Origin: a virus
Taxonomy: Duplodnaviria > Caudoviricetes
Virus record (IMG/VR): IMGVR_UViG_3300047275_000752
Coordinates: 8,399-72,398 of that record
Reading direction: 5' to 3' (one strand)
DNA: 64,000 nt
Below are positions 1 to 64,000 of the stretch, piece after piece (positions within the stretch are counted from its first letter, which is position 1; each line of letters starts with the position of its first letter). The translations under genes were made by a program, and so were the position numbers. The notes under the pieces were generated by a model, which saw only the letters and a list, made by a program, of their open reading frames with translations, searched no databases and had not been told where the DNA came from.

Positions 1-40
1 TTGAATACACTATTAGCATACAGTTAGGGGTGGTTATCTG

Positions 41-2479
41 ATGGCAATAGATGTTAGGGCAAATGTCACCTGTAATATTGGGACATTAATAAGTGGATCA
101 ATATCTGATAGCTATATTCAGGGATCTGGGCTTGTTACTTGCTCTGGATCAATCGAACTTAGTGGGCTATATGCACCAGCAATAGGCGATCCCGTTACTT
201 TTAGTTACACCAAAGATGGCATTACTAGGCAGATACCAAGGAAGCTACGCGTATTAAGTAGTTTTGCTGATCCTTTTCGCCAGACAACAAAAATAGAACT
301 TGGATGCAAGTTAACGTATCTTAGTGATCTGAAGCCAGCGCCAACTGTCAACGAGGATTCGCCAATTGAGACCGGCATCCGCCAGCAGTGCGTAAATGGA
401 TATATTGAATATCCACCAAATTCGACCTATGGTACGCCTATCATGGCATTTTTTTTGATGAATAGATGCCTCAGTAGTCTAGATATAACTTCTTCTAGTA
501 ATCCGTTGAGCAATAGATTCTTTGATGAATCGTTCGATCTTAGTGGAGGTTATGTACAAGTCCTTGGCGACTTACTCGTATCAGAGAGTTATTGTGGATA
601 TTTAGACTTTAACGAGGTTTTGCAGGTATTTTCTTTAGATCAGAACGGTGGGACCGGTCCGGTCTTGGGTGTTGATTCCTTGATAGATGTCGATAAGACC
701 GCTTTTGGCGACTTACCGGGGGACGCTGTTGTAGTGAAATATACATCATTGCAACTAAATGAAGATCTAGAGGAGGAAGATTCTGTTGAATTTTCCAGAA
801 GAAACTGGGAGAGTGATAAAGAGGAAGGATCGGCGCAGTCTATTACTATCAATTACACTACAACATCGAACTTGCCAGGTCAGAGAACATATACCTATGT
901 TCCATACACTACCACTACTACGACTTACGGCCAAGATCTTAGTTTTCCTGATGATGTATGTGTTATCGCTGGCAAGGACGGTCCAGATCTCAGCAATTCT
1001 GTAATATACAGGGAAACACGTAAAAGGATTTGTCTGGCTTTTGAAGCTGGCGATTACTGCGCAAAAATACTATCAGTCAACGGCGATCCTGGAGGATCAA
1101 CGACAGGGGAAGTTATTACAACAGAAGAGTATTCTTATGACAGTGAAGGCCAGGTAACGCAGATTGTAACTACAGAGCAACAACCATTTTGGGCTTGGGC
1201 TGGCAAATTAAATCTAGATTTTGTTTTTGGAAATGATTATGTAGAACTTTCCGGATTTACGAACAACGTGACGACAAGAAGAACAGTGGTTGATATAGAA
1301 ACTTTGTATGCAAACCTGCCTAGTTTTGTGACGTTAGATCCAGGAGAAACGCTTGAACGAGTCATAAATGGGCAAAGGGAGGTCACGTCTCAGTACCTTA
1401 ATTATGGATTATTTCAGTCCGGACAAGTATCAGTTTCAGGTATTAGGGAGAACGCACCGTTCAGCAGCAGTTCATTGCTTATTAGTTACCTCCTGTCGAT
1501 ATCTACCATTCTCCTGCTAGAGGACAAAACCATAAGGACAAGTCGTGATAGAGTCCTGACAGCGGGACAGATACGGCCACCAACTCAAATCAGACTTGGT
1601 GGATTCAATGGCGAAAATACTACTGAGTTGGTATACGCTAGCGGAAGCTCAATAGGCACTGATCGTGTCATCGAATTTTCGATGCCATATCAAGACGATG
1701 ACTACTATGGCCCTACTGGTTCTATTCTAAGGGGGAGAGCTGCAAGCAAGGCAGCACGTTATGGACGTTGCCAAAACAAATTACTGCTTGGTAATCGCTA
1801 TGGAATGAATATTCAGTTGGTGCCTGAGATGCTACCAAGTGCTCCATTTTCGCCTTATTTCGTATCAGCCAATGGCTACCAGGTTTTATACAGAACGAAT
1901 GGAACAAGCTGGCAGATGGATTCCACTGGTATTATTGTAAGTACAGATGGGTTGTTTTGGGGTGCGGTAGGTGGTGACAATGTTGGGCAGTTTTGGTTCC
2001 CTGTAGCGCCAGGTATTACATCTGTTCCGCCCGCTGTTACCGTGATAGATGGTGAAGCGACTGTTAATACAACAGTACCTGCATGGAATGAAATTGTACC
2101 AACAATTGCGACGACAAAGACTAAGCTAGTGGTCACAACACTTGATTATGCCTTGAATGTACTTACTGAAGTAATCATTGCTAGCAAGACAAAACTTAAC
2201 GCAACCAGAACGGTTGATTTTGTCGTGCCTGGTCCAATTGATGTAAGCATATCTACTATTGCCCCAAGAATCCAGGAGAGCCTGAGTGCAAGGGTACCTG
2301 TCACTGACATAAGCACCCAGGCATTGATTCCAAAGGCAGAGCCTGCTTTACAGATTCGTCCTGCGGTTACTGATATAGTGGTTACAGCCCAGGTTCCCCT
2401 GGTTGGCCGAGAGATCGGGGTTTATGCTAACCCAAGTGCTGCCAATATCGGCATAGGCGCTATAGCTCCCAGTAATTAA
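41..2479 (+). CDS. Large virion structural (tail/baseplate-like) protein, 812 aa
   Basis: Long ORF, T/S/V-rich and beta-strand-like, at the head of the structural cluster; no catalytic motif recognised. Confidence 0.55.
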   Translation: MAIDVRANVTCNIGTLISGSISDSYIQGSGLVTCSGSIELSGLYAPAIGDPVTFSYTKDGITRQIPRKLRVLSSFADPFRQTTKIELGCKLTYLSDLKPAPTVNEDSPIETGIRQQCVNGYIEYPPNSTYGTPIMAFFLMNRCLSSLDITSSSNPLSNRFFDESFDLSGGYVQVLGDLLVSESYCGYLDFNEVLQVFSLDQNGGTGPVLGVDSLIDVDKTAFGDLPGDAVVVKYTSLQLNEDLEEEDSVEFSRRNWESDKEEGSAQSITINYTTTSNLPGQRTYTYVPYTTTTTTYGQDLSFPDDVCVIAGKDGPDLSNSVIYRETRKRICLAFEAGDYCAKILSVNGDPGGSTTGEVITTEEYSYDSEGQVTQIVTTEQQPFWAWAGKLNLDFVFGNDYVELSGFTNNVTTRRTVVDIETLYANLPSFVTLDPGETLERVINGQREVTSQYLNYGLFQSGQVSVSGIRENAPFSSSSLLISYLLSISTILLLEDKTIRTSRDRVLTAGQIRPPTQIRLGGFNGENTTELVYASGSSIGTDRVIEFSMPYQDDDYYGPTGSILRGRAASKAARYGRCQNKLLLGNRYGMNIQLVPEMLPSAPFSPYFVSANGYQVLYRTNGTSWQMDSTGIIVSTDGLFWGAVGGDNVGQFWFPVAPGITSVPPAVTVIDGEATVNTTVPAWNEIVPTIATTKTKLVVTTLDYALNVLTEVIIASKTKLNATRTVDFVVPGPIDVSISTIAPRIQESLSARVPVTDISTQALIPKAEPALQIRPAVTDIVVTAQVPLVGREIGVYANPSAANIGIGAIAPSN

Positions 2480-2520
2480 CTTATAAATTGGCAAACTAGT
2501 GTCGAATTTAGCACCCAGTA

Positions 2521-2955
2521 ATGCCAGTTACGGTATCGCAATTTGACCATAATGCGCAACGTTTTGCGTCTGGGGCAAACATATCGACTGATGTATACAA
2601 AGTAGCTTTATATACAGCGGTAACACCGAATGCTGCTGCAACTACTTTGGCTGGTATCACCAAGACAGAAGTTGCCAGCGGTAATGGCTATACCACTGCC
2701 GGGGCTACATTGAGCGGTGTTGCCATAACGACGGTAACAACAAATGATGCAAAATTTGACGCAAATGATGTTTCATGGACCGTACCAGCGGGCGGCAGCT
2801 TAAGTGCAGCTTATGGTATTTTGTATAATGATACTGATACTAACGACCCGCCGTTATTGTTGATCGATTTTGGTGGCACGCAAACGGTTACAGATGGTGG
2901 CATCTTCCAGATCATTTGGGATGCCAATGGAATCTTTACTTTTACCGTAACCTGA
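2521..2955 (+). CDS. Phage virion structural protein (tail-associated), 144 aa
   Basis: YKVALYT...DANDVSWT...LLLIDFGGTQT pattern typical of small phage tail proteins; preceded by GGCAAACTA motif. Confidence 0.55.
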   Translation: MPVTVSQFDHNAQRFASGANISTDVYKVALYTAVTPNAAATTLAGITKTEVASGNGYTTAGATLSGVAITTVTTNDAKFDANDVSWTVPAGGSLSAAYGILYNDTDTNDPPLLLIDFGGTQTVTDGGIFQIIWDANGIFTFTVT

Positions 2956-2956
2956 T

Positions 2957-3358
2957 ATGGCACAAACTACTAGTATTAGTCAAAAGGAGTTAAAACGTCA
3001 AGCAGAATTAGTGTTTGAAGGTAAAACACTAAAGGTGATGCTTTGCGATGTTGGCATCAGTGGTTATACAGCAGAAAGCACGGTGGCCAATTGGCAAAGT
3101 GTAGAAAAGACTGGCGATGGCTATGTTAGGTATTCAGCGGTAATTCCTGCAGGTGCGTATGATTCCGTGAGTGGTACACACAAGATACCTGATATCAATG
3201 CCGAATTCACTGCAACATTGTCCTATAGTTATGACCGCGTTATCTTGTATATTGACGGCGAAACATATATTCATTCAATGATTATAGAAGATCCTAATGT
3301 AACGTTATCTACCGGTCAAACACAAACATATCGACTTAGCTTAAGGCAAGATGATTGA
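2957..3358 (+). CDS. Putative virion structural protein, 133 aa
   Basis: Coupled to previous ORF; similar LKVMLC...EV...GY.R layout. Confidence 0.5.
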   Translation: MAQTTSISQKELKRQAELVFEGKTLKVMLCDVGISGYTAESTVANWQSVEKTGDGYVRYSAVIPAGAYDSVSGTHKIPDINAEFTATLSYSYDRVILYIDGETYIHSMIIEDPNVTLSTGQTQTYRLSLRQDD

Positions 3359-3376
3359 TCTACTGGCTGGGCCAAG

Positions 3377-4408
3377 ATGAGTGATTCGCTATCGGTGAAC
3401 ATCGATATAAAAGGTCTTGATTTGCTGAGATTAAACAAGCAGCAGGTCGAGATGAATCGTTTCTTAACACTAGAGCGTAATGGTGACAAATTAACATTCA
3501 AGAAATCAGCAGAGCAATTAAGATTTGAGCAAGACAAAAAAGGCAAAAGATACAATGGTACCGAAAAAAACTTATTGAAACCAAAGCAAGATTACTTAAG
3601 TGATCGCCCAACAGCGCCAGGAACATTGCCTGAATATATGCTGATGCTGCCCACATCTGGGCCGGTGAGCGGGCAGGTGCCGTTCAAGAGCCGAGGGTTC
3701 CCCAAGTTCGGCTCCGTGGTGGCACAACCCAACTTTGGGGCACCGATCTACGAGCCGACCGGAGGTCCTAATGGTGCAGCAGCGCTGGCCTGTGAACCGG
3801 ACGTATACAAAGATGTACTCATCGAGGTCGAGTTCCCTTACGAGGGGAGTACCAGTCGATACAAGCAAGGCGTTAAGGACTTCACGCTGCAAGCCTATGC
3901 CAAGCTGACCGACGCGAACACTTTTCGCATCAATCAGCCTGAGCCTGTATTCGCCGTGCTTATAGGAAACACGGACTGGGTGCAAATTGATGTCAGGCTA
4001 GAAACAAACATCATCTCACTTAGACCGGTCGTTCGAGCCGTGCAACGTGACATTAGTTTTGAGATATATAGATCAGGCTATGACGATGTTACTCTTTACC
4101 GCGCCACAACGTCATTGAGTGACCCAACCGGCCCGCAGTTAATGCCGGGAGCCTGGCATCATTTGGCGATCAGCAAAAGCGGCAGCAATGTGTATGCGTT
4201 CTTTGATGGCGCCGTCATCGGCCAGGCGACTGTCGATTGGGATATGTTGCGGTTTTCGACTTCGCCTGATTTTGATTGGGGGCAAATCTATTTCGGAACT
4301 ACGGACACCGATGGGTCAGCCGCCGAGCCTGTTCGCGTGCATGGCCTTAAGTTTGAGGCTCGCGCGGTCTATACCGCACCCTTTACCCCGCCACCTTTCA
4401 TTACATGA
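3377..4408 (+). CDS. Protein with C-terminal LamG/concanavalin A-like domain
   Basis: GAWHHLAISKSGSNVYAFFDG is a LamG-type signature. Confidence 0.65.
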   Translation: MSDSLSVNIDIKGLDLLRLNKQQVEMNRFLTLERNGDKLTFKKSAEQLRFEQDKKGKRYNGTEKNLLKPKQDYLSDRPTAPGTLPEYMLMLPTSGPVSGQVPFKSRGFPKFGSVVAQPNFGAPIYEPTGGPNGAAALACEPDVYKDVLIEVEFPYEGSTSRYKQGVKDFTLQAYAKLTDANTFRINQPEPVFAVLIGNTDWVQIDVRLETNIISLRPVVRAVQRDISFEIYRSGYDDVTLYRATTSLSDPTGPQLMPGAWHHLAISKSGSNVYAFFDGAVIGQATVDWDMLRFSTSPDFDWGQIYFGTTDTDGSAAEPVRVHGLKFEARAVYTAPFTPPPFIT

Positions 4409-4504
4409 TCAAGTTAGATACGGAATCTTATTTATACAAGTAGCTGGACGATTCGGCGCCCGCGCCGTCCTGACTTGGTATTACTTTTTACCTAAAGGTC
4501 GCAA

Positions 4505-4669
4505 ATGGCAGGTTACCCTAGAAACGCTCCATATAATACGCCGGGCTATCAACGACAGCAAAAAATAATGGAGACTCTTGCTGCGCAAGTACAGGCAAAC
4601 CGTTACTTATATCTTAGAGATACGGCAGGTCGTAAAATAATTGAACGTGTCAAAAATCAAAAATCTTAG
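4505..4669 (+). CDS. Small hypothetical protein, 54 aa (not in ORF track)
   Basis: ATG..TAG, MAGYPRNAPYNTPGYQRQQK..., fills an intergenic gap. Confidence 0.4.
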   Translation: MAGYPRNAPYNTPGYQRQQKIMETLAAQVQANRYLYLRDTAGRKIIERVKNQKS

Positions 4670-4723
4670 TTAGTAACAACTTAGGCATACTATCGCGCCC
4701 ATTAGGCGTGATGCCTAGAAACA

Positions 4724-5473
4724 ATGTCTGAAGAAAATCTTCAACTGACTGATGACCAGCAATCACTTGAGATGAGTGGGTCTGGTGCCAATGAATCCTC
4801 TGATCAAAACGAAGGTCGAAACTATTCAGAGGAAGAAGTTCAAAACCTGTTAAAGGCACTCAAGTCTGAACGGGAAACACGCAAGATTTACGAGAAGGAA
4901 GTAAAGGAAAAAAGTCAGCAGCTTGAAAAGTTTGCGCAAATCAATCCTGATGAATATCGCAAACTGCAAGAAGAAGCTGCTATCGCCGCCCGTGAAAAGG
5001 CTGCTGCAGATGAACGGACTGCACTTCTGGAGGAAAAATACGGCGCTCAAGCTGCAGATGCGATCAAGCAGCGGGATGAGAAAGCACGTGAGCTGCAAGA
5101 ATTCCGCAAGCGTTATGCACTTGAAAAGGTATTCTTCTCCGCTGGCGGCCGGACTGATTCTGCTGATGGCGTGTCATTTTTTGACATGTTAGCGAATCAA
5201 ATTGGTGGTCAATTCCGCCTTGAAGCTGATGGCAGTATCACTGTAGTTGATTTCCAAGGTGATCCTGTATTGGATAAAGATTCAGGTCGTCGCATTCAAC
5301 CTGAAGACTATTTGAGTCAATTCAAGAATCATCCGATCTATGGCACCTTCTTCAAGGGCAACAAAGGATCTGGTGCTGGTATTGGCTATGGCGGGACTAA
5401 TGCTACCGGCATGCCTGGGGAGGACCTGCATTCCTTGACTAGCGAAGAGCTTTTCCAGCGAGCTTTTGGTTAG
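4724..5473 (+). CDS. Capsid scaffolding protein
   Basis: Acidic N-terminus, long coiled coil, GSGAG-type C-terminal motif; directly upstream of the major capsid gene. Confidence 0.75.
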   Translation: MSEENLQLTDDQQSLEMSGSGANESSDQNEGRNYSEEEVQNLLKALKSERETRKIYEKEVKEKSQQLEKFAQINPDEYRKLQEEAAIAAREKAAADERTALLEEKYGAQAADAIKQRDEKARELQEFRKRYALEKVFFSAGGRTDSADGVSFFDMLANQIGGQFRLEADGSITVVDFQGDPVLDKDSGRRIQPEDYLSQFKNHPIYGTFFKGNKGSGAGIGYGGTNATGMPGEDLHSLTSEELFQRAFG

Positions 5474-5504
5474 TAATAGTTACAAAACTTAATAATTATC
5501 ATGT

Positions 5505-5530
5505 GAACCGGTATAAAACCCGGTTCTTTT
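5505..5530 (+). terminator. Intrinsic terminator after scaffold gene
   Basis: GAACCGG-N8-CCGGTTC followed by TTTT. Confidence 0.55.
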
Positions 5531-5671
5531 ATATTTATTTCGGTAGTCTAAGTCGAGTACCCAGCCCTGAGTTGGTTGTGATGACCGATCGGGGAGGGTC
5601 TAGCGCCAATGGATGAGACATCCTGGGGCGATTTACCTTTCCTGCCAAACGTTCACCAACCATAAGGAAAA

Positions 5672-6565
5672 ATGGCACTTACTCTTGCAGAAGCCAAAAA
5701 GCATTCCAGTAATCCTCAGGAACTGGCTATTATCACTGAGCTTGCAGCCGGCCCCCTGCTGCAAAACATGCCCTTCCGTGAAGTCCAAGGCAACGGTCTT
5801 TTCTGGAAGCGCGAAGAGTCTCTCGGTGACGTGGGCTTCCGTGCTTTCAACGAAGGCTACACTGAGAGCTATGCTACTGTCAAGCAGCACAGTGAGGCAC
5901 TGAAGCTGTTCGGTGGCGACATCAAAGTTGATCGCGCTATCATCGAGCTGGAAGGCCCCGAAGCTCGCGCCTATCAGATCCAAGCCAAGACTCGCGCAAT
6001 GCGTCTGTCTTTCGAGGGTCTGTTCATCAATGGTGACTCGAACAGCAACTCTGCTGAGTTCGATGGTCTGGCTCGTCGTCTGCCTTCTGGTTCCAGCCAG
6101 TACATCGCCAATGGTGGTGGCGCTCTGGATACCGGCAAGCTGGATGAAGCCATTGACGCTGTCGACGCCCAAGGCGGCCAGAAGTATCTGGTCATGTCTA
6201 AGTCTGCTCGTCGTCATCTGAGCAAAGTTGCTCGTGCCAATGGTCAAATCGATATCGAGCGTAACGATTTCGGCTATCAGCAACTGTTCTATGGTGGCAT
6301 TCCGGTGCTTGAGCTGGATCGCGACCACCAGAACGTTGCTATTCTTGATGGTACCCCCAACAGCCAGTCGATCTATGTTGTTGCCTTTGGCAATGACCTG
6401 CTGACCGGTCTGCAGAATGGCGGTCCTCAAGTCCGTGACCTGGGTGAAGCTACTGATTCTCCCGTGCTGGTTACCCGCGTGGAATGGTATTGTGGCCTGG
6501 CTTTGATAAATGGCCGTGCCGCCGCTCGCCTTGCCGGTGTGGACGCTACCGCCGCTGTTACCTGA
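5672..6565 (+). CDS. Major capsid protein (HK97-like), 297 aa
   Basis: MALTLAEAKK start, ~300 aa, follows scaffold, AAGGA RBS, strongly biased codon use, terminator behind. Confidence 0.8.
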   Translation: MALTLAEAKKHSSNPQELAIITELAAGPLLQNMPFREVQGNGLFWKREESLGDVGFRAFNEGYTESYATVKQHSEALKLFGGDIKVDRAIIELEGPEARAYQIQAKTRAMRLSFEGLFINGDSNSNSAEFDGLARRLPSGSSQYIANGGGALDTGKLDEAIDAVDAQGGQKYLVMSKSARRHLSKVARANGQIDIERNDFGYQQLFYGGIPVLELDRDHQNVAILDGTPNSQSIYVVAFGNDLLTGLQNGGPQVRDLGEATDSPVLVTRVEWYCGLALINGRAAARLAGVDATAAVT

Positions 6566-6586
6566 TCAGTTGCCATTGTTTATCCG

Positions 6587-6608
6587 GGGTCCTGCGGGGC
6601 CCTTTTTT
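6587..6608 (+). terminator. Intrinsic terminator after capsid gene
   Basis: GGGTCC-TGCG-GGGCCC + T6. Confidence 0.75.
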
Positions 6609-6646
6609 ATTGTTTACGGTAAACTAATCTAGTTGAAATTCTGGCA

Positions 6647-9474
<2,828 letters not shown>

Positions 9475-9478
9475 AACT

Positions 9479-9934
9479 ATGCCGGCCAATACAGCCCCTA
9501 TTTTCACTGGAACTCCAAGGGTGTCAGGAGCCAGGATTACTACTGCTCAAAATAACTCACAAGGAAATGGCACCATTGGTACTGACATCTATCTCGCTTT
9601 CAGTCCTGGAGTTAATGGAAGTTACTTGCAAAAAGTAAGATTTACATTGGCAGGTGCAACGGCTAATACTGCATCTACTGCATGCGTGTTGCGAGTTTAT
9701 TTATCTACACAATCAAGTGGATCTACAACGTCTTCCAATACTTGGCTGATTCAGGAAGCTGCTGGGACGACTCAAACACCGAATGTCGTTACGACACTTT
9801 CTAATGCCACTTTCCCGATAGAAGTGCCATTAAATTTTGCGATTCCATCGGGATACAATTTATTGGTTGGATCAAGCGCAGTCACTTCCGCCAATACTGT
9901 TTGGACTGTTACAACTTATGGAGGTGACTATTGA
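9479..9934 (+). CDS. Fibre-associated structural protein, 151 aa
   Basis: MPANTAPIFTGTP...GGDY, T/S/A-rich; coupled to collagen gene. Confidence 0.5.
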   Translation: MPANTAPIFTGTPRVSGARITTAQNNSQGNGTIGTDIYLAFSPGVNGSYLQKVRFTLAGATANTASTACVLRVYLSTQSSGSTTSSNTWLIQEAAGTTQTPNVVTTLSNATFPIEVPLNFAIPSGYNLLVGSSAVTSANTVWTVTTYGGDY

Positions 9935-10089
9935 TGGATGAAATCACAATCCGGCAAGTTCGATTTACAAGCGGTCTGATTGAATCTGGGTTTGTTCATG
10001 TCGACTCCAGTCATCAGATTGTACTGTTTACCGATTTAGCAGGAAACGAGCTATTAACATACGAGTCTTGGTATCCAGAGGATGAATAA
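9934..10089 (+). CDS. Small hypothetical protein, 51 aa (not in ORF track)
   Basis: ATG overlaps the previous stop; its TAA abuts the ATG at 10090. Confidence 0.5.
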   Translation: MDEITIRQVRFTSGLIESGFVHVDSSHQIVLFTDLAGNELLTYESWYPEDE

Positions 10090-10992
10090 ATGCTGGATGT
10101 ATTACATCTCCCCGGATCTGATAGGCACGTCTTCTATTTTCCTGGTTCAGAATCCAGTAGCGGCTGGCAAGCATGGGAAGTTCCTAGGTGGGCTTCGTTC
10201 TTGGATATTTTCTGCCTAGGAGCAGGCGGAAGCGGAGGGAATGGTTTCAGTTCAGCAACTACCACGACTCGCGGCGGTGGAGGTGGAGGTGGTGGTGGGT
10301 TGGCTGGCAATTCAGTTATTCCTGCTAGTTTCTTGCCAGATGTGTTGTATATTTTCCCTGGAGCAGGAGCCTTGGCTGCTAACGGGCAATCCTCGCATGT
10401 AAGCATGGCTCCTAGTACCGCCACCTTTTATTTGATATGTACAGGTGCGGGAGGGTTTGCTGGCGGAAATGGCCAGTCTGGATCAGGGGGAACAGCAGGC
10501 TCCGTCGGCAGTTCAACAACATTGGCAAATGTTGGCCAAGGCTTTCAAGGTTTTTTCAATTCGTATCGCAACATCACTAATGGAAACGGTGTTGCGGGAG
10601 GAAGCGCTACCGGAGGAAACGGGGGGTCTATAGGTGAGAGGCAAAATATTTCAACAGGAGGAGCCGGAGGAGGAGGTGGTGCAACTGGATCCGGGGGAAA
10701 CGTGCAGGGATTTAACGCACGAATCGTCGATGACACCAATGTACCTTCGGGGAGTTCTGGTAATGTCAATAGCGTTGACGGGAAGGATGGAGCAAATGGC
10801 TCTACAACTTTGAGCCCTTTCTTCAGTAAAGGAGGTGCCGGTGGTGGAGCTGGTTTTGATGGGATTAACAGTGTTGGCGGTCGCGGTGGCGACGGAGGTT
10901 TCGGGTCTGGAGGAGGAGGTGGTGGTGCTGGAGTAACGGGAGGCATTGGCGGCCGTGGCGGAAATGGTTTAGTGATTATTACTTGTTGGTGA
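10090..10992 (+). CDS. Glycine-rich domain protein (paralogue 1)
   Basis: WEVP...CLGAGGSGG N-terminus; GGRGGNGLVIITCW C-terminus. Confidence 0.7.
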   Translation: MLDVLHLPGSDRHVFYFPGSESSSGWQAWEVPRWASFLDIFCLGAGGSGGNGFSSATTTTRGGGGGGGGGLAGNSVIPASFLPDVLYIFPGAGALAANGQSSHVSMAPSTATFYLICTGAGGFAGGNGQSGSGGTAGSVGSSTTLANVGQGFQGFFNSYRNITNGNGVAGGSATGGNGGSIGERQNISTGGAGGGGGATGSGGNVQGFNARIVDDTNVPSGSSGNVNSVDGKDGANGSTTLSPFFSKGGAGGGAGFDGINSVGGRGGDGGFGSGGGGGGAGVTGGIGGRGGNGLVIITCW

Positions 10993-10997
10993 TCAGC

Positions 10998-11936
10998 ATG
11001 ATTGACGTTTACGACATTCCTTTACCAGGAAACGGAAGAAGATCTATATTCTTCAGCCAAGGCCCTACCCCTGATGGCATCCAAGTATGGGAGAAGCCGT
11101 CTAATGTTACAATGATTTACATGACAGCTATTGGCGCCGGAGGGGCCGGTGGTAGCGGCTTCTCTTCTGCTGTTAGTACGTCTAGATGCGGCGGAGGAGG
11201 TGGAGGGTCTGGCGGAATATGCTCTATTCTTGTAGCCGCCAATCGATTACCAGACAGACTGTATGTCATTGTTGGGGATGCAAAAGACGCGACTGCTAGT
11301 AATGGTGGTACAACTGTCGTATCTATTTCTCCAGAGTTGACCAATAACAATCGCGAGTCGTACTTGCCAATGCATGTAATTGTCGGGGCCGGTGGTGGCG
11401 GACGAGGTGGTAATGGAACTGCAACTTCTAGGGGCGGCGCTGGAACCGCTTCGGTTGGTTTCGGGAAAGGTACGAGTTCTTTTTCCGGCCCACAAAGTAT
11501 TGTTTCTGCGATTACTGGACAAAATGGCTCAACAGGAGGAAACATAAACACTGGCACAGATCTAACATATCCAGCCACTGGAATACTGCTTTCCGGCGGA
11601 ACTGGCGGAGGAGGTAACGCTGGTTATAGAGGTGGGAATTTGAACGTGCCAGCAAGTCAGAACAGCGCAAATATCATCATTCCTTCTCTTGATGGAGGCA
11701 GTCCTGGGCTTTTCGGCACGCGAGCCGGAGGCCGTGGCTTAGATGGTTTCGCTAGATTTGATTTTCTAGCATTCACTGGCGGAACAGGAGGCGGTTCTAG
11801 TTACGATGATACTGCTTCCGGCGGAGACGGAGGAGTAGGGGCTATTGGCTGTGGAGGTGGAGGCGGGGGTGCTGGTAACCCTGGAGGAACTGGTGGCCTA
11901 GGTGGAAACGGTCTAGTCATTATCACTTGCTGGTGA
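10998..11936 (+). CDS. Glycine-rich domain protein (paralogue 2)
   Basis: WEKP...AIGAGGAGG; GGLGGNGLVIITCW; ATG at 10998 preferred. Confidence 0.7.
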   Translation: MIDVYDIPLPGNGRRSIFFSQGPTPDGIQVWEKPSNVTMIYMTAIGAGGAGGSGFSSAVSTSRCGGGGGGSGGICSILVAANRLPDRLYVIVGDAKDATASNGGTTVVSISPELTNNNRESYLPMHVIVGAGGGGRGGNGTATSRGGAGTASVGFGKGTSSFSGPQSIVSAITGQNGSTGGNINTGTDLTYPATGILLSGGTGGGGNAGYRGGNLNVPASQNSANIIIPSLDGGSPGLFGTRAGGRGLDGFARFDFLAFTGGTGGGSSYDDTASGGDGGVGAIGCGGGGGGAGNPGGTGGLGGNGLVIITCW

Positions 11937-11941
11937 AAAAC

Positions 11942-12835
11942 ATGATTGATTATGCTCACATTCCAGACAGGAAAATAGTAACCGAGTCAAGGTACTTAGG
12001 TTTTTCCGCTACAGATGGCGGCTCTTGGCAGACATGGGAAAAGCCAAGAGGATCCACAATGCTGAGAATAACTTGCATTGCCGGCGGAGGCGGAGGTGGA
12101 AGTGGATATAAAGCTAGCGGTGGAGCAGGCGGAAGTGGTGGTGGAAGTTCCGCTATTTCAATTATTATGATTCCAGCCGATTGTCTGCCAGATGTTTTAT
12201 ATGTTTCTGTCGGCGTTGGCGGGGCCGGTGGAGCTGTTCCAGCAGATAATGCAGCTACACTTGGGAGTAATGGAATTAGAACCTATGTAAGCGTTGCCCC
12301 TTTTACCGGAGTTATTTACAGCGTTTGCTACGCAGACAGTGGTAAAGCTGGAACAACTGCTGCAACTTCAACTTTGCCAGGCGGCGCCGGAGCAGGTGGA
12401 ACTGTTGCTACGCGGAATGAAAGCTCCTTTAGTTCTTATGGAATATCAAATTATATTGGAGGCCATGGGGGTGGATCCGGCGGCCAACAGGCAAACGCCC
12501 CTGCGACATACTCTTTTCCTACAACTGGAATAATGCTATCTGGGGGAGTTGGCGGTCCTGGTACAAACAACACTTTTGGAGGAGCAATAACAGCTCCGAG
12601 CCAACCTTCTTTAGTTTTCTTCTCTTCGCAAGCCAGAAGTGCGTCAACAGTGGGTCACTCTGGCATCGAAATCCAAAAACCTTTATTGTCAACAGGCGGC
12701 TTTTGTGATCGCAACTATACAAATGTTGCTGGGAATGGTGGCTTTGGGTCTGGTGGTGCTGGATCTGGGGCTGGGCTCACTGCACCAGCGGGAGGGAATG
12801 GTGGTCCAGGTCTAGTCATAATCCATGCTTGGTAA
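11942..12835 (+). CDS. Glycine-rich domain protein (paralogue 3)
   Basis: WEKP...CIAGGGGGG; GGNGGPGLVIIHAW; ATG at 11942 preferred. Confidence 0.7.
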   Translation: MIDYAHIPDRKIVTESRYLGFSATDGGSWQTWEKPRGSTMLRITCIAGGGGGGSGYKASGGAGGSGGGSSAISIIMIPADCLPDVLYVSVGVGGAGGAVPADNAATLGSNGIRTYVSVAPFTGVIYSVCYADSGKAGTTAATSTLPGGAGAGGTVATRNESSFSSYGISNYIGGHGGGSGGQQANAPATYSFPTTGIMLSGGVGGPGTNNTFGGAITAPSQPSLVFFSSQARSASTVGHSGIEIQKPLLSTGGFCDRNYTNVAGNGGFGSGGAGSGAGLTAPAGGNGGPGLVIIHAW

Positions 12836-13021
12836 GTATTATGTTGTTATGTGTAGATAAAAGTTAGTGGTATCGACCGTTAGCCGGAAGGTGGCTGGCG
12901 CTTAGAAACCCCCCAGTAAATGATATCAGGTAGTGACTATTCGTCAATATAAACTGCCCTTATTGACTTAATTGTTGTTACAATGTAGACATCGAATTGC
13001 TGGCCATTGCTGGACTGTTAA

Positions 13022-14623
13022 ATGCGTTTACATCTGATCGGCATATTCCACACACAACACAAGCAATCATTTAGCCATTGTGCATTTACTGGCAAGGCCT
13101 TGCGTTTTCCCAAGATGCTACAAGCCTATGGCTGGGAAGTCATTGAATATAGCAATGAGGGCTCTGAAAGCACTGCTGAAGAAAAAGTAGTAATCATCAC
13201 TGAAAAAGAATTCAACGAATTGTATGGATCCCGCAGGGAATCTGACTTCTTTGGTAACCATGCGACACTAGGTAGCGATGGCCATCAGCTATTTGAGGGA
13301 CGACTTATCAGCGAAATGTATTCGCGAGTAAAGCCTGGTGATATCATTTGCCATCCATTTGGTCATGCTCACCAGTGCCTGATGGATATCTTTAAAAACA
13401 ATCGGCATGTAGAGACTGGTATCGGCTATCCAACATTGATGCCCAACAGCTTTAGAATATTTGAAAGCTATGCATGGATGCATTACCACCAAGGAAAAGA
13501 AAACAGGAACGGGCGTAATTACGAATGGGTAGTTCCGAACTACTATGACCTGGATGACTGGAAACCAAAGTACAAGCATGGCGAATATTTTGCATTCCTT
13601 GGACGTATAACCAGTCTGAAAGGTATTGATACCATCAGGGCAATCGCTGATTACAGTGAGTACCCGATTGTGCTGCATGGTCAAGGCGACCCGTCTCAAT
13701 GGCAGCATCCGATGATTGATTATCGAGGGCCTATTAGCGGTCAAGAGCGCAGCAAGTTCCTGGGAGGCGCTAGGGCACTACTTGCTCCCACAGTATTTAC
13801 TGAGCCATTCTGCGGTATGGCAGTGGAAGCAATGCTGTGTGGTACGCCGGTAATTTCTGTCGATTACGGGGCTATGACCGAGACTGTACAGCCTGGCATG
13901 GGCTTCCGTTGTCACACGTTACAAGACTGGCTTGATGCTCTTGACGATGTATCAACTTTAAATCGAGTCTACATTGCAAAAACTGCTCGCTCAAAATACA
14001 GTCTACAGGCCTGCGGCGCTAAATATGACAAGATATTTAAGCAATTAAGCGACCTCGACAAGCGCGGATGGTATGAGGTTAATCGAATCAATTTCCATGA
14101 TATAAAAACGGAGGAGGGTCCGTTTGCTAAGAGACTGGCGGAATGGATTGATGATGAATACGAACCATTCGATTTGCTAGACATTGGTTGTGGACCTGGT
14201 ATTTATGTTGATGCAATACGTGAAAGAGGCATCGACGCTATTGGCATTGACATTGATCCAAGGATCAAAAACAAAAGATTCGTATTTCAAGAATCGATTT
14301 TTGAGACAAATAAGAAGGCACAACTTGTGCTATGCCTTGAAGTCGCTGAGCACATCGAAAACGAATTATCCGATGATTTAGTGCGATCTGTCGTAAATTG
14401 CATCAAACCGGGCGGTAGCTTGATCTGGTCCGCTGCTCAGCCTGGCCAAGGAGGCATAGGGCATATCAACTGTCAGCCGCCTGATTTCTGGATGAGGAAA
14501 TTCCTGGATCATGGATTAACCTGGAATATCAACAAAGAGCAAGCGGCTAAAGCTTTTGCTAAAAGCGGTTATCACATGGGTTGGTTCTACAATAACGTTA
14601 TGATTTTTGATAAACTGATCTAG
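13022..14623 (+). CDS. GT-B (GT4-like) glycosyltransferase fused to a class I SAM methyltransferase
   Basis: FLGRITSLKG and EPFCGMAVEAMLCGTPVI (GT4 EX7E-type motif); C-terminal LLDIGCGPG and CLEVAEH. Confidence 0.8.
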   Translation: MRLHLIGIFHTQHKQSFSHCAFTGKALRFPKMLQAYGWEVIEYSNEGSESTAEEKVVIITEKEFNELYGSRRESDFFGNHATLGSDGHQLFEGRLISEMYSRVKPGDIICHPFGHAHQCLMDIFKNNRHVETGIGYPTLMPNSFRIFESYAWMHYHQGKENRNGRNYEWVVPNYYDLDDWKPKYKHGEYFAFLGRITSLKGIDTIRAIADYSEYPIVLHGQGDPSQWQHPMIDYRGPISGQERSKFLGGARALLAPTVFTEPFCGMAVEAMLCGTPVISVDYGAMTETVQPGMGFRCHTLQDWLDALDDVSTLNRVYIAKTARSKYSLQACGAKYDKIFKQLSDLDKRGWYEVNRINFHDIKTEEGPFAKRLAEWIDDEYEPFDLLDIGCGPGIYVDAIRERGIDAIGIDIDPRIKNKRFVFQESIFETNKKAQLVLCLEVAEHIENELSDDLVRSVVNCIKPGGSLIWSAAQPGQGGIGHINCQPPDFWMRKFLDHGLTWNINKEQAAKAFAKSGYHMGWFYNNVMIFDKLI

Positions 14624-14650
14624 GAAACCTAGCAAGATGCTGGCACCGCA

Positions 14651-17600
14651 GTGATTTTATCCTCTTCTGATGTCTACTCTCTGTTTACTAGGGATCCTAT
14701 TGTTAGTGCGATTGCGACTGTCAGGATAGTAAAAGGTCGGCCGGCTTTAGAAGCAGGCAGTGGTGTCTATATCTATATTCAGGAATACCCGATTGTCCAG
14801 GAGTTCACGGCAACCTGGCCGATGTGGATTGTCGACTATGACGAGGAGCCACTCGACGTTGTTTTAAGTCAGATCAAAAAGTTAGTACCAAACTTCCAGA
14901 TAACAAAAACTGGTGCATTCATACATGCAAGCACTACTGATTTAAGGATAGAAAACACAAAAACCAAGCCCAAGCAGAAACTGCCAGATAGGTTAACTAT
15001 TGATCTGAACGAAAAATTTAGGGAGCTGCAGCAATCAATAGAAGACCGAATGCTGTTAGTTGGCCCTGGCCGGGCTGGCAGGGATGGCCGGGATGGGCCT
15101 CCAGGTAAAGACGGAAGAGACGGTCAAGATGGCCGAGACGGCAAAGACTTGCAAGCGACCGATGTTGAACTCGGTGATCTAAAGGATGTTTTTGTTTCTG
15201 ACGCAAAGAATCGTCAATTCTTGATGTATGATGGATCTTCATGGATCCCTAGCTTTGTTCCTCAAATAATTAAGAGCAGTGCCGCAGGCGGCGTAGATGC
15301 CGATATGGTTCGGCAGATCTGTGGCATTGATCAGACTGGCGAACCAATGGGTCACGCCAATAAGTTAGACAGCGCAATTACTTTTAATAATACCACCAGG
15401 ACTTTTACGATAGCACCTGTAGCGTCTAGCTTTGATGTATGGGTCAAGGGAATCAAGTTTACCTATACAGAAGCGCAAAGCGTTCAGATTCCAGACGAAT
15501 CCGATTTGTATTATATCTATTTTGATTCCAATGGTGATATTGGCTATCAAACGTCATTCTTTGTTTGGGATAGTCAGGCATTTACTTCATACATCTATTG
15601 GAACGCCGCCGAAGGTGTTGCTACATATTTTGGCGATGAGCGCCATGGTATCGTACTTGACTGGCAGACGCATGAATATTTGCACCGGACGCGTGGTGCA
15701 TCACTTGCCAGTGGTTTTGGTATTCAAAATTACACAGTAACTGGTGACGGATCAGTTGATGCCCATGCCCAAATTGAAATTTTAAATGGTACATTTTTTG
15801 ATGAAGATCAGCAAATTGATATCACGCATTCTGCCACTCCTGTCCCGCAGACATGGCAACAGCAACTAATTGGTCCAGCAAGGATACCTGTTGCTTACCA
15901 CACAAATAATGGCTGGACTGTTAATGCAGCAACTGACTTTCCGGTAAAGACCAGTGGCGGTCAACCTGTTTACAACTTAAACACTTCAGGGGCGTGGAGT
16001 CTTGCCAATGTAGACGAGAACAAGTATTTTCACGTATTTATTGTTGCTACTCACAATCTAGGAAATCCTGTTATTTCTGTTCTTGGTCAACGGCAAGATA
16101 CAAACATTAGCAATGCCAGGGGGTATACGTGGGATAATCTGAATTTGCTAGATTTCCCGTCGCTTGAATTCAGGCCACTTTATCATTTGATATATCAGCA
16201 TGGTGCATATGGAAACACAGTAAATGCCAGACTAAGGGAAGTCGTTGATATCAGGTATTCTAGTATCGGAACATTCGCATCAGGGCTAATTGGTCAGAGT
16301 GGCGCGACTGGGGCCACGGGCGTTCAGGGTGATGTTGGAGCAACTGGGCTTACAGGCAACACTGGAGACATAGGTGCCACTGGCCCGCAGGGTGATGCTT
16401 TTGATTTGAATTATCAAGGGGTCTGGAGTAGCGCTACTGCATATCTTGCATTTCAGAGTGTCAGCTATAGCAATAGCATATGGCTATCAACTAGATCTAC
16501 CACTAACGAGCAACCTGGAACCAATGATGCCTGGGCGTCAATTGCTGCACAAGGGGCTCAAGGGCCTACCGGTCCTCAGGGACCGATTGGCTTTGATGGC
16601 GCTACTGGGCCGCAAGGTGTTGGCGAAATTGGAGCTACTGGTGCTACTGGGCCGATCGGTCAGCAGGGGCCGCAGGGCCCAGCCGGTGCTGATGGGCAAG
16701 ATGGTATCCAGGGCCCACCGGGTCCAAATATCAATTTCCAGGGATCTGTCCAGGCAGTATCTGATTTGCCTTTGGGTGCCTCTGTTGGTGATGCATATAC
16801 GGTTGCAAACGAAGGTTTTTCGATTTATGTATGGAATGGAACTTCTTGGGTTGATGGAGGTCCGCTTCAAGGTCCGCAGGGTATCCAGGGTCCAGCGGGT
16901 CCAGTCGGCCCTCAAGGCGCCGCTGGTGCAACCGGTGCAACTGGTGTTGCAGGACCGCAGGGCAGTCCAGGTCCCGCTGGAGGCAGCTTTCTGGCAGCCA
17001 GGCTTTCCCTGACGATTAACTCTAGTACGACTAGCCTTACTATTTCGACAACTCAGGAGTGGCCGCTGATACCGGCCGATGTTGCTCAGTACAAAATACT
17101 GATCGATAATGAAATAATGAATGTTACGGCCACATCCGGCACGTACGGCAACTTGCAGTTAACAGTATCTAGAGCGCAGCTAGGGACCAGCGCAAGTGCT
17201 CACAATAAAAATGCTCTTGTATATCTTCGCCAGATTTTACCATTGCCTGGTGCTACTGGTGCGACTGGCGCAGTAGGCGCTACTGGCGCAACCGGCGTTG
17301 GCGCAACAGGTGCTACTGGTGCTATTGGGGCAACTGGTCCTGCAGGCAGCAGCAGTATTAGCCCCGTAAGATTGCAGGAAGTTCAGATGACATCATCCCT
17401 GGCAAGTAATGCATCTGCCGACTTGCTATTCACCTCTTTGAATGGTATTGGTACATTTGTTTCTGTTCAGGTGTCAAAGCCTGCTTGGGTTAGATTTTAT
17501 ACAACCGCTTCTGAACGCACAAGTGATGCCGCCAGGTTAATGACAGTTGATCCTGCACTCGGGTCTGGTGTACTGCTTGAAGTAGCAACAACAACACAAA

Positions 17601-17749
17601 ATCAGACCGTTAAGATCACTCCTGCGACAGGTTACTATAATGGTGATTCACCTATTGACAGTAAAATATACGCTTCCGTCAAAAATCTAAGTGCTACTAA
17701 TGAGGTTATTTCAGTTACACTGACGGTTGTCACCTTTGGCGCTACTTAA
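14651..17749 (+). CDS. Multidomain collagen-repeat tail fibre/virion protein, 1032 aa
   Basis: GRDG, GAT and GPQ triplet blocks alternating with globular domains. Confidence 0.7.
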   Translation: MILSSSDVYSLFTRDPIVSAIATVRIVKGRPALEAGSGVYIYIQEYPIVQEFTATWPMWIVDYDEEPLDVVLSQIKKLVPNFQITKTGAFIHASTTDLRIENTKTKPKQKLPDRLTIDLNEKFRELQQSIEDRMLLVGPGRAGRDGRDGPPGKDGRDGQDGRDGKDLQATDVELGDLKDVFVSDAKNRQFLMYDGSSWIPSFVPQIIKSSAAGGVDADMVRQICGIDQTGEPMGHANKLDSAITFNNTTRTFTIAPVASSFDVWVKGIKFTYTEAQSVQIPDESDLYYIYFDSNGDIGYQTSFFVWDSQAFTSYIYWNAAEGVATYFGDERHGIVLDWQTHEYLHRTRGASLASGFGIQNYTVTGDGSVDAHAQIEILNGTFFDEDQQIDITHSATPVPQTWQQQLIGPARIPVAYHTNNGWTVNAATDFPVKTSGGQPVYNLNTSGAWSLANVDENKYFHVFIVATHNLGNPVISVLGQRQDTNISNARGYTWDNLNLLDFPSLEFRPLYHLIYQHGAYGNTVNARLREVVDIRYSSIGTFASGLIGQSGATGATGVQGDVGATGLTGNTGDIGATGPQGDAFDLNYQGVWSSATAYLAFQSVSYSNSIWLSTRSTTNEQPGTNDAWASIAAQGAQGPTGPQGPIGFDGATGPQGVGEIGATGATGPIGQQGPQGPAGADGQDGIQGPPGPNINFQGSVQAVSDLPLGASVGDAYTVANEGFSIYVWNGTSWVDGGPLQGPQGIQGPAGPVGPQGAAGATGATGVAGPQGSPGPAGGSFLAARLSLTINSSTTSLTISTTQEWPLIPADVAQYKILIDNEIMNVTATSGTYGNLQLTVSRAQLGTSASAHNKNALVYLRQILPLPGATGATGAVGATGATGVGATGATGAIGATGPAGSSSISPVRLQEVQMTSSLASNASADLLFTSLNGIGTFVSVQVSKPAWVRFYTTASERTSDAARLMTVDPALGSGVLLEVATTTQNQTVKITPATGYYNGDSPIDSKIYASVKNLSATNEVISVTLTVVTFGAT

Positions 17750-17788
17750 CCTGCTTGCAGGTAAACTAATTGAAGATTATCGCCTGGC

Positions 17789-18634
17789 ATGGTTTACAAT
17801 TTATACTATCAATATGGTCCAGTCTTTGGTTCTAATAGTAATTACACTCCAATTCTTGATTATCATTATGGTACATTTCTGCCTACTCGTGGGTGGGATG
17901 TTAACGTTCAGTCTGGCATTTTATATGGAAATGCTAGTTCTACTCAATACTACTGGTATCACAAAGATTTCACAACACTAACTGGTACTACTATATCTGA
18001 ACATACATTGCAGACATGGACACCGTCGCTTCAGGATATGTTTGTATATGACACTACCTTGAGTCCACCTAATTATACAACGGGAGCTGTTCAAGCGAAC
18101 TGGGATAACAGAAAACAATTCTATAGTGATCTTAGTGTTAGTTTTGCACCTGGCAGTGCTCAGTGGTGGGTTAATGATACAGATAACTCTTGGTTTGTTA
18201 TATGCGGCGCCAGGTTAATGGCCCTTGAGATGCCATCAGGCGGCTATGTCGATAGAGGCAACATGACTATTTCTTCAACATTATGCGGACCACTTAGAAT
18301 GGGATGGTTTCCAGATGCTGCTAGCATCGCAGCTCCATTTATGTCAAATACTGTAGGTACCCCAATCCAAATAGTCAGCGGAATATTGCCAACAAGCAAA
18401 ATTCTAACAAGGGCCAGTGATCTTGTCGCGATTGCTAGTGACCATATTTACTGGATCGGAAGTCCCGTTGATATTTTGCAAAAATGGCATTCTGGTAGTA
18501 ACCTTGTGGCTCCTCAGAATGTTGCCGTGACAGTTACTCAAATAGGTTCTAATTTCTACTTTGATACTGGTGGCAACAGTAATTATGGGTTATTATTCAA
18601 CGTAGGAACAACTGAACCTGCGTTTGTGCCTTAA
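17789..18634 (+). CDS. Hypothetical (likely virion) protein, 281 aa
   Basis: Aromatic/T/S-rich ORF preceded by GGTAAACTA. Confidence 0.5.
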   Translation: MVYNLYYQYGPVFGSNSNYTPILDYHYGTFLPTRGWDVNVQSGILYGNASSTQYYWYHKDFTTLTGTTISEHTLQTWTPSLQDMFVYDTTLSPPNYTTGAVQANWDNRKQFYSDLSVSFAPGSAQWWVNDTDNSWFVICGARLMALEMPSGGYVDRGNMTISSTLCGPLRMGWFPDAASIAAPFMSNTVGTPIQIVSGILPTSKILTRASDLVAIASDHIYWIGSPVDILQKWHSGSNLVAPQNVAVTVTQIGSNFYFDTGGNSNYGLLFNVGTTEPAFVP

Positions 18635-18657
18635 CGTATTCACCTTCCTGATCAAAG

Positions 18658-18849
18658 ATGCCTAGCCTAGTAATTCCAGCCGGTAACGTTGACACCAACG
18701 TAGGTGGCGACTATGATCTGAATAATCAATACAGGCCTATCAGTACTTACATACTGTATTCTATCCTTGATCAAATCATCTTAGCGTCTGGCCGAACCCT
18801 AGTAACCCGCCCCACTAGCGGTATGATATACCCGAGAAGAAACTCTTAA
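18658..18849 (+). CDS. Hypothetical protein, 63 aa
   Basis: ORF in operon context. Confidence 0.4.
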   Translation: MPSLVIPAGNVDTNVGGDYDLNNQYRPISTYILYSILDQIILASGRTLVTRPTSGMIYPRRNS

Positions 18850-18929
18850 GATTGGAATACTAAAAAGAATCGCGCCACTACTCTACGGGGCGGGTTCTGT
18901 AACACCTCTCATTAATAAGGAGAATTCAA

Positions 18930-19280
18930 ATGGCTGCTCGTTCTAGTGGTGTGTTCCCCAGGGAAAAGTTTGACCTGGATGCCGCCCTGGCTGTCACCGC
19001 AACCTCGGCTGCTGCTGCTATTGACCTCAAGTCGATCAATACCATCCGCGTGGTTGTGATTGGCGCCGCTGGCGTCGACAATGCTGGCACCAACAAGATC
19101 ACCGTTAATGTTGGCGGTGAGTCGGTTGTGTTCAATGCGAATGATCTGGATGCCAATGGTGTGGGCATTGCTCATATCCGTGGCTCCCTGTGCGACGCCA
19201 GCAACAACGTTGACTACGATCTCGGAGGCACTGCTACCCTGGTTGGGTGCTATATCGACGCCGTCGACAACGTTGGCTGA
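18930..19280 (+). CDS. Putative capsid decoration/minor head protein, 116 aa
   Basis: AAGGAG RBS, capsid-like codon bias, A/V/G-rich beta-type sequence, terminator behind. Confidence 0.5.
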   Translation: MAARSSGVFPREKFDLDAALAVTATSAAAAIDLKSINTIRVVVIGAAGVDNAGTNKITVNVGGESVVFNANDLDANGVGIAHIRGSLCDASNNVDYDLGGTATLVGCYIDAVDNVG

Positions 19281-19303
19281 TAAAATCAGCTAATCGGAAT
19301 AAT

Positions 19304-19332
19304 AAGGGGTGACGCAAATCACCCCTTTTGTT
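19304..19332 (+). terminator. Intrinsic terminator-like hairpin
   Basis: AAGGGGTGA-CGCAAA-TCACCCCTT + TTGTT. Confidence 0.65.
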
Positions 19333-19627
<295 letters not shown>

Positions 19628-19635
<8 letters not shown>

Positions 19636-19813
19636 ATTCGTTTACTTGACCGGACCAAGGATACTTGAAGACGGCAAAAATCTGGATCGGGATTTTCGCG
19701 GAGGGCATCCTAGGACTGCTCATCGCGAAATAACCGATCCAGTAAGTGACGGCAGTCTTGGCCCTCCTGGATACGAGCCAGGCCAGAAGAATTTGGATGG
19801 TTCTGATCTGTAA
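19628..19813 (+). CDS. Hypothetical protein, 61 aa
   Basis: ATG overlaps previous gene end. Confidence 0.45.
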
Positions 19814-19842
19814 GGAACACTATCTGTAGTGCAGATCAGGCC

Positions 19843-19965
19843 ATGCCTCTCCCTTATGTTACTGCAAAGGCGACCGGCAAGGCGAAGAGCCCTGGCGGTC
19901 GGACCAAAAGCAATGGTGCCATGACCAAGAAAACAAATTCTCGCAAGAAGGGCAGTAAGAAGTAA
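19843..19965 (+). CDS. Small Lys-rich protein, 40 aa (not in ORF track)
   Basis: MPLPYVTAKATGKAKSPGG...KKGSKK; preceded by GGAACACTA; stop overlaps next ATG. Confidence 0.5.
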   Translation: MPLPYVTAKATGKAKSPGGRTKSNGAMTKKTNSRKKGSKK

Positions 19966-20267
19966 TGGCACAAAAGAAGCGTAGCACTGCTGATTTTTAC
20001 GCCAAAAATCCAGAAAGTTACAAGAAAAAATTGGCGTACGATAAAAAGCGGAATGCTAGACCTGATCGGAAAGATTACAGGGCTGAGTTAGCTCGTGAGC
20101 GCAGGGCAAGGGGTATAATGGGCAAAGGTGGTCCAGACTTATCCCACACTTCCGGGGGAGGATTCAAGCTTGAAAATCCCAGTAAAAATAGGGCCAGGAA
20201 TGGTCATGGCGACAATCCTAGGCTTGCATCGGGTAAAGGCACTAGGAAGCAAAAGAAAAGGAGCTAG
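19965..20267 (+). CDS. Basic protein with HNH-like remnant
   Basis: K/R-rich; DLSH...ENPSKNRARN resembles a reduced HNH motif. Confidence 0.45.
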   Translation: MAQKKRSTADFYAKNPESYKKKLAYDKKRNARPDRKDYRAELARERRARGIMGKGGPDLSHTSGGGFKLENPSKNRARNGHGDNPRLASGKGTRKQKKRS

Positions 20268-20271
20268 AAAA

Positions 20272-20589
20272 GTGTCTGACGATCAAACGCAGCGAGTAAT
20301 CCTTAGGCTTATTTTCTGTGTATATGGCTACATGATGGCAATGGCAAGCGCCAATGTGATCCATTGCGAATTCAAGGACAGTCAGTCCTGCAGTCAGGAA
20401 TGGGCGCAGGCATTTACAATTAGCAGTGGCGCGGCCACGACATTGTGGGCTTATATTACTGATAATCCAATTCAATCTTCCAGGAAATCTGCTGAATCCA
20501 GGAACTTGCCAACTGGACAGCCTGATCCGCAAACAGGTGGTGCGACTAGTGGTGCTAGCAGCGGAACAAGACAGAGGCGTCGCCAGTAA
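20272..20589 (+). CDS. Membrane protein (holin candidate)
   Basis: GTG start with AAGGAG RBS; two hydrophobic segments; upstream of endolysin. Confidence 0.45.
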   Translation: MSDDQTQRVILRLIFCVYGYMMAMASANVIHCEFKDSQSCSQEWAQAFTISSGAATTLWAYITDNPIQSSRKSAESRNLPTGQPDPQTGGATSGASSGTRQRRRQ

Positions 20590-20624
20590 TTAGGTAAACT
20601 AAAAACGCACCATAGGGTATCCCA

Positions 20625-20897
20625 ATGGACGAATCACGTGGGGTATCCCATGAGGATATCTATCATCGGCTAGGATCACTTGAGGGCAAGCTAGACGCGG
20701 CCATCACAAAAATGACTGACTTCAAGCGCGACCTTGATACGTGTTATGGTCGTATCAGGACTTTAGAAGCCCACTTAAACAAAGCAGTTGGTATTGCTAT
20801 CGTGCTTAGTATTATAATTCCTGTTGGATTAAATATGTTTACAAGCAATTACCACCTGCATTTTTCTAACCAACAAGATCAGCCGCGTATCAGGTAA
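20625..20897 (+). CDS. Coiled-coil protein with C-terminal TM (lysis-associated candidate)
   Basis: LGSLEGKLD...RIRTLE coil + AVGIAIVLSIIIPVGL. Confidence 0.5.
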   Translation: MDESRGVSHEDIYHRLGSLEGKLDAAITKMTDFKRDLDTCYGRIRTLEAHLNKAVGIAIVLSIIIPVGLNMFTSNYHLHFSNQQDQPRIR

Positions 20898-20921
20898 ACT
20901 ATTGGGCGATTTTGACCCAAT

Positions 20922-22040
20922 ATGTCTGGTGTTTCTACTAGCTGGCACACCATTGCAGTATTAGCTACCAGCGCTGGAGCAAAATATCCAGAGCTGTGTG
21001 CAGCCCAATGGGCGCTAGAGAGTAGCTGGGGATCCAAGCAATCTGGAAAGAATAATTTCTTTGGTTTAAAGGGAAAAGGAACCAATAAGACTACTACCGA
21101 GTATGTGGATGGAAAGCCTGTAACCATAGACGATGAATTTCTTGACTTTAATAGTGCTCAAGAATGTGTAAACTATCTAGTACAAAGATGGTATAAAGAC
21201 TTCGATGGCTATTCCGGTGTCAATCGTGCTAGCTCCAGGGAAGACGCCGCTCGAATGCTGGAATCGGAAGGATATGCAACAGATCCACAGTATGCAGAAA
21301 AGCTGATCAAAATCATGAACTCTAATTCAGTGCCAAGCAAAAGTATTTCACTTAAAGATGCTGCTGCTAATTACAAAAAACTGAAGCATCAGGATGAGGG
21401 GTGGTTGTACTTGCAAAAGACTTTATCGCAAGAAGAACTGTCTAAGTTTGCCTCACTTTACAGGGGCGGTGACTCAGTGGGAACCAGCAAGATCGCCAAT
21501 CCTTTGAAGGTGCCATATTTTTATCAAAGAGATAGTAAGACAGGGCATGGAGAACGGTGTTGCCAGGCATCTGCCATAGCAATGGTTTTGAAGTATTTGA
21601 ACAAAGACTTGATTGTAGATGATGACGACTATCTGAATTTGGTTTTCAGGTATGGCGATACTGTGTCTCAGGCTGCTCATTCCAAGGCATTACAGCATCT
21701 TGGTGTAAAACATAAGTTCTGCAAAAACGGCTCAGAAAAAGATATATTGCGTCTTATCGATAATGGATATCCGGTCCCTCTAGGAATTTTACATAAGGGC
21801 GACTTGAACAATCCGACCGGTGGTGGTCATTATGTGACCATCATTGGTTATGATGACACATACTTTTACGTGCATGATCCTTTTGGTGAACTCAATGTTG
21901 TTGGTGGTGGATACCTCAAGACGAGACCAACTGATGGGCGGTCACAGATGTACACGAGGAAGAATCTGCTGAAACGATGGCTAATTCAGAGCAATTCTGA
22001 TGGATGGTACTGGGATTTAAGTGGTAATGATCTAGCATGA
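20922..22040 (+). CDS. Endolysin: GH73 glucosaminidase + peptidase C39-like domain
   Basis: AAQWALESSWG, NNFFGLKG, GYATDPQY (GH73); YFYQRD, CCQASAIAM, GHYVTIIGYD, VHDPFG (C39-like). Confidence 0.8.
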   Translation: MSGVSTSWHTIAVLATSAGAKYPELCAAQWALESSWGSKQSGKNNFFGLKGKGTNKTTTEYVDGKPVTIDDEFLDFNSAQECVNYLVQRWYKDFDGYSGVNRASSREDAARMLESEGYATDPQYAEKLIKIMNSNSVPSKSISLKDAAANYKKLKHQDEGWLYLQKTLSQEELSKFASLYRGGDSVGTSKIANPLKVPYFYQRDSKTGHGERCCQASAIAMVLKYLNKDLIVDDDDYLNLVFRYGDTVSQAAHSKALQHLGVKHKFCKNGSEKDILRLIDNGYPVPLGILHKGDLNNPTGGGHYVTIIGYDDTYFYVHDPFGELNVVGGGYLKTRPTDGRSQMYTRKNLLKRWLIQSNSDGWYWDLSGNDLA

Positions 22041-22267
22041 ACAAGCAAGTAGTAATCCCATTTTTGCCAGGATACATGTTCAATGGGTACTCCCTTGAAT
22101 CAACTGGTGCAGCATTGCCTCCAACTCAGCATATTCACCCAGACACCGGTGAGGTAATCTATTATGTTAGGCCGTTATTTGCTTTTAGCGGGCCATTTGT
22201 TGGTATGTACATCAGGCACAAAGGAATCATTGAATGGCTTCAATCTATTGAAGGCGAGCTTCTCTAA
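22037..22267 (+). CDS. Hypothetical protein, 76 aa
   Basis: ATGA overlap with endolysin stop. Confidence 0.45.
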   Translation: MNKQVVIPFLPGYMFNGYSLESTGAALPPTQHIHPDTGEVIYYVRPLFAFSGPFVGMYIRHKGIIEWLQSIEGELL

Positions 22268-22726
22268 TCAGACATTAACGCTAATATCATCATCGTCATC
22301 ATCGTCATCATCGCCTGGAACATAGGCCAACCCAGGGATGCTTTCTACTATTTCCCTCATGTAGCTATGTATCATATCTTTGCTCCATTCGCAATCATCG
22401 TAAAGCTTTTGGCTTAGTTCATTTAAGGTCAAGGAATGAGCATTTGTCCAGGCGCCACGAGACAATGCGTCTTCTTTTACTTTTGTCACATGAACTAGTA
22501 TATCTAGTTCATTGCTCAAGTCCTCTTGCTCTATTACTTGCTCAGCGTGATGGACTCGATCTTTGTCGATTAGCCACAGTATCCACTTGAAGATCGATGC
22601 AGTAAATCGAATTGCACCTATCGAGACACTTCCTACTATCTTCAGTGCAAGATTACTGCCTGATTGCATTAGAAACAGGACATTTTCAAAGATACTAGTC
22701 AAGCAATTGTAAAGGCCTGTTCTCAT
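22268..22726 (-). CDS. Hypothetical protein with acidic tail, 152 aa
   Basis: Coupled to dnaB-like gene; poly-D C-terminus. Confidence 0.55.
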   Translation of the reverse strand: MRTGLYNCLTSIFENVLFLMQSGSNLALKIVGSVSIGAIRFTASIFKWILWLIDKDRVHHAEQVIEQEDLSNELDILVHVTKVKEDALSRGAWTNAHSLTLNELSQKLYDDCEWSKDMIHSYMREIVESIPGLAYVPGDDDDDDDDDISVNV

Positions 22727-24519
22727 GATGCAAACCTAGAGCCGGGACTGGGGTGCCTTACTACGTTTATATTCTGCATTGTATCGTCATTTTTAAGGCT
22801 TTGGGTGGGATAATCAAGCTGGATCAACGACATTTGGATGTCATTCCTGACGGCAATAAGCCTCTCATTTGGAGGTTCGCCTTCCCAGAAATGCTGCCCA
22901 TTGCGTACTGCACTATGCCACACTTCAAGCTTATTCTCTGATGGCCTCCCTTCGACTGCGACCTTATTTTTCCTAATAAGCCATACAGCATGTGACACAT
23001 GACTCAGGGCGTCAGTTCCCCGTATTTCATCAAGTTGAGGTTCCTTTGGCTCTGATGTCACGTTATTTCTTTCATTTTTCAAACCGACCTGGTTCATTTG
23101 AGCAAGGACAAATAGATCGATGTCTACCTCTTTCGCTACCGTCATCAGCTTATAGGCTCGTTCTTCCAACATCGATGCATTGTCTTTTGGCGCATTCTTA
23201 TGTCGCGATAATGCATGGAAGTGATCTAGAACTACACACCTAAGGTCAGGATTTTTTGCCTTCATTGAGCGGATGGAGTTGGTTACCGTATTTGCGCATG
23301 CTCCCCAGGGCGCTTCTATCAGTAACTTGCCGTTTGATTCCTGAATAGCAAAAGCCAAAGCACCAAGTAGGTTTGTTAGGCCCTCTTTGTCATCATCGTT
23401 TGGACTAAATAGCTCACTAACTGTAACATATCCGAGTCTATCTTCAGATGCTCTCCAATGATAACCGTGCCTGGAGAGTAATTTGCGGCTAAAGGAAGCC
23501 ATCAACCGTGGTTCGATTGAATCGTAATCGAGTTCTGCGGATATGTAGCCTACTGTCAATCCCTTAGAACAGAGGGATGTCGCTATCTGACAACCTATTG
23601 CCGTTTTGCCCACCTTGGTTCTTGCTGCAATTGTCATCAATCGTCCGCCAAATAGTCTATGTGGCTCAGGGAAGGATACGCCTCCTCCTATGTCTAAATC
23701 AAATGCGGCAATACCAGTAGAGGCTGGTCTGCGCTGTGCAATATTGCTAGAAAATCGATCTACCCAGTTTTTCCTTTGTCCGCCAGGGTCTCCAATGATC
23801 ACGTCAACCATTGCTACAGCTTGTCCCTGGTTACCTATGCTGCCTCTCATCATTCCAACGCCTTCCATTGCCTGCTGCTGCAAGTATTCAAGCGCTTCTT
23901 CTAATTTTGTGTCGGCCTTGATATTTTGTTTAGCGTTATGCAGCGTTTCAAGGTACAAGGCCCTTACTCGCACTTGTTTCAACACATCAAGCGCGGTATC
24001 CCATTCAGACTTGGTGTCACCATAGCTCTTTATTAGATCTGGATCTGACAGTTCTGTTATCGTCTGGTTAAAGGAGATGACAGGTACAGTCCTAGAGGAA
24101 TTATTTAGATTAGTGTATCCAGCGATCAGTGATTCCCTTGATATGATTTGACCACTCCTATCTCCGATGAATGTTAGGTCAATTTCTTTTGCAATTGCCT
24201 TTAACCTTGAATCGGACCATAAATTAAGTGGCACCAGTTGCCCATGGCCGATCCCAAATCCTGTACGGAGGTTGCCCCATAGTTCACGGGCCATACCTGG
24301 AGGTGAAGACAGCACGCGGCTAAGGACAATAGCCTCCTGTGACGTTGTGTCTTCTCGATCCTGGACGGATGTGGGCTGCAGTTTGTCGACGATCCTGGCA
24401 ACTTCTGTTGCGCGATGGGCGTATTGACTATTGCATCCAGTGATTTTCCCATCATTTTCGACCAGAAGGCCGAGGTCAACTGCTTTTTGCAGATAAAATG
24501 GCAGTTCAGTCATGATCAC
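22723..24519 (-). CDS. dnaB: Replicative DNA helicase, DnaB-like
   Basis: Walker A IAARTKVGKT, ISAE, VVLDHFH, LAQMN and IRGTD motifs. Confidence 0.8.
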   Translation of the reverse strand: MIMTELPFYLQKAVDLGLLVENDGKITGCNSQYAHRATEVARIVDKLQPTSVQDREDTTSQEAIVLSRVLSSPPGMARELWGNLRTGFGIGHGQLVPLNLWSDSRLKAIAKEIDLTFIGDRSGQIISRESLIAGYTNLNNSSRTVPVISFNQTITELSDPDLIKSYGDTKSEWDTALDVLKQVRVRALYLETLHNAKQNIKADTKLEEALEYLQQQAMEGVGMMRGSIGNQGQAVAMVDVIIGDPGGQRKNWVDRFSSNIAQRRPASTGIAAFDLDIGGGVSFPEPHRLFGGRLMTIAARTKVGKTAIGCQIATSLCSKGLTVGYISAELDYDSIEPRLMASFSRKLLSRHGYHWRASEDRLGYVTVSELFSPNDDDKEGLTNLLGALAFAIQESNGKLLIEAPWGACANTVTNSIRSMKAKNPDLRCVVLDHFHALSRHKNAPKDNASMLEERAYKLMTVAKEVDIDLFVLAQMNQVGLKNERNNVTSEPKEPQLDEIRGTDALSHVSHAVWLIRKNKVAVEGRPSENKLEVWHSAVRNGQHFWEGEPPNERLIAVRNDIQMSLIQLDYPTQSLKNDDTMQNINVVRHPSPGSRFAS

Positions 24520-25529
24520 TTCTCGTCATCATAGCGCCAGAATATTTCCCTGCTGGTCTCAGGCTCAGGAACATCTGTAGGCCAACTTGATATTTGGTAT
24601 TTCATCCTGAACTTTGCCGGATCAAGATTGGCGTCACGCATGCGTTGTTCTGTGTCTACGATTCTGTGATCAAGTACATTGACATTTTTGGGATCATTCC
24701 TTGAGAGCTCATAGTACATGAATTGTAGCTCGTCATATAGATCAATGAGCTCCCTGTACTTGGCTGGAATTACGACTTGATCCTTACGCTCATCTTCTTC
24801 TAATGGTGTTGCTCTGTCATAATTCAGTCCATCATTGAATAGCGTATATACGTTCTGGTATTTCTTGGTATGTGGTGATCCGATACCAATAATGCTTTGC
24901 AGGTTCTTAGAGGAATTTTCTTTCGCCCAGAATGGGTTGTGTTCTATGCCATTCTTAAGGACCGAGAAGAAATATTCGTATGAATGACGCTCAAGTTTTA
25001 GCGCCGAGATATGGCAATCAATAGCCTTAAGTAGTTCGCAACTCATTCTATTAACTTTGGAGTAATTCGCGGGCCTGTAGGCATTCCAAGCTGTTCTGGC
25101 GACTTCCAGATAATCAGGGCGCTCTTCTTTCTGTTTGATCGGCTCAACTTTTGCTTCAGGTTCAATGCCAAGCAGTTGTCTTTGCGCTTCAGCCCTTGCC
25201 GCATTCGTGTGTTGTATAAGCTTCCTAAGAACAGGTGTAGGGTTAATCAATATCAGATGATCTTCAGTTCCCTTTATTAAGCCAAATTCTCGCAGCTCCT
25301 TCATGCATCTTATACGCGTGGATCTATGTATACCTATCATCTTGTCGAGGACTGATTTATCGATCGGTCCAAACTTCGACTGATTAGCCAAAACGATCCA
25401 CAGAAGTTTGCTGTTTGGATGCAGGTCTTCGCACAGCAGCAACTCCAGCGGTGCTTTGGCATAGGCATCCGGCTCCCATTGTGAGTCCTTGGAAACCGAG
25501 ATTTTCATGGGCGAGGTAGCGCTGAGCAC
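24516..25529 (-). CDS. Putative replication initiator (N-terminal winged HTH)
   Basis: LLWIVL...LDKMIGIHRSTRIRCMKELREFGLI; coupled to helicase; adjacent to iteron array. Confidence 0.6.
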   Translation of the reverse strand: MLSATSPMKISVSKDSQWEPDAYAKAPLELLLCEDLHPNSKLLWIVLANQSKFGPIDKSVLDKMIGIHRSTRIRCMKELREFGLIKGTEDHLILINPTPVLRKLIQHTNAARAEAQRQLLGIEPEAKVEPIKQKEERPDYLEVARTAWNAYRPANYSKVNRMSCELLKAIDCHISALKLERHSYEYFFSVLKNGIEHNPFWAKENSSKNLQSIIGIGSPHTKKYQNVYTLFNDGLNYDRATPLEEDERKDQVVIPAKYRELIDLYDELQFMYYELSRNDPKNVNVLDHRIVDTEQRMRDANLDPAKFRMKYQISSWPTDVPEPETSREIFWRYDDEK

Positions 25530-25625
25530 AAGTTAACGACCGAGCAAGGGAAAGCAACGGAAGAAAATCGGTGATCTTCTGATGCCTGTCCAGGTTAAGT
25601 AATGTTACAACCCTGAAAAGGCCGC

Positions 25626-25820
25626 GTTGCATCTTGCGACAAAACGCGTTGGATTTTGCAACGTTCATGTTGCATAACGCGACATTTAGCGTTGTATTAT
25701 GCAACTTTGTTGGATTATGCAACAAAATCGCGTTGCATTGTGCAACAGCCCGCGTTGCATCTTGCAACGCAAACGTTGCGTCCCGCAACATTCGGCCCAA
25801 ATCACGTTGCGTTGTGCAAC
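25626..25820. repeat. Nine phased copies of palindrome GTTGC-N5-GCAAC; putative origin iterons
   Basis: Copies start at 25626, 25648, 25669, 25691, 25709, 25732, 25754, 25775, 25806; A-rich tract 25821-25870 follows. Confidence 0.8.
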
Positions 25821-25902
25821 ACTTAAAAAGAACCTCCTTGAAAAAGAACAAATAATAAAAAAAAGAATAGGCAAACCAAAATTTGGTTGGTATGATGACG
25901 GC

Positions 25903-26358
25903 ATGGCAGACGCAGACAAGCGCAAACTCAAGGACCTGACCCCTGCCGAACGGGAGACCTTCGAGCAGGGGTGGAACGAAATCGGCAAATCCATTGGAGA
26001 GCTGGTGGCGTCCCGCGCCAAAACCACGGCATGGGCTTGGTCTCTGATCGCGCCACTAGGCATGTATGAACGCTGGATGCTCTATGGATGGATAGATAGA
26101 TCAAAAAAATTGCTATCCAATAGGAGAAGGCCAACTAGTGGTAGGCCACAATTGACCAATAAATGCTTTGAACGTAGTAAGTTCAGTAATTCCAGTGAAC
26201 TGATTCAAGTCTTGAAGCTGGTAAAAGGTGGCCTGTCTCCACAGGAGGCCATGGAGGTCTTCAATCAGCAGAAGAACCTGTATACTGTCAAAGACGACTC
26301 AAGGAACAATGCCCCTCGTACCCAATCTCGCAGGAGTAGCAAGCCAGGAACTGGTTGA
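25903..26358 (+). CDS. Hypothetical protein, 151 aa
   Basis: Start moved to ATG 25903, behind TGGTATGAT extended -10; the upstream extension runs through the iteron repeats. Confidence 0.5.
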   Translation: MADADKRKLKDLTPAERETFEQGWNEIGKSIGELVASRAKTTAWAWSLIAPLGMYERWMLYGWIDRSKKLLSNRRRPTSGRPQLTNKCFERSKFSNSSELIQVLKLVKGGLSPQEAMEVFNQQKNLYTVKDDSRNNAPRTQSRRSSKPGTG

Positions 26359-27028
26359 GACTATTGGTACTGGCTCTTACCGAGCTAGCTATATCAACTG
26401 GGCCAGGACGTTCAACCTGCTGCATCAACACGCCCCGGATTGGATGCTGGAAACTATTCCAGCACCCGATGGCAGTAATGTATGGCGTGCACCTGGCAAT
26501 GGCGGCTACCTGATGCTTAGATTTGTGCATTCAGAGGGCCATGTAACACCTGCCGTACCTCAGGCAGTCATGGATAACAGGAATAATCCTATCCCTTATG
26601 AGCGTATCAGCGCGAGGGACATTACCGATACGCATCGGCGTGGTGGTTGCATGGCGGCTGCTATGATCTTTGGCCTTGCTCATGAACTGTGGGCTAAAAT
26701 GCCCCTGGAGAGCGGCTATCCAGAAGCCGATACAGAGACCCAGGTGGCCCCTGGAGGGGCCTTCCAGGCGCCCACAGAGGCCACTATGCAAGATTTCCTT
26801 GAGGCATGCCTTGAGAAAGGTCTAACACCTGTTGCGGCAGATACATTGCTTGACTTGATCGGAACGAATTACGCTGGTGGCATAAAAAGCCTTGCAAATA
26901 AAACCTCAGATTGGGTGACTGAGCAGAACGAGAAAGCGGCTGAGGAGAGCAAGAAATCTGAACTTGGGGCTGCGCCAGCAAAACAATCTGTAAAAAAGAC
27001 AAGCAAGCCCAATCCAGAGGATTATTGA
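26309..27028 (+). CDS. Single-strand annealing protein, Sak3/DUF1071-like
   Basis: YINWA motif, AVMDNRNNPI and RRGGCMAAAMIFGLAHELW; recombination module context. Confidence 0.65.
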   Translation: MPLVPNLAGVASQELVETIGTGSYRASYINWARTFNLLHQHAPDWMLETIPAPDGSNVWRAPGNGGYLMLRFVHSEGHVTPAVPQAVMDNRNNPIPYERISARDITDTHRRGGCMAAAMIFGLAHELWAKMPLESGYPEADTETQVAPGGAFQAPTEATMQDFLEACLEKGLTPVAADTLLDLIGTNYAGGIKSLANKTSDWVTEQNEKAAEESKKSELGAAPAKQSVKKTSKPNPEDY

Positions 27029-27198
27029 GCCAGCAATACCCCAGACTGCTTGAACAGGATTTCGCTCCAGTCACTTTCTCCATAGATTGGGCTGCAGGTC
27101 AGCTTGCTCAGGCCTTTGATGGGGTAATCATAAAAGATTATGAAGGGCCTTGAGGGGCCCTTTTTCTTTGCTAATCTAATCTGGAAGCGACCCCACTC

Positions 27199-28014
27199 AT
27201 GTTTAAGTCTTCGACTCAAGACGAGCTAACAGCATGGATGAATGCTGCTGGCAATCATAAAATCTTGGCTCCAGATGAAATTGATATTATCGCTAGGCAA
27301 ATAAAAACAGCGGAACCTGGGTCAGCCGAGCATGTGCGATTGGTTAATTATCTGACGATGCACAACTTGAGGCTTGTTATCAAGTTTGTCAAGAATTTCA
27401 TGTCAGGTAAAACCAAGAAAAAGTATGGTTGCACTGAAACGGTGGACTACTTACAGGTAGGCACTCTTGGCCTTAGAAGAGCTGCTGAATGTTATGACCC
27501 GACTCGTGGGTATAAGTTTTCCACCTATGCCTACCCATGGATTAGGTCATTTGTGAGCAGATACAACATGAAGGTGTCAAGTATTTTCCATATACCGGAA
27601 AACGCACTGAGGGATGCATGGTATTACGAAGCTCATGGCCATATCAAAACTAAAACCAAGTCTGGGTTTAGGGATGAAGCTTACTGTATTGAACTTAGGG
27701 ACAAGGTGCGAGCTGCTCAATCGCCAGTATCTCTGGATCTTAAGGTTGGCGACGACGAGTCTATCCCCCTTGGCCTGACGATTGAGAGCACTTACCCAGA
27801 GCGCACCAGGGAGGGTGAATTTCCATTGGAAATTGAAGACATGATCGATGCGGCTGGACTGACAAAAATGCAAAAAGAAATCATAAAGGCCTTTTACCTG
27901 CAAGACATTGACATGGAGCAACTGGCTAAAGCCTATTCAGTTACTAGAGATAAGATTAAATCTGTGAAAGAGTCCGCGATCCAACGCCTCAGAATGGCCA
28001 ATGGATTGGTATAA
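27199..28014 (+). CDS. RNA polymerase sigma-70 factor, RpoD/group 2-like
   Basis: HNLRLVIKFVK, DYLQVGTLGL, YDPTRGYKFSTYAYPWIR, PVSLD. Confidence 0.85.
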   Translation: MFKSSTQDELTAWMNAAGNHKILAPDEIDIIARQIKTAEPGSAEHVRLVNYLTMHNLRLVIKFVKNFMSGKTKKKYGCTETVDYLQVGTLGLRRAAECYDPTRGYKFSTYAYPWIRSFVSRYNMKVSSIFHIPENALRDAWYYEAHGHIKTKTKSGFRDEAYCIELRDKVRAAQSPVSLDLKVGDDESIPLGLTIESTYPERTREGEFPLEIEDMIDAAGLTKMQKEIIKAFYLQDIDMEQLAKAYSVTRDKIKSVKESAIQRLRMANGLV

Positions 28015-28040
28015 TGAAATGTCAACCCATTTCGGGAATA

Positions 28041-28430
28041 ATGGCTACCATTAGTATTGCGGGTACTGTAACGGGTAAACCTGACCAAACTCCGGTCACC
28101 CTGAAAACGTTTCCCTCCAAAAATGGAGGTTCTCCTGACGTTATCGCGACCTTTAGCGTTGCTGACCGGGCTTATTTCTACGTGAAAGCCGGAGAGGAGC
28201 GTCAAGGGCAGTTCTATAACTGTGAGGTTCGAGGCAAAACCGCTGAGATTTGTGCTGAACGCATCAAGCGTGGCGACAAGATCGCAGTTAGCGGTCAATT
28301 GGTTCAGCGAACCTATCAGGAAAGGCTTTTCCTTGATATCAAGAACGCCTCCATCACTTTTCTGGACGATGGCGGTAACGCTAGTAACCCTGCCCAGAAG
28401 AACTATTCCAAGGCGGAAATGCCCTTCTGA
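28041..28430 (+). CDS. ssb: Single-stranded DNA-binding protein
   Basis: OB-fold SSB pattern (KRGDKIAVSGQL); C-terminal EMPF; TGGTATAAT at 28007-28015 upstream. Confidence 0.8.
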   Translation: MATISIAGTVTGKPDQTPVTLKTFPSKNGGSPDVIATFSVADRAYFYVKAGEERQGQFYNCEVRGKTAEICAERIKRGDKIAVSGQLVQRTYQERLFLDIKNASITFLDDGGNASNPAQKNYSKAEMPF

Positions 28431-28455
28431 GTCACTGGTCAACTGACTTGTCACG

Positions 28456-28477
28456 GCGGCCTTCTGGCCGCTTTTTT
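28456..28477 (+). terminator. Intrinsic terminator-like hairpin
   Basis: GCGGCC-TTCT-GGCCGC + T6. Confidence 0.7.
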
Positions 28478-28480
28478 ATC

Positions 28481-28933
28481 ATGAATATCAGTCAACAAGA
28501 ATGCAGTGAGCTGTCAGGTGCCGTTGGAGCACTAATTGATGATTTACCTGTTCTTACAACAGCACAAGTCAGGCCTTATGTCATAGCAATTTTGCTACAT
28601 CGCGGTGCTGTGCGGCCAAGCGAGATAGCAGCTAGCTTAACTCCACATTGCAGACAATCAGATTTAAAAACTGGAGAATGGGATCCACTTGATGGCGAAT
28701 GGTGCAATAGCACCAGACTGGAAAAATTGATAGATGAAGTTCTTGGTGAACTCGTATCAGAACAGATCGTACGGTATAATGAAGAACAGGACCTTTGGGT
28801 ACTGACGGCAAATCAAGTGTCAACCATTATATCGTGGGTTGCTTCACTGGGTGCCAAGATGCCACAGCATGTATTGCTTGAGCTAAGTCGAGATCAAATT
28901 CAAAGGATTCCCGAATACATTAATCTTGATTGA
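28481..28933 (+). CDS. Hypothetical protein (possible wHTH), 150 aa
   Basis: ORF; LLHRGAVRPSEIAASL. Confidence 0.5.
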   Translation: MNISQQECSELSGAVGALIDDLPVLTTAQVRPYVIAILLHRGAVRPSEIAASLTPHCRQSDLKTGEWDPLDGEWCNSTRLEKLIDEVLGELVSEQIVRYNEEQDLWVLTANQVSTIISWVASLGAKMPQHVLLELSRDQIQRIPEYINLD

Positions 28934-28936
28934 GCC

Positions 28937-29179
28937 ATGGTAAAAGCAAAAAGCAGGGAATTAGCTAATGACCAGCGGCTATCCAGACCGCCTTTCCCTA
29001 TCCCGCGATTCATGAAGGGTACTAAAGTGCAGGTCTACATGGGGGCAGGCTGGAGCACTGGTTCGGTTGTAGATAGCCATCAGGACAAGTGCGCTGTTCG
29101 ACTCGCAATTGGAAACCGCTTGATTACCGTGTTTGATGCTAGGTCTATTCGTAAAGCAGCTCAGGACAACGAAGGTTGA
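28937..29179 (+). CDS. Small SH3/Tudor-like beta-barrel protein
   Basis: GTKVQVY...WSTGSVV...CAVRL pattern. Confidence 0.4.
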   Translation: MVKAKSRELANDQRLSRPPFPIPRFMKGTKVQVYMGAGWSTGSVVDSHQDKCAVRLAIGNRLITVFDARSIRKAAQDNEG

Positions 29180-29183
29180 ATCA

Positions 29184-29597
29184 ATGAACGATCTATCCCG
29201 TACGCAACAGCAGATATCCGACATCTGTGATTCTGTTAAAAAATTGCTAATCAGCAAGAACAAGAAATATGGTGACTCTGCACTGGCGCCGGTTAGGGTT
29301 TTCAGCAAAGCTAGTGCCGTGGAACAGATTTTTGTAAGGATAGACGATAAACTATCCAGGATATCGAAAGGGGTTGGTCTGCTTGGTAACGACGAGGATG
29401 TTATCGATGATCTGATTGGTTATCTTATTCTGCTTAAAATTGCTATGCAACGCGGCGATGAGGAGCAGTGGGATGGCTGTAATATTGGCGATTCTGCTAT
29501 TCCATGCCTTTTTAGGGAAGCTAAGCAAGAACCGGGCAAACCCTTAAATGATTCCGAGTGGCTTGAGTTGCACACTTCAGGGGACCGATTCACCTGA
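29184..29597 (+). CDS. Nucleotide modification associated domain 1 (DUF1599-like) protein
   Basis: KNKKYGDS...VRIDDKLSRI...EDVIDDLIGYL. Confidence 0.7.
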   Translation: MNDLSRTQQQISDICDSVKKLLISKNKKYGDSALAPVRVFSKASAVEQIFVRIDDKLSRISKGVGLLGNDEDVIDDLIGYLILLKIAMQRGDEEQWDGCNIGDSAIPCLFREAKQEPGKPLNDSEWLELHTSGDRFT

Positions 29598-29946
29598 TCA
29601 TGTGCTTGTAATTAAGCAGTCCTTATTCTCCAAAGCTCGGCCAAGACTGACCAGAAGTGGCCACGCATACATGCCAGCCTCATATAAAGCAGCTCAGCTT
29701 GAGATGAGGCGGCAATTGAAAATGCAATGGACTGAAGGCCCCCTTGAAGGGCCTATTTCTTTGGCTATAAAGGTAAAAGGCGAAGGCAGGGGTGATGCGG
29801 ATAACATTGCTGGTGCATTCATGGACAGTGCTCAAGGCATAGTCCTTCTAGATGATCGCGTCAGTGTAGTTCCTGTCCTTTCTATAGAATGGCAAAAGGC
29901 CAGCAAGGCTGAATCCGAATGGATCATAGAAATAAGGCAGTTATAA
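29548..29946 (+). CDS. rusA: RusA-like Holliday junction resolvase
   Basis: KARPR...Y...D.DNI...MDS...DDR acidic triad. Confidence 0.75.
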   Translation: MIPSGLSCTLQGTDSPDHVLVIKQSLFSKARPRLTRSGHAYMPASYKAAQLEMRRQLKMQWTEGPLEGPISLAIKVKGEGRGDADNIAGAFMDSAQGIVLLDDRVSVVPVLSIEWQKASKAESEWIIEIRQL

Positions 29947-29968
29947 TGAAGTACGCGCTAGTTAAAAG

Positions 29969-30808
29969 ATGGTATCAATCGCCTATTGTCAGCCTGATGC
30001 GGACTATCGACGTGAACTTGGTGAAAACCAAAGCCATCTTAAGCATATCTTAATTAGTCCAGCCCATTACAAGGCATCAAAGGCAAAGAGGTTTCCTGTT
30101 ACAGTTAACATGGAAATAGGTTCGGCTGTTCACTGTTTGACGCTGGAAGGCAAGAAGGAATTTGACTCACGCTTTTTGCTCAAGCCAGATGGCATCAACT
30201 TCACGACAAAAGAAGGGAAGGAATTCAAAGCTGAAAATAAGCATAAGACAATCCTGGCAAAACAGGATTACGAAAACGTGGTTGGCATGGCTGATTCACT
30301 TGGTCAACTAGACTGGTTCGACCAATCACAGACTGATTACAGAAAATTCAATGAACTATCAATCTACTGGGATGTAGACACAATCCCATGCAAGGGCCGC
30401 CTTGATCGATTAGTTGATATGGGTGACTATGTTAATGTGCTTGACCTAAAAAGTACCGACTCGGTTGATCCTGATACCTTTGGCAAGAAGGTTACAGGCG
30501 GAATGAATTATTTGTTCCAAGCAGCTTGGTATGCCGAGGCGGCGTCAATGGCTTTTAACAAGCCGGCAAAATTTACTTTCATAGGTATTGAGAGGACTCC
30601 TCCATGGACCGTGGCTATATTTGAGATCTCTGAAGAAATGATGCTGGAAGGCCAACAGCAAATCGGACAGGCTAGGCGTATTCTTAAGGATTGCATAAGG
30701 TCGAAAACCTGGCCAAGGCCGCAGGTCACTTATAATGTATTGGAGCTACCCCGCTGGTATCGATCACCACTCGGCTCTGAAGTTTACACAGAAAAGGATT
30801 TATTTTAA
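29969..30808 (+). CDS. PD-(D/E)XK exonuclease, RecE/ExoVIII (DUF3799)-like
   Basis: SHLK, GSAVH, CKGRLDRL, DLKST, YLFQAAWY. Confidence 0.8.
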   Translation: MVSIAYCQPDADYRRELGENQSHLKHILISPAHYKASKAKRFPVTVNMEIGSAVHCLTLEGKKEFDSRFLLKPDGINFTTKEGKEFKAENKHKTILAKQDYENVVGMADSLGQLDWFDQSQTDYRKFNELSIYWDVDTIPCKGRLDRLVDMGDYVNVLDLKSTDSVDPDTFGKKVTGGMNYLFQAAWYAEAASMAFNKPAKFTFIGIERTPPWTVAIFEISEEMMLEGQQQIGQARRILKDCIRSKTWPRPQVTYNVLELPRWYRSPLGSEVYTEKDLF

Positions 30809-31017
30809 TGACTCAAAACAACAGTAATGTGTCCAGTGCTAGTATGGGATTTAGTGGATGGCTTACCATCTTATTCATAGGCCTGAAACTGACGGGTTAC
30901 ATTAGTTGGCCGTGGATCTGGGTGTTGTCGCCATTATTGATTTCGCTTTCGTTGCTGCTGACCATACTCCTTGTCTGCCTGTTAATCATCGGACTCATTA
31001 AACTGACCGAGAAATGA
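30808..31017 (+). CDS. Small membrane protein, 69 aa
   Basis: LTILFIGLKLTGYISWPWIWVLSPL, a common phage TM family. Confidence 0.6.
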   Translation: MTQNNSNVSSASMGFSGWLTILFIGLKLTGYISWPWIWVLSPLLISLSLLLTILLVCLLIIGLIKLTEK

Positions 31018-31766
31018 AACCAATTAAAGCAAAAGATTTACTACAGCTTGACACTAGACTTCAAGTTGTAAAGCTTCAGTCTTACCCGATTCCCGAGCAA
31101 GTTGTCTGGCAGGCAGCAAGGGGTGACTATTCCGAAATCCCCATCCATGAAGTCAAAGTTCCACCTCATCAAGAGTGTGGTCAATGGATTGTTGATCAAC
31201 TTCTTGCCAATGAAAGAGGTCATTGGGGCCCGCTAGAGCACCCAGGGATCACTTTCTCGGTAGCCGGCTTCGTCCATAATGTAATGGTTCAATCAAGAAC
31301 TCATCGCATTGGGACCTCTTGGGATGTTCAGTCCCAGCGTTATACCGGCAAACGTGTTGTTAAGGTCGCTAAGGGCGAACTTGCTGTCGAGGATGTGTTC
31401 TATGTTCGCCCAGAAGGACTCTACACTAATCGTAAAGGGAAAAAGTATGAATGGACTCAGCACCACAGGATCAGAAAACTTGGACGCATTCTGGACGAGT
31501 GTCAGGAATATACTGAATACTATGAGTTAGGAATGGCCGAAGAACACATTCGGGATTATCTTCCTCAGGCTATTCGCCAAAACTTCGTAGTATCCTTTAA
31601 TCTGCGTTCGGTCCTTCATTTTTTGGACCTTCGTTCAAAACTTGATGCTCAAATTGAAATTCAAGCGCTTTGTGATGCTTTTATTCCTGAGCTTCAAAGA
31701 TGGACGCCCAATGTCTGGAAATACTACGAAGAAAAGCGCCTTCATCGCGCTCGCTTGTCACCTTGA
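31014..31766 (+). CDS. thyX: Flavin-dependent thymidylate synthase ThyX
   Basis: HWGPLEH, RTHRIGTSWDVQSQRY, NLRSVLHFLDLR, Q.EI. Confidence 0.9.
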   Translation: MKPIKAKDLLQLDTRLQVVKLQSYPIPEQVVWQAARGDYSEIPIHEVKVPPHQECGQWIVDQLLANERGHWGPLEHPGITFSVAGFVHNVMVQSRTHRIGTSWDVQSQRYTGKRVVKVAKGELAVEDVFYVRPEGLYTNRKGKKYEWTQHHRIRKLGRILDECQEYTEYYELGMAEEHIRDYLPQAIRQNFVVSFNLRSVLHFLDLRSKLDAQIEIQALCDAFIPELQRWTPNVWKYYEEKRLHRARLSP

Positions 31767-31809
31767 TTCGATTCATGATATATTGGTATAATAGTTAGCA
31801 CTTGGCGAG

Positions 31810-32439
31810 ATGCCTGCTGTGTCGGAATGGCGAGAAGCTAAACCTCCCAAACGTGAGGCTGGTCCTATTTACAACTTTAGGCGCGGCTATGATCTAGAAG
31901 CGGCTAAAATGCACGAAAATGCTGAGCAGTATGCTTGTTTCCAGAAATACTTGATGATTCAAGGTGCTAGAAGCTTGAACGAACTGGAAAGATTAACAGA
32001 TCATAGCTCGAATACGCTTTCAAATTGGAGCAAGACTTTTGAATGGGAGAAGCGTGCTGTCGAGTACGACAAGAAACAAATGGCTATTGTATGGCGGCAG
32101 GCGGAAAAATTGCACAGAAATAAGCACAAAGAAGCCATTGTTCAGTTTAGGGAATCTTCTGAACGACAGGCAAAAATGATGTCAAAGGTCTCGGAAGACC
32201 TGATACGTCTTCTGGGTGATCGGATACTAAGGGCGGAGGAACAAAACGAAGAAGTTCCAATGAATCTAGTGTCTGGGCTGCTTCGTGCGGCAGCTTCTAT
32301 CACGGAACAATCTCGCCAGTCTTGGGCCAATGCTTTAGGCATCAATCAGATGATGGAAATGGTCGAAGCTGAAATGCAAAATCTTACAGTCGAAGACGTT
32401 ACTGACGTTGATGCCTATGAGATCCCGATCGATGAATGA
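31810..32439 (+). CDS. terS: Terminase small subunit (putative)
   Basis: HTH-like N-terminus (WSKTFEWEKRA), helical body, just upstream of terL. Confidence 0.6.
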   Translation: MPAVSEWREAKPPKREAGPIYNFRRGYDLEAAKMHENAEQYACFQKYLMIQGARSLNELERLTDHSSNTLSNWSKTFEWEKRAVEYDKKQMAIVWRQAEKLHRNKHKEAIVQFRESSERQAKMMSKVSEDLIRLLGDRILRAEEQNEEVPMNLVSGLLRAAASITEQSRQSWANALGINQMMEMVEAEMQNLTVEDVTDVDAYEIPIDE

Positions 32440-32620
32440 GTCACCTGAAGATAATAAGTTTCCGATGACCGTAACGGAAACTGAAGACGGTGGTTTTATT
32501 ATTGAGTGGGATGGGAGTCATCCTGTTACATCGATATTCAATGAATGGACTGAACAGGATTTCATAAACATGTTAGACTTAGCATGTAGAGATGCATTGG
32601 AACCGGAGATAGACAAGTGA
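32432..32620 (+). CDS. Hypothetical protein, 62 aa
   Basis: ORF between terS and terL. Confidence 0.5.
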   Translation: MNESPEDNKFPMTVTETEDGGFIIEWDGSHPVTSIFNEWTEQDFINMLDLACRDALEPEIDK

Positions 32621-34116
32621 CTGATCGAATCAGTAAGAGGTTGATCGAGCAAGCCGCCTCCGATCGCCAAATGGTTCGTGAGCTTAAAAGAATAAAAACA
32701 CAGAAGAAAGAAGGCGGCCAACAGGTAATACTGCATAAATTTATCAAACAAGTAGCATCAAGCTACAAGTTCTATCGTGTACACGCAGAGCTTACTAAGC
32801 AATTGCAACGAATAGTAGACGGTGACTGTAAGCGTCTAATTATTCAAATTCCACCTCGTACGGGCAAGAGCTACCTTTCTTCTAAGCTGTTCCCAGCGGC
32901 TTACCTGATGGCACACCCAGACAGGTACGTTGGCATAGTTTCGTATAGTGCTGAACTTGCCGAAGGCTTCTCTAGATCGGCCAGGGATTATTATCGACAG
33001 GCTGGCGGCACTTTTGACCCGTATAAACAGGCTGTCAATGACTGGGGAACCCAGGGAGGCGGTGGCTTGTGGGCAGCCGGTGTTGGAGGTGCTATTACTG
33101 GCCGCTCAGGTCACCTGCTGATCATTGACGACCCCGTCAAAAACAGGGAGGACGCAGACAGTCCAAGGATCATGGAAAAGCTTTGGGACTGGTATACTTC
33201 AACATTGTACACACGACTCGAACCACAAGTTGGTGCAATTGTCGTATGTCAAACACGTTGGAGTGAGAATGATTTGATTGGTAAGCTGCTTGAATCGGAG
33301 ATGAATGTCTCAGAAAAAGGCAGGGAGCATTGGACTATACTTGACCTGCCTGCAATATCAGAAGATCCAGGCTCCAGGCCTCCATTGCCATCTCATTGTG
33401 AAGTAATAGAAGATTGGAGACAGGAGCCTGGTCTTGCGTTATGCCCTCAGCGATATGATATAGATGAATACGAGCGGATCAGAGAAGCCATTGGCGCCAG
33501 GGACTTCGCTGCACTCTTCCAGCAACGCCCTGCCCCTCAAGGTGGTAACATGTTTGATCCAAACTGGTGGGGCTACTATGACCACTCTAGTACATTGCCT
33601 GAATTCCAGCGCATAATGTTAAGTGTTGACTGTACATTTACAAACGCAAACACTAGCGACTATGTCGTTGGCTCTGTGATTGCTCAAGCCGGTAATTCTT
33701 TCTATGTACTAGATCTTGCACGTGAAAAGACTGATATAATGGGCACTATGGCGATGATATCAAGAATGCATAACAGGCATTCTCTTAGCGGAACGATAAT
33801 TGAATTAGCTGCATCTGGTTATGCTGCATATCAAATCCTATCAAAGAAAATTCCAGGGATGATAGGCTTCAAGCCCGAGAAATCAAAAGTGGCAAGAGCA
33901 ACAGGTATTGTGCCGGTAGTTGAGGCTGGAAATGTTTATCTGCCGGCGAGTGCACCCTGGCTGGATGCTTTCATAAATGAATTTAGCTTATTCCCGGCCG
34001 CAAAGAACGATGATATAGTTGATTCCATATCAATGGCAATCAATTATATGACGCAAAGGTCTGCTCCGGCGATGACGGAGGTAAGCTGGGGTCGCGGTAT
34101 ACCGTTGCCTTATTAG
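32617..34116 (+). CDS. terL: Terminase large subunit
   Basis: PPRTGKS Walker A, LLIIDD Walker B, SVDC and KNDDIVDS nuclease motifs. Confidence 0.92.
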   Translation: MTDRISKRLIEQAASDRQMVRELKRIKTQKKEGGQQVILHKFIKQVASSYKFYRVHAELTKQLQRIVDGDCKRLIIQIPPRTGKSYLSSKLFPAAYLMAHPDRYVGIVSYSAELAEGFSRSARDYYRQAGGTFDPYKQAVNDWGTQGGGGLWAAGVGGAITGRSGHLLIIDDPVKNREDADSPRIMEKLWDWYTSTLYTRLEPQVGAIVVCQTRWSENDLIGKLLESEMNVSEKGREHWTILDLPAISEDPGSRPPLPSHCEVIEDWRQEPGLALCPQRYDIDEYERIREAIGARDFAALFQQRPAPQGGNMFDPNWWGYYDHSSTLPEFQRIMLSVDCTFTNANTSDYVVGSVIAQAGNSFYVLDLAREKTDIMGTMAMISRMHNRHSLSGTIIELAASGYAAYQILSKKIPGMIGFKPEKSKVARATGIVPVVEAGNVYLPASAPWLDAFINEFSLFPAAKNDDIVDSISMAINYMTQRSAPAMTEVSWGRGIPLPY

Positions 34117-34118
34117 TA

Positions 34119-34748
34119 ATGGCTCGAAAACCATTTGATTTCAAGCTCACGCCAGATCAGCAAAAAATGGCGATAGCCAATATTAACCTGGCAAGACGCG
34201 AAGCCTGGAGGATACAGCGGACTACTGGCATAGAATATTCTGTTCTGGAGGGTGCAGCCTTCCTTGGCCTATGCAAGGCTTGCAATAGATATGATCCTGA
34301 TTCTGGTTACAAATTCTCCAGTCTTGCTACACCAACAATCAGGGGCGAGCTTTTGCATTGGGTAAGGGATAGGACTTATGCAATGAGATTGTCCCACAAA
34401 ATGAGGGAAAATTGGATAAAAGGACGCAGGATGATCTTTGATGGTAAAAGCGATATAGAAGTATCAGCATTTCTCGGGATAACATTGCAAGAATGGCAAG
34501 AAGTCCGCTCTGCGTGTTCTGGACCACCTCTCGAACTAAAGGATCAGGCAATGCCGTCAGACCCCTTGGAACCAGAGGAGTTTGATTTTAAAAATGATTA
34601 CAGAGAAATAGCTGAATCGATAATCGAAGAAATGTCAGAAAAAGAATACGACGCGCTATTGGCTTATTACAAAGGAGACGCGTCAAAGGCCCCATTACGA
34701 ATCTTTAATTCATTGTGTAATTCTCTGAGGAAAAGAAAAGTTTTGTAA
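34119..34748 (+). CDS. RNA polymerase sigma factor, SigF/SigB-like (group 3)
   Basis: GLCKACNRYDPDSGYKFSSLATPTIRGELLHWVRD. Confidence 0.8.
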   Translation: MARKPFDFKLTPDQQKMAIANINLARREAWRIQRTTGIEYSVLEGAAFLGLCKACNRYDPDSGYKFSSLATPTIRGELLHWVRDRTYAMRLSHKMRENWIKGRRMIFDGKSDIEVSAFLGITLQEWQEVRSACSGPPLELKDQAMPSDPLEPEEFDFKNDYREIAESIIEEMSEKEYDALLAYYKGDASKAPLRIFNSLCNSLRKRKVL

Positions 34749-34812
34749 ATTGGTTGCCACCCACCGATCCCATGCCTAAGATCAGTCAGTACCTTAGCAG
34801 TAGCCACGGCTT

Positions 34813-36402
34813 ATGGTTAAATCAACAATCAGTGATTATACCATAAAAGCTGTTAAAGATCTGTCTTTTATTTCAGTCCTGGAAAGGGAGTCGGTCGAAT
34901 ATAAAAAGATAGGGAGAGAGGCTATTACATTATGCCCTTGGCACAACGATAGAAACCCATCTCTCACCATAAATGATGAGAAGGGGTTCTGTTATTGTTT
35001 TGTCTGTCAGACTGGTAGTGATGCGATTGGGTTCATTCAAGCGAAACTTGGGCTCAGTTTTAGCGAAGCCATACAGAAGATTGCTGTAAGCAACGAAATA
35101 GAGGTAATATACGAAAATATTGACCCTGAGCTTGCAGCAAAAGAAGCCAAGAGGAAGGCGGAAATCCTAGGGCAGCTACAGAAGCAACAGCAAAATTATC
35201 GTAATCTACTGCGAGATCCAAGGGCGCAGCGTATCAGGGATTTTATAGATGATCGAAAAATACTGCCAGAAACATGCAGGCATTTTGGCCTTGGATATTG
35301 CAGTAAGGGATTTTTTGCTGACAGGGTAACCATACCAATTCATGACCACATAGGTAATCTGGTCGGCTTTTCTGGTAGGGCTACAAGGGATTCCGTCCAA
35401 CCTAAGTACAAAAATACTGAAAGCAATGAATATTTTGATAAGTCAAGGCTGGTGTTCAATGAACATCGGGCGGCAAAATCAATCAAGGAATCCGATTCCG
35501 TCATTTTTGTTGAAGGGCATTTTGACGTAATAAGTATGCATCAGTACGGAATAACGAATGTGGTAGCAATGCAGGGAACGAGTGCGCCTAGTGAGGCCGT
35601 GATTTACCGATTATCCAGAAAGACAAAACGTTTCATATTGTGCTATGACGCAGATGCTGGTGGAACAAAAGCTATTGAGCAGTTTATTAAGACAGCAGGC
35701 CCCATGGCATGCCGTGGCGAGATAACAATTTCAATAGCACATCTGCCAGAAGGGACCGACCCTGATCAATGCATCAGGGAAAATCTGGTAGATTTGTTTT
35801 CTATAATAGAAAATTCCAGTCCATGGCTTGATTGGCAGCTAGACGTATGGCTAGCTTCTATTGATCGAACTGATACAGCAAGATTTTCTGTGATTGAATC
35901 CAAAATTAGGGAGCTGGTAGATTCTATACAAAGCCCGGTCTTAAGACAGTATTATATCGACAAGGCGTCAAAAGCGCTTTCGTTGGATCAGGCAAGTGCA
36001 ATCCAAATTGCGAAAAGCTGGTCTCAGTCCCTTTCTGGTATTAAGGCAAGCAAGACCTGGCAACCGCCAACACCTGCTTATACAAGGTATACAGCCGAAA
36101 GGAGACTAATTAGGATGTATATTCACTACGAGGAAGTCAGGCAGGAATGTAGACCATTGATGGATAGGATTCAATCACCGGTGTATCGGTGGGCATGGGC
36201 ACGAGTGCGTGAAATAGAGCAATATGGAAAAGCTGTATCTGTTAAAGATGTATTCATGTCAGTCCTGGTTATCTCAGAGCCTCACTACATGAGACAGCTT
36301 AGACCGATTGTAAGACCAACAATTAACGTGACCAAGGATACTGGTATACTGGAGCATATAAAATATGTGCTTAGCCAAGAACTTACTACGTCGGAGATCT
36401 AA
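34813..36402 (+). CDS. dnaG: DNA primase DnaG
   Basis: CHC2 zinc finger CPWHND...CFVC; KYKN; TOPRIM VEGHFDV and CYDADAGG. Confidence 0.92.
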   Translation: MVKSTISDYTIKAVKDLSFISVLERESVEYKKIGREAITLCPWHNDRNPSLTINDEKGFCYCFVCQTGSDAIGFIQAKLGLSFSEAIQKIAVSNEIEVIYENIDPELAAKEAKRKAEILGQLQKQQQNYRNLLRDPRAQRIRDFIDDRKILPETCRHFGLGYCSKGFFADRVTIPIHDHIGNLVGFSGRATRDSVQPKYKNTESNEYFDKSRLVFNEHRAAKSIKESDSVIFVEGHFDVISMHQYGITNVVAMQGTSAPSEAVIYRLSRKTKRFILCYDADAGGTKAIEQFIKTAGPMACRGEITISIAHLPEGTDPDQCIRENLVDLFSIIENSSPWLDWQLDVWLASIDRTDTARFSVIESKIRELVDSIQSPVLRQYYIDKASKALSLDQASAIQIAKSWSQSLSGIKASKTWQPPTPAYTRYTAERRLIRMYIHYEEVRQECRPLMDRIQSPVYRWAWARVREIEQYGKAVSVKDVFMSVLVISEPHYMRQLRPIVRPTINVTKDTGILEHIKYVLSQELTTSEI

Positions 36403-36403
36403 G

Positions 36404-36628
36404 ATGTCAGAATCTAAATACATTGTTTACACCAAGGACGGGTGTCCTTTTTGTAATCAGGCGAAAGGTTTACTTGAATATTACAAAGTCCCGTATGAAT
36501 TGGTTTACGATAAGTCGCCTGACTGGGAAACCTATCCCTGTATTTATAAAGTAAATACGCAAGGAGACAAGGAGCTAATAGGCGGATTTTCTGAATTGGC
36601 TAGCTACTCCTATTTGCATGGACTATGA
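36404..36628 (+). CDS. grx: Glutaredoxin
   Basis: VYTKDGCPFC, TYP, IGGFSEL; near RNR. Confidence 0.85.
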   Translation: MSESKYIVYTKDGCPFCNQAKGLLEYYKVPYELVYDKSPDWETYPCIYKVNTQGDKELIGGFSELASYSYLHGL

Positions 36629-36875
36629 GATCATGTCACCAGCAATCCAGGCTTACCTCATCGTAATTGCCGCCTTTGTCGTCTTGTTCCCTGTTGACGC
36701 CAGTAATGGCGTCACTCTGGTGTGGTTATGGCTGCTGACCAGGGTTCTTAATTACTATTTAATGTTTAGGGCGTACATGATGTACCTCCGGCTTAGGTCT
36801 GACTTTGCTAAACTAGGTATGCCGATGCCGGCATTCAAGTTCGTTCCCATCTGGGAGAGAAATGGCAGCAACTAA
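36618..36875 (+). CDS. Membrane protein, 85 aa
   Basis: Two hydrophobic segments. Confidence 0.5.
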   Translation: MDYEIMSPAIQAYLIVIAAFVVLFPVDASNGVTLVWLWLLTRVLNYYLMFRAYMMYLRLRSDFAKLGMPMPAFKFVPIWERNGSN

Positions 36876-37008
36876 AAAGCTTAACAAAAAGACACTCTCA
36901 GGCAGCCTGGGACCGATTGAGCACGTCGGCAAAAAGACAACTCAAGGCAATGGATCCCGCTCGAAGCCGAAGAAAAACAGGAAAAAGTATAAGGGGCAAG
37001 GTAAGTAG
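36862..37008 (+). CDS. Small basic protein, 48 aa (not in ORF track)
   Basis: KKTTQGNG...KKYKGQGK, a motif widespread in aquatic phages. Confidence 0.6.
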   Translation: MAATKKLNKKTLSGSLGPIEHVGKKTTQGNGSRSKPKKNRKKYKGQGK

Positions 37009-37010
37009 AT

Positions 37011-37349
37011 GTGAAACGTTTTGTTCCTTTGCAATCGCCAAGGAATGCTTACCTGGTTAAATCCCTAGTAGCAGAAGGTCGATGCGTTAGTGCAGTAAAA
37101 TACTTGTATGCACTACGCAGATTCAGCATGGTCGACTGGTTAGTCGCCATTAGCCAACTACTGAGGATGGCTGAAAAGCCAAATGAGCTGAATACTTATG
37201 CGACCCTAATAGAGGTATCAAAGGGTTCTCTTCTTGACCAGAAGGCTCATCTAGTGCCAGGGTTGGCAGCCGATCTGCATGGAAGGAAATTTGACTATGA
37301 GCACTGCTTGCTTTTGATTAAACAGATCAGATCTGATCGCGGCTTTTAG
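37011..37349 (+). CDS. Hypothetical protein, 112 aa
   Basis: ORF in operon context. Confidence 0.4.
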   Translation: MKRFVPLQSPRNAYLVKSLVAEGRCVSAVKYLYALRRFSMVDWLVAISQLLRMAEKPNELNTYATLIEVSKGSLLDQKAHLVPGLAADLHGRKFDYEHCLLLIKQIRSDRGF

Positions 37350-37379
37350 CGGTAATCTATCCTTGCATCCAAAATCACA

Positions 37380-40300
37380 ATGACCGAATTCAATCAGTTC
37401 GCCCCATCTGCCCATGCTGTCTTTTATCGCTCGTATTCGCGACGCAAAGAAGATGGTTCCAGGGAAAACTTTGCGGAATCAATAACCCGGACGATTAATG
37501 CTATTGCGAAAGTTGGTAAATTTACCTCTTCGCAAACTGCTTTAGCACTTGAAATGGCGTTAAAGCAACACTGCTTTCCTAGTGGACGAGCACTTTGGGT
37601 GGCTGGTACTGAATGGTCAGAAAAACCTGATAATTTTCCTGGTTATTATAACTGCTGTTCCATGCATGTTGATGAGCCCTCAATGTTTGGGTTGCTCATG
37701 GAGCTAGCGATGATGGGCACAGGTACTGGCGCAGTCCTTGAATCGGATGTCGTAGCAAAGCTGCCAGCAATTACCAGGGCTATCAACATCATTGATATAA
37801 TTGATAACCAAGGCGTCGAAGGTGGTAAAGCTGATACTGTAATCACCTATGAAGAAGAAGATCAAATTATTTACCTGACAGTTGGCGATTCTCGCCAAGG
37901 CTGGGCTTCTGCTTATCAGGGCTTGATTGAACTGGCAATGGGCAATCTGGCTGATGGCGAATCTGCTGCAGATGATATAAACATTATCCTCGATTTATCT
38001 GAAATCCGTCAAGCCGGACAATTACTGAAAGGATTTGGTGGTACTGCAAATCCAGTCAGACTGCAAGAAACCTTCGAGAGGGCGGCCAGGATCCTGCTTA
38101 AAGCAAAAGGTCGTAAGCTAACAGCAATTGAATGCTGTCTATTGATCGACGAGGCGGCCAGCGCCGTTGTCGCCGGCAACATTCGTCGTTGTTTACCAGG
38201 CAATGCCCTCGTTCACACTGAACTAGGTCTTGTGCCAATTCGTGATATCAAGATTGGCACAATGGTGCAAACCTCGAAGGGATTGCGCCCTGTTGTCGAC
38301 TTTTTTGATCAAGGCAAGCAGGTTATTTACGAAATCAAAACACAAGACGGAAGCCTGTTTTGCTCGAAAGAGCATAAAGTAGCTGTACTGCGCGATATTT
38401 ATGGTGCGTATGAAATGGTCAAGGCAATTGACCTTAAGGCCGGTGATCGAATGGTTGGTAACCATTTGATTGTCGCTGGTCACAGTACCAGCTTACCGGT
38501 TGCTGCTAATACGAAAGCAAATTCACGCAAGCCTCGCAAGCCAATAACTATTCCAAAACTAGATAAAGAAGTTGCCTATTTCCTTGGTTATTTACACGGT
38601 AATGGCAATGTTAAATCAGACGGTAGCGGTATTCGTATAACTGGACCCAGTGGTTTTGAGGCTATTGCCACCAGATGTTCTAGTGTGCTTCAGCGATTTG
38701 GGTTTGATTCACGTCTTGTCAGCAAAAGCGATGCCTCGGCGTGGGAATTGACAGCGAATGGATCTGAATTAAATGCTTACTTCCGTAATTTTAAGCAAGT
38801 ATTTTCGCAACCAATTATCCCTGATTGCATTCTCCAAGGGACAGAAGAAATCCGCTGGCATTACCTGGGAGGCCTGATGGATTCCGATGGTTCACCTGGT
38901 ACTCATGTCCTGTTGAATTCTGTGTATCCGGAATTCAGTCATCAAATTCAAGCTATTTATAGCTCTCTTGGAGTTCCGACTCGCATCGAAAAGCGTCTCC
39001 GTAAAAATAATCATGAATGCGAGCTGAATGCAGTCGGTCTGCATAAGCAGAAGATCTATCAAGTATTTTCAAGCATTTGCACTCGTTATCCCTGTCTTGC
39101 AACTAAACCATCTGACACCAGCAGGAATCAGCATGGGTTCGATAAAGAAATGGTGAAAGCCAGCATCAAAGGCATCAACTGGAGCCAATGCCAGGCCCAG
39201 AAGAGTTGTGTGTCGCTTGCTGCAATCGAACCAGCAATGACTGATCTTATTCCAATTACAGTAATTGATGTACAACCTACATCGCGTATCGAAGATACAT
39301 TCGATATTGAGGTCAAAGATATCCACGAATTTTATTGCAATGGCTATCTTGTTTCGAATTCAGCGGGCATGCGTCAATTTACGTCAAGCGACGAAGAGGC
39401 AGCTTCTGCCAAGGATGGTCTGTATAAGCAAGACGAGAGCGGAAACTGGAGCGTTGATCCTGAGAAAGAAGCACTCAGGATGGCTAATCATACTAGATGC
39501 TTCCACACTAAGCCGGATCACGAAACAATTAAAGCTTCTATTGAGAAGCAGTTTTGGTCTGGTGAGGGCGCAATTATGTATGTGCCCGAATCTATTGCCA
39601 GGGCCAATGCCGACCTGCTAAATACCAAGCAGTTAAAGCAGCGGTTCCTGGGGCTGTATACACGCAGTCAAGATGACGCTCGTCAGATGTTGGTGGAGCT
39701 AGCAGAAAAGGCTGGTGAGCCGACTGATGATCGCATCATTCAGCATCGGATGGATCGGTATGGGCTTAACCCCTGCTTTGCGCCAGGCACTATTGTGATG
39801 ACCAGTGAAGGCTACTTCCCAATTGAATCACTGGTTGGCAAAACTGTTGAGATTCATGATGGGAATGAGTGGCGTACTATTGACAACTTCCGAGTTACAG
39901 CGCATGACCAAGATGTATACGATGTAACCTTGCATGACGGAACTGTCATTACAGCGACTGAATACCATAAATTTATCCTGAAGGATGGCACCAGGGTAGA
40001 ACTGAAGGATCTAAAGCAGGGCGACGAGTTAATGGCAGCCACTATCGAGCCCGTGACGGGAACTATTCAGGCACATGCCGCCTACCTTAAAGGATTTCTA
40101 ATTGGCGACGGAACGTCTGACAAGGGTCAGCGAGCAGCCTGTAAGTTGTATTCTCCCAAGAAAGTATGCGTCGACCGTCTGAGGGCTTCTAGGAACGAGC
40201 TGGGGTATTTTGAAGGTGAAACACTAACTCCGGCCGGGTATTTGCGTGGTTTAAATACCGCCAATGAAGACATGACTCCGTGGTCATCTACATACAAGCA

Positions 40301-41882
40301 TGTATTTCCTCACGAAGTACTGAATTGGACGACTGAGGCCAAAGGCGAGTTTATTGCCGGATTGTTTGACGCAGACGGCACTCTTCGTGACACTAAAGAG
40401 AACGGCTTTTCTTATCAGATCACTAGCGTTAGTCTTGAATTTCTGCGCGGTCTAGTGACCTTGTTGCGAACGGTTGGAATCGGGGCAAAAATTGGCCCTC
40501 CGCGACAAGGTGGCCTTAAAAACTTTGGCGCCGATCGGGGTGGCGTTTGCGTGGTCCAGCCTACTTATCGTCTCGCTATTTCACAGTTCAATTCAATTAA
40601 ACTAGCTAAAATCGCAAAATTTGAAAGATTAAAAAGTGTTGCTGACAAAGAAATTGTTTATATCAAAAAACTCGGTTATAACAAAGTAAAAGAAATTACT
40701 TATTCTCATTGCGCACCCGAGGTTTATTGTTGCACTGTTCCCGTAACGAACTCTTTTACACTTGGTTCGTCGATAGTTGTTGCGAATTGCGGAGAGATAA
40801 TCATGCGAGACAATCTTTGCAATCTTTCGGAGGTTCACCTGAATACACTGGATCCAGTCAACAAGGAACTGCAACACCAGGTATTCTATGCCGGCGGCCT
40901 GCAAGTCGCTGCACTGCTGCAACATAAATTTGTCCCCGAACGCCTTGCTTATAGCCGTGAGAACGATCCAATTGTTGGCGTCAGTTTTACTGGCCTGTTT
41001 GACTTTTTTGTTCATGCTTTTGGTGCCTCTTGGCTGAAATGGATGATGAAAGGCAGGCCCAGTGGTTCTGCATACAAAAAGTACACTGCCAAGGAAAAAG
41101 CCTTCTTGGAATCATGGAGGATCAGCGCGGAGCAAGGTGTTAAGGATTACTGTGCTCAACACGAGATTCGTCTCCCTAATCGATTCACCACTGTGCAGCC
41201 AGCAGGCTCCAAGAGCTTGCTGACAGGCGCATCATCTGGCTGGCATCCTCCAAAGGCTCAGCGATTCATTCGTCGAATCACGTTTGGGGTCAACGATCCA
41301 CTGGTTAGCGCTCTCAGGGATTATGGTTACAGTGTTATCCCAGCACAAAGCGCGAGGGACGAGGAGGGCAACCTGCTTGATGATATTACAGATCCTAGGG
41401 TTCGCGAAGTCTTGGTGGAAATTCCAACTGAAGTATCTTGGGCGAATCTCCCTGGATGTGATGAGTTTGACTTGAGCAAGCTACCTGTCACTGCTCAGTG
41501 GGGACTGTATATGCAAGTCCAAAAATATTATACAACGCATAACACATCGGCCACTCTGGAATTTCGTGAAAATGAAATAGATGAATTGACTAGTCTAATT
41601 TATCAAGACATCCAGTCCGATGGTGGCTATATATCGGCAGCACTACTTGCTCGATTCGATGCCAATGAAACTTTCCCGAGGTTGCCGTTTGAGCCAATTG
41701 ACAAACAAACTTTCGATCGTAGAATGGCTGTAGTTAAATTAGTCCGGGATAGCCTGCCGGAGGGCACCACAATGCTTGATTTGCTTTCAAGATATGACAA
41801 TCCTGGCTACGAGTTAAAAGGGGCTGCTGGCTGTGACTCAGACAAATGCCTTGCCGAGGAAAAAGTGCCATTCAGTAAATAG
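37380..41882 (+). CDS. nrdJ: Class II (B12-dependent) ribonucleotide reductase with two inteins; about 772 aa after splicing
   Basis: PSGRALW, YNC, VVAGNIRR|SA, NP|CGE, TTVQPAGSKSLL; no class I beta subunit gene seen. Confidence 0.9.
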   Translation: MTEFNQFAPSAHAVFYRSYSRRKEDGSRENFAESITRTINAIAKVGKFTSSQTALALEMALKQHCFPSGRALWVAGTEWSEKPDNFPGYYNCCSMHVDEPSMFGLLMELAMMGTGTGAVLESDVVAKLPAITRAINIIDIIDNQGVEGGKADTVITYEEEDQIIYLTVGDSRQGWASAYQGLIELAMGNLADGESAADDINIILDLSEIRQAGQLLKGFGGTANPVRLQETFERAARILLKAKGRKLTAIECCLLIDEAASAVVAGNIRRCLPGNALVHTELGLVPIRDIKIGTMVQTSKGLRPVVDFFDQGKQVIYEIKTQDGSLFCSKEHKVAVLRDIYGAYEMVKAIDLKAGDRMVGNHLIVAGHSTSLPVAANTKANSRKPRKPITIPKLDKEVAYFLGYLHGNGNVKSDGSGIRITGPSGFEAIATRCSSVLQRFGFDSRLVSKSDASAWELTANGSELNAYFRNFKQVFSQPIIPDCILQGTEEIRWHYLGGLMDSDGSPGTHVLLNSVYPEFSHQIQAIYSSLGVPTRIEKRLRKNNHECELNAVGLHKQKIYQVFSSICTRYPCLATKPSDTSRNQHGFDKEMVKASIKGINWSQCQAQKSCVSLAAIEPAMTDLIPITVIDVQPTSRIEDTFDIEVKDIHEFYCNGYLVSNSAGMRQFTSSDEEAASAKDGLYKQDESGNWSVDPEKEALRMANHTRCFHTKPDHETIKASIEKQFWSGEGAIMYVPESIARANADLLNTKQLKQRFLGLYTRSQDDARQMLVELAEKAGEPTDDRIIQHRMDRYGLNPCFAPGTIVMTSEGYFPIESLVGKTVEIHDGNEWRTIDNFRVTAHDQDVYDVTLHDGTVITATEYHKFILKDGTRVELKDLKQGDELMAATIEPVTGTIQAHAAYLKGFLIGDGTSDKGQRAACKLYSPKKVCVDRLRASRNELGYFEGETLTPAGYLRGLNTANEDMTPWSSTYKHVFPHEVLNWTTEAKGEFIAGLFDADGTLRDTKENGFSYQITSVSLEFLRGLVTLLRTVGIGAKIGPPRQGGLKNFGADRGGVCVVQPTYRLAISQFNSIKLAKIAKFERLKSVADKEIVYIKKLGYNKVKEITYSHCAPEVYCCTVPVTNSFTLGSSIVVANCGEIIMRDNLCNLSEVHLNTLDPVNKELQHQVFYAGGLQVAALLQHKFVPERLAYSRENDPIVGVSFTGLFDFFVHAFGASWLKWMMKGRPSGSAYKKYTAKEKAFLESWRISAEQGVKDYCAQHEIRLPNRFTTVQPAGSKSLLTGASSGWHPPKAQRFIRRITFGVNDPLVSALRDYGYSVIPAQSARDEEGNLLDDITDPRVREVLVEIPTEVSWANLPGCDEFDLSKLPVTAQWGLYMQVQKYYTTHNTSATLEFRENEIDELTSLIYQDIQSDGGYISAALLARFDANETFPRLPFEPIDKQTFDRRMAVVKLVRDSLPEGTTMLDLLSRYDNPGYELKGAAGCDSDKCLAEEKVPFSK
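38190..39359 (+). mobile_element. Intein 1 in NrdJ (390 aa, LAGLIDADG endonuclease)
   Basis: Starts CLPGNALV, ends YLVSN before Ser; FLGYLHGNG and LGGLMDSDG motifs. Confidence 0.9.
39774..40787 (+). mobile_element. Intein 2 in NrdJ (338 aa, LAGLIDADG endonuclease)
   Basis: Starts CFAPGT, has TEYH block B, ends IVVAN before Cys of NPCGE; LKGFLIGDG and IAGLFDADG motifs. Confidence 0.9.
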
Positions 41883-41919
41883 CCGGCTATAATGGGGGTG
41901 CCATGACACGGTAGTTGGC

Positions 41920-42201
41920 TTGCCGGCAGACAAGGGTCTCTTTACCCACCCAGCGTGGGCCATCCCCGAGAAAGACCATTCACACTATGGTCCAGATGTC
42001 CAGATTGCCCTGACCGCCTTCAGGGGAGCCTGGGCATCTTATATTTCCATGACGAAATATGATTTTGGTGATGATTCTCAAAATATGAGGACCACTGCCA
42101 TGCAAGAGTTATGGAACAGCATAGCTAGAGCAAGAAAAGCAGAGACGGGAACTGGATTCTATTTAAATCAAAAGGAGTACAAAAATGTCAACGATCGTTG
42201 A
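41920..42201 (+). CDS. Hypothetical protein, ~93 aa
   Basis: ORF after TATAAT at 41888-41893. Confidence 0.4.
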   Translation: MPADKGLFTHPAWAIPEKDHSHYGPDVQIALTAFRGAWASYISMTKYDFGDDSQNMRTTAMQELWNSIARARKAETGTGFYLNQKEYKNVNDR

Positions 42202-42697
42202 TTTCCAAATAGAAGCCCTAGCGCTGTCAGGTCTACTGGTACACCCTTTCCGGGCTGATCAAGTGAATCCGGCTTCGTACGATGTCCGGCTCGCCGATAA
42301 AATATTAGTAGAAACACCAGAATACGGGTGGGTAGAGCGGGGGCTTCCGTACTTATTAGAACCTGGGGAATTTGTGCTTGGTAGTACTCAGGAATGGTTG
42401 AATGTTCCTGAGGACATGGAGGCATTATTTCAGTTAAAGTCATCACGCGGGAGGGAGGGCTACGAACACCTGCTTAGCGGATACATTGATCCAGGTTTTT
42501 CTGGCCGGGTCACTTTGGAGTTAGTGAATGTAAATAGATACAATGAACTACCTCTATTCACTGGAATGCTAATCGGCCAGATTAGATTTATCAAGACAGA
42601 TGCACCATGTAGGGCCTCGTATGAGCTAAAAGGTCACTACCAAGGAGATGACACTGTGCAACCATCAAAAGTAAGCGCAGACGGCTTGCTTCGTTAG
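42185..42697 (+). CDS. dcd: dCTP deaminase
   Basis: NPASYDVRL, LEPGEFVLGST, KSSRGREG, IDPGFSGRVTLE, YQG. Confidence 0.9.
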   Translation: MSTIVDFQIEALALSGLLVHPFRADQVNPASYDVRLADKILVETPEYGWVERGLPYLLEPGEFVLGSTQEWLNVPEDMEALFQLKSSRGREGYEHLLSGYIDPGFSGRVTLELVNVNRYNELPLFTGMLIGQIRFIKTDAPCRASYELKGHYQGDDTVQPSKVSADGLLR

Positions 42698-42772
42698 GCA
42701 GAAGGGCATCGTTCTGGGAATCCTAAGAGAGCCATTGGCGTGACGCCGGCAAGTTCTTAGGCGCGATGCCCC

Positions 42773-44272
42773 ATGCAAGTCGTACATCCAATAAATAACC
42801 CTGAACTGGTAAGCTACCACCGTCCAGAGCTTGTCGGTTTGCTGCCCAGCCTTGAATTAGCATTAGATTGCTGGAGTCTGTTAGATACTGACGGCCGTGG
42901 CTCTGCCAAGGCTAAGTATTTGGTTCGAGAACAAGCGGAGCCAGCAACTGCCTACAAAGCTAGACTAGAAAGGTCTACTTATACACCGATTTACAGGGAT
43001 TCAATCAAAGCGTACGCTGGTCTTCTTAGCAGATTCCAGTTAGCTGGCGCTCCTCCGAGCATGGAGACGTGGGAAAAAGACGTAGACCTCCAGGGGTCCA
43101 GCGTTCAAAGCTTTTGGAATAGATGTGATGAATATGCCATCAGAGACGGTGGTGTGTTTGTCATGGTTGACATGATGCCTGGCAACGGCTTAGACAGCAA
43201 TTTCTTTGATCAACAGAGAGATGGCAGGCATCCTTACAAAATAATGATTGAAAGGAAAGATGTCATCAACTGGTCGGTGGAATATAGTGGCGGCAGGGAA
43301 TTTATTCACCATGCAACCATCCGCCAGATAAAGCAAAGGATGAACCCAGATGGGTTTGGGATAAAACTTGAGCCGGTCTATTATGTACTGAAACCATACC
43401 TAATCGAAGAGTATAATCTAGTTAAGTCAGGCAGGAAATGGACGCAAGAACTGGTTGGATCTTATCCGACTACACTGCCTGTTGTGCCACTCGTGTGGTA
43501 TGGGGCATCGATGAGCAGGTTTGCTCAAGGCGATATGCCATTAAATGGTCTTGCGGAATTAAGCATTCAGCACTTCCAAAGTCGGTCGGATTTAACGGAA
43601 TTGCTGCATAAATGCGCAATGCCAGTTCCGGTAAGGAAAGGTGCACCTCTTGGTCCGGACGGAAGGCCTTCTTCATTGATCATTGGACCAAATACTGCCG
43701 TAGATTTGCCGGGAGAAGGCGGAGACTTCACCTTTGCCGAACCTACTGGAAGAAGCCTGGAGCGACATCAGGCTGAAATCAGTCACATTGAGCAGTTAAT
43801 GGATAGGTCTGGTCTTAACTTCCTGTATGGAGCCAATATCAAGACCGCCACCGAGGCATCACTTAGAGCATCTCAAGTAGCATCTCAAGTAGCAGCACTT
43901 GTAAGGAACAAGACCAGCGCGTTTGGTGTAGTAATGCGCTTATGGGCCGCTTATGCGGGCGAAGAGCAGTACATCAATGCTGAATCCGGGATAGTCATCA
44001 ATGATAGCCTTATTAACAGGCCAATTGATCCTAGCGGCATCGCTCAATTAGTTAATCTCCGAAACGCAAAAATCTTGAGCACCGAAACCGTGCTAACGGA
44101 ACTACAGCGAGGAGGAGTTCTTGATCCAGACATGAGGATCAAGGAGGAAATCTCTAGAATTAAGGAAGAATTTCCGCCTGAAGAGCCGATAGTGTTAAGT
44201 AATCCGAACAGGCAGGCTACGGGAACCGTACAGCCAGTTGTGAACCCATTAGGAAAACCAGTAAGCAGGTGA
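42773..44272 (+). CDS. Portal protein (DUF4055-like)
   Basis: ~500 aa; Y..RL.R..Y pattern, HFQSRSD...LH, KTATEA and LSTET..ELQR. Confidence 0.8.
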   Translation: MQVVHPINNPELVSYHRPELVGLLPSLELALDCWSLLDTDGRGSAKAKYLVREQAEPATAYKARLERSTYTPIYRDSIKAYAGLLSRFQLAGAPPSMETWEKDVDLQGSSVQSFWNRCDEYAIRDGGVFVMVDMMPGNGLDSNFFDQQRDGRHPYKIMIERKDVINWSVEYSGGREFIHHATIRQIKQRMNPDGFGIKLEPVYYVLKPYLIEEYNLVKSGRKWTQELVGSYPTTLPVVPLVWYGASMSRFAQGDMPLNGLAELSIQHFQSRSDLTELLHKCAMPVPVRKGAPLGPDGRPSSLIIGPNTAVDLPGEGGDFTFAEPTGRSLERHQAEISHIEQLMDRSGLNFLYGANIKTATEASLRASQVASQVAALVRNKTSAFGVVMRLWAAYAGEEQYINAESGIVINDSLINRPIDPSGIAQLVNLRNAKILSTETVLTELQRGGVLDPDMRIKEEISRIKEEFPPEEPIVLSNPNRQATGTVQPVVNPLGKPVSR

Positions 44273-44318
44273 TGCCAGTTATCCGGCCTCCTTATACTGA
44301 ATAAAAGGATCCCAATCA

Positions 44319-44525
44319 ATGATTACCGCCAGGATTTATTTTAAGCCAGAATACTCCCAGTGCTTCATCCAGTCGGATGGCGGCTCGCAGTCAATCATTG
44401 AGCAAGTCTTTAGCTGTCCTGAGGAACTCATAGAAACACTTAAGGAGTTTGAACCTTTTATTTTAGAATGCACCACCGTTATTAACGGTAAAATGCTTTC
44501 ATTAAGTTCCTTTAAAGCTAAGTGA
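44319..44525 (+). CDS. Hypothetical protein, 68 aa
   Basis: ORF after TATACT at 44293-44298. Confidence 0.45.
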   Translation: MITARIYFKPEYSQCFIQSDGGSQSIIEQVFSCPEELIETLKEFEPFILECTTVINGKMLSLSSFKAK

Positions 44526-44875
44526 GTCATCCGCTTCCCAGCGGTAAATGGTTAAGATCACCTGGCGGCAATTTCGCCTACCGGGTGCTCGGTCCGTGCT
44601 GCCGCCTGTTCGATCGTGAGGAACTGCCCTGGCCGTGCTGCCGCCTGGCCTGGCGCAGTAAGGAGCCGAGCTGGAACAGGATAGGTAAGCGGTTTGTCCC
44701 AGACATAGCAGCTTCCCGTTGCCCGAGCTACGCTGTGGAAGCCGTAGATCAGTGGGGAGGCCTATGGATCCAAGTCTTGACCCTTTATCAAATCAGGCTA
44801 ACCACAGCCGAGAAGGAATGGTGGGTGACCAGGAAGCCAGCAAGCAAGGGCTACCCAGCACTAGATCAGGCATAA
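44522..44875 (+). CDS. Hypothetical protein, 117 aa
   Basis: GTGA overlap with previous ORF. Confidence 0.45.
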   Translation: MSHPLPSGKWLRSPGGNFAYRVLGPCCRLFDREELPWPCCRLAWRSKEPSWNRIGKRFVPDIAASRCPSYAVEAVDQWGGLWIQVLTLYQIRLTTAEKEWWVTRKPASKGYPALDQA

Positions 44876-44979
44876 ACTGGACCAGAATCCTGGCCGAGCG
44901 TGGTCTTGAGTCACCTGGCTATCATGAAGTGATTGCTAAGATGAAGCAAGAGGGCCGCATTAAATCTAAAGCACCTTAG
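44818..44979 (+). CDS. Small hypothetical protein, 53 aa
   Basis: GAAGGA RBS; INWTRILAERGLESPGY motif. Confidence 0.45.
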   Translation: MVGDQEASKQGLPSTRSGINWTRILAERGLESPGYHEVIAKMKQEGRIKSKAP

Positions 44980-45014
44980 ACTGGGCATGCCTGATACGAT
45001 TATCGAGCCAAGTC

Positions 45015-45275
45015 ATGACGAGCCAGTGCACGGAACGTCTTGTCTATTTCAAGCGTGCTGCGGAGATTCTCTCAACTGTGTTCACCAGCCCTCCTCCCAG
45101 CTTATTTAAGCAAGCCGACCAGAGCGGATGTCTTTCTGAATTTGAAAGGCTTTGTGAAGAGATGCGGGAATTCTTGAGTGACGAGGACTACCTTGGTGAC
45201 CTGGCCTGGTCGGAGTCTGGCGATCAAGACGACGAAGAGGACGAGGACGAGTGTTTCGAATTGTTACAATTGTAA
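45015..45275 (+). CDS. Acidic hypothetical protein, 86 aa
   Basis: ORF with D/E-rich tail. Confidence 0.45.
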
Positions 45276-45328
45276 CAACCAGGACCCCGGTCCACGCTAG
45301 GATCGGGGTTCGTTCACAGGCAAATTCC

Positions 45329-45883
45329 ATGAATACAGTTGAGTTCAGGCTTCCCGAGAAATCTGAGCGCTACACAACCAGTCAGCGCAGGTCGAACAAA
45401 CCTGTCACATACTTCGCTTGTTCGATGATCGACAAATTTGTCGACGATGAACTTGATGTCGGTACGTTTACATGTCACAACACTCAAGTTGATTGCGAAA
45501 AGTCTGGTAGCGTCAGGACACTGTCTATTTATCTGCACGAAACAAAGCTTCTTAGCCTGTCTCTTGATAAGCACGGAGACTCTATCTATCTGCAACTGTC
45601 GATCGGTGACCGTTTCATGAAATACTCGGGCCATCCGGCCAGCGCAGTCGTTGAAAGGATGAATGGTATTTTGGACACACTTGGGTATCATAGTTTCATA
45701 CCGGTTGGTGTCAGGTTGTTCCGTAATCCTGAAAGCGATACCTTCTTCATTGGTGTCGGAAGTGGCGGTGGTTTGGTAGTGCCTGTTGGCAGGGATTACG
45801 CAAAGAATATCCTGATTGAATCGGATCCTGATGAGCTGATCATCATTGCCCACGATTGCAAACGACAAGATGACAAAGACTGA
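45329..45883 (+). CDS. Hypothetical protein, ~184 aa
   Basis: ORF in operon context. Confidence 0.5.
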
Positions 45884-46151
45884 AGAGTATCCCACATGGA
45901 TCTGCGAGGAATGTGGGATCAAACATGGCAGGTGGTTTCCTAAAGATGGAACTTACATAGGTCCATCACCTCTTTGTGCTACATATCATGTCGATCGATG
46001 CGATATGTGTAACAAAGATGGGGTAATGGTTACGGAGCCGAGAGATTTTGGTTACCTGAAAAGGGATTCTTTGTTAGAATATACAGAGAACCTTGCGCAC
46101 TTCAGGTATGCCAATAATGTTGGCAAAAAATCTCGGAAGATTGGGAAATAG
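45870..46151 (+). CDS. Zn-ribbon protein (CxxC...CxxC)
   Basis: CEECG...CDMC...TEPRDFGYL; paralogue of 63569-63796. Confidence 0.55.
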
Positions 46152-46331
46152 AGTCTTACTCGAATTCCTTTGGATCCGTCAAACGAGTAAACCAAGGCCA
46201 GACTTTTCTGTTTCATTGTCAATCAGCTTCCGTCACGGGCTGGGAGTAAGCATGCTTACACCAGCCTTTTTGGCTGAAATCAGCTTGCTTCCAGATATAA
46301 GGTCTACTCATTATTACTATATGGAGCATTT

Positions 46332-46529
46332 TTGATGATTGATACGACTGGTCTGAATCTGAGGACGTATCCAAGCAGCCTGAAAATGTACAAGCTGATA
46401 TATAATGACGATACCTCTGCTACATTATTTGGCTGTGGCGCAGCCAATGCAATTGCTATTTCAAAAATGAAATGGCCTCACCTGGAAGTGACGGACATCC
46501 AAACACTGGATGATTCATGGAGGAATTGA
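46332..46529 (+). CDS. Hypothetical protein, 65 aa
   Basis: ORF with GGAG RBS. Confidence 0.4.
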   Translation: MMIDTTGLNLRTYPSSLKMYKLIYNDDTSATLFGCGAANAIAISKMKWPHLEVTDIQTLDDSWRN

Positions 46530-46603
46530 ATTAAGAAAAAATAAAGACTTCGACGATCCCTCCTAGACTTGGTAGCCTATTCCGATGTTGTGCTATGCTG
46601 GCA

Positions 46604-46668
46604 TCAACCAGTTACCTGAAACGGTGACTCCCTAACGGGATTTGGCTACTGGATGGCAGTAGCGTTGA
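46604..46668 (+). ncRNA. Candidate structured 5' leader (four-way junction) of rlpA-like gene
   Basis: Closing TCAAC/GTTGA plus three hairpins, right after extended -10 TGCTATGCT (46591-46599). Confidence 0.45.
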
Positions 46669-46683
46669 GTTCTGTTCTGACTA

Positions 46684-47052
46684 TTGCTTAAAACACTTCT
46701 TTCGACTGCCGCTTTTGCAGTATCAGGATTCCTCCTGTTGCCTGCAAGAGCGGCAGTTTCACAATGCACTTTTGCTTCTCATTATGGTGTCGGCGATGGT
46801 TACCATGGTAAATCAACTGCAAATGGAGAAAAGTTCAATGCCTATGGTAAAACCGCTGCTCACCGAACACTGCCATTTGGCACCAGGCTGCTTGTGCAAA
46901 ATCCGGCCAACAACAAAACAGTAGTGGTAAGGATCAATGATCGAGGCCCCTTTCACGCTGGACGTGACATTGATCTGAGCTACGGCGCGTTTGGCGAGCT
47001 TGCCGGCACTGGTACTGGCGTTACAAAAGTTTGCTATTCGAGGATTGCATAA
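46684..47052 (+). CDS. rlpA: RlpA-like (double-psi beta-barrel) lytic transglycosylase family protein with signal peptide
   Basis: ASHYG...TANGE...TAAHRTLPFGT...VRINDRGP...DIDLS. Confidence 0.9.
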   Translation: MLKTLLSTAAFAVSGFLLLPARAAVSQCTFASHYGVGDGYHGKSTANGEKFNAYGKTAAHRTLPFGTRLLVQNPANNKTVVVRINDRGPFHAGRDIDLSYGAFGELAGTGTGVTKVCYSRIA

Positions 47053-47072
47053 CGCCAAGTGGCGGTTACCCT

Positions 47073-47095
47073 GGGGGCTATGCCCCCTTTTTTTT
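47073..47095 (+). terminator. Intrinsic terminator
   Basis: GGGGGC-TAT-GCCCCC + T8. Confidence 0.75.
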
Positions 47096-47638
47096 ATGGT
47101 CGACTTCCAGTTCAGCCAGGAGCAGCGTCTAAGGGCCTATCACGAAGGCCTTAGGCGTCAGTCGATCAATGAGTCCAAGGGGCTCAAGGGGCGCAACAAG
47201 GCCCCTGTAGCGGGCCGAGAAGCCCAGGAGATGCATCTACTCGGAGCGGCCGGTGAAATGGCCGTAGCGGCCTTCCTGGGGCTGGAGGAATACCTTTATG
47301 GCGACGAGATGCCCGTCAGGGGATCTTGTGACTTACCTGGTATAGATGTAAAAGCAAGAAAACGGCATTGGCATGATTTGCTGATCCAGCTAGATGATGA
47401 TCCAAGCAAGGTCTTCGTTTTAGTTACGATTCATAACAAAAGGACACTGATACACGGATGGATAACTGGTTTTGATGGCATGCAGGAATCCTGGATAAGA
47501 TCATTTCAGAAAGATAGGCCTTGTTATGCTGTGCCAAAGAGTCAACTGAAACCCATGGAGGAACTTCAATGTCGAGTGGCTGCTGTTTTGAAAGAGAAGA
47601 CTGCTGGCTTGAATGGGAAGAAGATGAAGCTATTTTGA
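47096..47638 (+). CDS. Putative restriction-endonuclease-like (PD-(D/E)XK) protein
   Basis: GAAGEMAVA...CDL...IDVK pattern. Confidence 0.45.
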   Translation: MVDFQFSQEQRLRAYHEGLRRQSINESKGLKGRNKAPVAGREAQEMHLLGAAGEMAVAAFLGLEEYLYGDEMPVRGSCDLPGIDVKARKRHWHDLLIQLDDDPSKVFVLVTIHNKRTLIHGWITGFDGMQESWIRSFQKDRPCYAVPKSQLKPMEELQCRVAAVLKEKTAGLNGKKMKLF

Positions 47639-47757
47639 ACTTTTCGCAAAATGCAATAGATTATCTTGGCTGGCAAGTTGGGGACGAGCTAAACTTTGAG
47701 GTATGTGGGGATGGTTCGGTGATAATCAAAAAATGCACAAGTGATCAAGATGGATGA
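47569..47757 (+). CDS. AbrB/MazE/SpoVT-like DNA-binding protein
   Basis: LNFSQNAIDYLGWQVGDELNFEV...VIIKK. Confidence 0.6.
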   Translation: MSSGCCFEREDCWLEWEEDEAILNFSQNAIDYLGWQVGDELNFEVCGDGSVIIKKCTSDQDG

Positions 47758-47962
47758 CAAACCACTTACGATCAACGAACTCAGAAGGGTAGCCGCTGCA
47801 AAAGCTTGGAATGCTTGTCGATCAGACAATGATCCAATACAAGTGCCGGAAAATTTCTACTACATAGTCGACTTAATCATAAAGGAATGCTATGTAAATC
47901 TTGACAAGATGATTCTTTGTGTTATAAAACAAAGACTAGATTCCCTGTATGATACGAAATGA
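47741..47962 (+). CDS. Hypothetical protein, 73 aa
   Basis: ORF in operon context. Confidence 0.4.
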   Translation: MIKMDDKPLTINELRRVAAAKAWNACRSDNDPIQVPENFYYIVDLIIKECYVNLDKMILCVIKQRLDSLYDTK

Positions 47963-48070
47963 AAGAGGAAGAAATCCTAAAGCTGATAAACGCTAAGATC
48001 CGTGACCACGAGATCAGGGTCGCAATCGTATCGGGTATCATAGGCCTGTCCATGACGGCAGGAATTATCC

Positions 48071-48271
48071 ATGCGATTCATCTCAACCACGTCTTACTGC
48101 TCTCTTGACGCAAGACCGAGTCTCACTCAGGAAGAGTGGGATGAGCTGGTTGTTTTGAAAAACGCAATAAGCTACTTGCCAAGCACAGTGCATCCAGCTA
48201 AGATGCAAAGGTTCAGCCAGCTATTCGCTAAGAGCTTGCTGGGTAAAGGTGATCCGATCATTGAACAATGA
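48071..48271 (+). CDS. Hypothetical protein, 66 aa
   Basis: LTQEEWDELVVLKNAISYLPSTVHP. Confidence 0.5.
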   Translation: MRFISTTSYCSLDARPSLTQEEWDELVVLKNAISYLPSTVHPAKMQRFSQLFAKSLLGKGDPIIEQ

Positions 48272-48498
48272 CACCAAATGTTGATTATTCTGCTTCCCAC
48301 GAGAAGGATGGATTTTACTTCAAGCATAAAGTCGGCAATAATTGGTTTAAAATGCAAATTTCTTACCATGACTGTTTACAGATTGTTGTTGCTTTTACTC
48401 ATTTCTTGCTTGGGTGCGGATTCTCTAGTGAGCTTGTCATCAACGGATTGCGACACGCCATCAACGACCTAGAAACGTCTCGTCAGCCAAGGAGCTGA
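48268..48498 (+). CDS. Hypothetical protein, 76 aa
   Basis: ATGA overlap; FTHFLLGCGF. Confidence 0.5.
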   Translation: MTPNVDYSASHEKDGFYFKHKVGNNWFKMQISYHDCLQIVVAFTHFLLGCGFSSELVINGLRHAINDLETSRQPRS

Positions 48499-48503
48499 CA
48501 ACC

Positions 48504-48524
48504 GCCCCTTCCAAGGGGCTTTTT
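48504..48524 (+). terminator. Intrinsic terminator-like hairpin
   Basis: GCCCC-TTCCAA-GGGGC + T5. Confidence 0.6.
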
Positions 48525-48525
48525 A

Positions 48526-49023
48526 ATGAAATGTTTCCATTTCTTAAGAAATCCCAAATATCGGCACTTGCTGACCTATGGCTGGTCTATGGTTGAGACA
48601 CAGGGAGATCCCTGGTACTACCGCAAACACACACACCCCATGGAAAGGACTATTAACTTCTCTGATGTCATTAGCTATGATTTCAATGTGATTGGGTCGG
48701 ATATGTTTCTTGAATTATCCCAACAAGACTCTGAAACAAAAATCAAGATCGCCATCAGAACAGCCGACAAAGGAAAACCCATTAGCGATCAGATGAAACT
48801 TTTGCCGGCCGCGATAAGTCACAACACAGCAGTCACCAAGAAGCGCAACTTACGGACTAAAATGACAGAAGAAGCTGTCAAAGAAATCAGAAGCAACTGG
48901 GAGCAGGTTGTTAAAGCGTGTGGCACCAAGAACGCTGCGGCTGAACGCTTAGCAAAAATTTACAATTGCAGCTCTAAGAATATCTACGCAATTATTTACA
49001 GGTATTCATGGGCACACGTCTGA
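48526..49023 (+). CDS. Protein with C-terminal HTH
   Basis: KMTEEAVKEIR...LAKIYNCSSKNIYAIIYRYSW. Confidence 0.55.
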   Translation: MKCFHFLRNPKYRHLLTYGWSMVETQGDPWYYRKHTHPMERTINFSDVISYDFNVIGSDMFLELSQQDSETKIKIAIRTADKGKPISDQMKLLPAAISHNTAVTKKRNLRTKMTEEAVKEIRSNWEQVVKACGTKNAAAERLAKIYNCSSKNIYAIIYRYSWAHV

Positions 49024-49041
49024 CCTAGGTCGTTAGACTGT

Positions 49042-49115
49042 CCTCGAAGGCGGTAGACGCGTCTTCGGGTGTGAGGTAAACTGGCACCAGTCATCCCCTA
49101 GACTGGTGCTTTTTT
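49042..49115 (+). ncRNA. Candidate small RNA (hairpin + terminator)
   Basis: -10 TAGACT at 49034-49039; hairpin GAAGGCG/CGTCTTC; 9-bp terminator GCACCAGTC/GACTGGTGC + T6. Confidence 0.4.
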
Positions 49116-49505
49116 ATGCCTAACGATCATCCTACGATCGAGGTGTCGACAGAATTCACCGATTCCGTTGTCTTGGATTATTATCCGCATGAAACAAAAG
49201 AGAGGATAGTCGAAACAAGTGTTAGCTACGACGGAGAAGTATTTTGCGTAGACTGCTGTTATGCTTTTTCTGACGAGATCCATGATTCCAATAAATGGGA
49301 CCAGGAGGGCATCACTACCTTCGGATGGCGGCATGCCAACCTTGTGATATGCTCATTATTGGCATTACTAGAAGCGTACGGTCAGCCACATTTGTTAAAT
49401 GACGCGGACATACAGGAGGATTTCTCCAGAATGGTTCAGGAGACCAAAAACTCTTATGCTGAAAAAGCATTTGAGCAAATACGTAATGGACTCAAAAGAG
49501 AATGA
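49116..49505 (+). CDS. Hypothetical protein, 129 aa
   Basis: ORF. Confidence 0.5.
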   Translation: MPNDHPTIEVSTEFTDSVVLDYYPHETKERIVETSVSYDGEVFCVDCCYAFSDEIHDSNKWDQEGITTFGWRHANLVICSLLALLEAYGQPHLLNDADIQEDFSRMVQETKNSYAEKAFEQIRNGLKRE

Positions 49506-49659
49506 CTTTCGGTTTTCTGGTGTCAATAGGGCTAAGTCTTTGAAGCCATTGACTGCATGGGATGATAAAAAAGTAGCAGCTCGTGCAGAAGTGTATGATT
49601 ATGATAGTAAACGATGGAATCTTAATAGGAACCATTAAAATGTCAGGGAAGTCAATGCA

Positions 49660-49869
49660 ATGATCATTGACCCATCAAAAAGGACATGGAATACGTCCGT
49701 GCGCTCCCCATGGAATGCACGGATTTTTCATATTTTAAAGTCAATCGATGCACATAATGAATTGTATTTTCGCACCTTAGATGACTGGCATCTTGAGCAA
49801 GCCAGTTATCTTAGACATTATTTGAATTCATTAAAGACCTGGATTAAAGATCAGGAATCCGATCGGTAG
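49660..49869 (+). CDS. Hypothetical protein, 69 aa
   Basis: ORF with GGGA RBS. Confidence 0.45.
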   Translation: MIIDPSKRTWNTSVRSPWNARIFHILKSIDAHNELYFRTLDDWHLEQASYLRHYLNSLKTWIKDQESDR

Positions 49870-50120
49870 CCGCCAGAAATCCTCCTGAGGTATCTAAGCC
49901 CAGAGGTTAATGAATAACTTTCCGGCCTGGTGCTGGGTGAATCATTCCACTTGATAAGTAAGTCATGACGGAGAGGGCCACGTTCAAAGTTAACCTTGAA
50001 ATTATTTTGCTTAGCAAGATCAACTAATTCTGTCACGGACCCGCAGTATTTCAGCCGGTCATGAATGATTAATTCAGGTCTTTGATCGTAAAGTTCCCCG
50101 TATGCATTGTAATCAGTCAT
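49851..50120 (-). CDS. Hypothetical protein, 89 aa
   Basis: ORF downstream of tandem palindromes and a TAGAAT -10. Confidence 0.45.
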   Translation of the reverse strand: MTDYNAYGELYDQRPELIIHDRLKYCGSVTELVDLAKQNNFKVNFERGPLRHDLLIKWNDSPSTRPESYSLTSGLRYLRRISGGYRSDS

Positions 50121-50143
50121 TGGCTGTATTCCTAGTAGGCTTC

Positions 50144-50192
50144 ATTTATCCGGATTACTGATAAATGTGATTTATCCGGTTTCCTGATATTC
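50144..50192. promoter_or_regulatory. Tandem imperfect palindromes, operator-like
   Basis: ATTTATC-CGGATTACT-GATAAAT and ATTTATC-CGGTTTCCT-GATATTC, 26-bp period. Confidence 0.45.
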
Positions 50193-50360
50193 TACCTATG
50201 ACATGTTAGAATGCGTTCATCGCCAAGGGTCGCTTTTCATTGCTTACTGGTCGTGCAGTTAGAACGTGTTGACGAATTGTATTCACATACCGTCTGCAGG
50301 GCCATGAATAGCCCTGCCAGCAAGATGCTGTAGCCAGACAGGAGTGCTACAACAAAAAAT

Positions 50361-50501
50361 TCAGCTCTTCTTAGTCCGCTTTCTGCTTTTTGATTGGCTG
50401 AGGGCGATTGCTTGCGCTTGTTTCGGATCATAACCCTCTTTGATTAACTTGCTGATGTTAGAGCTGATCGTTTTCTGACCGCTTCCTTTCTTTAAAGGCA
50501 T
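50361..50501 (-). CDS. Small basic protein MPLKKG family, 46 aa (not in ORF track)
   Basis: [32 protein letters not shown], a widespread phage peptide; GGAG RBS. Confidence 0.65.
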
Positions 50502-50603
50502 TACAGGACTCCAAGCTGTCTAACATTAGAACCCAAACAACAAATGCTCCGGTCCCTAGTAATACGATTCCGATACCGATGGAAACATCCCACGGAAAGT
50601 CAG

Positions 50604-50852
50604 TCATTTCTGTTTGTTATCGGGATTAAGTTCTTGCATTAGATACTGACGTAAAGCTCTGTCAGAGGGTGTTGGTACCGGTTTCAGGTCGATTTCGAGT
50701 ACTCTCAGTCGTATTTGGCGAGCGTAATAGTCATCTAATTGGCGTTTCACCTCTTGTGACTTGGCGTATCTGGAATCGATGGTCACAGTTGTCGTAACAA
50801 CACCAACAACAAAAGCTAAAATTGCGCCGATTATTTGGATGTGCTTTTCCAT
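50604..50852 (-). CDS. Membrane protein, 82 aa
   Basis: N-terminal TM IIGAILAFVVGVV; GGAGAG RBS. Confidence 0.5.
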   Translation of the reverse strand: MEKHIQIIGAILAFVVGVVTTTVTIDSRYAKSQEVKRQLDDYYARQIRLRVLEIDLKPVPTPSDRALRQYLMQELNPDNKQK

Positions 50853-50856
50853 ACAC

Positions 50857-51147
50857 TCACCAGAGTTCCCGATTGCTCCAATATGCACCCGAAAGTTTGC
50901 CTCGTGCAATATTCTTTGCATGCCTGCTTTTAAATGACTTGCGCCGTGCCTTATCCTTGGCAGAATCTCCTGAACCAGGCTTGCCGGCAGTCGTCATTTT
51001 CTGATCGCCGAAGCGCACGAGTTTCACCTTATCGCCTTCCTTGGCAAGGACTACACCCTTCTTGGTCGGATGATCTGGTGTGCGCTTTGGCTTATTGTAA
51101 CCCTGTAGGCCGTACCGCTTCAAGCGTGGATCTTGTTTCGGTGCCAT
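50857..51147 (-). CDS. Basic protein, DUF6321-like
   Basis: YNKPKRTPDHPTKK..VLAKEGDKVKLVRFG...RRKSFKSRH...YWS. Confidence 0.6.
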   Translation of the reverse strand: MAPKQDPRLKRYGLQGYNKPKRTPDHPTKKGVVLAKEGDKVKLVRFGDQKMTTAGKPGSGDSAKDKARRKSFKSRHAKNIARGKLSGAYWSNRELW

Positions 51148-51305
51148 TACTTTTTGCCCTTTTTCGCTGTTTTTGCTGCGGCACGAAAATCTGCGGCACT
51201 AGGCGCACCCTTGGCCCCAGGTTTCCGCATGCGCTCGTCGCTACCCTGCTCTATCCGCCGACGTTTTGCTGCAATATTGGCATATAAGCCAGGTTTCTTT
51301 GCCAT
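51147..51305 (-). CDS. Small basic protein, 52 aa (not in ORF track)
   Basis: MAKKPGLYANIAAKRRRI...GAPSAADFRAAAKTAKK; late motif at 51326-51334 upstream. Confidence 0.65.
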   Translation of the reverse strand: MAKKPGLYANIAAKRRRIEQGSDERMRKPGAKGAPSAADFRAAAKTAKKGKK

Positions 51306-51370
51306 AGTTTAAAATGCCAACTTACTAGATTACCGGAATATAGTTATACTGCGCTAGATGCTGACTACGC

Positions 51371-51721
51371 ATGGCGTGCAGTACTACTCAAGAAGCAAGG
51401 CAGCGCAAGAAGAGCGCCAACATTAAAAACAGACAAAAATATCGAGACATGATAAATGACTTCAAGGATAAACCTTGCGCCATTTGCCATAAAAGCCACC
51501 ATGCTATTGCTATGGACTTGCATCACATAGATCCATCCACTAAGGATCAGGACATTTCTAAGATGTTAAGATCAAAAGGATATGAAAAAATTCAGCAAGA
51601 GTTAAACAAATGCGTAGTATTGTGTGCTATTTGTCACAGGTTATTGCACGCCGGTCTCGTTGATCTAGATGTCACGAACGGGGGTCGAACCCGTACAGGC
51701 GCAATGCCCGACGCATTTTAA
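51371..51721 (+). CDS. HNH endonuclease
   Basis: CAIC...DLHHIDP...KCVVLCAICHRLLH. Confidence 0.8.
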   Translation: MACSTTQEARQRKKSANIKNRQKYRDMINDFKDKPCAICHKSHHAIAMDLHHIDPSTKDQDISKMLRSKGYEKIQQELNKCVVLCAICHRLLHAGLVDLDVTNGGRTRTGAMPDAF

Positions 51722-51754
51722 GTGCGTTCTGTCTACCAATTCCAGCACCGTGAC
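51670..51754 (-). tRNA. trnL: tRNA-Leu(TAA)
   Basis: GTCACGG acceptor, anticodon loop CTTAAAA, long variable arm, TTCGACC T-loop. Confidence 0.9.
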
Positions 51755-51755
51755 T

Positions 51756-51831
51756 TGGTGCTCCCTGCGTGGATCGAACACGCCTGAGCCGAATTATGAG
51801 TTCGGAGCATTCACCAGATTGCTAAGGGAGC
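51756..51831 (-). tRNA. tRNA with CAT anticodon (probably Ile2/lysidine type, otherwise Met)
   Basis: GCTCCCT/AGGGAGC acceptor, CTCATAA loop, TTCGATC T-loop, encoded CCA; C4-G69 and C5-G68 fit TilS substrates. Confidence 0.85.
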
Positions 51832-51948
51832 AGCAACAGGCACAGTCTAGCGCCCTCTGTTGATTTTGGCAATGTCTTGGTCTCGTTACCGCCCGTAGAC
51901 AGCCTGCGATGGGCTCCCTAGCATCCTTCTAAGGCCCTATGACCTAAG

Positions 51949-52323
51949 ATGCCCCGTCCAACCAAGCCTCGCCCCTGCCGCCGCCGTCTCCAAGGCCAAC
52001 GTGTGCTCACTTTTGTCGAAAGGTTTAACATTAAAGGCAATGGAGTTACCTCAGTGACAGCCGCAAGGAAATTTGTAACTGCCAATTCGTTGGTCTCACC
52101 TGTTATTATAGATGTTGAAAGGAATAGTTACACTATTGATCACTTCTTTTTGGCCGAAGAAGGTATGTTTGGTTTGTCTTATGTGGAAGTTAACTGGATG
52201 CTTTTCCCATGTTTGAATGAGCTTGTGAAACGAAAAGGCGCAAGCACCTTATTCGGAGACCTGCTGGAACAGGACTGGACTTCCGAGGAGGAATCTTACC
52301 GACCAGAATACGCTTTTATCTAG
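51949..52323 (+). CDS. Hypothetical protein, 124 aa
   Basis: ORF. Confidence 0.45.
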   Translation: MPRPTKPRPCRRRLQGQRVLTFVERFNIKGNGVTSVTAARKFVTANSLVSPVIIDVERNSYTIDHFFLAEEGMFGLSYVEVNWMLFPCLNELVKRKGASTLFGDLLEQDWTSEEESYRPEYAFI

Positions 52324-52331
52324 CGATATTA

Positions 52332-52637
52332 CTACTTCCTAGAAAAGCTGAGCGAAGAAGAGTCGTCATCATCATCCTCAAAAGAGGACGGCTCTTCAAA
52401 CAGTTGACTCATTTTTTCACGAAAAGCCAAATTTTGTAATTTTTGAAAATTGTAATCCTCAAAGGTGGCAACCAGTAACCTTTGACCAGGTGTATAGTCA
52501 GCCATCTCTGGATGACCATTGCTGGGCGGAATGTCAGAGCTTTTGTAATAGCCAAACCTTTCCGTCATCACCATCCAACCCTGAATGCACAGGGACAAAA
52601 AGCTAATAAAAAATACTGATGCAATTAGGAATATCAT
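52332..52637 (-). CDS. DUF2973-like membrane protein
   Basis: N-terminal TM followed by GHPEM...LLVATF; family known from cyanobacteria/cyanophages. Confidence 0.5.
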   Translation of the reverse strand: MIFLIASVFFISFLSLCIQGWMVMTERFGYYKSSDIPPSNGHPEMADYTPGQRLLVATFEDYNFQKLQNLAFREKMSQLFEEPSSFEDDDDDSSSLSFSRK

Positions 52638-52675
52638 AAATTCCTCTTGCATCAGTATTCTTATGTTACCAGGAA

Positions 52676-53062
52676 TTACCGCTTGATCAGCCTATTGCAG
52701 AATGAATAGGGATAGCTGTTGTCATCGCAGTCTTCGGCATAGGTCTTATGACAACAGATTTTATTGATTGCTGTCACATGCAGGCCGAAATCTTCCGCAA
52801 TTCTAAGTTGCGTCTCGCCAAGCTTGTGACGAAGGCGGATTTCATGAATCTGTCGATCACTAAGGAAACCAGACTTGCGTCCACGCTTAATTGGATCCTT
52901 CTCGAACGGAGGCCTGCGCATTACTCTGCGGATAACCTTGCCTGGTGTTGTAAGAGAGACATTGGTAATCCTAGCGATGCTGTCATAATCGTAACCTTGA
53001 CACCTTAAATCCCAAATCCTGTCTTCTTTGGGAATGGAGACACGTCCTCTGCGTCGGGTCAT
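52676..53062 (-). CDS. Double HTH DNA-binding protein
   Basis: LRCQGYDYDSIARITNVS and LSDRQIHEIR...QLRIAEDFGLHVTAINKI. Confidence 0.6.
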   Translation of the reverse strand: MTRRRGRVSIPKEDRIWDLRCQGYDYDSIARITNVSLTTPGKVIRRVMRRPPFEKDPIKRGRKSGFLSDRQIHEIRLRHKLGETQLRIAEDFGLHVTAINKICCHKTYAEDCDDNSYPYSFCNRLIKR

Positions 53063-53212
53063 GATGGGTCGATAGGTGCTGACCGTGTACTGGTGTATCT
53101 TAGATGATTTCAGTCCGAATGCAACCTGTTTGGTGTGTAACGATTTATTACGAAAAGAAGAAGCTGGCGTCTGTGGTATTAAAATAAGATGTCGCTTAAT
53201 CCAATCCTGTAA

Positions 53213-53488
53213 ATGCCCAAGAGAGTTGCGATGGCACTTGTCACAATGCTGGCATTCACTCCAGTGTCAGCATCCGCCCAGTGGGCGCAGACATGTACTC
53301 GTGATCCAAATTCTAGTGTAAACCTGCGTTCTGGTCCTAGTCGCAATCATAGCGTCATTGCCTCGATTCCGCCCAATACTTACGTCAGGGCAATGACTTG
53401 GGTATGGGGTGGCGATGGCATGAAGTGGTATCGAGTAGAAGCAAATGGCCTTGTTGGTTGGCAGCGCCAGGATTTCCTATGTGTTTAA
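53213..53488 (+). CDS. Secreted bacterial SH3 (SH3b) domain protein
   Basis: Signal peptide; VNLRSGPS...WYRVEANGLVGW. Confidence 0.8.
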   Translation: MPKRVAMALVTMLAFTPVSASAQWAQTCTRDPNSSVNLRSGPSRNHSVIASIPPNTYVRAMTWVWGGDGMKWYRVEANGLVGWQRQDFLCV

Positions 53489-53514
53489 CCGATTTTCAGG
53501 CTACCGCTTGAATT

Positions 53515-53985
53515 ATGAATCAATCAGCCAATGTCAGTCAACAGTCCAAGCCTCGTGAGATTACGATTAAAATCCCTCGCTTACCAAAGGACAATGTCGT
53601 CATCATGGCAGGCATAATAGGCTTTTTGATTGCATTTATTTTTGGTTCATTCGTCCTAAAGGAATTAAATGAATTAAAGCAACAGCAGAAGACTTCAGAA
53701 GAGCGCATCAAGAAGGAGGTCTTAATGCCAGGAGGTACAACTGAATACAAGACCGAATTCAAGCCAGATCCATCGAGGGACACAGCAAAGGACCTAGTGA
53801 CCGAACCAGTCGACAGCAGACCAACATCCGCTGTCGAGAATGTCACTCCAACTCCAGTCATTAAAGACAGCAGGCCGCAGTCAGTCCCAGCGCCTCCCCC
53901 ACCAACTCGTCTAGGTCCTGGTAATTTTGACGGCGGCTATACTCCGTCGTATAGCGGAAACCGGACCGGTCCGGGCAACATGTAA
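53515..53985 (+). CDS. Single-pass membrane protein with Pro-rich tail ending LGPGNF/GPGNM
   Basis: TM VVIMAGIIGFLIAFIFGSFV; the LGPGN motif is shared with the next gene. Confidence 0.55.
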   Translation: MNQSANVSQQSKPREITIKIPRLPKDNVVIMAGIIGFLIAFIFGSFVLKELNELKQQQKTSEERIKKEVLMPGGTTEYKTEFKPDPSRDTAKDLVTEPVDSRPTSAVENVTPTPVIKDSRPQSVPAPPPPTRLGPGNFDGGYTPSYSGNRTGPGNM

Positions 53986-53988
53986 CCA

Positions 53989-54750
53989 ATGAAAACCAAC
54001 AAAACCAAAGTGATAGCAGTTCTTGCGTTTGGAGCTGGTGCCGTGGCTTATACCGCTGCATCGATAAAAAACGAAACAATCAGACAACAAGAAGCCAGGT
54101 ATCAGCAAATGGTTCTTTTGGCAATGCAAACAGATAACCCAAGCCCGATTCAGCAAGTTGACTCATTGGGGCCAGGTAATCTGGTACCGCTTGAGCAATT
54201 ACCAGTTGATGCTACTCCAACACCAGGATATACGAGCCAACCAGGCTCAGCTCCGAAGAAGATTATTTACAAGCCAACAGCTCCGGCAGTACCAGTCAAG
54301 CCGGTATTCTCGATTATCGTTGAACGTACTAACGAAAAACTAGATCAGACTGGCGACCCGATTTGGAAAGTAGCCCTAGTCGACAATTCTGGCAAAGAAC
54401 TGGATGCCCTTAAAGCCTTATCTGGCAGAGCCTCAAAACAAAAGGCAAATCGTAATCAAGGGGGCAATAAATCTCCTTTACCTGGCGGTATCTACGCCAT
54501 TGATGTTAGCGGCATTGAGCGCGGGCCTTTTGGCGACCCCGAACTTGGTCATGGATATTGGGTGCCTATTTCACCGCTTTTTAACACAGGACGTTCTGCT
54601 CTTGGATTTCACCAAGACCCATCATGGGGCAAGGTAAATGGAGAATCTGGCACTTCTGGTTGCGTTGGCCTAGAAAGTCCAGAAGCGACATCAAAACTGG
54701 TTAACTGGATCAGAACTTATCAGGTCAACAAAGTAATTGTCGCTTCCTGA
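53989..54750 (+). CDS. L,D-transpeptidase (YkuD) family protein, membrane-anchored
   Basis: SPLPGGIY...LGFH...SGTSGCVGL (H...SxGC catalytic motif); N-terminal TM. Confidence 0.75.
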   Translation: MKTNKTKVIAVLAFGAGAVAYTAASIKNETIRQQEARYQQMVLLAMQTDNPSPIQQVDSLGPGNLVPLEQLPVDATPTPGYTSQPGSAPKKIIYKPTAPAVPVKPVFSIIVERTNEKLDQTGDPIWKVALVDNSGKELDALKALSGRASKQKANRNQGGNKSPLPGGIYAIDVSGIERGPFGDPELGHGYWVPISPLFNTGRSALGFHQDPSWGKVNGESGTSGCVGLESPEATSKLVNWIRTYQVNKVIVAS

Positions 54751-54768
54751 AAAGTAAAGAAAGAATTA

Positions 54769-54799
54769 CCTGGGGGCGACCAACCCCCAGGATTTTTTT
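54769..54799. terminator. Bidirectional intrinsic terminator
   Basis: CCTGGGGG-N7-CCCCCAGG, with T7 on the + side and a T-rich tail on the - side. Confidence 0.8.
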
Positions 54800-55728
54800 G
54801 TGGGTCCCATCCCCACTAGATCCGTCAATGAGGTTAACGAATGCAACCCTCCCGTACTACCGGAAGAACGTACCCAAGTGATTACGGTCAGAGGGCACTC
54901 GGGAAGACCTCAGGCATCTTGCCGTATCGAACGGCATTTCTATGCTATGTGCATAGCGTGTTCCTTACACTAAGATGCAGGGACCCCTCGGTTTGAGCAT
55001 CATTCCTGGAACCATTTTGTCGGCGCCAACAAAATCGTTCCTATTTGGAAGCTAAGCTTGAGGGGTATTCTTACGTGTTGCCAAGCCGCAAGGCTTGACT
55101 CGCTTCAGGGCTTTACACATAAGGGTGGTAGCAGGAGGTGGGGAGCGACATGTGTATCACCCCACTCTTTCACTTCATCTAGCCGTATGGACCGACCAGC
55201 GAGAGGTGTTACACATCCTGCTAATGTTGCGGGGGTGATCAATCCCCCGGCCTGGTTACCCAGGACTTAGCCCGATACGACGACCGGAGATTTCCAGTCC
55301 TTGCAGAGCGGGGGTTGGTGCCGGTTTCCATTTATACCACCCAGAACTACGGAAACCGGTCAAATGGCATCCTGGGATAACCTCGTTCTCCCTTGGGGGC
55401 ACCCGTAGGCGTCCGGGACGGTGATTGCCGACCGCAACTTGCACAGGGAAGGATAACCCTCACCAACGGAGGATCCCAGAACCTGGCAAACCATACCGAC
55501 AGAGCAGTATGGGAATTTAGGATGACCCAGGTGTGCCCTTTTGGGGCAGGGACCTGGACTCTATCCATATCTGCGTGGAAAGCTTTATCCAAAGGACTAA
55601 GAGGCTTAAACTCCGCAGATTGTTGCCAATAGCCCCTCTTACTTCCCCAAAAAGCAGGAAAGTGCAGGCATCGAACCTGCAATGGCCGGTCCCGAGGAAC
55701 CGCCGGGAATTCCACCCGGAACACTCTC
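54800..55728 (-). ncRNA. Large structured ncRNA (~930 nt), GOLLD-like or new class
   Basis: No credible ORF; many 6-9 bp nested helices, pseudoknot candidates, a GNRA loop and two tRNA-like domains; flanked by TGGTATAAT and a terminator. Confidence 0.75.
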
Positions 55729-55740
55729 ATTATACCAAAA

Positions 55741-55814
<74 letters not shown>

Positions 55815-55838
55815 AATTAGCCTCATTAGTATAACCCC

Positions 55839-56366
55839 CTACAGCCCCCTGTTCAGCATTTCTTCACGAATATACTCCCAATTGATTGGTCGATAGTTCG
55901 TGTGTTCTACGCAAACGCAGAAATACCTGGGATCAGGTGTTTGATCTGTTTTCAGTACGGATCTATAATGCAAATGACCATGAATATTTCCTCTATAGCG
56001 ACTCAAATTGCATTCATGCACTGGTATATGCGTCAGGATATACTGATCAAGATAATGACAACCTCTGACATCAGCGAAGTATTTGGTGTAATCGGTCAGC
56101 TTAAAAATATCATGATTTCCTCTAATTAATATCTTTCTTCCATTCAACTTTTCTAAACAACGTAGTCCACGCCTTGGAATTGCTACATCACCAAGGTGAT
56201 AGACTCTATCGTCGGGCGAGACTACACTGTTCCAATTATCGATTAATTGCTCATCCATTTCATAAACATCATCCCAAGGCCTGAGCTTGGAGCCATCGTC
56301 GCGTGTGAATTTGCACACATTTGTGTGTCCAAAATGAGTATCAGAAATTAAGAATGTCTTAGTCAT
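55839..56366 (-). CDS. Calcineurin-like metallophosphoesterase
   Basis: SDTHFGH, YHLGDV, RGNHD, LTHIP, HGHLH. Confidence 0.9.
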   Translation of the reverse strand: MTKTFLISDTHFGHTNVCKFTRDDGSKLRPWDDVYEMDEQLIDNWNSVVSPDDRVYHLGDVAIPRRGLRCLEKLNGRKILIRGNHDIFKLTDYTKYFADVRGCHYLDQYILTHIPVHECNLSRYRGNIHGHLHYRSVLKTDQTPDPRYFCVCVEHTNYRPINWEYIREEMLNRGL

Positions 56367-56466
56367 CTGTCTGAACTGGTCTTTTGCATTGTACCTTACA
56401 AAATACAACGGCGCCTTTGTCGGTCAGCTTATCGGCACTAGCATGGTATCGCATCGATACATTTCA

Positions 56467-56649
56467 ATGAATTTAGTTCGTCGTGAACGCTCCCTAGTGC
56501 CTCAACATCAGTTTGAGGCCAGGTACCGGTTGCATGGTCAGAGCTTGGTTACAAAAATTAAGGCCGGCAGCCCCTACGAAGTGTGGCTAATTGTTAAGAG
56601 CCTGTATCCAATGGCCTGTATCACCACCATCCTGATAAAGGCCATCTAA
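56467..56649 (+). CDS. Hypothetical protein, ~60 aa
   Basis: ORF; start uncertain. Confidence 0.35.
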   Translation: MNLVRRERSLVPQHQFEARYRLHGQSLVTKIKAGSPYEVWLIVKSLYPMACITTILIKAI

Positions 56650-56675
56650 TTATCATCCAATGAAATCTAAAGAAA

Positions 56676-56912
56676 ATGAGTGATTTGATTGACGCGACTG
56701 CATCACTAGTCTCTACTTCTGGTGCCGATCCATGGGTCACGGCTATTTCAATACTGAAGGCCGTCTCAGCCAGCCTTAGAATGGCGGCAGAACTTGAGCA
56801 GCGACCAGGAATAGCTGCTTCTGCTGATTGGATTGATTCACAAGTCAAGACCTTTAAGTCTTACAACGATGTACCTAGTCTCCTGCCCATCCGAAATGAA
56901 TCATCAACCTGA
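56676..56912 (+). CDS. Hypothetical protein, 78 aa
   Basis: ORF. Confidence 0.45.
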   Translation: MSDLIDATASLVSTSGADPWVTAISILKAVSASLRMAAELEQRPGIAASADWIDSQVKTFKSYNDVPSLLPIRNESST

Positions 56913-57255
56913 AGACACCGATTTTTCAGCGGAGCTTGCCGAAATTATCGAGTTCAACTTGATGGGTATTGAAACCATCAAGGGCAAACCATGGAAAGAG
57001 TACGCAGCAGAAATGCTTAACAAGTACCACAGAAACTGTATGATGCCAATAGTTGAATACCGACCGCTTTGGAGGGTTCTGTATGAGTCATACTGCAAGA
57101 TGGATAAATCCTTTTCGCCAAATATTGTCTTCATGCAGCTAATAAAGTCTTTCAAGGATAAAATAGACGACGATTTCCCCGTGGACGAGATCGACAAAGA
57201 TGTGTTTATGGATTATCTGGCAAAGGAAGTAGAAAAAGCAATGGAGTGCGAATGA
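56896..57255 (+). CDS. Hypothetical acidic protein, 119 aa
   Basis: ORF overlapping previous end. Confidence 0.45.
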   Translation: MNHQPEDTDFSAELAEIIEFNLMGIETIKGKPWKEYAAEMLNKYHRNCMMPIVEYRPLWRVLYESYCKMDKSFSPNIVFMQLIKSFKDKIDDDFPVDEIDKDVFMDYLAKEVEKAMECE

Positions 57256-57461
57256 TGACAACATACAACCCAGAAGCTCCTATCCAAGACCCGCCTTGCT
57301 GCCCGGCATGGAAGAATATCAGAAATGACGTGCTGTGGCACCAACAACAGGGTGATCCTGATACACTGTGTAAGCCATGCTTCAGATCCGGTTGGAGGGT
57401 GAATTATTGCCCATCATGCGGAACTTACATTGGCAATACCACATGGAGGATCAGCCCTTGA
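57246..57461 (+). CDS. Small Cys-rich Zn-binding protein
   Basis: CC...C..C...YCPSCG. Confidence 0.5.
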   Translation: MRMMTTYNPEAPIQDPPCCPAWKNIRNDVLWHQQQGDPDTLCKPCFRSGWRVNYCPSCGTYIGNTTWRISP

Positions 57462-57742
57462 AGCCCGATCGGAAATTTTCGCCACCACCAGAGGAGTTGA
57501 TGTATCGCTGGATGGAGGAGTCCAGGTCTAGGCCGACTCCAGAGGCCGCTTCAAACTATATTGCATACAAGGCGTCAGAATGGGGATTTAATGACGCCTT
57601 GTCTCCAGATCCAAATAGCCTAAAAAGCAAGGCTTTAAGGTACCTTGACAGGATTGAGCAGCTAGAAGTCGTGTCCATATGGATCGGCAAGGAAGCTATT
57701 ACAATGATTCGCGAAGCATTGAATTCAATTCCTAACAACTGA
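57443..57742 (+). CDS. Hypothetical protein related to the modular family at 60470-61169
   Basis: SPPPEELMYRW...ASEWG...SLKSKALRYL. Confidence 0.5.
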   Translation: MEDQPLKPDRKFSPPPEELMYRWMEESRSRPTPEAASNYIAYKASEWGFNDALSPDPNSLKSKALRYLDRIEQLEVVSIWIGKEAITMIREALNSIPNN

Positions 57743-57743
57743 T

Positions 57744-57911
57744 ATGGCAAGTAAAGTTTACAACCTTGTTTCGGCCAGTGCCTTTATTAGGCTTGCTGAA
57801 ATACTAAAGCAAAACAAAGTAAATTCAATTACGCCAGATCAGTTACAGGAGATGGCTTCTTTGATAATTGATAAAAGCAAAAGCATGGACACAAATGCTA
57901 TCAAACGGTAA
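57744..57911 (+). CDS. Hypothetical protein, 55 aa (not in ORF track)
   Basis: ATG one base after the previous stop. Confidence 0.4.
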   Translation: MASKVYNLVSASAFIRLAEILKQNKVNSITPDQLQEMASLIIDKSKSMDTNAIKR

Positions 57912-57935
57912 CATATATGGACTTGTACTGAGTAA

Positions 57936-58250
57936 ATGCTGTCGACTAACCTTCGCCTGAGGGCTGAATTTATATGTGACCGCATATCAAGAAGCGCACC
58001 AGTTGAGCTAGTCGATATGGCCTGGTTACAAAAATTGGCATCCAGAAATCCTACGGTGGATTCAATGCTCAGGAAAGCCCGCAGGACGGCTATTTATGGT
58101 GACATGAACCAGGACTCACTGGATGGCCTTTGTCATTCGATGGATATTGGTGAACCAGATCCAAGTGATCACTTAACTGGCGCACAAGACCCAGTAACAC
58201 TGGCAGAATGGTTTATTTCCAGACAGAAGTGGTTCAGGGGGCATTCTTAG
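57936..58250 (+). CDS. Hypothetical protein, 104 aa
   Basis: MLSTNLRLRAEFIC...WLQKLA...MLRKARR. Confidence 0.5.
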   Translation: MLSTNLRLRAEFICDRISRSAPVELVDMAWLQKLASRNPTVDSMLRKARRTAIYGDMNQDSLDGLCHSMDIGEPDPSDHLTGAQDPVTLAEWFISRQKWFRGHS

Positions 58251-58312
58251 GCGGATATAAGCTTGCCTAATGCATCGCAAGCGATCGATCAGCTACGCCG
58301 ATCACCAAGAGA

Positions 58313-58341
58313 TTGACACCGGCTGATCGCCTCGATATTAT
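58313..58341 (+). promoter_or_regulatory. Consensus sigma-70 promoter upstream of the ligase/early operon
   Basis: TTGACA-N17-TATTAT. Confidence 0.75.
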
Positions 58342-58366
58342 GGTCAAGTAACCAAAGGTATCCACC

Positions 58367-59266
58367 ATGCCTCAGCTCACAAAACCAATGCTCGCTGGGA
58401 CCTATGACGCCTCTAAGGCGAGGTTTCCATATATGGCGACTCCCAAGATCGACGGCATCCGCTTCGTCATGGTCAATGGCATTGCACTGAGTCGTTCGTT
58501 CAAGCCCATCCGTAACGCCCATGTACAAGCCACGCTGCGCCAGTGGCTACCAGACGGCACTGATGGCGAATTGACTTGTGGCGACACGTTTCAATCGTCA
58601 TCTTCGGCTATTATGTCCGCCGATGGCACGCCCGATTTCCACTGCTGGATATTTGATTTCGTTAACCCCAGCTCTGAGTACATTGACCCCTATTGTGAGC
58701 GGATCAATGATCCAGTTCTGACAAGTCTGGAGGTTGAACACGCCCAGGATCCGACGACCTTTGGCCTGACTATCCTGAGGCCCGAGTTAGTGCATGATGA
58801 ATCACAGCTCCGGGTTATCGAAGAGCAATACCTGGAAGCCGGCTTTGAAGGCGTCATGGTGCGTGACCCAAACGGTACATACAAGTTTGGTCGCTCAACC
58901 ACCAAAGAAAACATCCTGCTCAAAGTTAAGCGGTTCTTGGACGATGAGGCCATCCTAATTGATGTGCTTGAAAAGCAGCACAACATGAATGAAGCTACAC
59001 AAGATGCCTTTGGTCGCACCAAGCGCTCCACCTGCCAGGACGGGAAGGTTGGGGCTAACACTGCTGGCACCCTGGTTGTACGCAATGCAGATGGACTGGA
59101 GTTTGGAGTTGGAACCGGCCTTGATGATGCCCTACGCGCCCAGATTTGGGCTGATGTAGATGCATACAAAGGAAGACTGGTACGGTTCAAATATTTTCCA
59201 GTTGGCGTCAAAGAAAAGCCACGACACCCTGTTTTCCTGGGTTTCCGTCATGCGGAGGATCTGTGA
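58367..59266 (+). CDS. lig: ATP-dependent DNA ligase
   Basis: TPKIDGIR (KxDG), DGEL, FEGVMVRD, LLKVKR, RHPVFLGFR. Confidence 0.92.
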   Translation: MPQLTKPMLAGTYDASKARFPYMATPKIDGIRFVMVNGIALSRSFKPIRNAHVQATLRQWLPDGTDGELTCGDTFQSSSSAIMSADGTPDFHCWIFDFVNPSSEYIDPYCERINDPVLTSLEVEHAQDPTTFGLTILRPELVHDESQLRVIEEQYLEAGFEGVMVRDPNGTYKFGRSTTKENILLKVKRFLDDEAILIDVLEKQHNMNEATQDAFGRTKRSTCQDGKVGANTAGTLVVRNADGLEFGVGTGLDDALRAQIWADVDAYKGRLVRFKYFPVGVKEKPRHPVFLGFRHAEDL

Positions 59267-59556
59267 TAGCCAATTCCAAACGCCTTGACATCAAGGAAAT
59301 TCTTTCTGATCCAGAACTGAGGAAAGAATTAGTTGAAGGTGCTACGGATTTCATCTGTAAGGTTGAAGGGGTCAGATCTGATGAAGACAGTCTGGCGTTG
59401 CGTGTGCAGCGTCTAGAATCCATGTACGAAACCGCTCGGGAGGCACTTTTGGACGCATATCGGCAGATTGATGACCTGAAACAGCGTATCGATCGACATT
59501 ACATCAAGATTCACATCCTGGAAGAAATTATTGAACTAGGTGGTGTTGACCAATGA
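59263..59556 (+). CDS. Hypothetical coiled-coil protein, 97 aa
   Basis: Coupled ORF. Confidence 0.45.
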   Translation: MIANSKRLDIKEILSDPELRKELVEGATDFICKVEGVRSDEDSLALRVQRLESMYETAREALLDAYRQIDDLKQRIDRHYIKIHILEEIIELGGVDQ

Positions 59557-59852
59557 CTAATGCCGATCAAGAGCTATTGATTGATCACGTCATCGAAGAG
59601 TTCGATTTTGACATGGTTCATAAAGCCATGCGGCTGCTGGACTGGCACTGGATGACGACTCGCGGCAATGGCTTTGAGGTGCCATCCAAGGAACAATTGA
59701 TCGCCTCTGCTCGTCAGCGGCTACGCAGTTCTGTGAAAAGCGGTTACTGTGCATCAGGTGGCCTGGTGGCACGTTACCATCCAGCAACCAAAAAAGACGG
59801 CGAATGGTTTAGCTTGGAGTTTGTTCTTTGTTCCGCTGACAACTATGACTGA
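59553..59852 (+). CDS. Hypothetical protein, 99 aa
   Basis: FDFDMVHKAM..LDWHW; SGG. Confidence 0.5.
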   Translation: MTNADQELLIDHVIEEFDFDMVHKAMRLLDWHWMTTRGNGFEVPSKEQLIASARQRLRSSVKSGYCASGGLVARYHPATKKDGEWFSLEFVLCSADNYD

Positions 59853-60045
59853 ACCGTTATGGCGTCGCATCGGTGGCAATACGGGTCCATACGATCTCGG
59901 TCCCCGTGAAATTGCTAACATTTTAAACTTGATCGCTGATGAAGTTGAACGTCGCGGTGATATTGACTATGACCGCGATCCAGGCGAAACATCAGACTGG
60001 TTAAGAGCCGAAGCCAAGCAAGCGCTAAAGGATTTCAATGACTGA
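59845..60045 (+). CDS. Hypothetical protein, 66 aa (paralogue of 63047-63283)
   Basis: MTEPLW...DPGETSDWLRAEA. Confidence 0.5.
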   Translation: MTEPLWRRIGGNTGPYDLGPREIANILNLIADEVERRGDIDYDRDPGETSDWLRAEAKQALKDFND

Positions 60046-60253
60046 CATCACCACCTACAAGCTCGATGCGGCATTCGCCTCTCTGCGATGCTTTGATTAT
60101 TGTGCCAAATCAGATGACTTTATCGAAGTGTCTTTATGGCATAACGGTGAAGGTTTTGATGTTCATTTAAGTGGCCATTCTGAACAGTCCTTTAAGTTAA
60201 CCTGGGGCGAATTTAAGGCACTCAAGAAACTGGTAAAAGAATTAGATAAATGA
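60038..60253 (+). CDS. Hypothetical protein, 71 aa
   Basis: Coupled ORF. Confidence 0.5.
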   Translation: MTDITTYKLDAAFASLRCFDYCAKSDDFIEVSLWHNGEGFDVHLSGHSEQSFKLTWGEFKALKKLVKELDK

Positions 60254-60477
60254 CAGATCTATCTCCGCTTTCACAGCGCATCCGTGATGCAGTATTGGCT
60301 ACATACGATGAGCAAGCCGACAGGGAATCACTTTGGATCATTGACTGTCCACAAGTTGTAGCTGCATTAATGGCTGCTGCAGATAATATCGACTTTGACC
60401 CCTGGTTGGTAGAACATCAAGAGTACACAGGTGTTTTGCGCAACATCGCCCTTGAACTTCGTGAAAACAATGACTGA
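60250..60477 (+). CDS. Modular-family protein (MTxLSP...AAL.AAA)
   Basis: Shares motifs with 61386-61619 and 62224-62496. Confidence 0.5.
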   Translation: MTDLSPLSQRIRDAVLATYDEQADRESLWIIDCPQVVAALMAAADNIDFDPWLVEHQEYTGVLRNIALELRENND

Positions 60478-60862
60478 CCAACAACACCCGATCGCCCCGC
60501 CGCCGGAACTGGTGGAGCAGTGGTATGACTCCATAGACAACGCGTCCACATCTTGGAAACAGGAGCTAGCCACCCAAGCCGCCCGCTGGGGCTTCAAGCA
60601 GTGTATGGAGCTAGACGCTTCATGGCTTGAAGCCAAACTGCAAAAAGCTCGGGATGAAGAGCTGGAGGCGTGCTGCGAGTGGCTACAAGAAATCGGTCCC
60701 TCAGAAGTATGGTTATGTGGGGATGATTTACGACAAGCCCGCCGCCCCCAGCCGAGCCTGAAGGAGCAGGCGCTGAAAGCACTTACTAAAATCGAGGATA
60801 ACGGAGCAACCTACCTTGATTCTTCTGTTATCCGCCGCGCCCTAGAGCAACTCAATGACTGA
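60470..60862 (+). CDS. Modular-family protein (HPI.PP...ARWG...SLKEQAL)
   Basis: Paralogue of 60855-61169. Confidence 0.55.
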   Translation: MTDQQHPIAPPPELVEQWYDSIDNASTSWKQELATQAARWGFKQCMELDASWLEAKLQKARDEELEACCEWLQEIGPSEVWLCGDDLRQARRPQPSLKEQALKALTKIEDNGATYLDSSVIRRALEQLND

Positions 60863-61169
60863 CAACCACCCGATCACCCCACCGCAGTGGCTAGTCGATG
60901 CCTGGCGCAAACTGGCGTTGGCTATGGGCGCTGATGTTGATGCTGTCTTTCTGGAAGCCGCCCGCTGGGGCGCCGACCAAGAGCTGAAGGCGTGTTGTGA
61001 GTTGATGGATGAATGGGAACTTGATCAAACTGATCTTCGCTTTGCCCGCCGCCCCAAGCCGCCGAGCTTGAAGGAGCAGGCACTGGAGGCTTTGGACCGA
61101 ATGGATCAGTTTCCTACTGCTGAGGATCAGTACATAATCCGCCGCGCACTGGAGCAACTTGATGACTGA
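60855..61169 (+). CDS. Modular-family protein (HPI.PP...ARWG...SLKEQAL)
   Basis: Paralogue of 60470-60862. Confidence 0.55.
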   Translation: MTDNHPITPPQWLVDAWRKLALAMGADVDAVFLEAARWGADQELKACCELMDEWELDQTDLRFARRPKPPSLKEQALEALDRMDQFPTAEDQYIIRRALEQLDD

Positions 61170-61389
61170 ACTGTCACCCCTGACCGAAACCACAATCACC
61201 AAAGAGAACCTTGACCGACTTTGGAATGCCTTAGAATACACTCGAGCAACCATTAGTCCCAGTGGTAATTTTAAATCAAAAGAAAATCCTGGATGGGTTG
61301 AGATTCATGGAGGTAGAGCACATCAATCCGAAGTTTTTTTGAATAATGCGATTGACCTTGTAAATCAACTGAAAAAAGAACTGAAATGA
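61159..61389 (+). CDS. Hypothetical protein, 76 aa
   Basis: Coupled ORF, AT-richer insert. Confidence 0.45.
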   Translation: MMTELSPLTETTITKENLDRLWNALEYTRATISPSGNFKSKENPGWVEIHGGRAHQSEVFLNNAIDLVNQLKKELK

Positions 61390-61619
61390 CTAACTTCTCC
61401 CCCGCTGCTCAGGCGGTGCTGGATGCTGTTTGCGACAACACTGAGCCCGACTGCGACACACAGCACTTAATCGCCGCCGCCCTGCGTGCTGCTGCTGATC
61501 AGGTGGTGCCTAGAGAGCCAGCGAAGGATCCATTGTGGGCGTCAGACGCTTACAGGCAACGCGCTGACACCCGCGCATACCTCCTCGCCATTGCCGACGA
61601 ACTGGAGGGTGCGCAATGA
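61386..61619 (+). CDS. Modular-family protein (SPAAQAVLDA...IADELEGAQ)
   Basis: Paralogue of 62224-62496. Confidence 0.55.
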   Translation: MTNFSPAAQAVLDAVCDNTEPDCDTQHLIAAALRAAADQVVPREPAKDPLWASDAYRQRADTRAYLLAIADELEGAQ

Positions 61620-62188
61620 CCACCGACTTCCGCGCCCTGTGCGCTGAGCTGCTGGATGAGGTGGTTGCCAGGCCGTTTATCCCTGACAGTGAGTTAATCT
61701 CTCGCGCCCGCGCCGCCCTGGCCGAGCCCAAGCCGGAGGGTCCGACAGTCATGGAGATCATTGAGCTTGCAGACGAGATTGAAGCACCCGGAGTGGGGCA
61801 GGTTGATCTAGTTCGAGCAGCACTCGCCCGCTGGGGCAACTTGAAAGCCGGGGTTACAAGTTCCACTCCGGTGCCGGTGAGTGAGCGGCTGCCCGAGCCC
61901 AACACCAAAGTGCTCGCTCACTATTTCAACGCCCTAGGCAAAGGGCGAACAATCTGCGCCATCTGGGTTCCCGCCAAATCTCGCAGTGATGACGCCGACT
62001 ATGACTTTACGGAGTACGACGAGGAAGACGACAAGTTCTATTGGCCCGAAGGCTGGTACGAGGCGATTGAGAACTGGGACGACCTTGGCTGGGTCGAGGT
62101 CGATGAAGGTGAAGTGGTCTACTGGCAGCCGCTTCCGAAGTGGCCCGCAACCGCCCTGCCACCGCCTGCGGGGAAGGTGGAAAAATGA
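61616..62188 (+). CDS. Modular-family protein (MTTDFRALCAEL...PVSERLP...WQPLP)
   Basis: Paralogue of 62493-63050. Confidence 0.55.
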   Translation: MTTDFRALCAELLDEVVARPFIPDSELISRARAALAEPKPEGPTVMEIIELADEIEAPGVGQVDLVRAALARWGNLKAGVTSSTPVPVSERLPEPNTKVLAHYFNALGKGRTICAIWVPAKSRSDDADYDFTEYDEEDDKFYWPEGWYEAIENWDDLGWVEVDEGEVVYWQPLPKWPATALPPPAGKVEK

Positions 62189-62223
62189 CCGAGTGACATT
62201 GACCTATGGAAGATCATCGGAGT

Positions 62224-62496
62224 ATGAGTCAAACAGCAATGCCTGAGTCCACCCCACTGAGCCCCGCCGCGCAGGCGGTGCTGGATGCCTACATGAATAA
62301 CTGCGGCTGGCTAGATGGCCCGCTTGAAAGAGATTATCTCTGTACTGCTGCCGTTCTGCGTGCTGCTGCGGAGCAAGCCGAAAACGTCTATCCAGTAAGA
62401 CCTTCTACAGAGTGGGGTGAAGGCTGGCTAGAAGGCGTTCAAGATGTCGTCGCAAGCTTCCGTCGCATCGCCGCCGAGCTGGAGCGGGCGCAATGA
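62224..62496 (+). CDS. Modular-family protein (SPAAQAVLDA...IAAELERAQ)
   Basis: Paralogue of 61386-61619. Confidence 0.55.
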   Translation: MSQTAMPESTPLSPAAQAVLDAYMNNCGWLDGPLERDYLCTAAVLRAAAEQAENVYPVRPSTEWGEGWLEGVQDVVASFRRIAAELERAQ

Positions 62497-63050
62497 CCAC
62501 CGACTTCCGCGCCCTGTGCGCTGAGCTGACTGACGAGCTTGCCGACTTTCAGTGGGCAGTGATTGAGGCCGGCGTCGGATGGGCCTGCCCCGACACTGAG
62601 GCCCTGATTGACCGCGCCCGCGCCGCCCTGGCTCGCGGGGGCCACCCTGCGCCGGTGCCGGTGAGCGAGCCCATTGCCTGGCTGTGGGAGTACATCGGCT
62701 CTGACCCATATCCACACAAGTTCTCACCTGTTGCCAGGTCACTGCGTGAAATGGATCCCGCCAATCCGCCATTCCCTGACGACTGGAGACCAGTCGCACC
62801 GCTCTATCTCGCCCGCTGGGGCCACCAGCCCGCGCCGCCGGCTGAGGGGGAGCAGCGCCACCCCACGCCCGTTCCGGTGGCTGAGCGCCTGCCGGGGCCG
62901 GAGGACTGCGATGCCGGCGGGAGGTGTTGGGCCTGGGATTGGCTGGCTGAGAAATGGTGTCTCTGTGATCGCACCAGTGCGTGCCACGGCTTTGATTACT
63001 GGCTCCCCGCCACCGCCCTGCCGCTGCCTGCGGGGGAGGTGGGAAAATGA
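62493..63050 (+). CDS. Modular-family protein (MTTDFRALCAEL...PVAERLP...WLPATALP)
   Basis: Paralogue of 61616-62188; identical 41-bp junction. Confidence 0.55.
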   Translation: MTTDFRALCAELTDELADFQWAVIEAGVGWACPDTEALIDRARAALARGGHPAPVPVSEPIAWLWEYIGSDPYPHKFSPVARSLREMDPANPPFPDDWRPVAPLYLARWGHQPAPPAEGEQRHPTPVPVAERLPGPEDCDAGGRCWAWDWLAEKWCLCDRTSACHGFDYWLPATALPLPAGEVGK

Positions 63051-63283
63051 CCGACCCCCTCTGGCTCCAGCTCCGCAACCACCCGAGCCTGTTCTGCCTG
63101 CACATCCACCCGTCGCAGGCTCAAGTGCTGCTGCAGGAGCTGGCTGATCGCATCGAGCAGCGTGGCGACAAGCAGCTCGACCTGGACCCCGGCGAGACAG
63201 CGGACTGGCTGCGTGCTGAGGCGGCGATTGCCGAGCAACATGCAGCAGAACGCAAGGCGCATGAGGAGGCGCTGCAGGGATGA
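63047..63283 (+). CDS. Hypothetical protein, 78 aa (paralogue of 59845-60045)
   Basis: MTDPLW...DPGETADWLRAEA. Confidence 0.5.
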   Translation: MTDPLWLQLRNHPSLFCLHIHPSQAQVLLQELADRIEQRGDKQLDLDPGETADWLRAEAAIAEQHAAERKAHEEALQG

Positions 63284-63545
63284 CTGAACCCGGCCCGACC
63301 AGCTCAACAAGCTGATCGAAGACAAGACCTACGAAAACCTCAGCGAGGTTCACAGCATGTGTTGCGCCGCGTTCCATGCGCTCAAGTGCATGGAGGGGAT
63401 GCTGGAGACCGTAGTGGTGGAGCGCGATGGCTACACGTTTGAGGACATGACCGGGAACCTCTACACGGTTCGTCGCGCCTTGGAGATGCTCGACACCATG
63501 ACACGGCTGAACGGCTTGAAGACCGACCCGATCCCGCACTACTAG
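63280..63545 (+). pseudogene. Hypothetical gene with apparent 1-nt frameshift near its start
   Basis: Coupled ATG at 63280 hits an early stop; the long ORF continues in the -1 frame from about 63291. Confidence 0.35.
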
Positions 63546-63568
63546 ACGCACTCTCTACGCTCAGCGCC

Positions 63569-63796
63569 ATGAACGATCGCCAACTGCTCAAGACGCTGCA
63601 GGACGCTGCCATCTGCTGCAAGGACTGCGGCCAGCGTTACGGCATCTACAGCGTCGGCTGCTCCAGCACCTGGATCGGCACCTGCAGGGTCTGCAGCGAG
63701 GAGAAACCGATTACTGAGACCCGCGACTGGGGCTACCTCTACAAAGGTCGCCGTGAGCTGGCAGAGAAGCTGGGCCTGCGTGAGCGCAGTGGCTGA
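63569..63796 (+). CDS. Zn-ribbon protein (paralogue of 45870-46151)
   Basis: CKDCG...CRVC...TETRDWGYL. Confidence 0.55.
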   Translation: MNDRQLLKTLQDAAICCKDCGQRYGIYSVGCSSTWIGTCRVCSEEKPITETRDWGYLYKGRRELAEKLGLRERSG

Positions 63797-63861
63797 AAGG
63801 GTGCGCGTTTTACGAGACGCGCCCCTCGGCACCCGTCGAGCCCTGGTTAAGGCGGGTGCTC

Positions 63862-63889
63862 TCTAGGTTTCCAGCGGCGGAAACCTAGA
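63862..63889. promoter_or_regulatory. Perfect palindrome of two back-to-back GGAAACCTA motifs
   Basis: TCTAGGTTTCC-AGCGGC-GGAAACCTAGA. Confidence 0.55.
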
Positions 63890-63907
63890 CAGAGACGGCC
63901 GCACCAG

Positions 63908-64000
63908 ATGCAGTTGAGCCCCGCAGAAGTCACCGGCGTGGCAGTCGCCCTGCTGGCCGGCAGCGAAATCCTGAGTCTGGTGCCGGGCGTCAAGGCCAAC
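63908..64000 (+). CDS. Small membrane (holin-like) protein, truncated by window end
   Basis: MQLSPAEVTGVAVALLAGSEILSLVPGVKAN; the SE.L.L.P..K.N motif is typical of small cyanophage holin-like proteins. Confidence 0.5.
   Translation, partial: MQLSPAEVTGVAVALLAGSEILSLVPGVKAN

Follow-up and report, generated by a model that had tools for sequence, protein, structure and literature searches.

Head-assembly units and their leaders

The window, that is, the whole stretch of 64,000 nucleotides analyzed here, is part of a 72,398-bp virus record with an intergenic share of 6.4%, and belongs to a cyanobacterial virus related to the Synechococcus siphovirus S-CBS2. Its head genes are scattered and do not form one late operon. 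PHROG and Pfam bear out the head-gene identities given in an earlier note on this DNA, those of the scaffold, capsid (major head protein), TerS and portal, and also identify TerL (Table 1). Four head-assembly units, those of the scaffold, capsid, terS and portal genes, have a hairpin at the start of the message, and none of these four genes has a Shine-Dalgarno sequence. terL and a sigma factor gene follow closely 3′ of terS, and two small genes lie closely downstream in the portal unit.

The motif GGNANN[C/A]TA occurs in 21 intergenic copies on the + strand, at about 20 genes in the genome, and sits 5–25 nt 5′ of the first hairpin of each unit. In relatives, 39 of the 41 scaffold leaders have it 9–16 nt before the stem of their first hairpin. 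The promoters predicted in the earlier note hold in the sense of this recurrent phage motif; a generic sigma-70 scan was positive at terS only. Among the approximately 20 leaders with the motif, hairpins are found only in those of the scaffold, capsid, terS and portal genes.

Table 1. Genes, promoter-like motifs, leader regions and hairpins of the four units (window positions; rank, place among the matches of a model trained on relatives only)
Feature	Position	Strand	Remarks
Head scaffolding protein gene	4724..5473	+	phrog_206, E 1.6e-27
Major capsid protein (MCP) gene	5672..6565	+	phrog_212, E 5.5e-77; Pfam GP7, SU10_MCP
Small terminase gene (terS)	31810..32439	+	phrog_6299
TerL gene	32617-34116		phrog_38
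Sigma factor gene	34119-34748		Sigma70_r2
Portal protein gene	42773..44272	+	phrog_145, E 4.9e-84; DUF4055
Promoter-like motif, scaffold leader	4684..4692	+	GGCATACTA; GGNANN[C/A]TA match
Promoter-like motif, capsid leader	5542..5550	+	GGTAGTCTA; in 51/52 relatives
Promoter-like motif, terS	31785..31793	+	GGTATAATA; also sigma-70 -10 hexamer match
Promoter-like motif, portal leader	42717..42725	+	GGAATCCTA; aligned across portal loci
Scaffold hairpin 1	4702..4718	+	TTAGGC-GTGAT-GCCTAG; ends 5 nt 5′ of ATG at 4724; rank 1
Scaffold hairpin 2	4763..4779	+	TCACTT-GAGAT-GAGTGG; within CDS, codons 14-19; rank 6
Capsid leader	5559..5671	+	~115 nt structured RNA, conserved in 48 non-redundant relatives
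Capsid leader region 1	5559-5569	+	ACCCAGCCCTG
Capsid-leader hairpin 1	5571..5589	+	GTTGGTT-GTGAT-GACCGAT; core TTGGTT-GTGAT-GACCGA 5572-5588; rank 4
Capsid leader region 2	5590-5599	+	CGGGGAGGGT
Capsid-leader hairpin 2	5611..5623	+	GGAT-GAGAC-ATCC; rank 5
Capsid leader region 3	5635-5644	+	ACCTTTCCTG
terS hairpin 1	31804..31814	+	GGC-GAGAT-GCC; encloses start codon at 31810
terS hairpin 2	31828..31840	+	TGGC-GAGAA-GCTA; within CDS; uncertain, weaker
Portal hairpin A	42735..42749	+	TTGGC-GTGAC-GCCGG; core GGC-GTGAC-GCC 42737-42747; rank 2
Portal hairpin B	42760..42770	+	GGC-GCGAT-GCC; ends 2 nt 5′ of ATG at 42773

A conserved RNA hairpin of four head genes

Upon re-reading of the sequence, all six hairpins of the earlier note were found at their positions, its scaffold core (TAGGC-GTGAT-GCCTA) being 4703-4717, 6 nt from the ATG; two more, in the scaffold CDS (4763-4779) and in terS (31828-31840), had been missed. 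The 11-mer GGCGNGAYGCC, for which well under one chance copy had been estimated, has four copies against 0.14 expected, with at least four in 0 of 100 shuffles. It is absent elsewhere in the 72,398-bp record, with no copy on the other strand, and all four copies are intergenic and on the sense strand. The motif is broader than this 11-mer, and comprises the loop G-H-G-A-Y on a stem of 3–8 bp whose sequence is free and whose closing pair is usually C-G. In 256 hairpins G1, G3 and A4 of the loop are invariant, positions 3 and 4 thus being fixed as G-A; position 2 is A in 45%, U in 35%, C in 19% and G in only one hairpin, and at position 5 the counts are 128 U, 81 C, 34 A and 13 G (Y, 82%), GNGAA loops making up 13%. 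The loop could adopt a fold like that of a GNRA tetraloop carrying an additional base, or else form a triloop with a G-Y closing pair. The hairpins are weak (median ΔG of -1.4 to -6 kcal/mol), many stems having just 3 bp and a ΔG near -2 kcal/mol. Copies occur in pairs or triplets, with a spacing that varies by gene (~23, 37, and 43–61 nt), and the loops lie between -100 and +40 relative to the ATG.

Hairpins with GHGAY loops and variable stems are kept in well over 100 related viruses, at about 170 related loci. There the loop stays constant while the stems are altered by compensatory substitutions, which bears out the folded RNA site postulated earlier, and the covariation check on orthologous leaders proposed at the same time gave the same hairpins when RNAalifold was run on unselected leaders. 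Together with the many G·U pairs (125 of 1,108 stem pairs, 11%), the compensatory changes indicate an RNA structure of the sense strand. For scaffold hairpin 1, 86.6% of the cells in alignment A1 are paired and 41 are changed on both sides; for scaffold hairpin 2 (alignment A2) these values are 91.9% and 57, with both-sided changes in 6/6 pairs. Neither level was reached in any of 500 shuffles, the pairing of both hairpins collapses once the partners are slid, and both were recovered by RNAalifold, for hairpin 1 on unselected leaders. Their positions are also kept: hairpin 1 lies 5–10 nt 5′ of the ATG, and hairpin 2, which is 39 nt into the CDS in the window, lies approximately 20–30 nt downstream of the ATG in relatives. 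In the RNAalifold result for portal hairpin B, 31 sequences have GC as the middle pair and 18 have CG, and the last portal hairpin ends 1–2 nt 5′ of the ATG in 41 of 53 leaders of relatives.

The capsid leader has a folding z-score of -2.57, and its region 2 is complementary both to region 1 and to region 3, exceeding shuffled controls. The two inner stem pairs of capsid-leader hairpin 2 are kept in 48/48 sequences, with both-sided change in 21–24. The interval from the scaffold gene to the capsid gene also contains a terminator-like hairpin (5505-5526). At terS, the ATG falls in the loop and the 3′ stem of hairpin 1, for which the stems of some relatives are GGC/GCC, TTAGC/GCTGG, GGA/TCC and GATTCA/TGGATC. 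The stem of terS hairpin 2 falls on codons for the conserved SEWxEAK peptide, and relatives retain this stem with non-GNGA loops, so that terS hairpin 2 may, judging from these sequences, be a by-product of coding.

Hairpin density reaches 9.5 per kb on the sense strand of the four leaders, compared with 1.05 per kb on their antisense strand; in the flanking phage DNA, about 1 Mb in total, it is 0.69 per kb. Beyond the leader windows of the four genes, the promoter motif followed by a hairpin was found only 15 times in all loci, and 13 of these are further leaders of the same genes. With a model trained without the window, the leader hairpins of the window ranked 1, 2, 4, 5, 6, 9 and 13. In the cultured phage S-CBS2, too, the genes for the scaffold homologue, the capsid, the portal and TerS are preceded by the hairpins. 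These comparisons demonstrate that the hairpin is an RNA structure, that it is conserved and that it is specific to certain genes. As first proposed, head-gene starts share the site, which is tied specifically to four leaders (scaffold, capsid, portal, terS); its link with terS is weaker, since the hairpin is missing in 5 of 14 non-redundant relatives.

A search of the whole window against Rfam 15 gave no match at the gathering score beyond three tRNA hits, and in E-value mode the portal, scaffold and capsid leaders gave chance-level hits only (E ≥ 1). We found no published description of a GHGAY hairpin motif. Several known elements were considered and rejected: an intrinsic terminator, which has a G+C-rich stem and then a run of U, as no hairpin was called as one and none has such a run behind it; a CsrA/RsmA-type hairpin, which has GGA in the loop, as loop position 2 is G in 1/256; and the lambdoid boxB/nut loop, as position 5 is A in only 34/256. 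The SAS of Cluster K mycobacteriophages is a fixed 13-bp sequence, GGGATAGGAGCCC, located 3–8 bp 5′ of start codons, mostly in the genome half with the non-structural genes, and the inverted-repeat arms of the ESAS follow a consensus sequence; their role is thought to be translational (PMC3203893). The hairpins resemble SAS/ESAS in being a repeated short element in one orientation just 5′ of the start codon in some of the genes, but differ from that definition (PMC3203893) by a fixed loop on freely varying stems and by their head-gene targets.

A putative operator for coordinated head-gene expression

It is poorly understood how tailed phages come to make capsid, scaffold, portal and terminase in very different amounts, especially where the genes are scattered. 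The element is a concrete and phylogenetically well-supported RNA structure common to exactly these four head genes, in a widespread group of phages that infects Synechococcus in fresh and marine water. As the same hairpin is present on four scattered head-gene messages, one putative factor probably controls all four together. We propose, with a probability of about one half, that the hairpins are operators at or near translation starts for this shared factor, coordinating head-gene expression. Each of the four units would begin from the promoter-like motif; the trans-acting factor, probably a phage-encoded RNA-binding protein, would bind the hairpins and thereby hide or expose an initiation region devoid of a Shine-Dalgarno sequence, coupling the output of the four genes. 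Three features are operator-like: the hairpins are weak yet the loop is strictly kept, the spacing from the ATG is conserved, and the targets lack Shine-Dalgarno sequences. In three of the four units (scaffold, terS and portal) a hairpin overlaps or abuts the start codon, touching or flanking it. The capsid gene differs, and as its hairpins lie 40–100 nt 5′ of the ATG, simple occlusion cannot work there. The unequal spacing of paired hairpins between genes also speaks against operators, and the first hairpin of each message would equally fit a plain 5′ stabilizer. No RNA-binding family or fold, and no candidate binder, was found among the conserved proteins of unknown function examined, and the presence of the best-conserved small basic protein, encoded beside portal, does not track that of the hairpin.

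Translational operator hairpins are well known in phages, as in the coat-protein operators of MS2, Qbeta and PP7 on the replicase start and the operators of T4 gp43 and RegA. The present hairpins are likewise small and weak, with a sequence-specific loop at or over the start codon and a stem of free sequence, and protein binding is proposed here too to stabilize the hairpin and block initiation. In contrast to those operators, a single motif here recurs at four separate genes, in a dsDNA phage; the GHGAY loop is unrelated, there is no bulged base, and the copies come in pairs or triplets. In P22, free scaffold reduces its own synthesis post-transcriptionally. The proposed logic is similar in that head-assembly output would be controlled after transcription with the scaffold gene as a target; we know of no defined RNA motif common to the capsid, portal and terminase genes of P22, whereas here an RNA element is defined. 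The element is short, has invariant G1, G3 and A4, and occurs in cultured phages, S-CBS2 among them, which makes its role directly testable; it also provides bait to look for a new RNA-binding regulator and, for RNA databases, a candidate new family.

Other explanations

A more specific but unlikely version is that the four messages form an assembly-feedback regulon that includes a protein-operated RNA switch in the capsid leader. The binder of the GHGAY hairpins on all four messages would be an unassembled head component (scaffold, capsid, portal or TerS) or else a small phage protein dedicated to this role, and translation of head parts would be adjusted to how procapsid assembly stands; on the capsid message, binding would select between the mutually exclusive helices of region 2 with region 1 or with region 3. 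Each candidate head component carries the hairpin on its own message.

It is about equally doubtful that the hairpins are plain 5′-terminal stabilizers, stem-loops near the 5′ end that shield the message from 5′-end-dependent RNases, with the loop conserved merely because a GNRA-like fold stabilizes a short stem. 5′ stem-loops do stabilize E. coli and phage messages, and with its spacing of 5–16 nt from the promoter motif the first hairpin would begin at about +3 to +6, given a transcript start 6–8 nt 3′ of the -10-like hexamer. Such a role leaves unexplained the second and third hairpins beside or within coding regions (scaffold hairpin 2, portal B and C), as well as the exclusion of G at loop position 2 (1/256) and the preference for Y at position 5; many stems of 3 bp with a ΔG near -2 kcal/mol and some 16 other genes with the same promoter motif and no hairpins also argue against it. 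Moreover, portal and TerS are low-copy proteins, for which extra message stability has no obvious use.

Rather improbable is a nascent-RNA signal of the boxB or put kind, for antitermination or pausing, which would load a factor or alter RNA polymerase just after promoter escape. The promoter-proximal position, short stem and five-base loop starting with G and possibly GNRA-like with one extra base resemble the lambdoid N-boxB system, the 13% of GNGAA loops fit G-N-R-N-A, and the terminator-like hairpin at 5505-5526 also speaks for it. The loop as a whole is G-H-G-A-Y rather than G-N-R-N-A, with Y and not A in 82% at position 5, and the sites at structural-gene starts and in the scaffold CDS would be unexpected. 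Furthermore, every target has its own promoter directly 5′, no terminator-like site was seen in the scanned stretches just 3′ of the hairpins, and boxA (CGCTCTTTA, at most one mismatch) had 4 matches against 13 expected, none near a hairpin. No arginine-rich N-type antiterminator family was recognized among 30 ORFs scanned, nor an N-like protein among the conserved ORFs examined, small ORFs being covered in part.

Recruitment of the ribosome is very improbable. Here the loop GUGAU would replace the Shine-Dalgarno sequence by pairing with AUCAC, its perfect complement, which adjoins the anti-Shine-Dalgarno at the 3′ end of 16S rRNA. This would suit targets without Shine-Dalgarno sequences and the portal loop, which ends 4–5 nt 5′ of the ATG; but this loop, where the spacing fits, is mostly GCGAY and mismatched, U stands at position 2 in just 35% of hairpins, the loops range from -100 to +40, and other phage genes without Shine-Dalgarno sequences manage without a hairpin. 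Finally, the four exact copies in the window are perfectly palindromic as GGC-N5-GCC, but a DNA palindrome bound by a dimeric regulator, or an artefact of chance or composition, has a negligible probability, given 0.14 copies expected, arms that vary freely around a conserved asymmetric center (the opposite of a DNA-binding site), a strict strand bias, and 11% G·U stem pairs, which are A·C mismatches on the other strand.

Hairpins and head genes in the window

The leaders of the scaffold, major capsid protein, terS and portal genes carry hairpins with a free stem of 3-8 bp, usually closed by C-G, around the loop G-H-G-A-Y (positions G1 to Y5). These hairpins are a real, strongly conserved cis-acting RNA motif that defines a head-gene set of four units. 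The genes themselves, as called in the earlier note, hold by PHROG and Pfam, and all the hairpins that it had listed were found in place; a scan for G-N-G-A-N loops added two that it had overlooked, both inside coding sequences (table).

Features of the window (hairpins, genes and other stretches)
Feature	Position	Remark
Scaffold hairpin 1	4703-4717	
Scaffold gene	4724-5473	PHROG/Pfam
Scaffold hairpin 2	4763-4779	overlooked earlier; inside scaffold CDS
Capsid-leader region 1	5559-5569	
Capsid hairpin 1	5572-5588	
Capsid-leader region 2	5590-5599	
Capsid hairpin 2	5611-5623	
Capsid-leader region 3	5635-5644	
Major capsid protein gene	5672-6565	PHROG/Pfam
Sigma factor gene	27199-28014	
terS hairpin 1	31804-31814	
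TerS gene	31810-32439	PHROG/Pfam
terS hairpin 2	31828-31840	overlooked earlier; inside terS
TerL gene	32617-34116	PHROG/Pfam
Sigma factor gene	34119-34748	
Class II ribonucleotide reductase	37380-41882	1,500 aa
Portal hairpin A	42737-42747	
Portal hairpin B	42760-42770	
Portal gene	42773-44272	PHROG/Pfam
117-aa protein	44522-44875	after portal
tRNA cluster	51670-55815	- strand
ORF-poor stretch	about 54800-55730	
G+C-rich right end	62001-64000	ORFs on minus strand

The earlier claim that GGCGNGAYGCC occurs beyond chance is borne out by four matches against 0.14 expected, a number reached in 0 of 100 shuffles. All copies lie on the + strand and are intergenic (the intergenic share of the genome is 6.4%), and the sequence is absent from the rest of the 72,398-bp genome. 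With stems of at least 4 bp, G-N-G-A-N loops gave seven intergenic matches on the sense strand and none on the antisense strand. The GNGAN hairpins at 12929, 51901 and 57348 were treated as chance because no promoter motif lies directly upstream, and the covariance-model matches at 56755(-), 62778, 25772(-), 10981 and 15127 were set aside as lying in coding or other contexts.

The leaders share a promoter-like motif, GGNANN[C/A]TA, upstream of the first hairpin of each unit. In the scaffold leader, this motif is followed by 9-16 nt, hairpin 1, 5-10 nt and the ATG, with hairpin 2 about 20-30 nt into the coding sequence in relatives and 39 nt in the window. In the portal leader, it is followed by 5-15 nt, hairpin A, about 20 nt and hairpin B; marine relatives have a third hairpin, and in 41 of 53 leaders, 1-2 nt separate the last one from the ATG. 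The terS start codon is within hairpin 1 or at its edge, and the two capsid hairpins are 40-100 nt ahead of the ATG, inside a conserved leader. Like the other short-leader genes of this phage, scaffold, terS and portal have no Shine-Dalgarno sequence, capsid (AAGGA) being the exception. The stem of terS hairpin 2 (TGGC/GCCA) falls on codons of the conserved peptide SEWxEAK, and relatives retain it with CAGAA or ATGAA loops; this hairpin may therefore be a by-product of coding.

Conservation, structure and specificity among relatives

Relatives were gathered through protein searches, and 80 portal, 67 capsid (scaffold gene included) and 20 TerL (terS included) loci from IMG/VR were compared, together with the genome of S-CBS2, a cultured Synechococcus siphovirus. 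For the scaffold-to-tail region, megablast gave no match among isolated phages. The portal shares about 67% identity with its counterparts in S-CBS2 and S-CRES1-3, which are also Synechococcus siphoviruses, and 46% with that of PSS2. Equivalent positions in relatives bear hairpins with the same loop on very different stems, such as TAGGC/GCCTA, TAGGGT/ACCCTG, CCAAGG/CCTTGG, CCGAC/GTCGG, GTCGT/ACGAC and TGCC/GGCA. Among non-redundant leaders, at least one hairpin was found in 41/41 for scaffold (at least two in 33), 54/60 for portal (at least two in 52) and 9/14 for terS, and at least two in 48/51 for capsid. The PSS2 portal leader is without the hairpins, so the motif marks the S-CBS2-like group plus some intermediate lineages (e.g., locus L072). 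A portal clade at 37% identity is also hairpin-negative. The portal leaders of loci L017, L042, L067 and L076 carry a GGYCG/CGRCC stem with a 7-9-nt loop (e.g., TGTGCGCAG, CAAGTGA) in place of the G-H-G-A-Y hairpins; in at least one of these relatives, L076 (L147 is from one contig with it), the scaffold and capsid leaders still bear normal hairpins. The portal CDS as deposited for S-CBS2 opens 78 nt before the conserved ATG at 66407 and therefore reads through the leader hairpins (record 66329-66406, or 26329-26406 of locus L086); its start is probably mis-annotated.

In the anchored scaffold alignments, whose sets were pre-selected for at least 3 inner pairs and whose outer, unselected pairs covary too, pairing reaches 86.6% in hairpin 1 and 91.9% in hairpin 2 (in the CDS), and changes on both sides are seen in 41 and 57 cells, respectively. 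For both, 0/500 shuffles reached the observed values, and sliding the partners cut pairing to 32-54%. RNAalifold recovered the same hairpins from unselected leader alignments, with compensatory changes in 11 of 13 predicted pairs for scaffold, and its capsid and portal alignments concur. Of 256 distinct hairpins, 151 are closed by C-G, and G·U accounts for 125 of 1,108 stem pairs, for which no pairing is possible on the opposite strand. Loop position 2 is A in 116, U in 90, C in 49 and G in 1, and position 5 is U in 128, C in 81, A in 34 and G in 13; G1, G3 and A4 are invariant in the unselected alignment of capsid hairpin 2. RNAalifold favours a G1-Y5 pair, leaving a three-base loop, and a five-base fold like a GNRA tetraloop would be equally possible. 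The hairpins are weak, with a median dG of -1.4 to -6 kcal/mol.

From -150 to +60 of the four genes, the sense strand has 9.5 hairpins per kb and the antisense strand 1.05, versus 0.69 per kb in the other 0.98 Mb of related phage DNA; with stems of at least 5 bp, the values are 4.18 per kb in these four-gene windows versus 0.12 per kb in the rest. A covariance model trained on relatives only ranks the leader hairpins of the window 1, 2, 4, 5, 6, 9 and 13; at a length of 21 nt, individual E-values are expected to be weak, and they range from 0.014 to 3.9. The promoter-like motif is more widespread: it has 21 intergenic + strand copies (e.g., at 2490, 6618, 14623, 17760, 18854, 20593 and 37351) and precedes about 20 genes, including tail, structural and ribonucleotide reductase genes, usually 20-25 nt from the start codon and hairpin-free. 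Among the genes with this motif, hairpins are found only in the scaffold, capsid, terS and portal leaders. Two sigma factor genes are present in this phage, as in S-CBS2, and one of these factors is probably used to read the motif. Since the motif precedes the ribonucleotide reductase gene, it may not be restricted to "late" genes. With both strands of all loci searched, the motif with a hairpin no more than 35 nt after it occurs only 15 times outside the four masked leader windows, and 13 of the 15 are further scaffold, terS or portal leaders. No fifth target gene was found in this genome, S-CBS2 or the flanks of relatives.

Predicted operators and the capsid leader

The hairpins would be operators for one common trans-acting factor: the structure is confined to the sense strand near start codons, a strict loop sits on weak, variable stems, copies are paired, and the motif occurs only on four transcription units with linked functions; together these features fit such predicted operators. 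The factor would most simply be a phage RNA-binding protein modulating translation initiation. None of the alternatives, namely a plain 5' stabiliser, a boxB- or put-like polymerase signal, a ribosome-recruiting loop and a DNA palindrome, covers all the features; as to boxB, its defining features are lacking here, the loop pattern being different and boxA absent. A small ORF opening at an upstream ATG in the loop was rejected, as this ATG is not conserved, half of the loops having no U at position 5. Predicted operators of this kind would be comparable in function to coat-protein and gp43-type operators and in logic to P22 scaffold autoregulation. The SAS elements of Cluster K have a fixed sequence and are sited mostly before non-structural genes (PMC3203893), and the motif here shares neither property. 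It has no match in Rfam, no description of it was found in the literature on S-CBS2 hairpins, cyanosiphovirus promoters and scaffold translational repression, and it is apparently undescribed so far.

As for a putative binder, the conserved ORFs of unknown function yielded no RNA-binding family. Among small basic proteins, the best conserved is a Trp/Arg-rich one of 117 aa, which is encoded after the portal gene in 71 of 80 related loci; it also occurs in PSS2. It belongs to no family in Pfam or PHROG, and the beta-rich fold predicted for it (pLDDT 77) has no convincing PDB match. This candidate was dropped because its presence does not follow that of the hairpins: it has a homologue in PSS2, whose portal leader is hairpin-less, and it did not turn up in the flank sampled from a relative that does bear hairpins.

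Region 2 of the capsid leader (CGGGGAGGGT) has two possible partners: region 1 (ACCCAGCCCTG), in a pairing that encloses hairpin 1, or region 3 (ACCTTTCCTG), in one that encloses hairpin 2. Both pairings exceed shuffled controls in nearly all of 44-45 relatives, with means of about -15 versus -10.5 kcal/mol for regions 1-2 (read from output rows) and -18.1 versus -12.5 kcal/mol for regions 2-3. With either partner, the GGGU core of region 2 is paired in 41-48 of 48 sequences; as this core hardly varies, covariation gives no preference for one pairing over the other. The minimum-energy fold in the window is that of regions 2-3 (z-score -2.57), and the alignment consensus is that of regions 1-2. 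From these predicted folds, the leader at 5559-5671 may be a two-state RNA switch with mutually exclusive conserved helices sharing GGGU. Masking of the capsid Shine-Dalgarno sequence by region 3 was rejected, the complementarity being no better than shuffled (-5.1 versus -4.9 kcal/mol).

Other features of the genome

The parent IMG/VR record (72,398 bp) is rated complete, the window being its bases 8399-72398. The class II ribonucleotide reductase contains an intein with a LAGLIDADG homing endonuclease. In the tRNA cluster, Leu-TAA, Met-CAT and Arg-TCT were confirmed by Rfam; the adjoining ORF-poor stretch holds two odd calls made by ARAGORN only. G+C content at the right end is 63% versus about 46% elsewhere.

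Follow-up and report, generated by a model that had tools for sequence, protein, structure and literature searches.

A recombining array of small structured RNA modules, including a putative orphan abiF-type RNA, beside a tRNA gene of a probable picocyanobacterial phage

The virus record analyzed in this work is 72,398 bp long and estimated to be 100% complete; the 64,000-nt stretch of it that was studied is referred to as the window. The genome encodes DUF3155, whose named cellular relatives belong to Synechococcus, and, among cultured phages, Synechococcus phage S-CBS4 gives the best named match (55% identity) to the phosphoesterase that flanks the region described here. Based on these two matches, the virus is most likely a picocyanobacterial siphovirus. 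On the minus strand, a tRNA-Arg(UCU) is followed by about a kilobase that is free of genes, for which the following elements were annotated:

55741-55814, minus strand: tRNA-Arg(UCU) with an aberrant T-loop and one acceptor mismatch
55729-55737, minus strand: extended -10 box of the host σ70 type (pattern match; predicted start at ~55723)
55621-55723, minus strand: module A, a closed multi-way junction that bears two hairpins and a mimic of the tRNA top half
55569-55620, minus strand: module B, a stem-closed hairpin
55521-55565, minus strand: module G, an 8-bp stem whose internal loops are conserved and whose apical insert is swappable
55491-55513, minus strand: module M1, a 6-bp hairpin with a conserved 10-nt loop
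55439-55490, minus strand: module N, a stem with a conserved internal loop
55364-55438, minus strand: module O, a two-hairpin module with 8 variants
55319-55361, minus strand: module P, a hairpin with a large conserved loop
55271-55312, minus strand: module M2, a short stem whose internal loop is CUCU/AU and whose apical part varies
55229-55270, minus strand: modules M3 and M4, two small hairpins that usually occur together and are separable
55129-55223, minus strand: module Q, a pseudoknotted module in which P1, P2 and the pseudoknot covary
55070-55123, minus strand: module R, a stem around a conserved hexaloop motif
54983-55066, minus strand: module Z, a putative orphan abiF (AbiFr/RCd22-type) RNA with an extended apical stem
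55011-55038, minus strand: apical insert of Z, a 28-nt palindrome that matches one present within dinD coding sequences and next to Bro-N genes
54913-54978, minus strand: element T, a predicted non-decoding tRNA scaffold whose anticodon arm is module H
54829-54912, minus strand: module W, a nested 3' domain
54800-54816, minus strand: W2, a small hairpin with one homologue
54769-54791, both strands: bidirectional intrinsic terminator-like hairpin (sequence pattern)

This gene-free kilobase is a genuine structured non-coding sequence. The longest overlapping open reading frame (127 aa, 55730-55347) carries stops and frameshifts in both of the closest relatives, in agreement with the non-coding status proposed in the initial annotation of the locus. 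The minus strand from 55730 to 54770 folds at -394 kcal/mol (z = -7.0) and none of 20 shuffles was equally stable, so that the proposed RNA also withstands the comparison with shuffled controls. The minus strand is more stable than the plus strand (-391 versus -355), and its fold exceeds those of all 16 sampled 956-nt genome windows, most of which are lower in G+C. Six of the helices described earlier were checked by coordinate and are exact complements, while the extended -10 box and the bidirectional terminator that had been placed at the two ends are both found there, the latter as a terminator-like hairpin. The general picture of a promoter-bounded structured RNA region on the minus strand beside a phage tRNA was therefore sound. 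That picture lacked the abiF-type RNA, the pseudoknot of module Q, which shows covariation, and two tRNA-like elements; ARAGORN flagged two tRNA-like pieces within the region.

The extended -10 box is conserved 5' of the first module in syntenic relatives. The same promoter type recurs at 28-36 kb and is distinct from the motif ahead of the virion genes, which suggests that the array may be expressed before the late phase. At the other end, a block of SH3, unknown and YkuD-like genes (53213-54750, plus strand) lies between the array and an HTH gene; it is not found at the corresponding position in loci L001, L003 and L004. The altered T-loop of the tRNA-Arg(UCU), partly common to locus L003, may reflect either an escape from tRNA-targeting defence or decay.

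Most of the region is absent from Rfam: at E<10, the tRNA-Arg was the sole real match, and no GOLLD, ROOL, OLE, tmRNA, RNase P or intron match was obtained. The GOLLD covariance model found no match in the window or in 19 homologous loci, and a blastn search of the array against cultured phages and plasmids gave no significant match apart from the tRNA. The array is similar to GOLLD and ROOL in its size, phage origin and tRNA neighbourhood. In contrast to them, it has no covariance-model match, no conserved 3' core and no conserved long-range pairing; in place of a universally conserved 3' region in fixed order, the 3' domain W is unique and the modules reorder. The initial suggestion of a GOLLD relative is thus not upheld. 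The region likewise does not fit the twister, pistol and hammerhead cores, and Rfam reports no match to these ribozymes.

We are nearly certain that the region is a string of about 15 small, swappable folded modules and not one giant RNA. At least one module was present in each of the well over 100 loci recovered by scans of viral and metagenome contigs. When 18 module patterns were mapped, 64 distinct architectures were found among 102 clusters of related viral loci, with 30 module pairs seen in both orders; the array in the window is the richest among the mapped clusters. In related viral loci, mostly just 5' of tRNAs, the modules are deleted, inserted, nested and reordered, and they can be split by tRNAs or internal promoters. 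For instance, the first homologue (L001) contains the pieces in a different order with a tRNA-Arg sitting between them, and in relatives this tRNA is located before, inside or after the array. Module A is joined directly to Z in L003 and L004, a two-module version (A and Z) with the tRNA-like element T, and follows Z in L005. The closest relatives, L056 and L064, differ from the window by clean insertions and deletions of module size. Among cultured phages, S-CBS4 has Z and a tRNA-like element right behind the corresponding phosphoesterase, and S-CBS2 carries modules M2 and G. A 150-kb phage that shares many modules (L018) has a sub-threshold permuted tmRNA match beside its array (6018-6218).

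The base pairing follows the same boundaries, as about 80% of predicted pairs fall within modules and compensatory covariation is located inside modules A, G, M1, Q and Z. Covariation among homologues, named in the initial annotation as a test of its RNA, is therefore present within modules, but the H-type pseudoknot drawn across two of them (55641-35/55604-598) is not kept: it spans the junction of A and B, none of the homologues contains module B, the 5' arm is variable, and the complement of this arm follows A in none of 12 homologues. In the same way, the helices do extend along the region but do not form one RNA fold, given that relatives gain, lose and reorder the modules, and the large ornate RNA originally proposed is divided in homologues into independent units occurring in both orders. 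Every module with homologues has a conserved fold. Several share a common design: a stem closes the module, the internal loop is conserved in sequence, and the tip is interchangeable and may house another module, a combination that would be typical for protein-binding sites.

In module A, whose mimic combines a T-arm with a 7-bp acceptor sealed by a loop and has no D-stem, 99.6% of cells are paired and five pairs show compensatory change in nine sequences; four additional, more divergent copies were found. Module A shares with the YrlA Y RNA (RF02553) a T-arm stacked on a loop-sealed acceptor, here in permuted order. Unlike YrlA, however, module A has no D-arm after the acceptor and no RF02553 match, and the genome has no Ro60 gene. 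It is plausible that A may act as a decoy for T-loop-reading proteins. A genome-wide scan for A elsewhere in this genome gave two matches, both of them chance. At least 120 viral stretches contain module G, in many cases immediately 5' of a tRNA (at most 50 nt away in 55 of ~120 contexts), with 356 of 360 cells paired over 45 distinct stems; no toxin genes were recognizable by inspection 3' of G in phages. An exact tandem duplicate of G lies 5' of an ORF in L190 (~3870-3990). The M1 hairpin is paired in 70 of 72 cells, with compensatory changes at four of six positions (12 variants). For module Q, 14 variants have 84/84 cells paired in P1, 41/42 in P2 and 56/56 in the pseudoknot core, while a second candidate helix, CUCU/AAGR, was rejected (38/56 paired).

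The ends of module P appear to resemble a CRISPR repeat, which we treat as a lead only; Rfam gave no CRISPR-DR match and plasmids no array match. No homologue was found for modules B and W, both unique to this genome. The predicted helices of W are simply nested according to a method blind to pseudoknots, and Rfam gave no match to an HDV-like theta ribozyme. No module patterns were found beside HEPN_RiboL-PSP and ApeA genes. Module V, another element of the cyanophage arrays, has a copy among the clustered tRNAs of Ralstonia phage RSP15 (L079, 2000-2075), a phage of Betaproteobacteria.

Judging from its motifs and from model matches of its homologues, module Z is an abiF-family RNA without its toxin. 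The abiF RNA (RF03085; AbiFr, RCd22) is the antitoxin of the AbiF/Abi_2 HEPN RNase, which it binds and neutralizes in cis and in trans (bioRxiv 10.1101/2025.04.15.648962; review PMC12737573), and has already been listed, with its function not given, in cyanophage S-CREM1 (PMC9964418). Z shares with it the closing stem, the conserved bulges (5' AAGC-type and 3' CAAA-type) and an A/C-rich 5' flank. Compact Z homologues match RF03085 over its full length with 40.9, 34.3 and 32.5 bits, of which the first is above the gathering cut-off of 37 bits. The copy in the window has no Rfam match, probably owing to its 45-nt insert, and the compact homologues align continuously with it. Long inserts are also tolerated in cellular abiF antitoxins, whose apical parts differ widely in length, and the variant letters of the window copy occur in these antitoxins as well. 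In 17 sequences, the 6-7 bp closing stem of Z is 97.5% paired with compensatory changes at 4/7 pairs.

For the cellular comparison, about 60 Abi_2 loci were collected; by inspection, the RNA in most of them lies downstream of a -10 box and upstream of the start codon, with a U-tract after it. A two-arm profile built from phage Z copies other than the Rfam-matching ones recovered the RNA in five of the first 11 cellular loci; these matches are located 150-160 nt upstream of the Abi_2 match and exceed the antisense and shuffled controls. Two cellular Abi_2 leaders (L202 and L245) contain a second type of leader RNA, not RF03085, whose CUCU-GC/AC internal loop is similar to phage modules M2 and G. 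The CUCU-G/AY loop common to G, M2 and this second type was found in 2 of 55 leaders compared with a shuffled mean of 0.9 (max 5) and is a lead only.

No Abi_2 gene (PF07751) was found in the complete 72-kb genome, so the Z locus is an orphan RNA and not a toxin-antitoxin locus; none was found in five related phage records either. In contrast to cellular abiF, which precedes a U-tract and an ORF, Z is joined to a tRNA or tRNA-like element, has a long apical insert with the dinD palindrome, and belongs to a set of about 15 modules. In 52 of 56 Z contexts such an element lies within 8 nt, and in a further three the neighbor by inspection is an apparently interrupted tRNA-Arg. In these three loci (L115, L118 and L143) the interruption after abiF is in the anticodon loop and is probably a group I intron. 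Since the tRNAs 3' of Z in phages have many identities, the identity of the neighbor seems irrelevant and its position fixed, which would fit an RNase P mark that sets the 3' end of Z.

When the whole array was compared with 301 bacterial genomes, 8 of 20 matches fell on the 28-nt palindrome at the tip of Z, which is present only in one subgroup of Z copies. In most matched loci the palindrome is in or beside dinD/Bro-N genes: it lies within dinD coding sequences (NF008573), occurs twice in the leader of one Bro-N gene (L290) and near another, and was also found upstream of a Panacea antitoxin gene. DinD scores as PADLOC PDC-S13, which is a candidate defence system only. No dinD/Bro-N gene was found in the phage genome, and the tip of Z, as judged by these matches, is a palindrome from genes that the phage lacks. 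Its capture provides a handle on the unexplained dinD element.

Element T, directly 3' of Z, has a 6-bp acceptor, a 5-nt D-loop and a 3-nt variable loop; A33 replaces U33, positions 32 and 38 are paired, and the center of the loop varies (CAU/GAU). The T-loop is decayed in some copies and there is no Rfam tRNA match. A decoding tRNA was rejected, as T has neither a 7-bp acceptor, nor U33, nor an open 7-nt anticodon loop. Hairpin H, the anticodon arm of T, is also found free or nested in G. These features make T a probable tag for RNases P and Z. In many arrays, the element after Z or tRNA-Arg belongs to a second tRNA-like family, in which a long rod replaces the anticodon arm (e.g. L003 9290-9200, L014 ~5940-5860, L031 4830-4905 and L080 3727-3810).

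Taken together, the two defence-linked motifs and the shuffling probably point to a decoy use of the array. In our estimate there is an even chance that the array is a cassette of RNA decoys aimed at defence proteins of the host, transcribed from a host σ70 promoter and cut to size at tRNA-like tags. In such a cassette, host σ70 polymerase would transcribe the array ahead of the late phase, and RNase P and the tRNA 3' nucleases would cleave at the tRNA or tRNA-like tags. The cleavage would give Z a defined 3' end, replacing the U-tract terminator of the cellular antitoxin, and the freed RNA would carry captured protein-binding sites. Z would then re-supply antitoxin to the host AbiF RNase and block abortive infection, comparable to the action of pseudo-ToxI on ToxN; the odds for this role of Z as an AbiF decoy are somewhat better than even. 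The remaining modules may be decoys for further defence proteins of the host that bind RNA or DNA, and their gain and loss would track changes in host defences. That most modules are anti-defence decoys falls slightly short of an even chance. Against the decoy reading as a whole, a host counterpart was traced for only two of about 15 elements, the window copy of Z itself reaches no Rfam match, and searches in Pseudomonadota gave no cellular partner for G, Q or the remaining modules.

Phage-encoded orphan copies of host defence RNAs have precedents in the pseudo-ToxI of phage ΦTE (PMC3594212) and the Racr RNA anti-CRISPRs (PMC10651486), single-type mimics that are experimentally proven; Z is likewise such a copy for which a decoy role is proposed. 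In contrast to these, the array chains many folds that are shuffled in tRNA leaders, and its function is predicted.

The strongest alternative, which we regard as rather unlikely, is that the modules are small RNAs or leaders with non-defence roles, such as protecting or steering pre-tRNA processing or titrating host proteins of translation and RNA metabolism; Z alone would then be a defence decoy or would have been repurposed. Small structured RNAs whose function is unknown include T4 RNAC and RNAD and the cyanophage manA and wcaG RNAs (PMC9697503; PMC2864571). Consistent with such roles, modules are found at transcript 5' ends and tRNA junctions, and manA, wcaG and the glutamine riboswitch occur in the same cyanophage loci, where manA abuts a tRNA-Pro; moreover, the module G pattern had no true match in 250 Pseudomonadota genomes and the module Q model none in 150, so that no cellular defence partner emerged for either. 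However, both modules with an identified source derive from defence-linked genes, tRNA maturation needs no such leaders, and the quick gain, loss and shuffling would be typical for arms-race loci. Like the array modules, manA adjoins a tRNA in two cyanophage loci; in contrast to manA and wcaG, which have no Rfam match in the window, the array modules are far more numerous, smaller and recombining. In the cyanomyovirus-like contig L016, manA (3463-3668), module G (3806-3867) and abiF (4240-4295) are each directly 5' of a different tRNA, which suggests that manA belongs with the tRNA-leader modules and not with cis-regulators.

It is improbable that the tRNA region is simply a recombination hot spot hoarding captured hairpins, with most modules being neutral passengers or DNA-level elements. 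The uniqueness of B and W, the reduction of the array to two modules in close relatives, and a palindrome that may work as DNA are compatible with neutral accretion, whereas the compensatory changes (including G-U pairs), the covarying pseudoknot of Q, loop sequences invariant across distant phages, a strand-specific position downstream of promoters and the exact distance to tRNAs all argue against it. One large ornate RNA, GOLLD-like or of a new class, with a global fold and variable domains in homologues, is largely refuted and very improbable: it accounts for the single promoter and terminator, the z-score of -7 and a tRNA neighbor such as GOLLD often has (PMC12286853), but not for the missing GOLLD match and universal core, the reordering and splitting of modules, or the predominantly intra-module pairing with its unconserved cross-module pseudoknot.

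The RNA decoy cassette, if confirmed, would represent a new format of counter-defence. The RNA-based forms known so far, pseudo-ToxI and the Racrs, are all single mimics, and no published description of shuffled multi-module RNA arrays, here potentially delivered via tRNA processing, was found in the literature. What this locus contributes is that a single module, in an array that is unusually full, holds two captured motifs linked to defence. Direct tests are feasible, as two Synechococcus phages in culture, S-CBS4 and S-CBS2, possess modules and E. coli can serve as assay host for AbiF toxicity. Roughly a dozen conserved RNA folds, all of them new, could be used as bait for RNA-controlled defence proteins, and decoy arrays would be one possible reason why the tRNA clusters of phages contain non-coding gaps. 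More tentatively, cyanophages may keep a recombining, cassette-like library of decoys, in which the captured sites of many different host defence proteins are strung together in tRNA leaders, some of them nested within others, and freed by the tRNA-processing enzymes of the host; if so, every uncharacterized module would lure a component of some cyanobacterial defence system that is regulated by RNA and still undiscovered.
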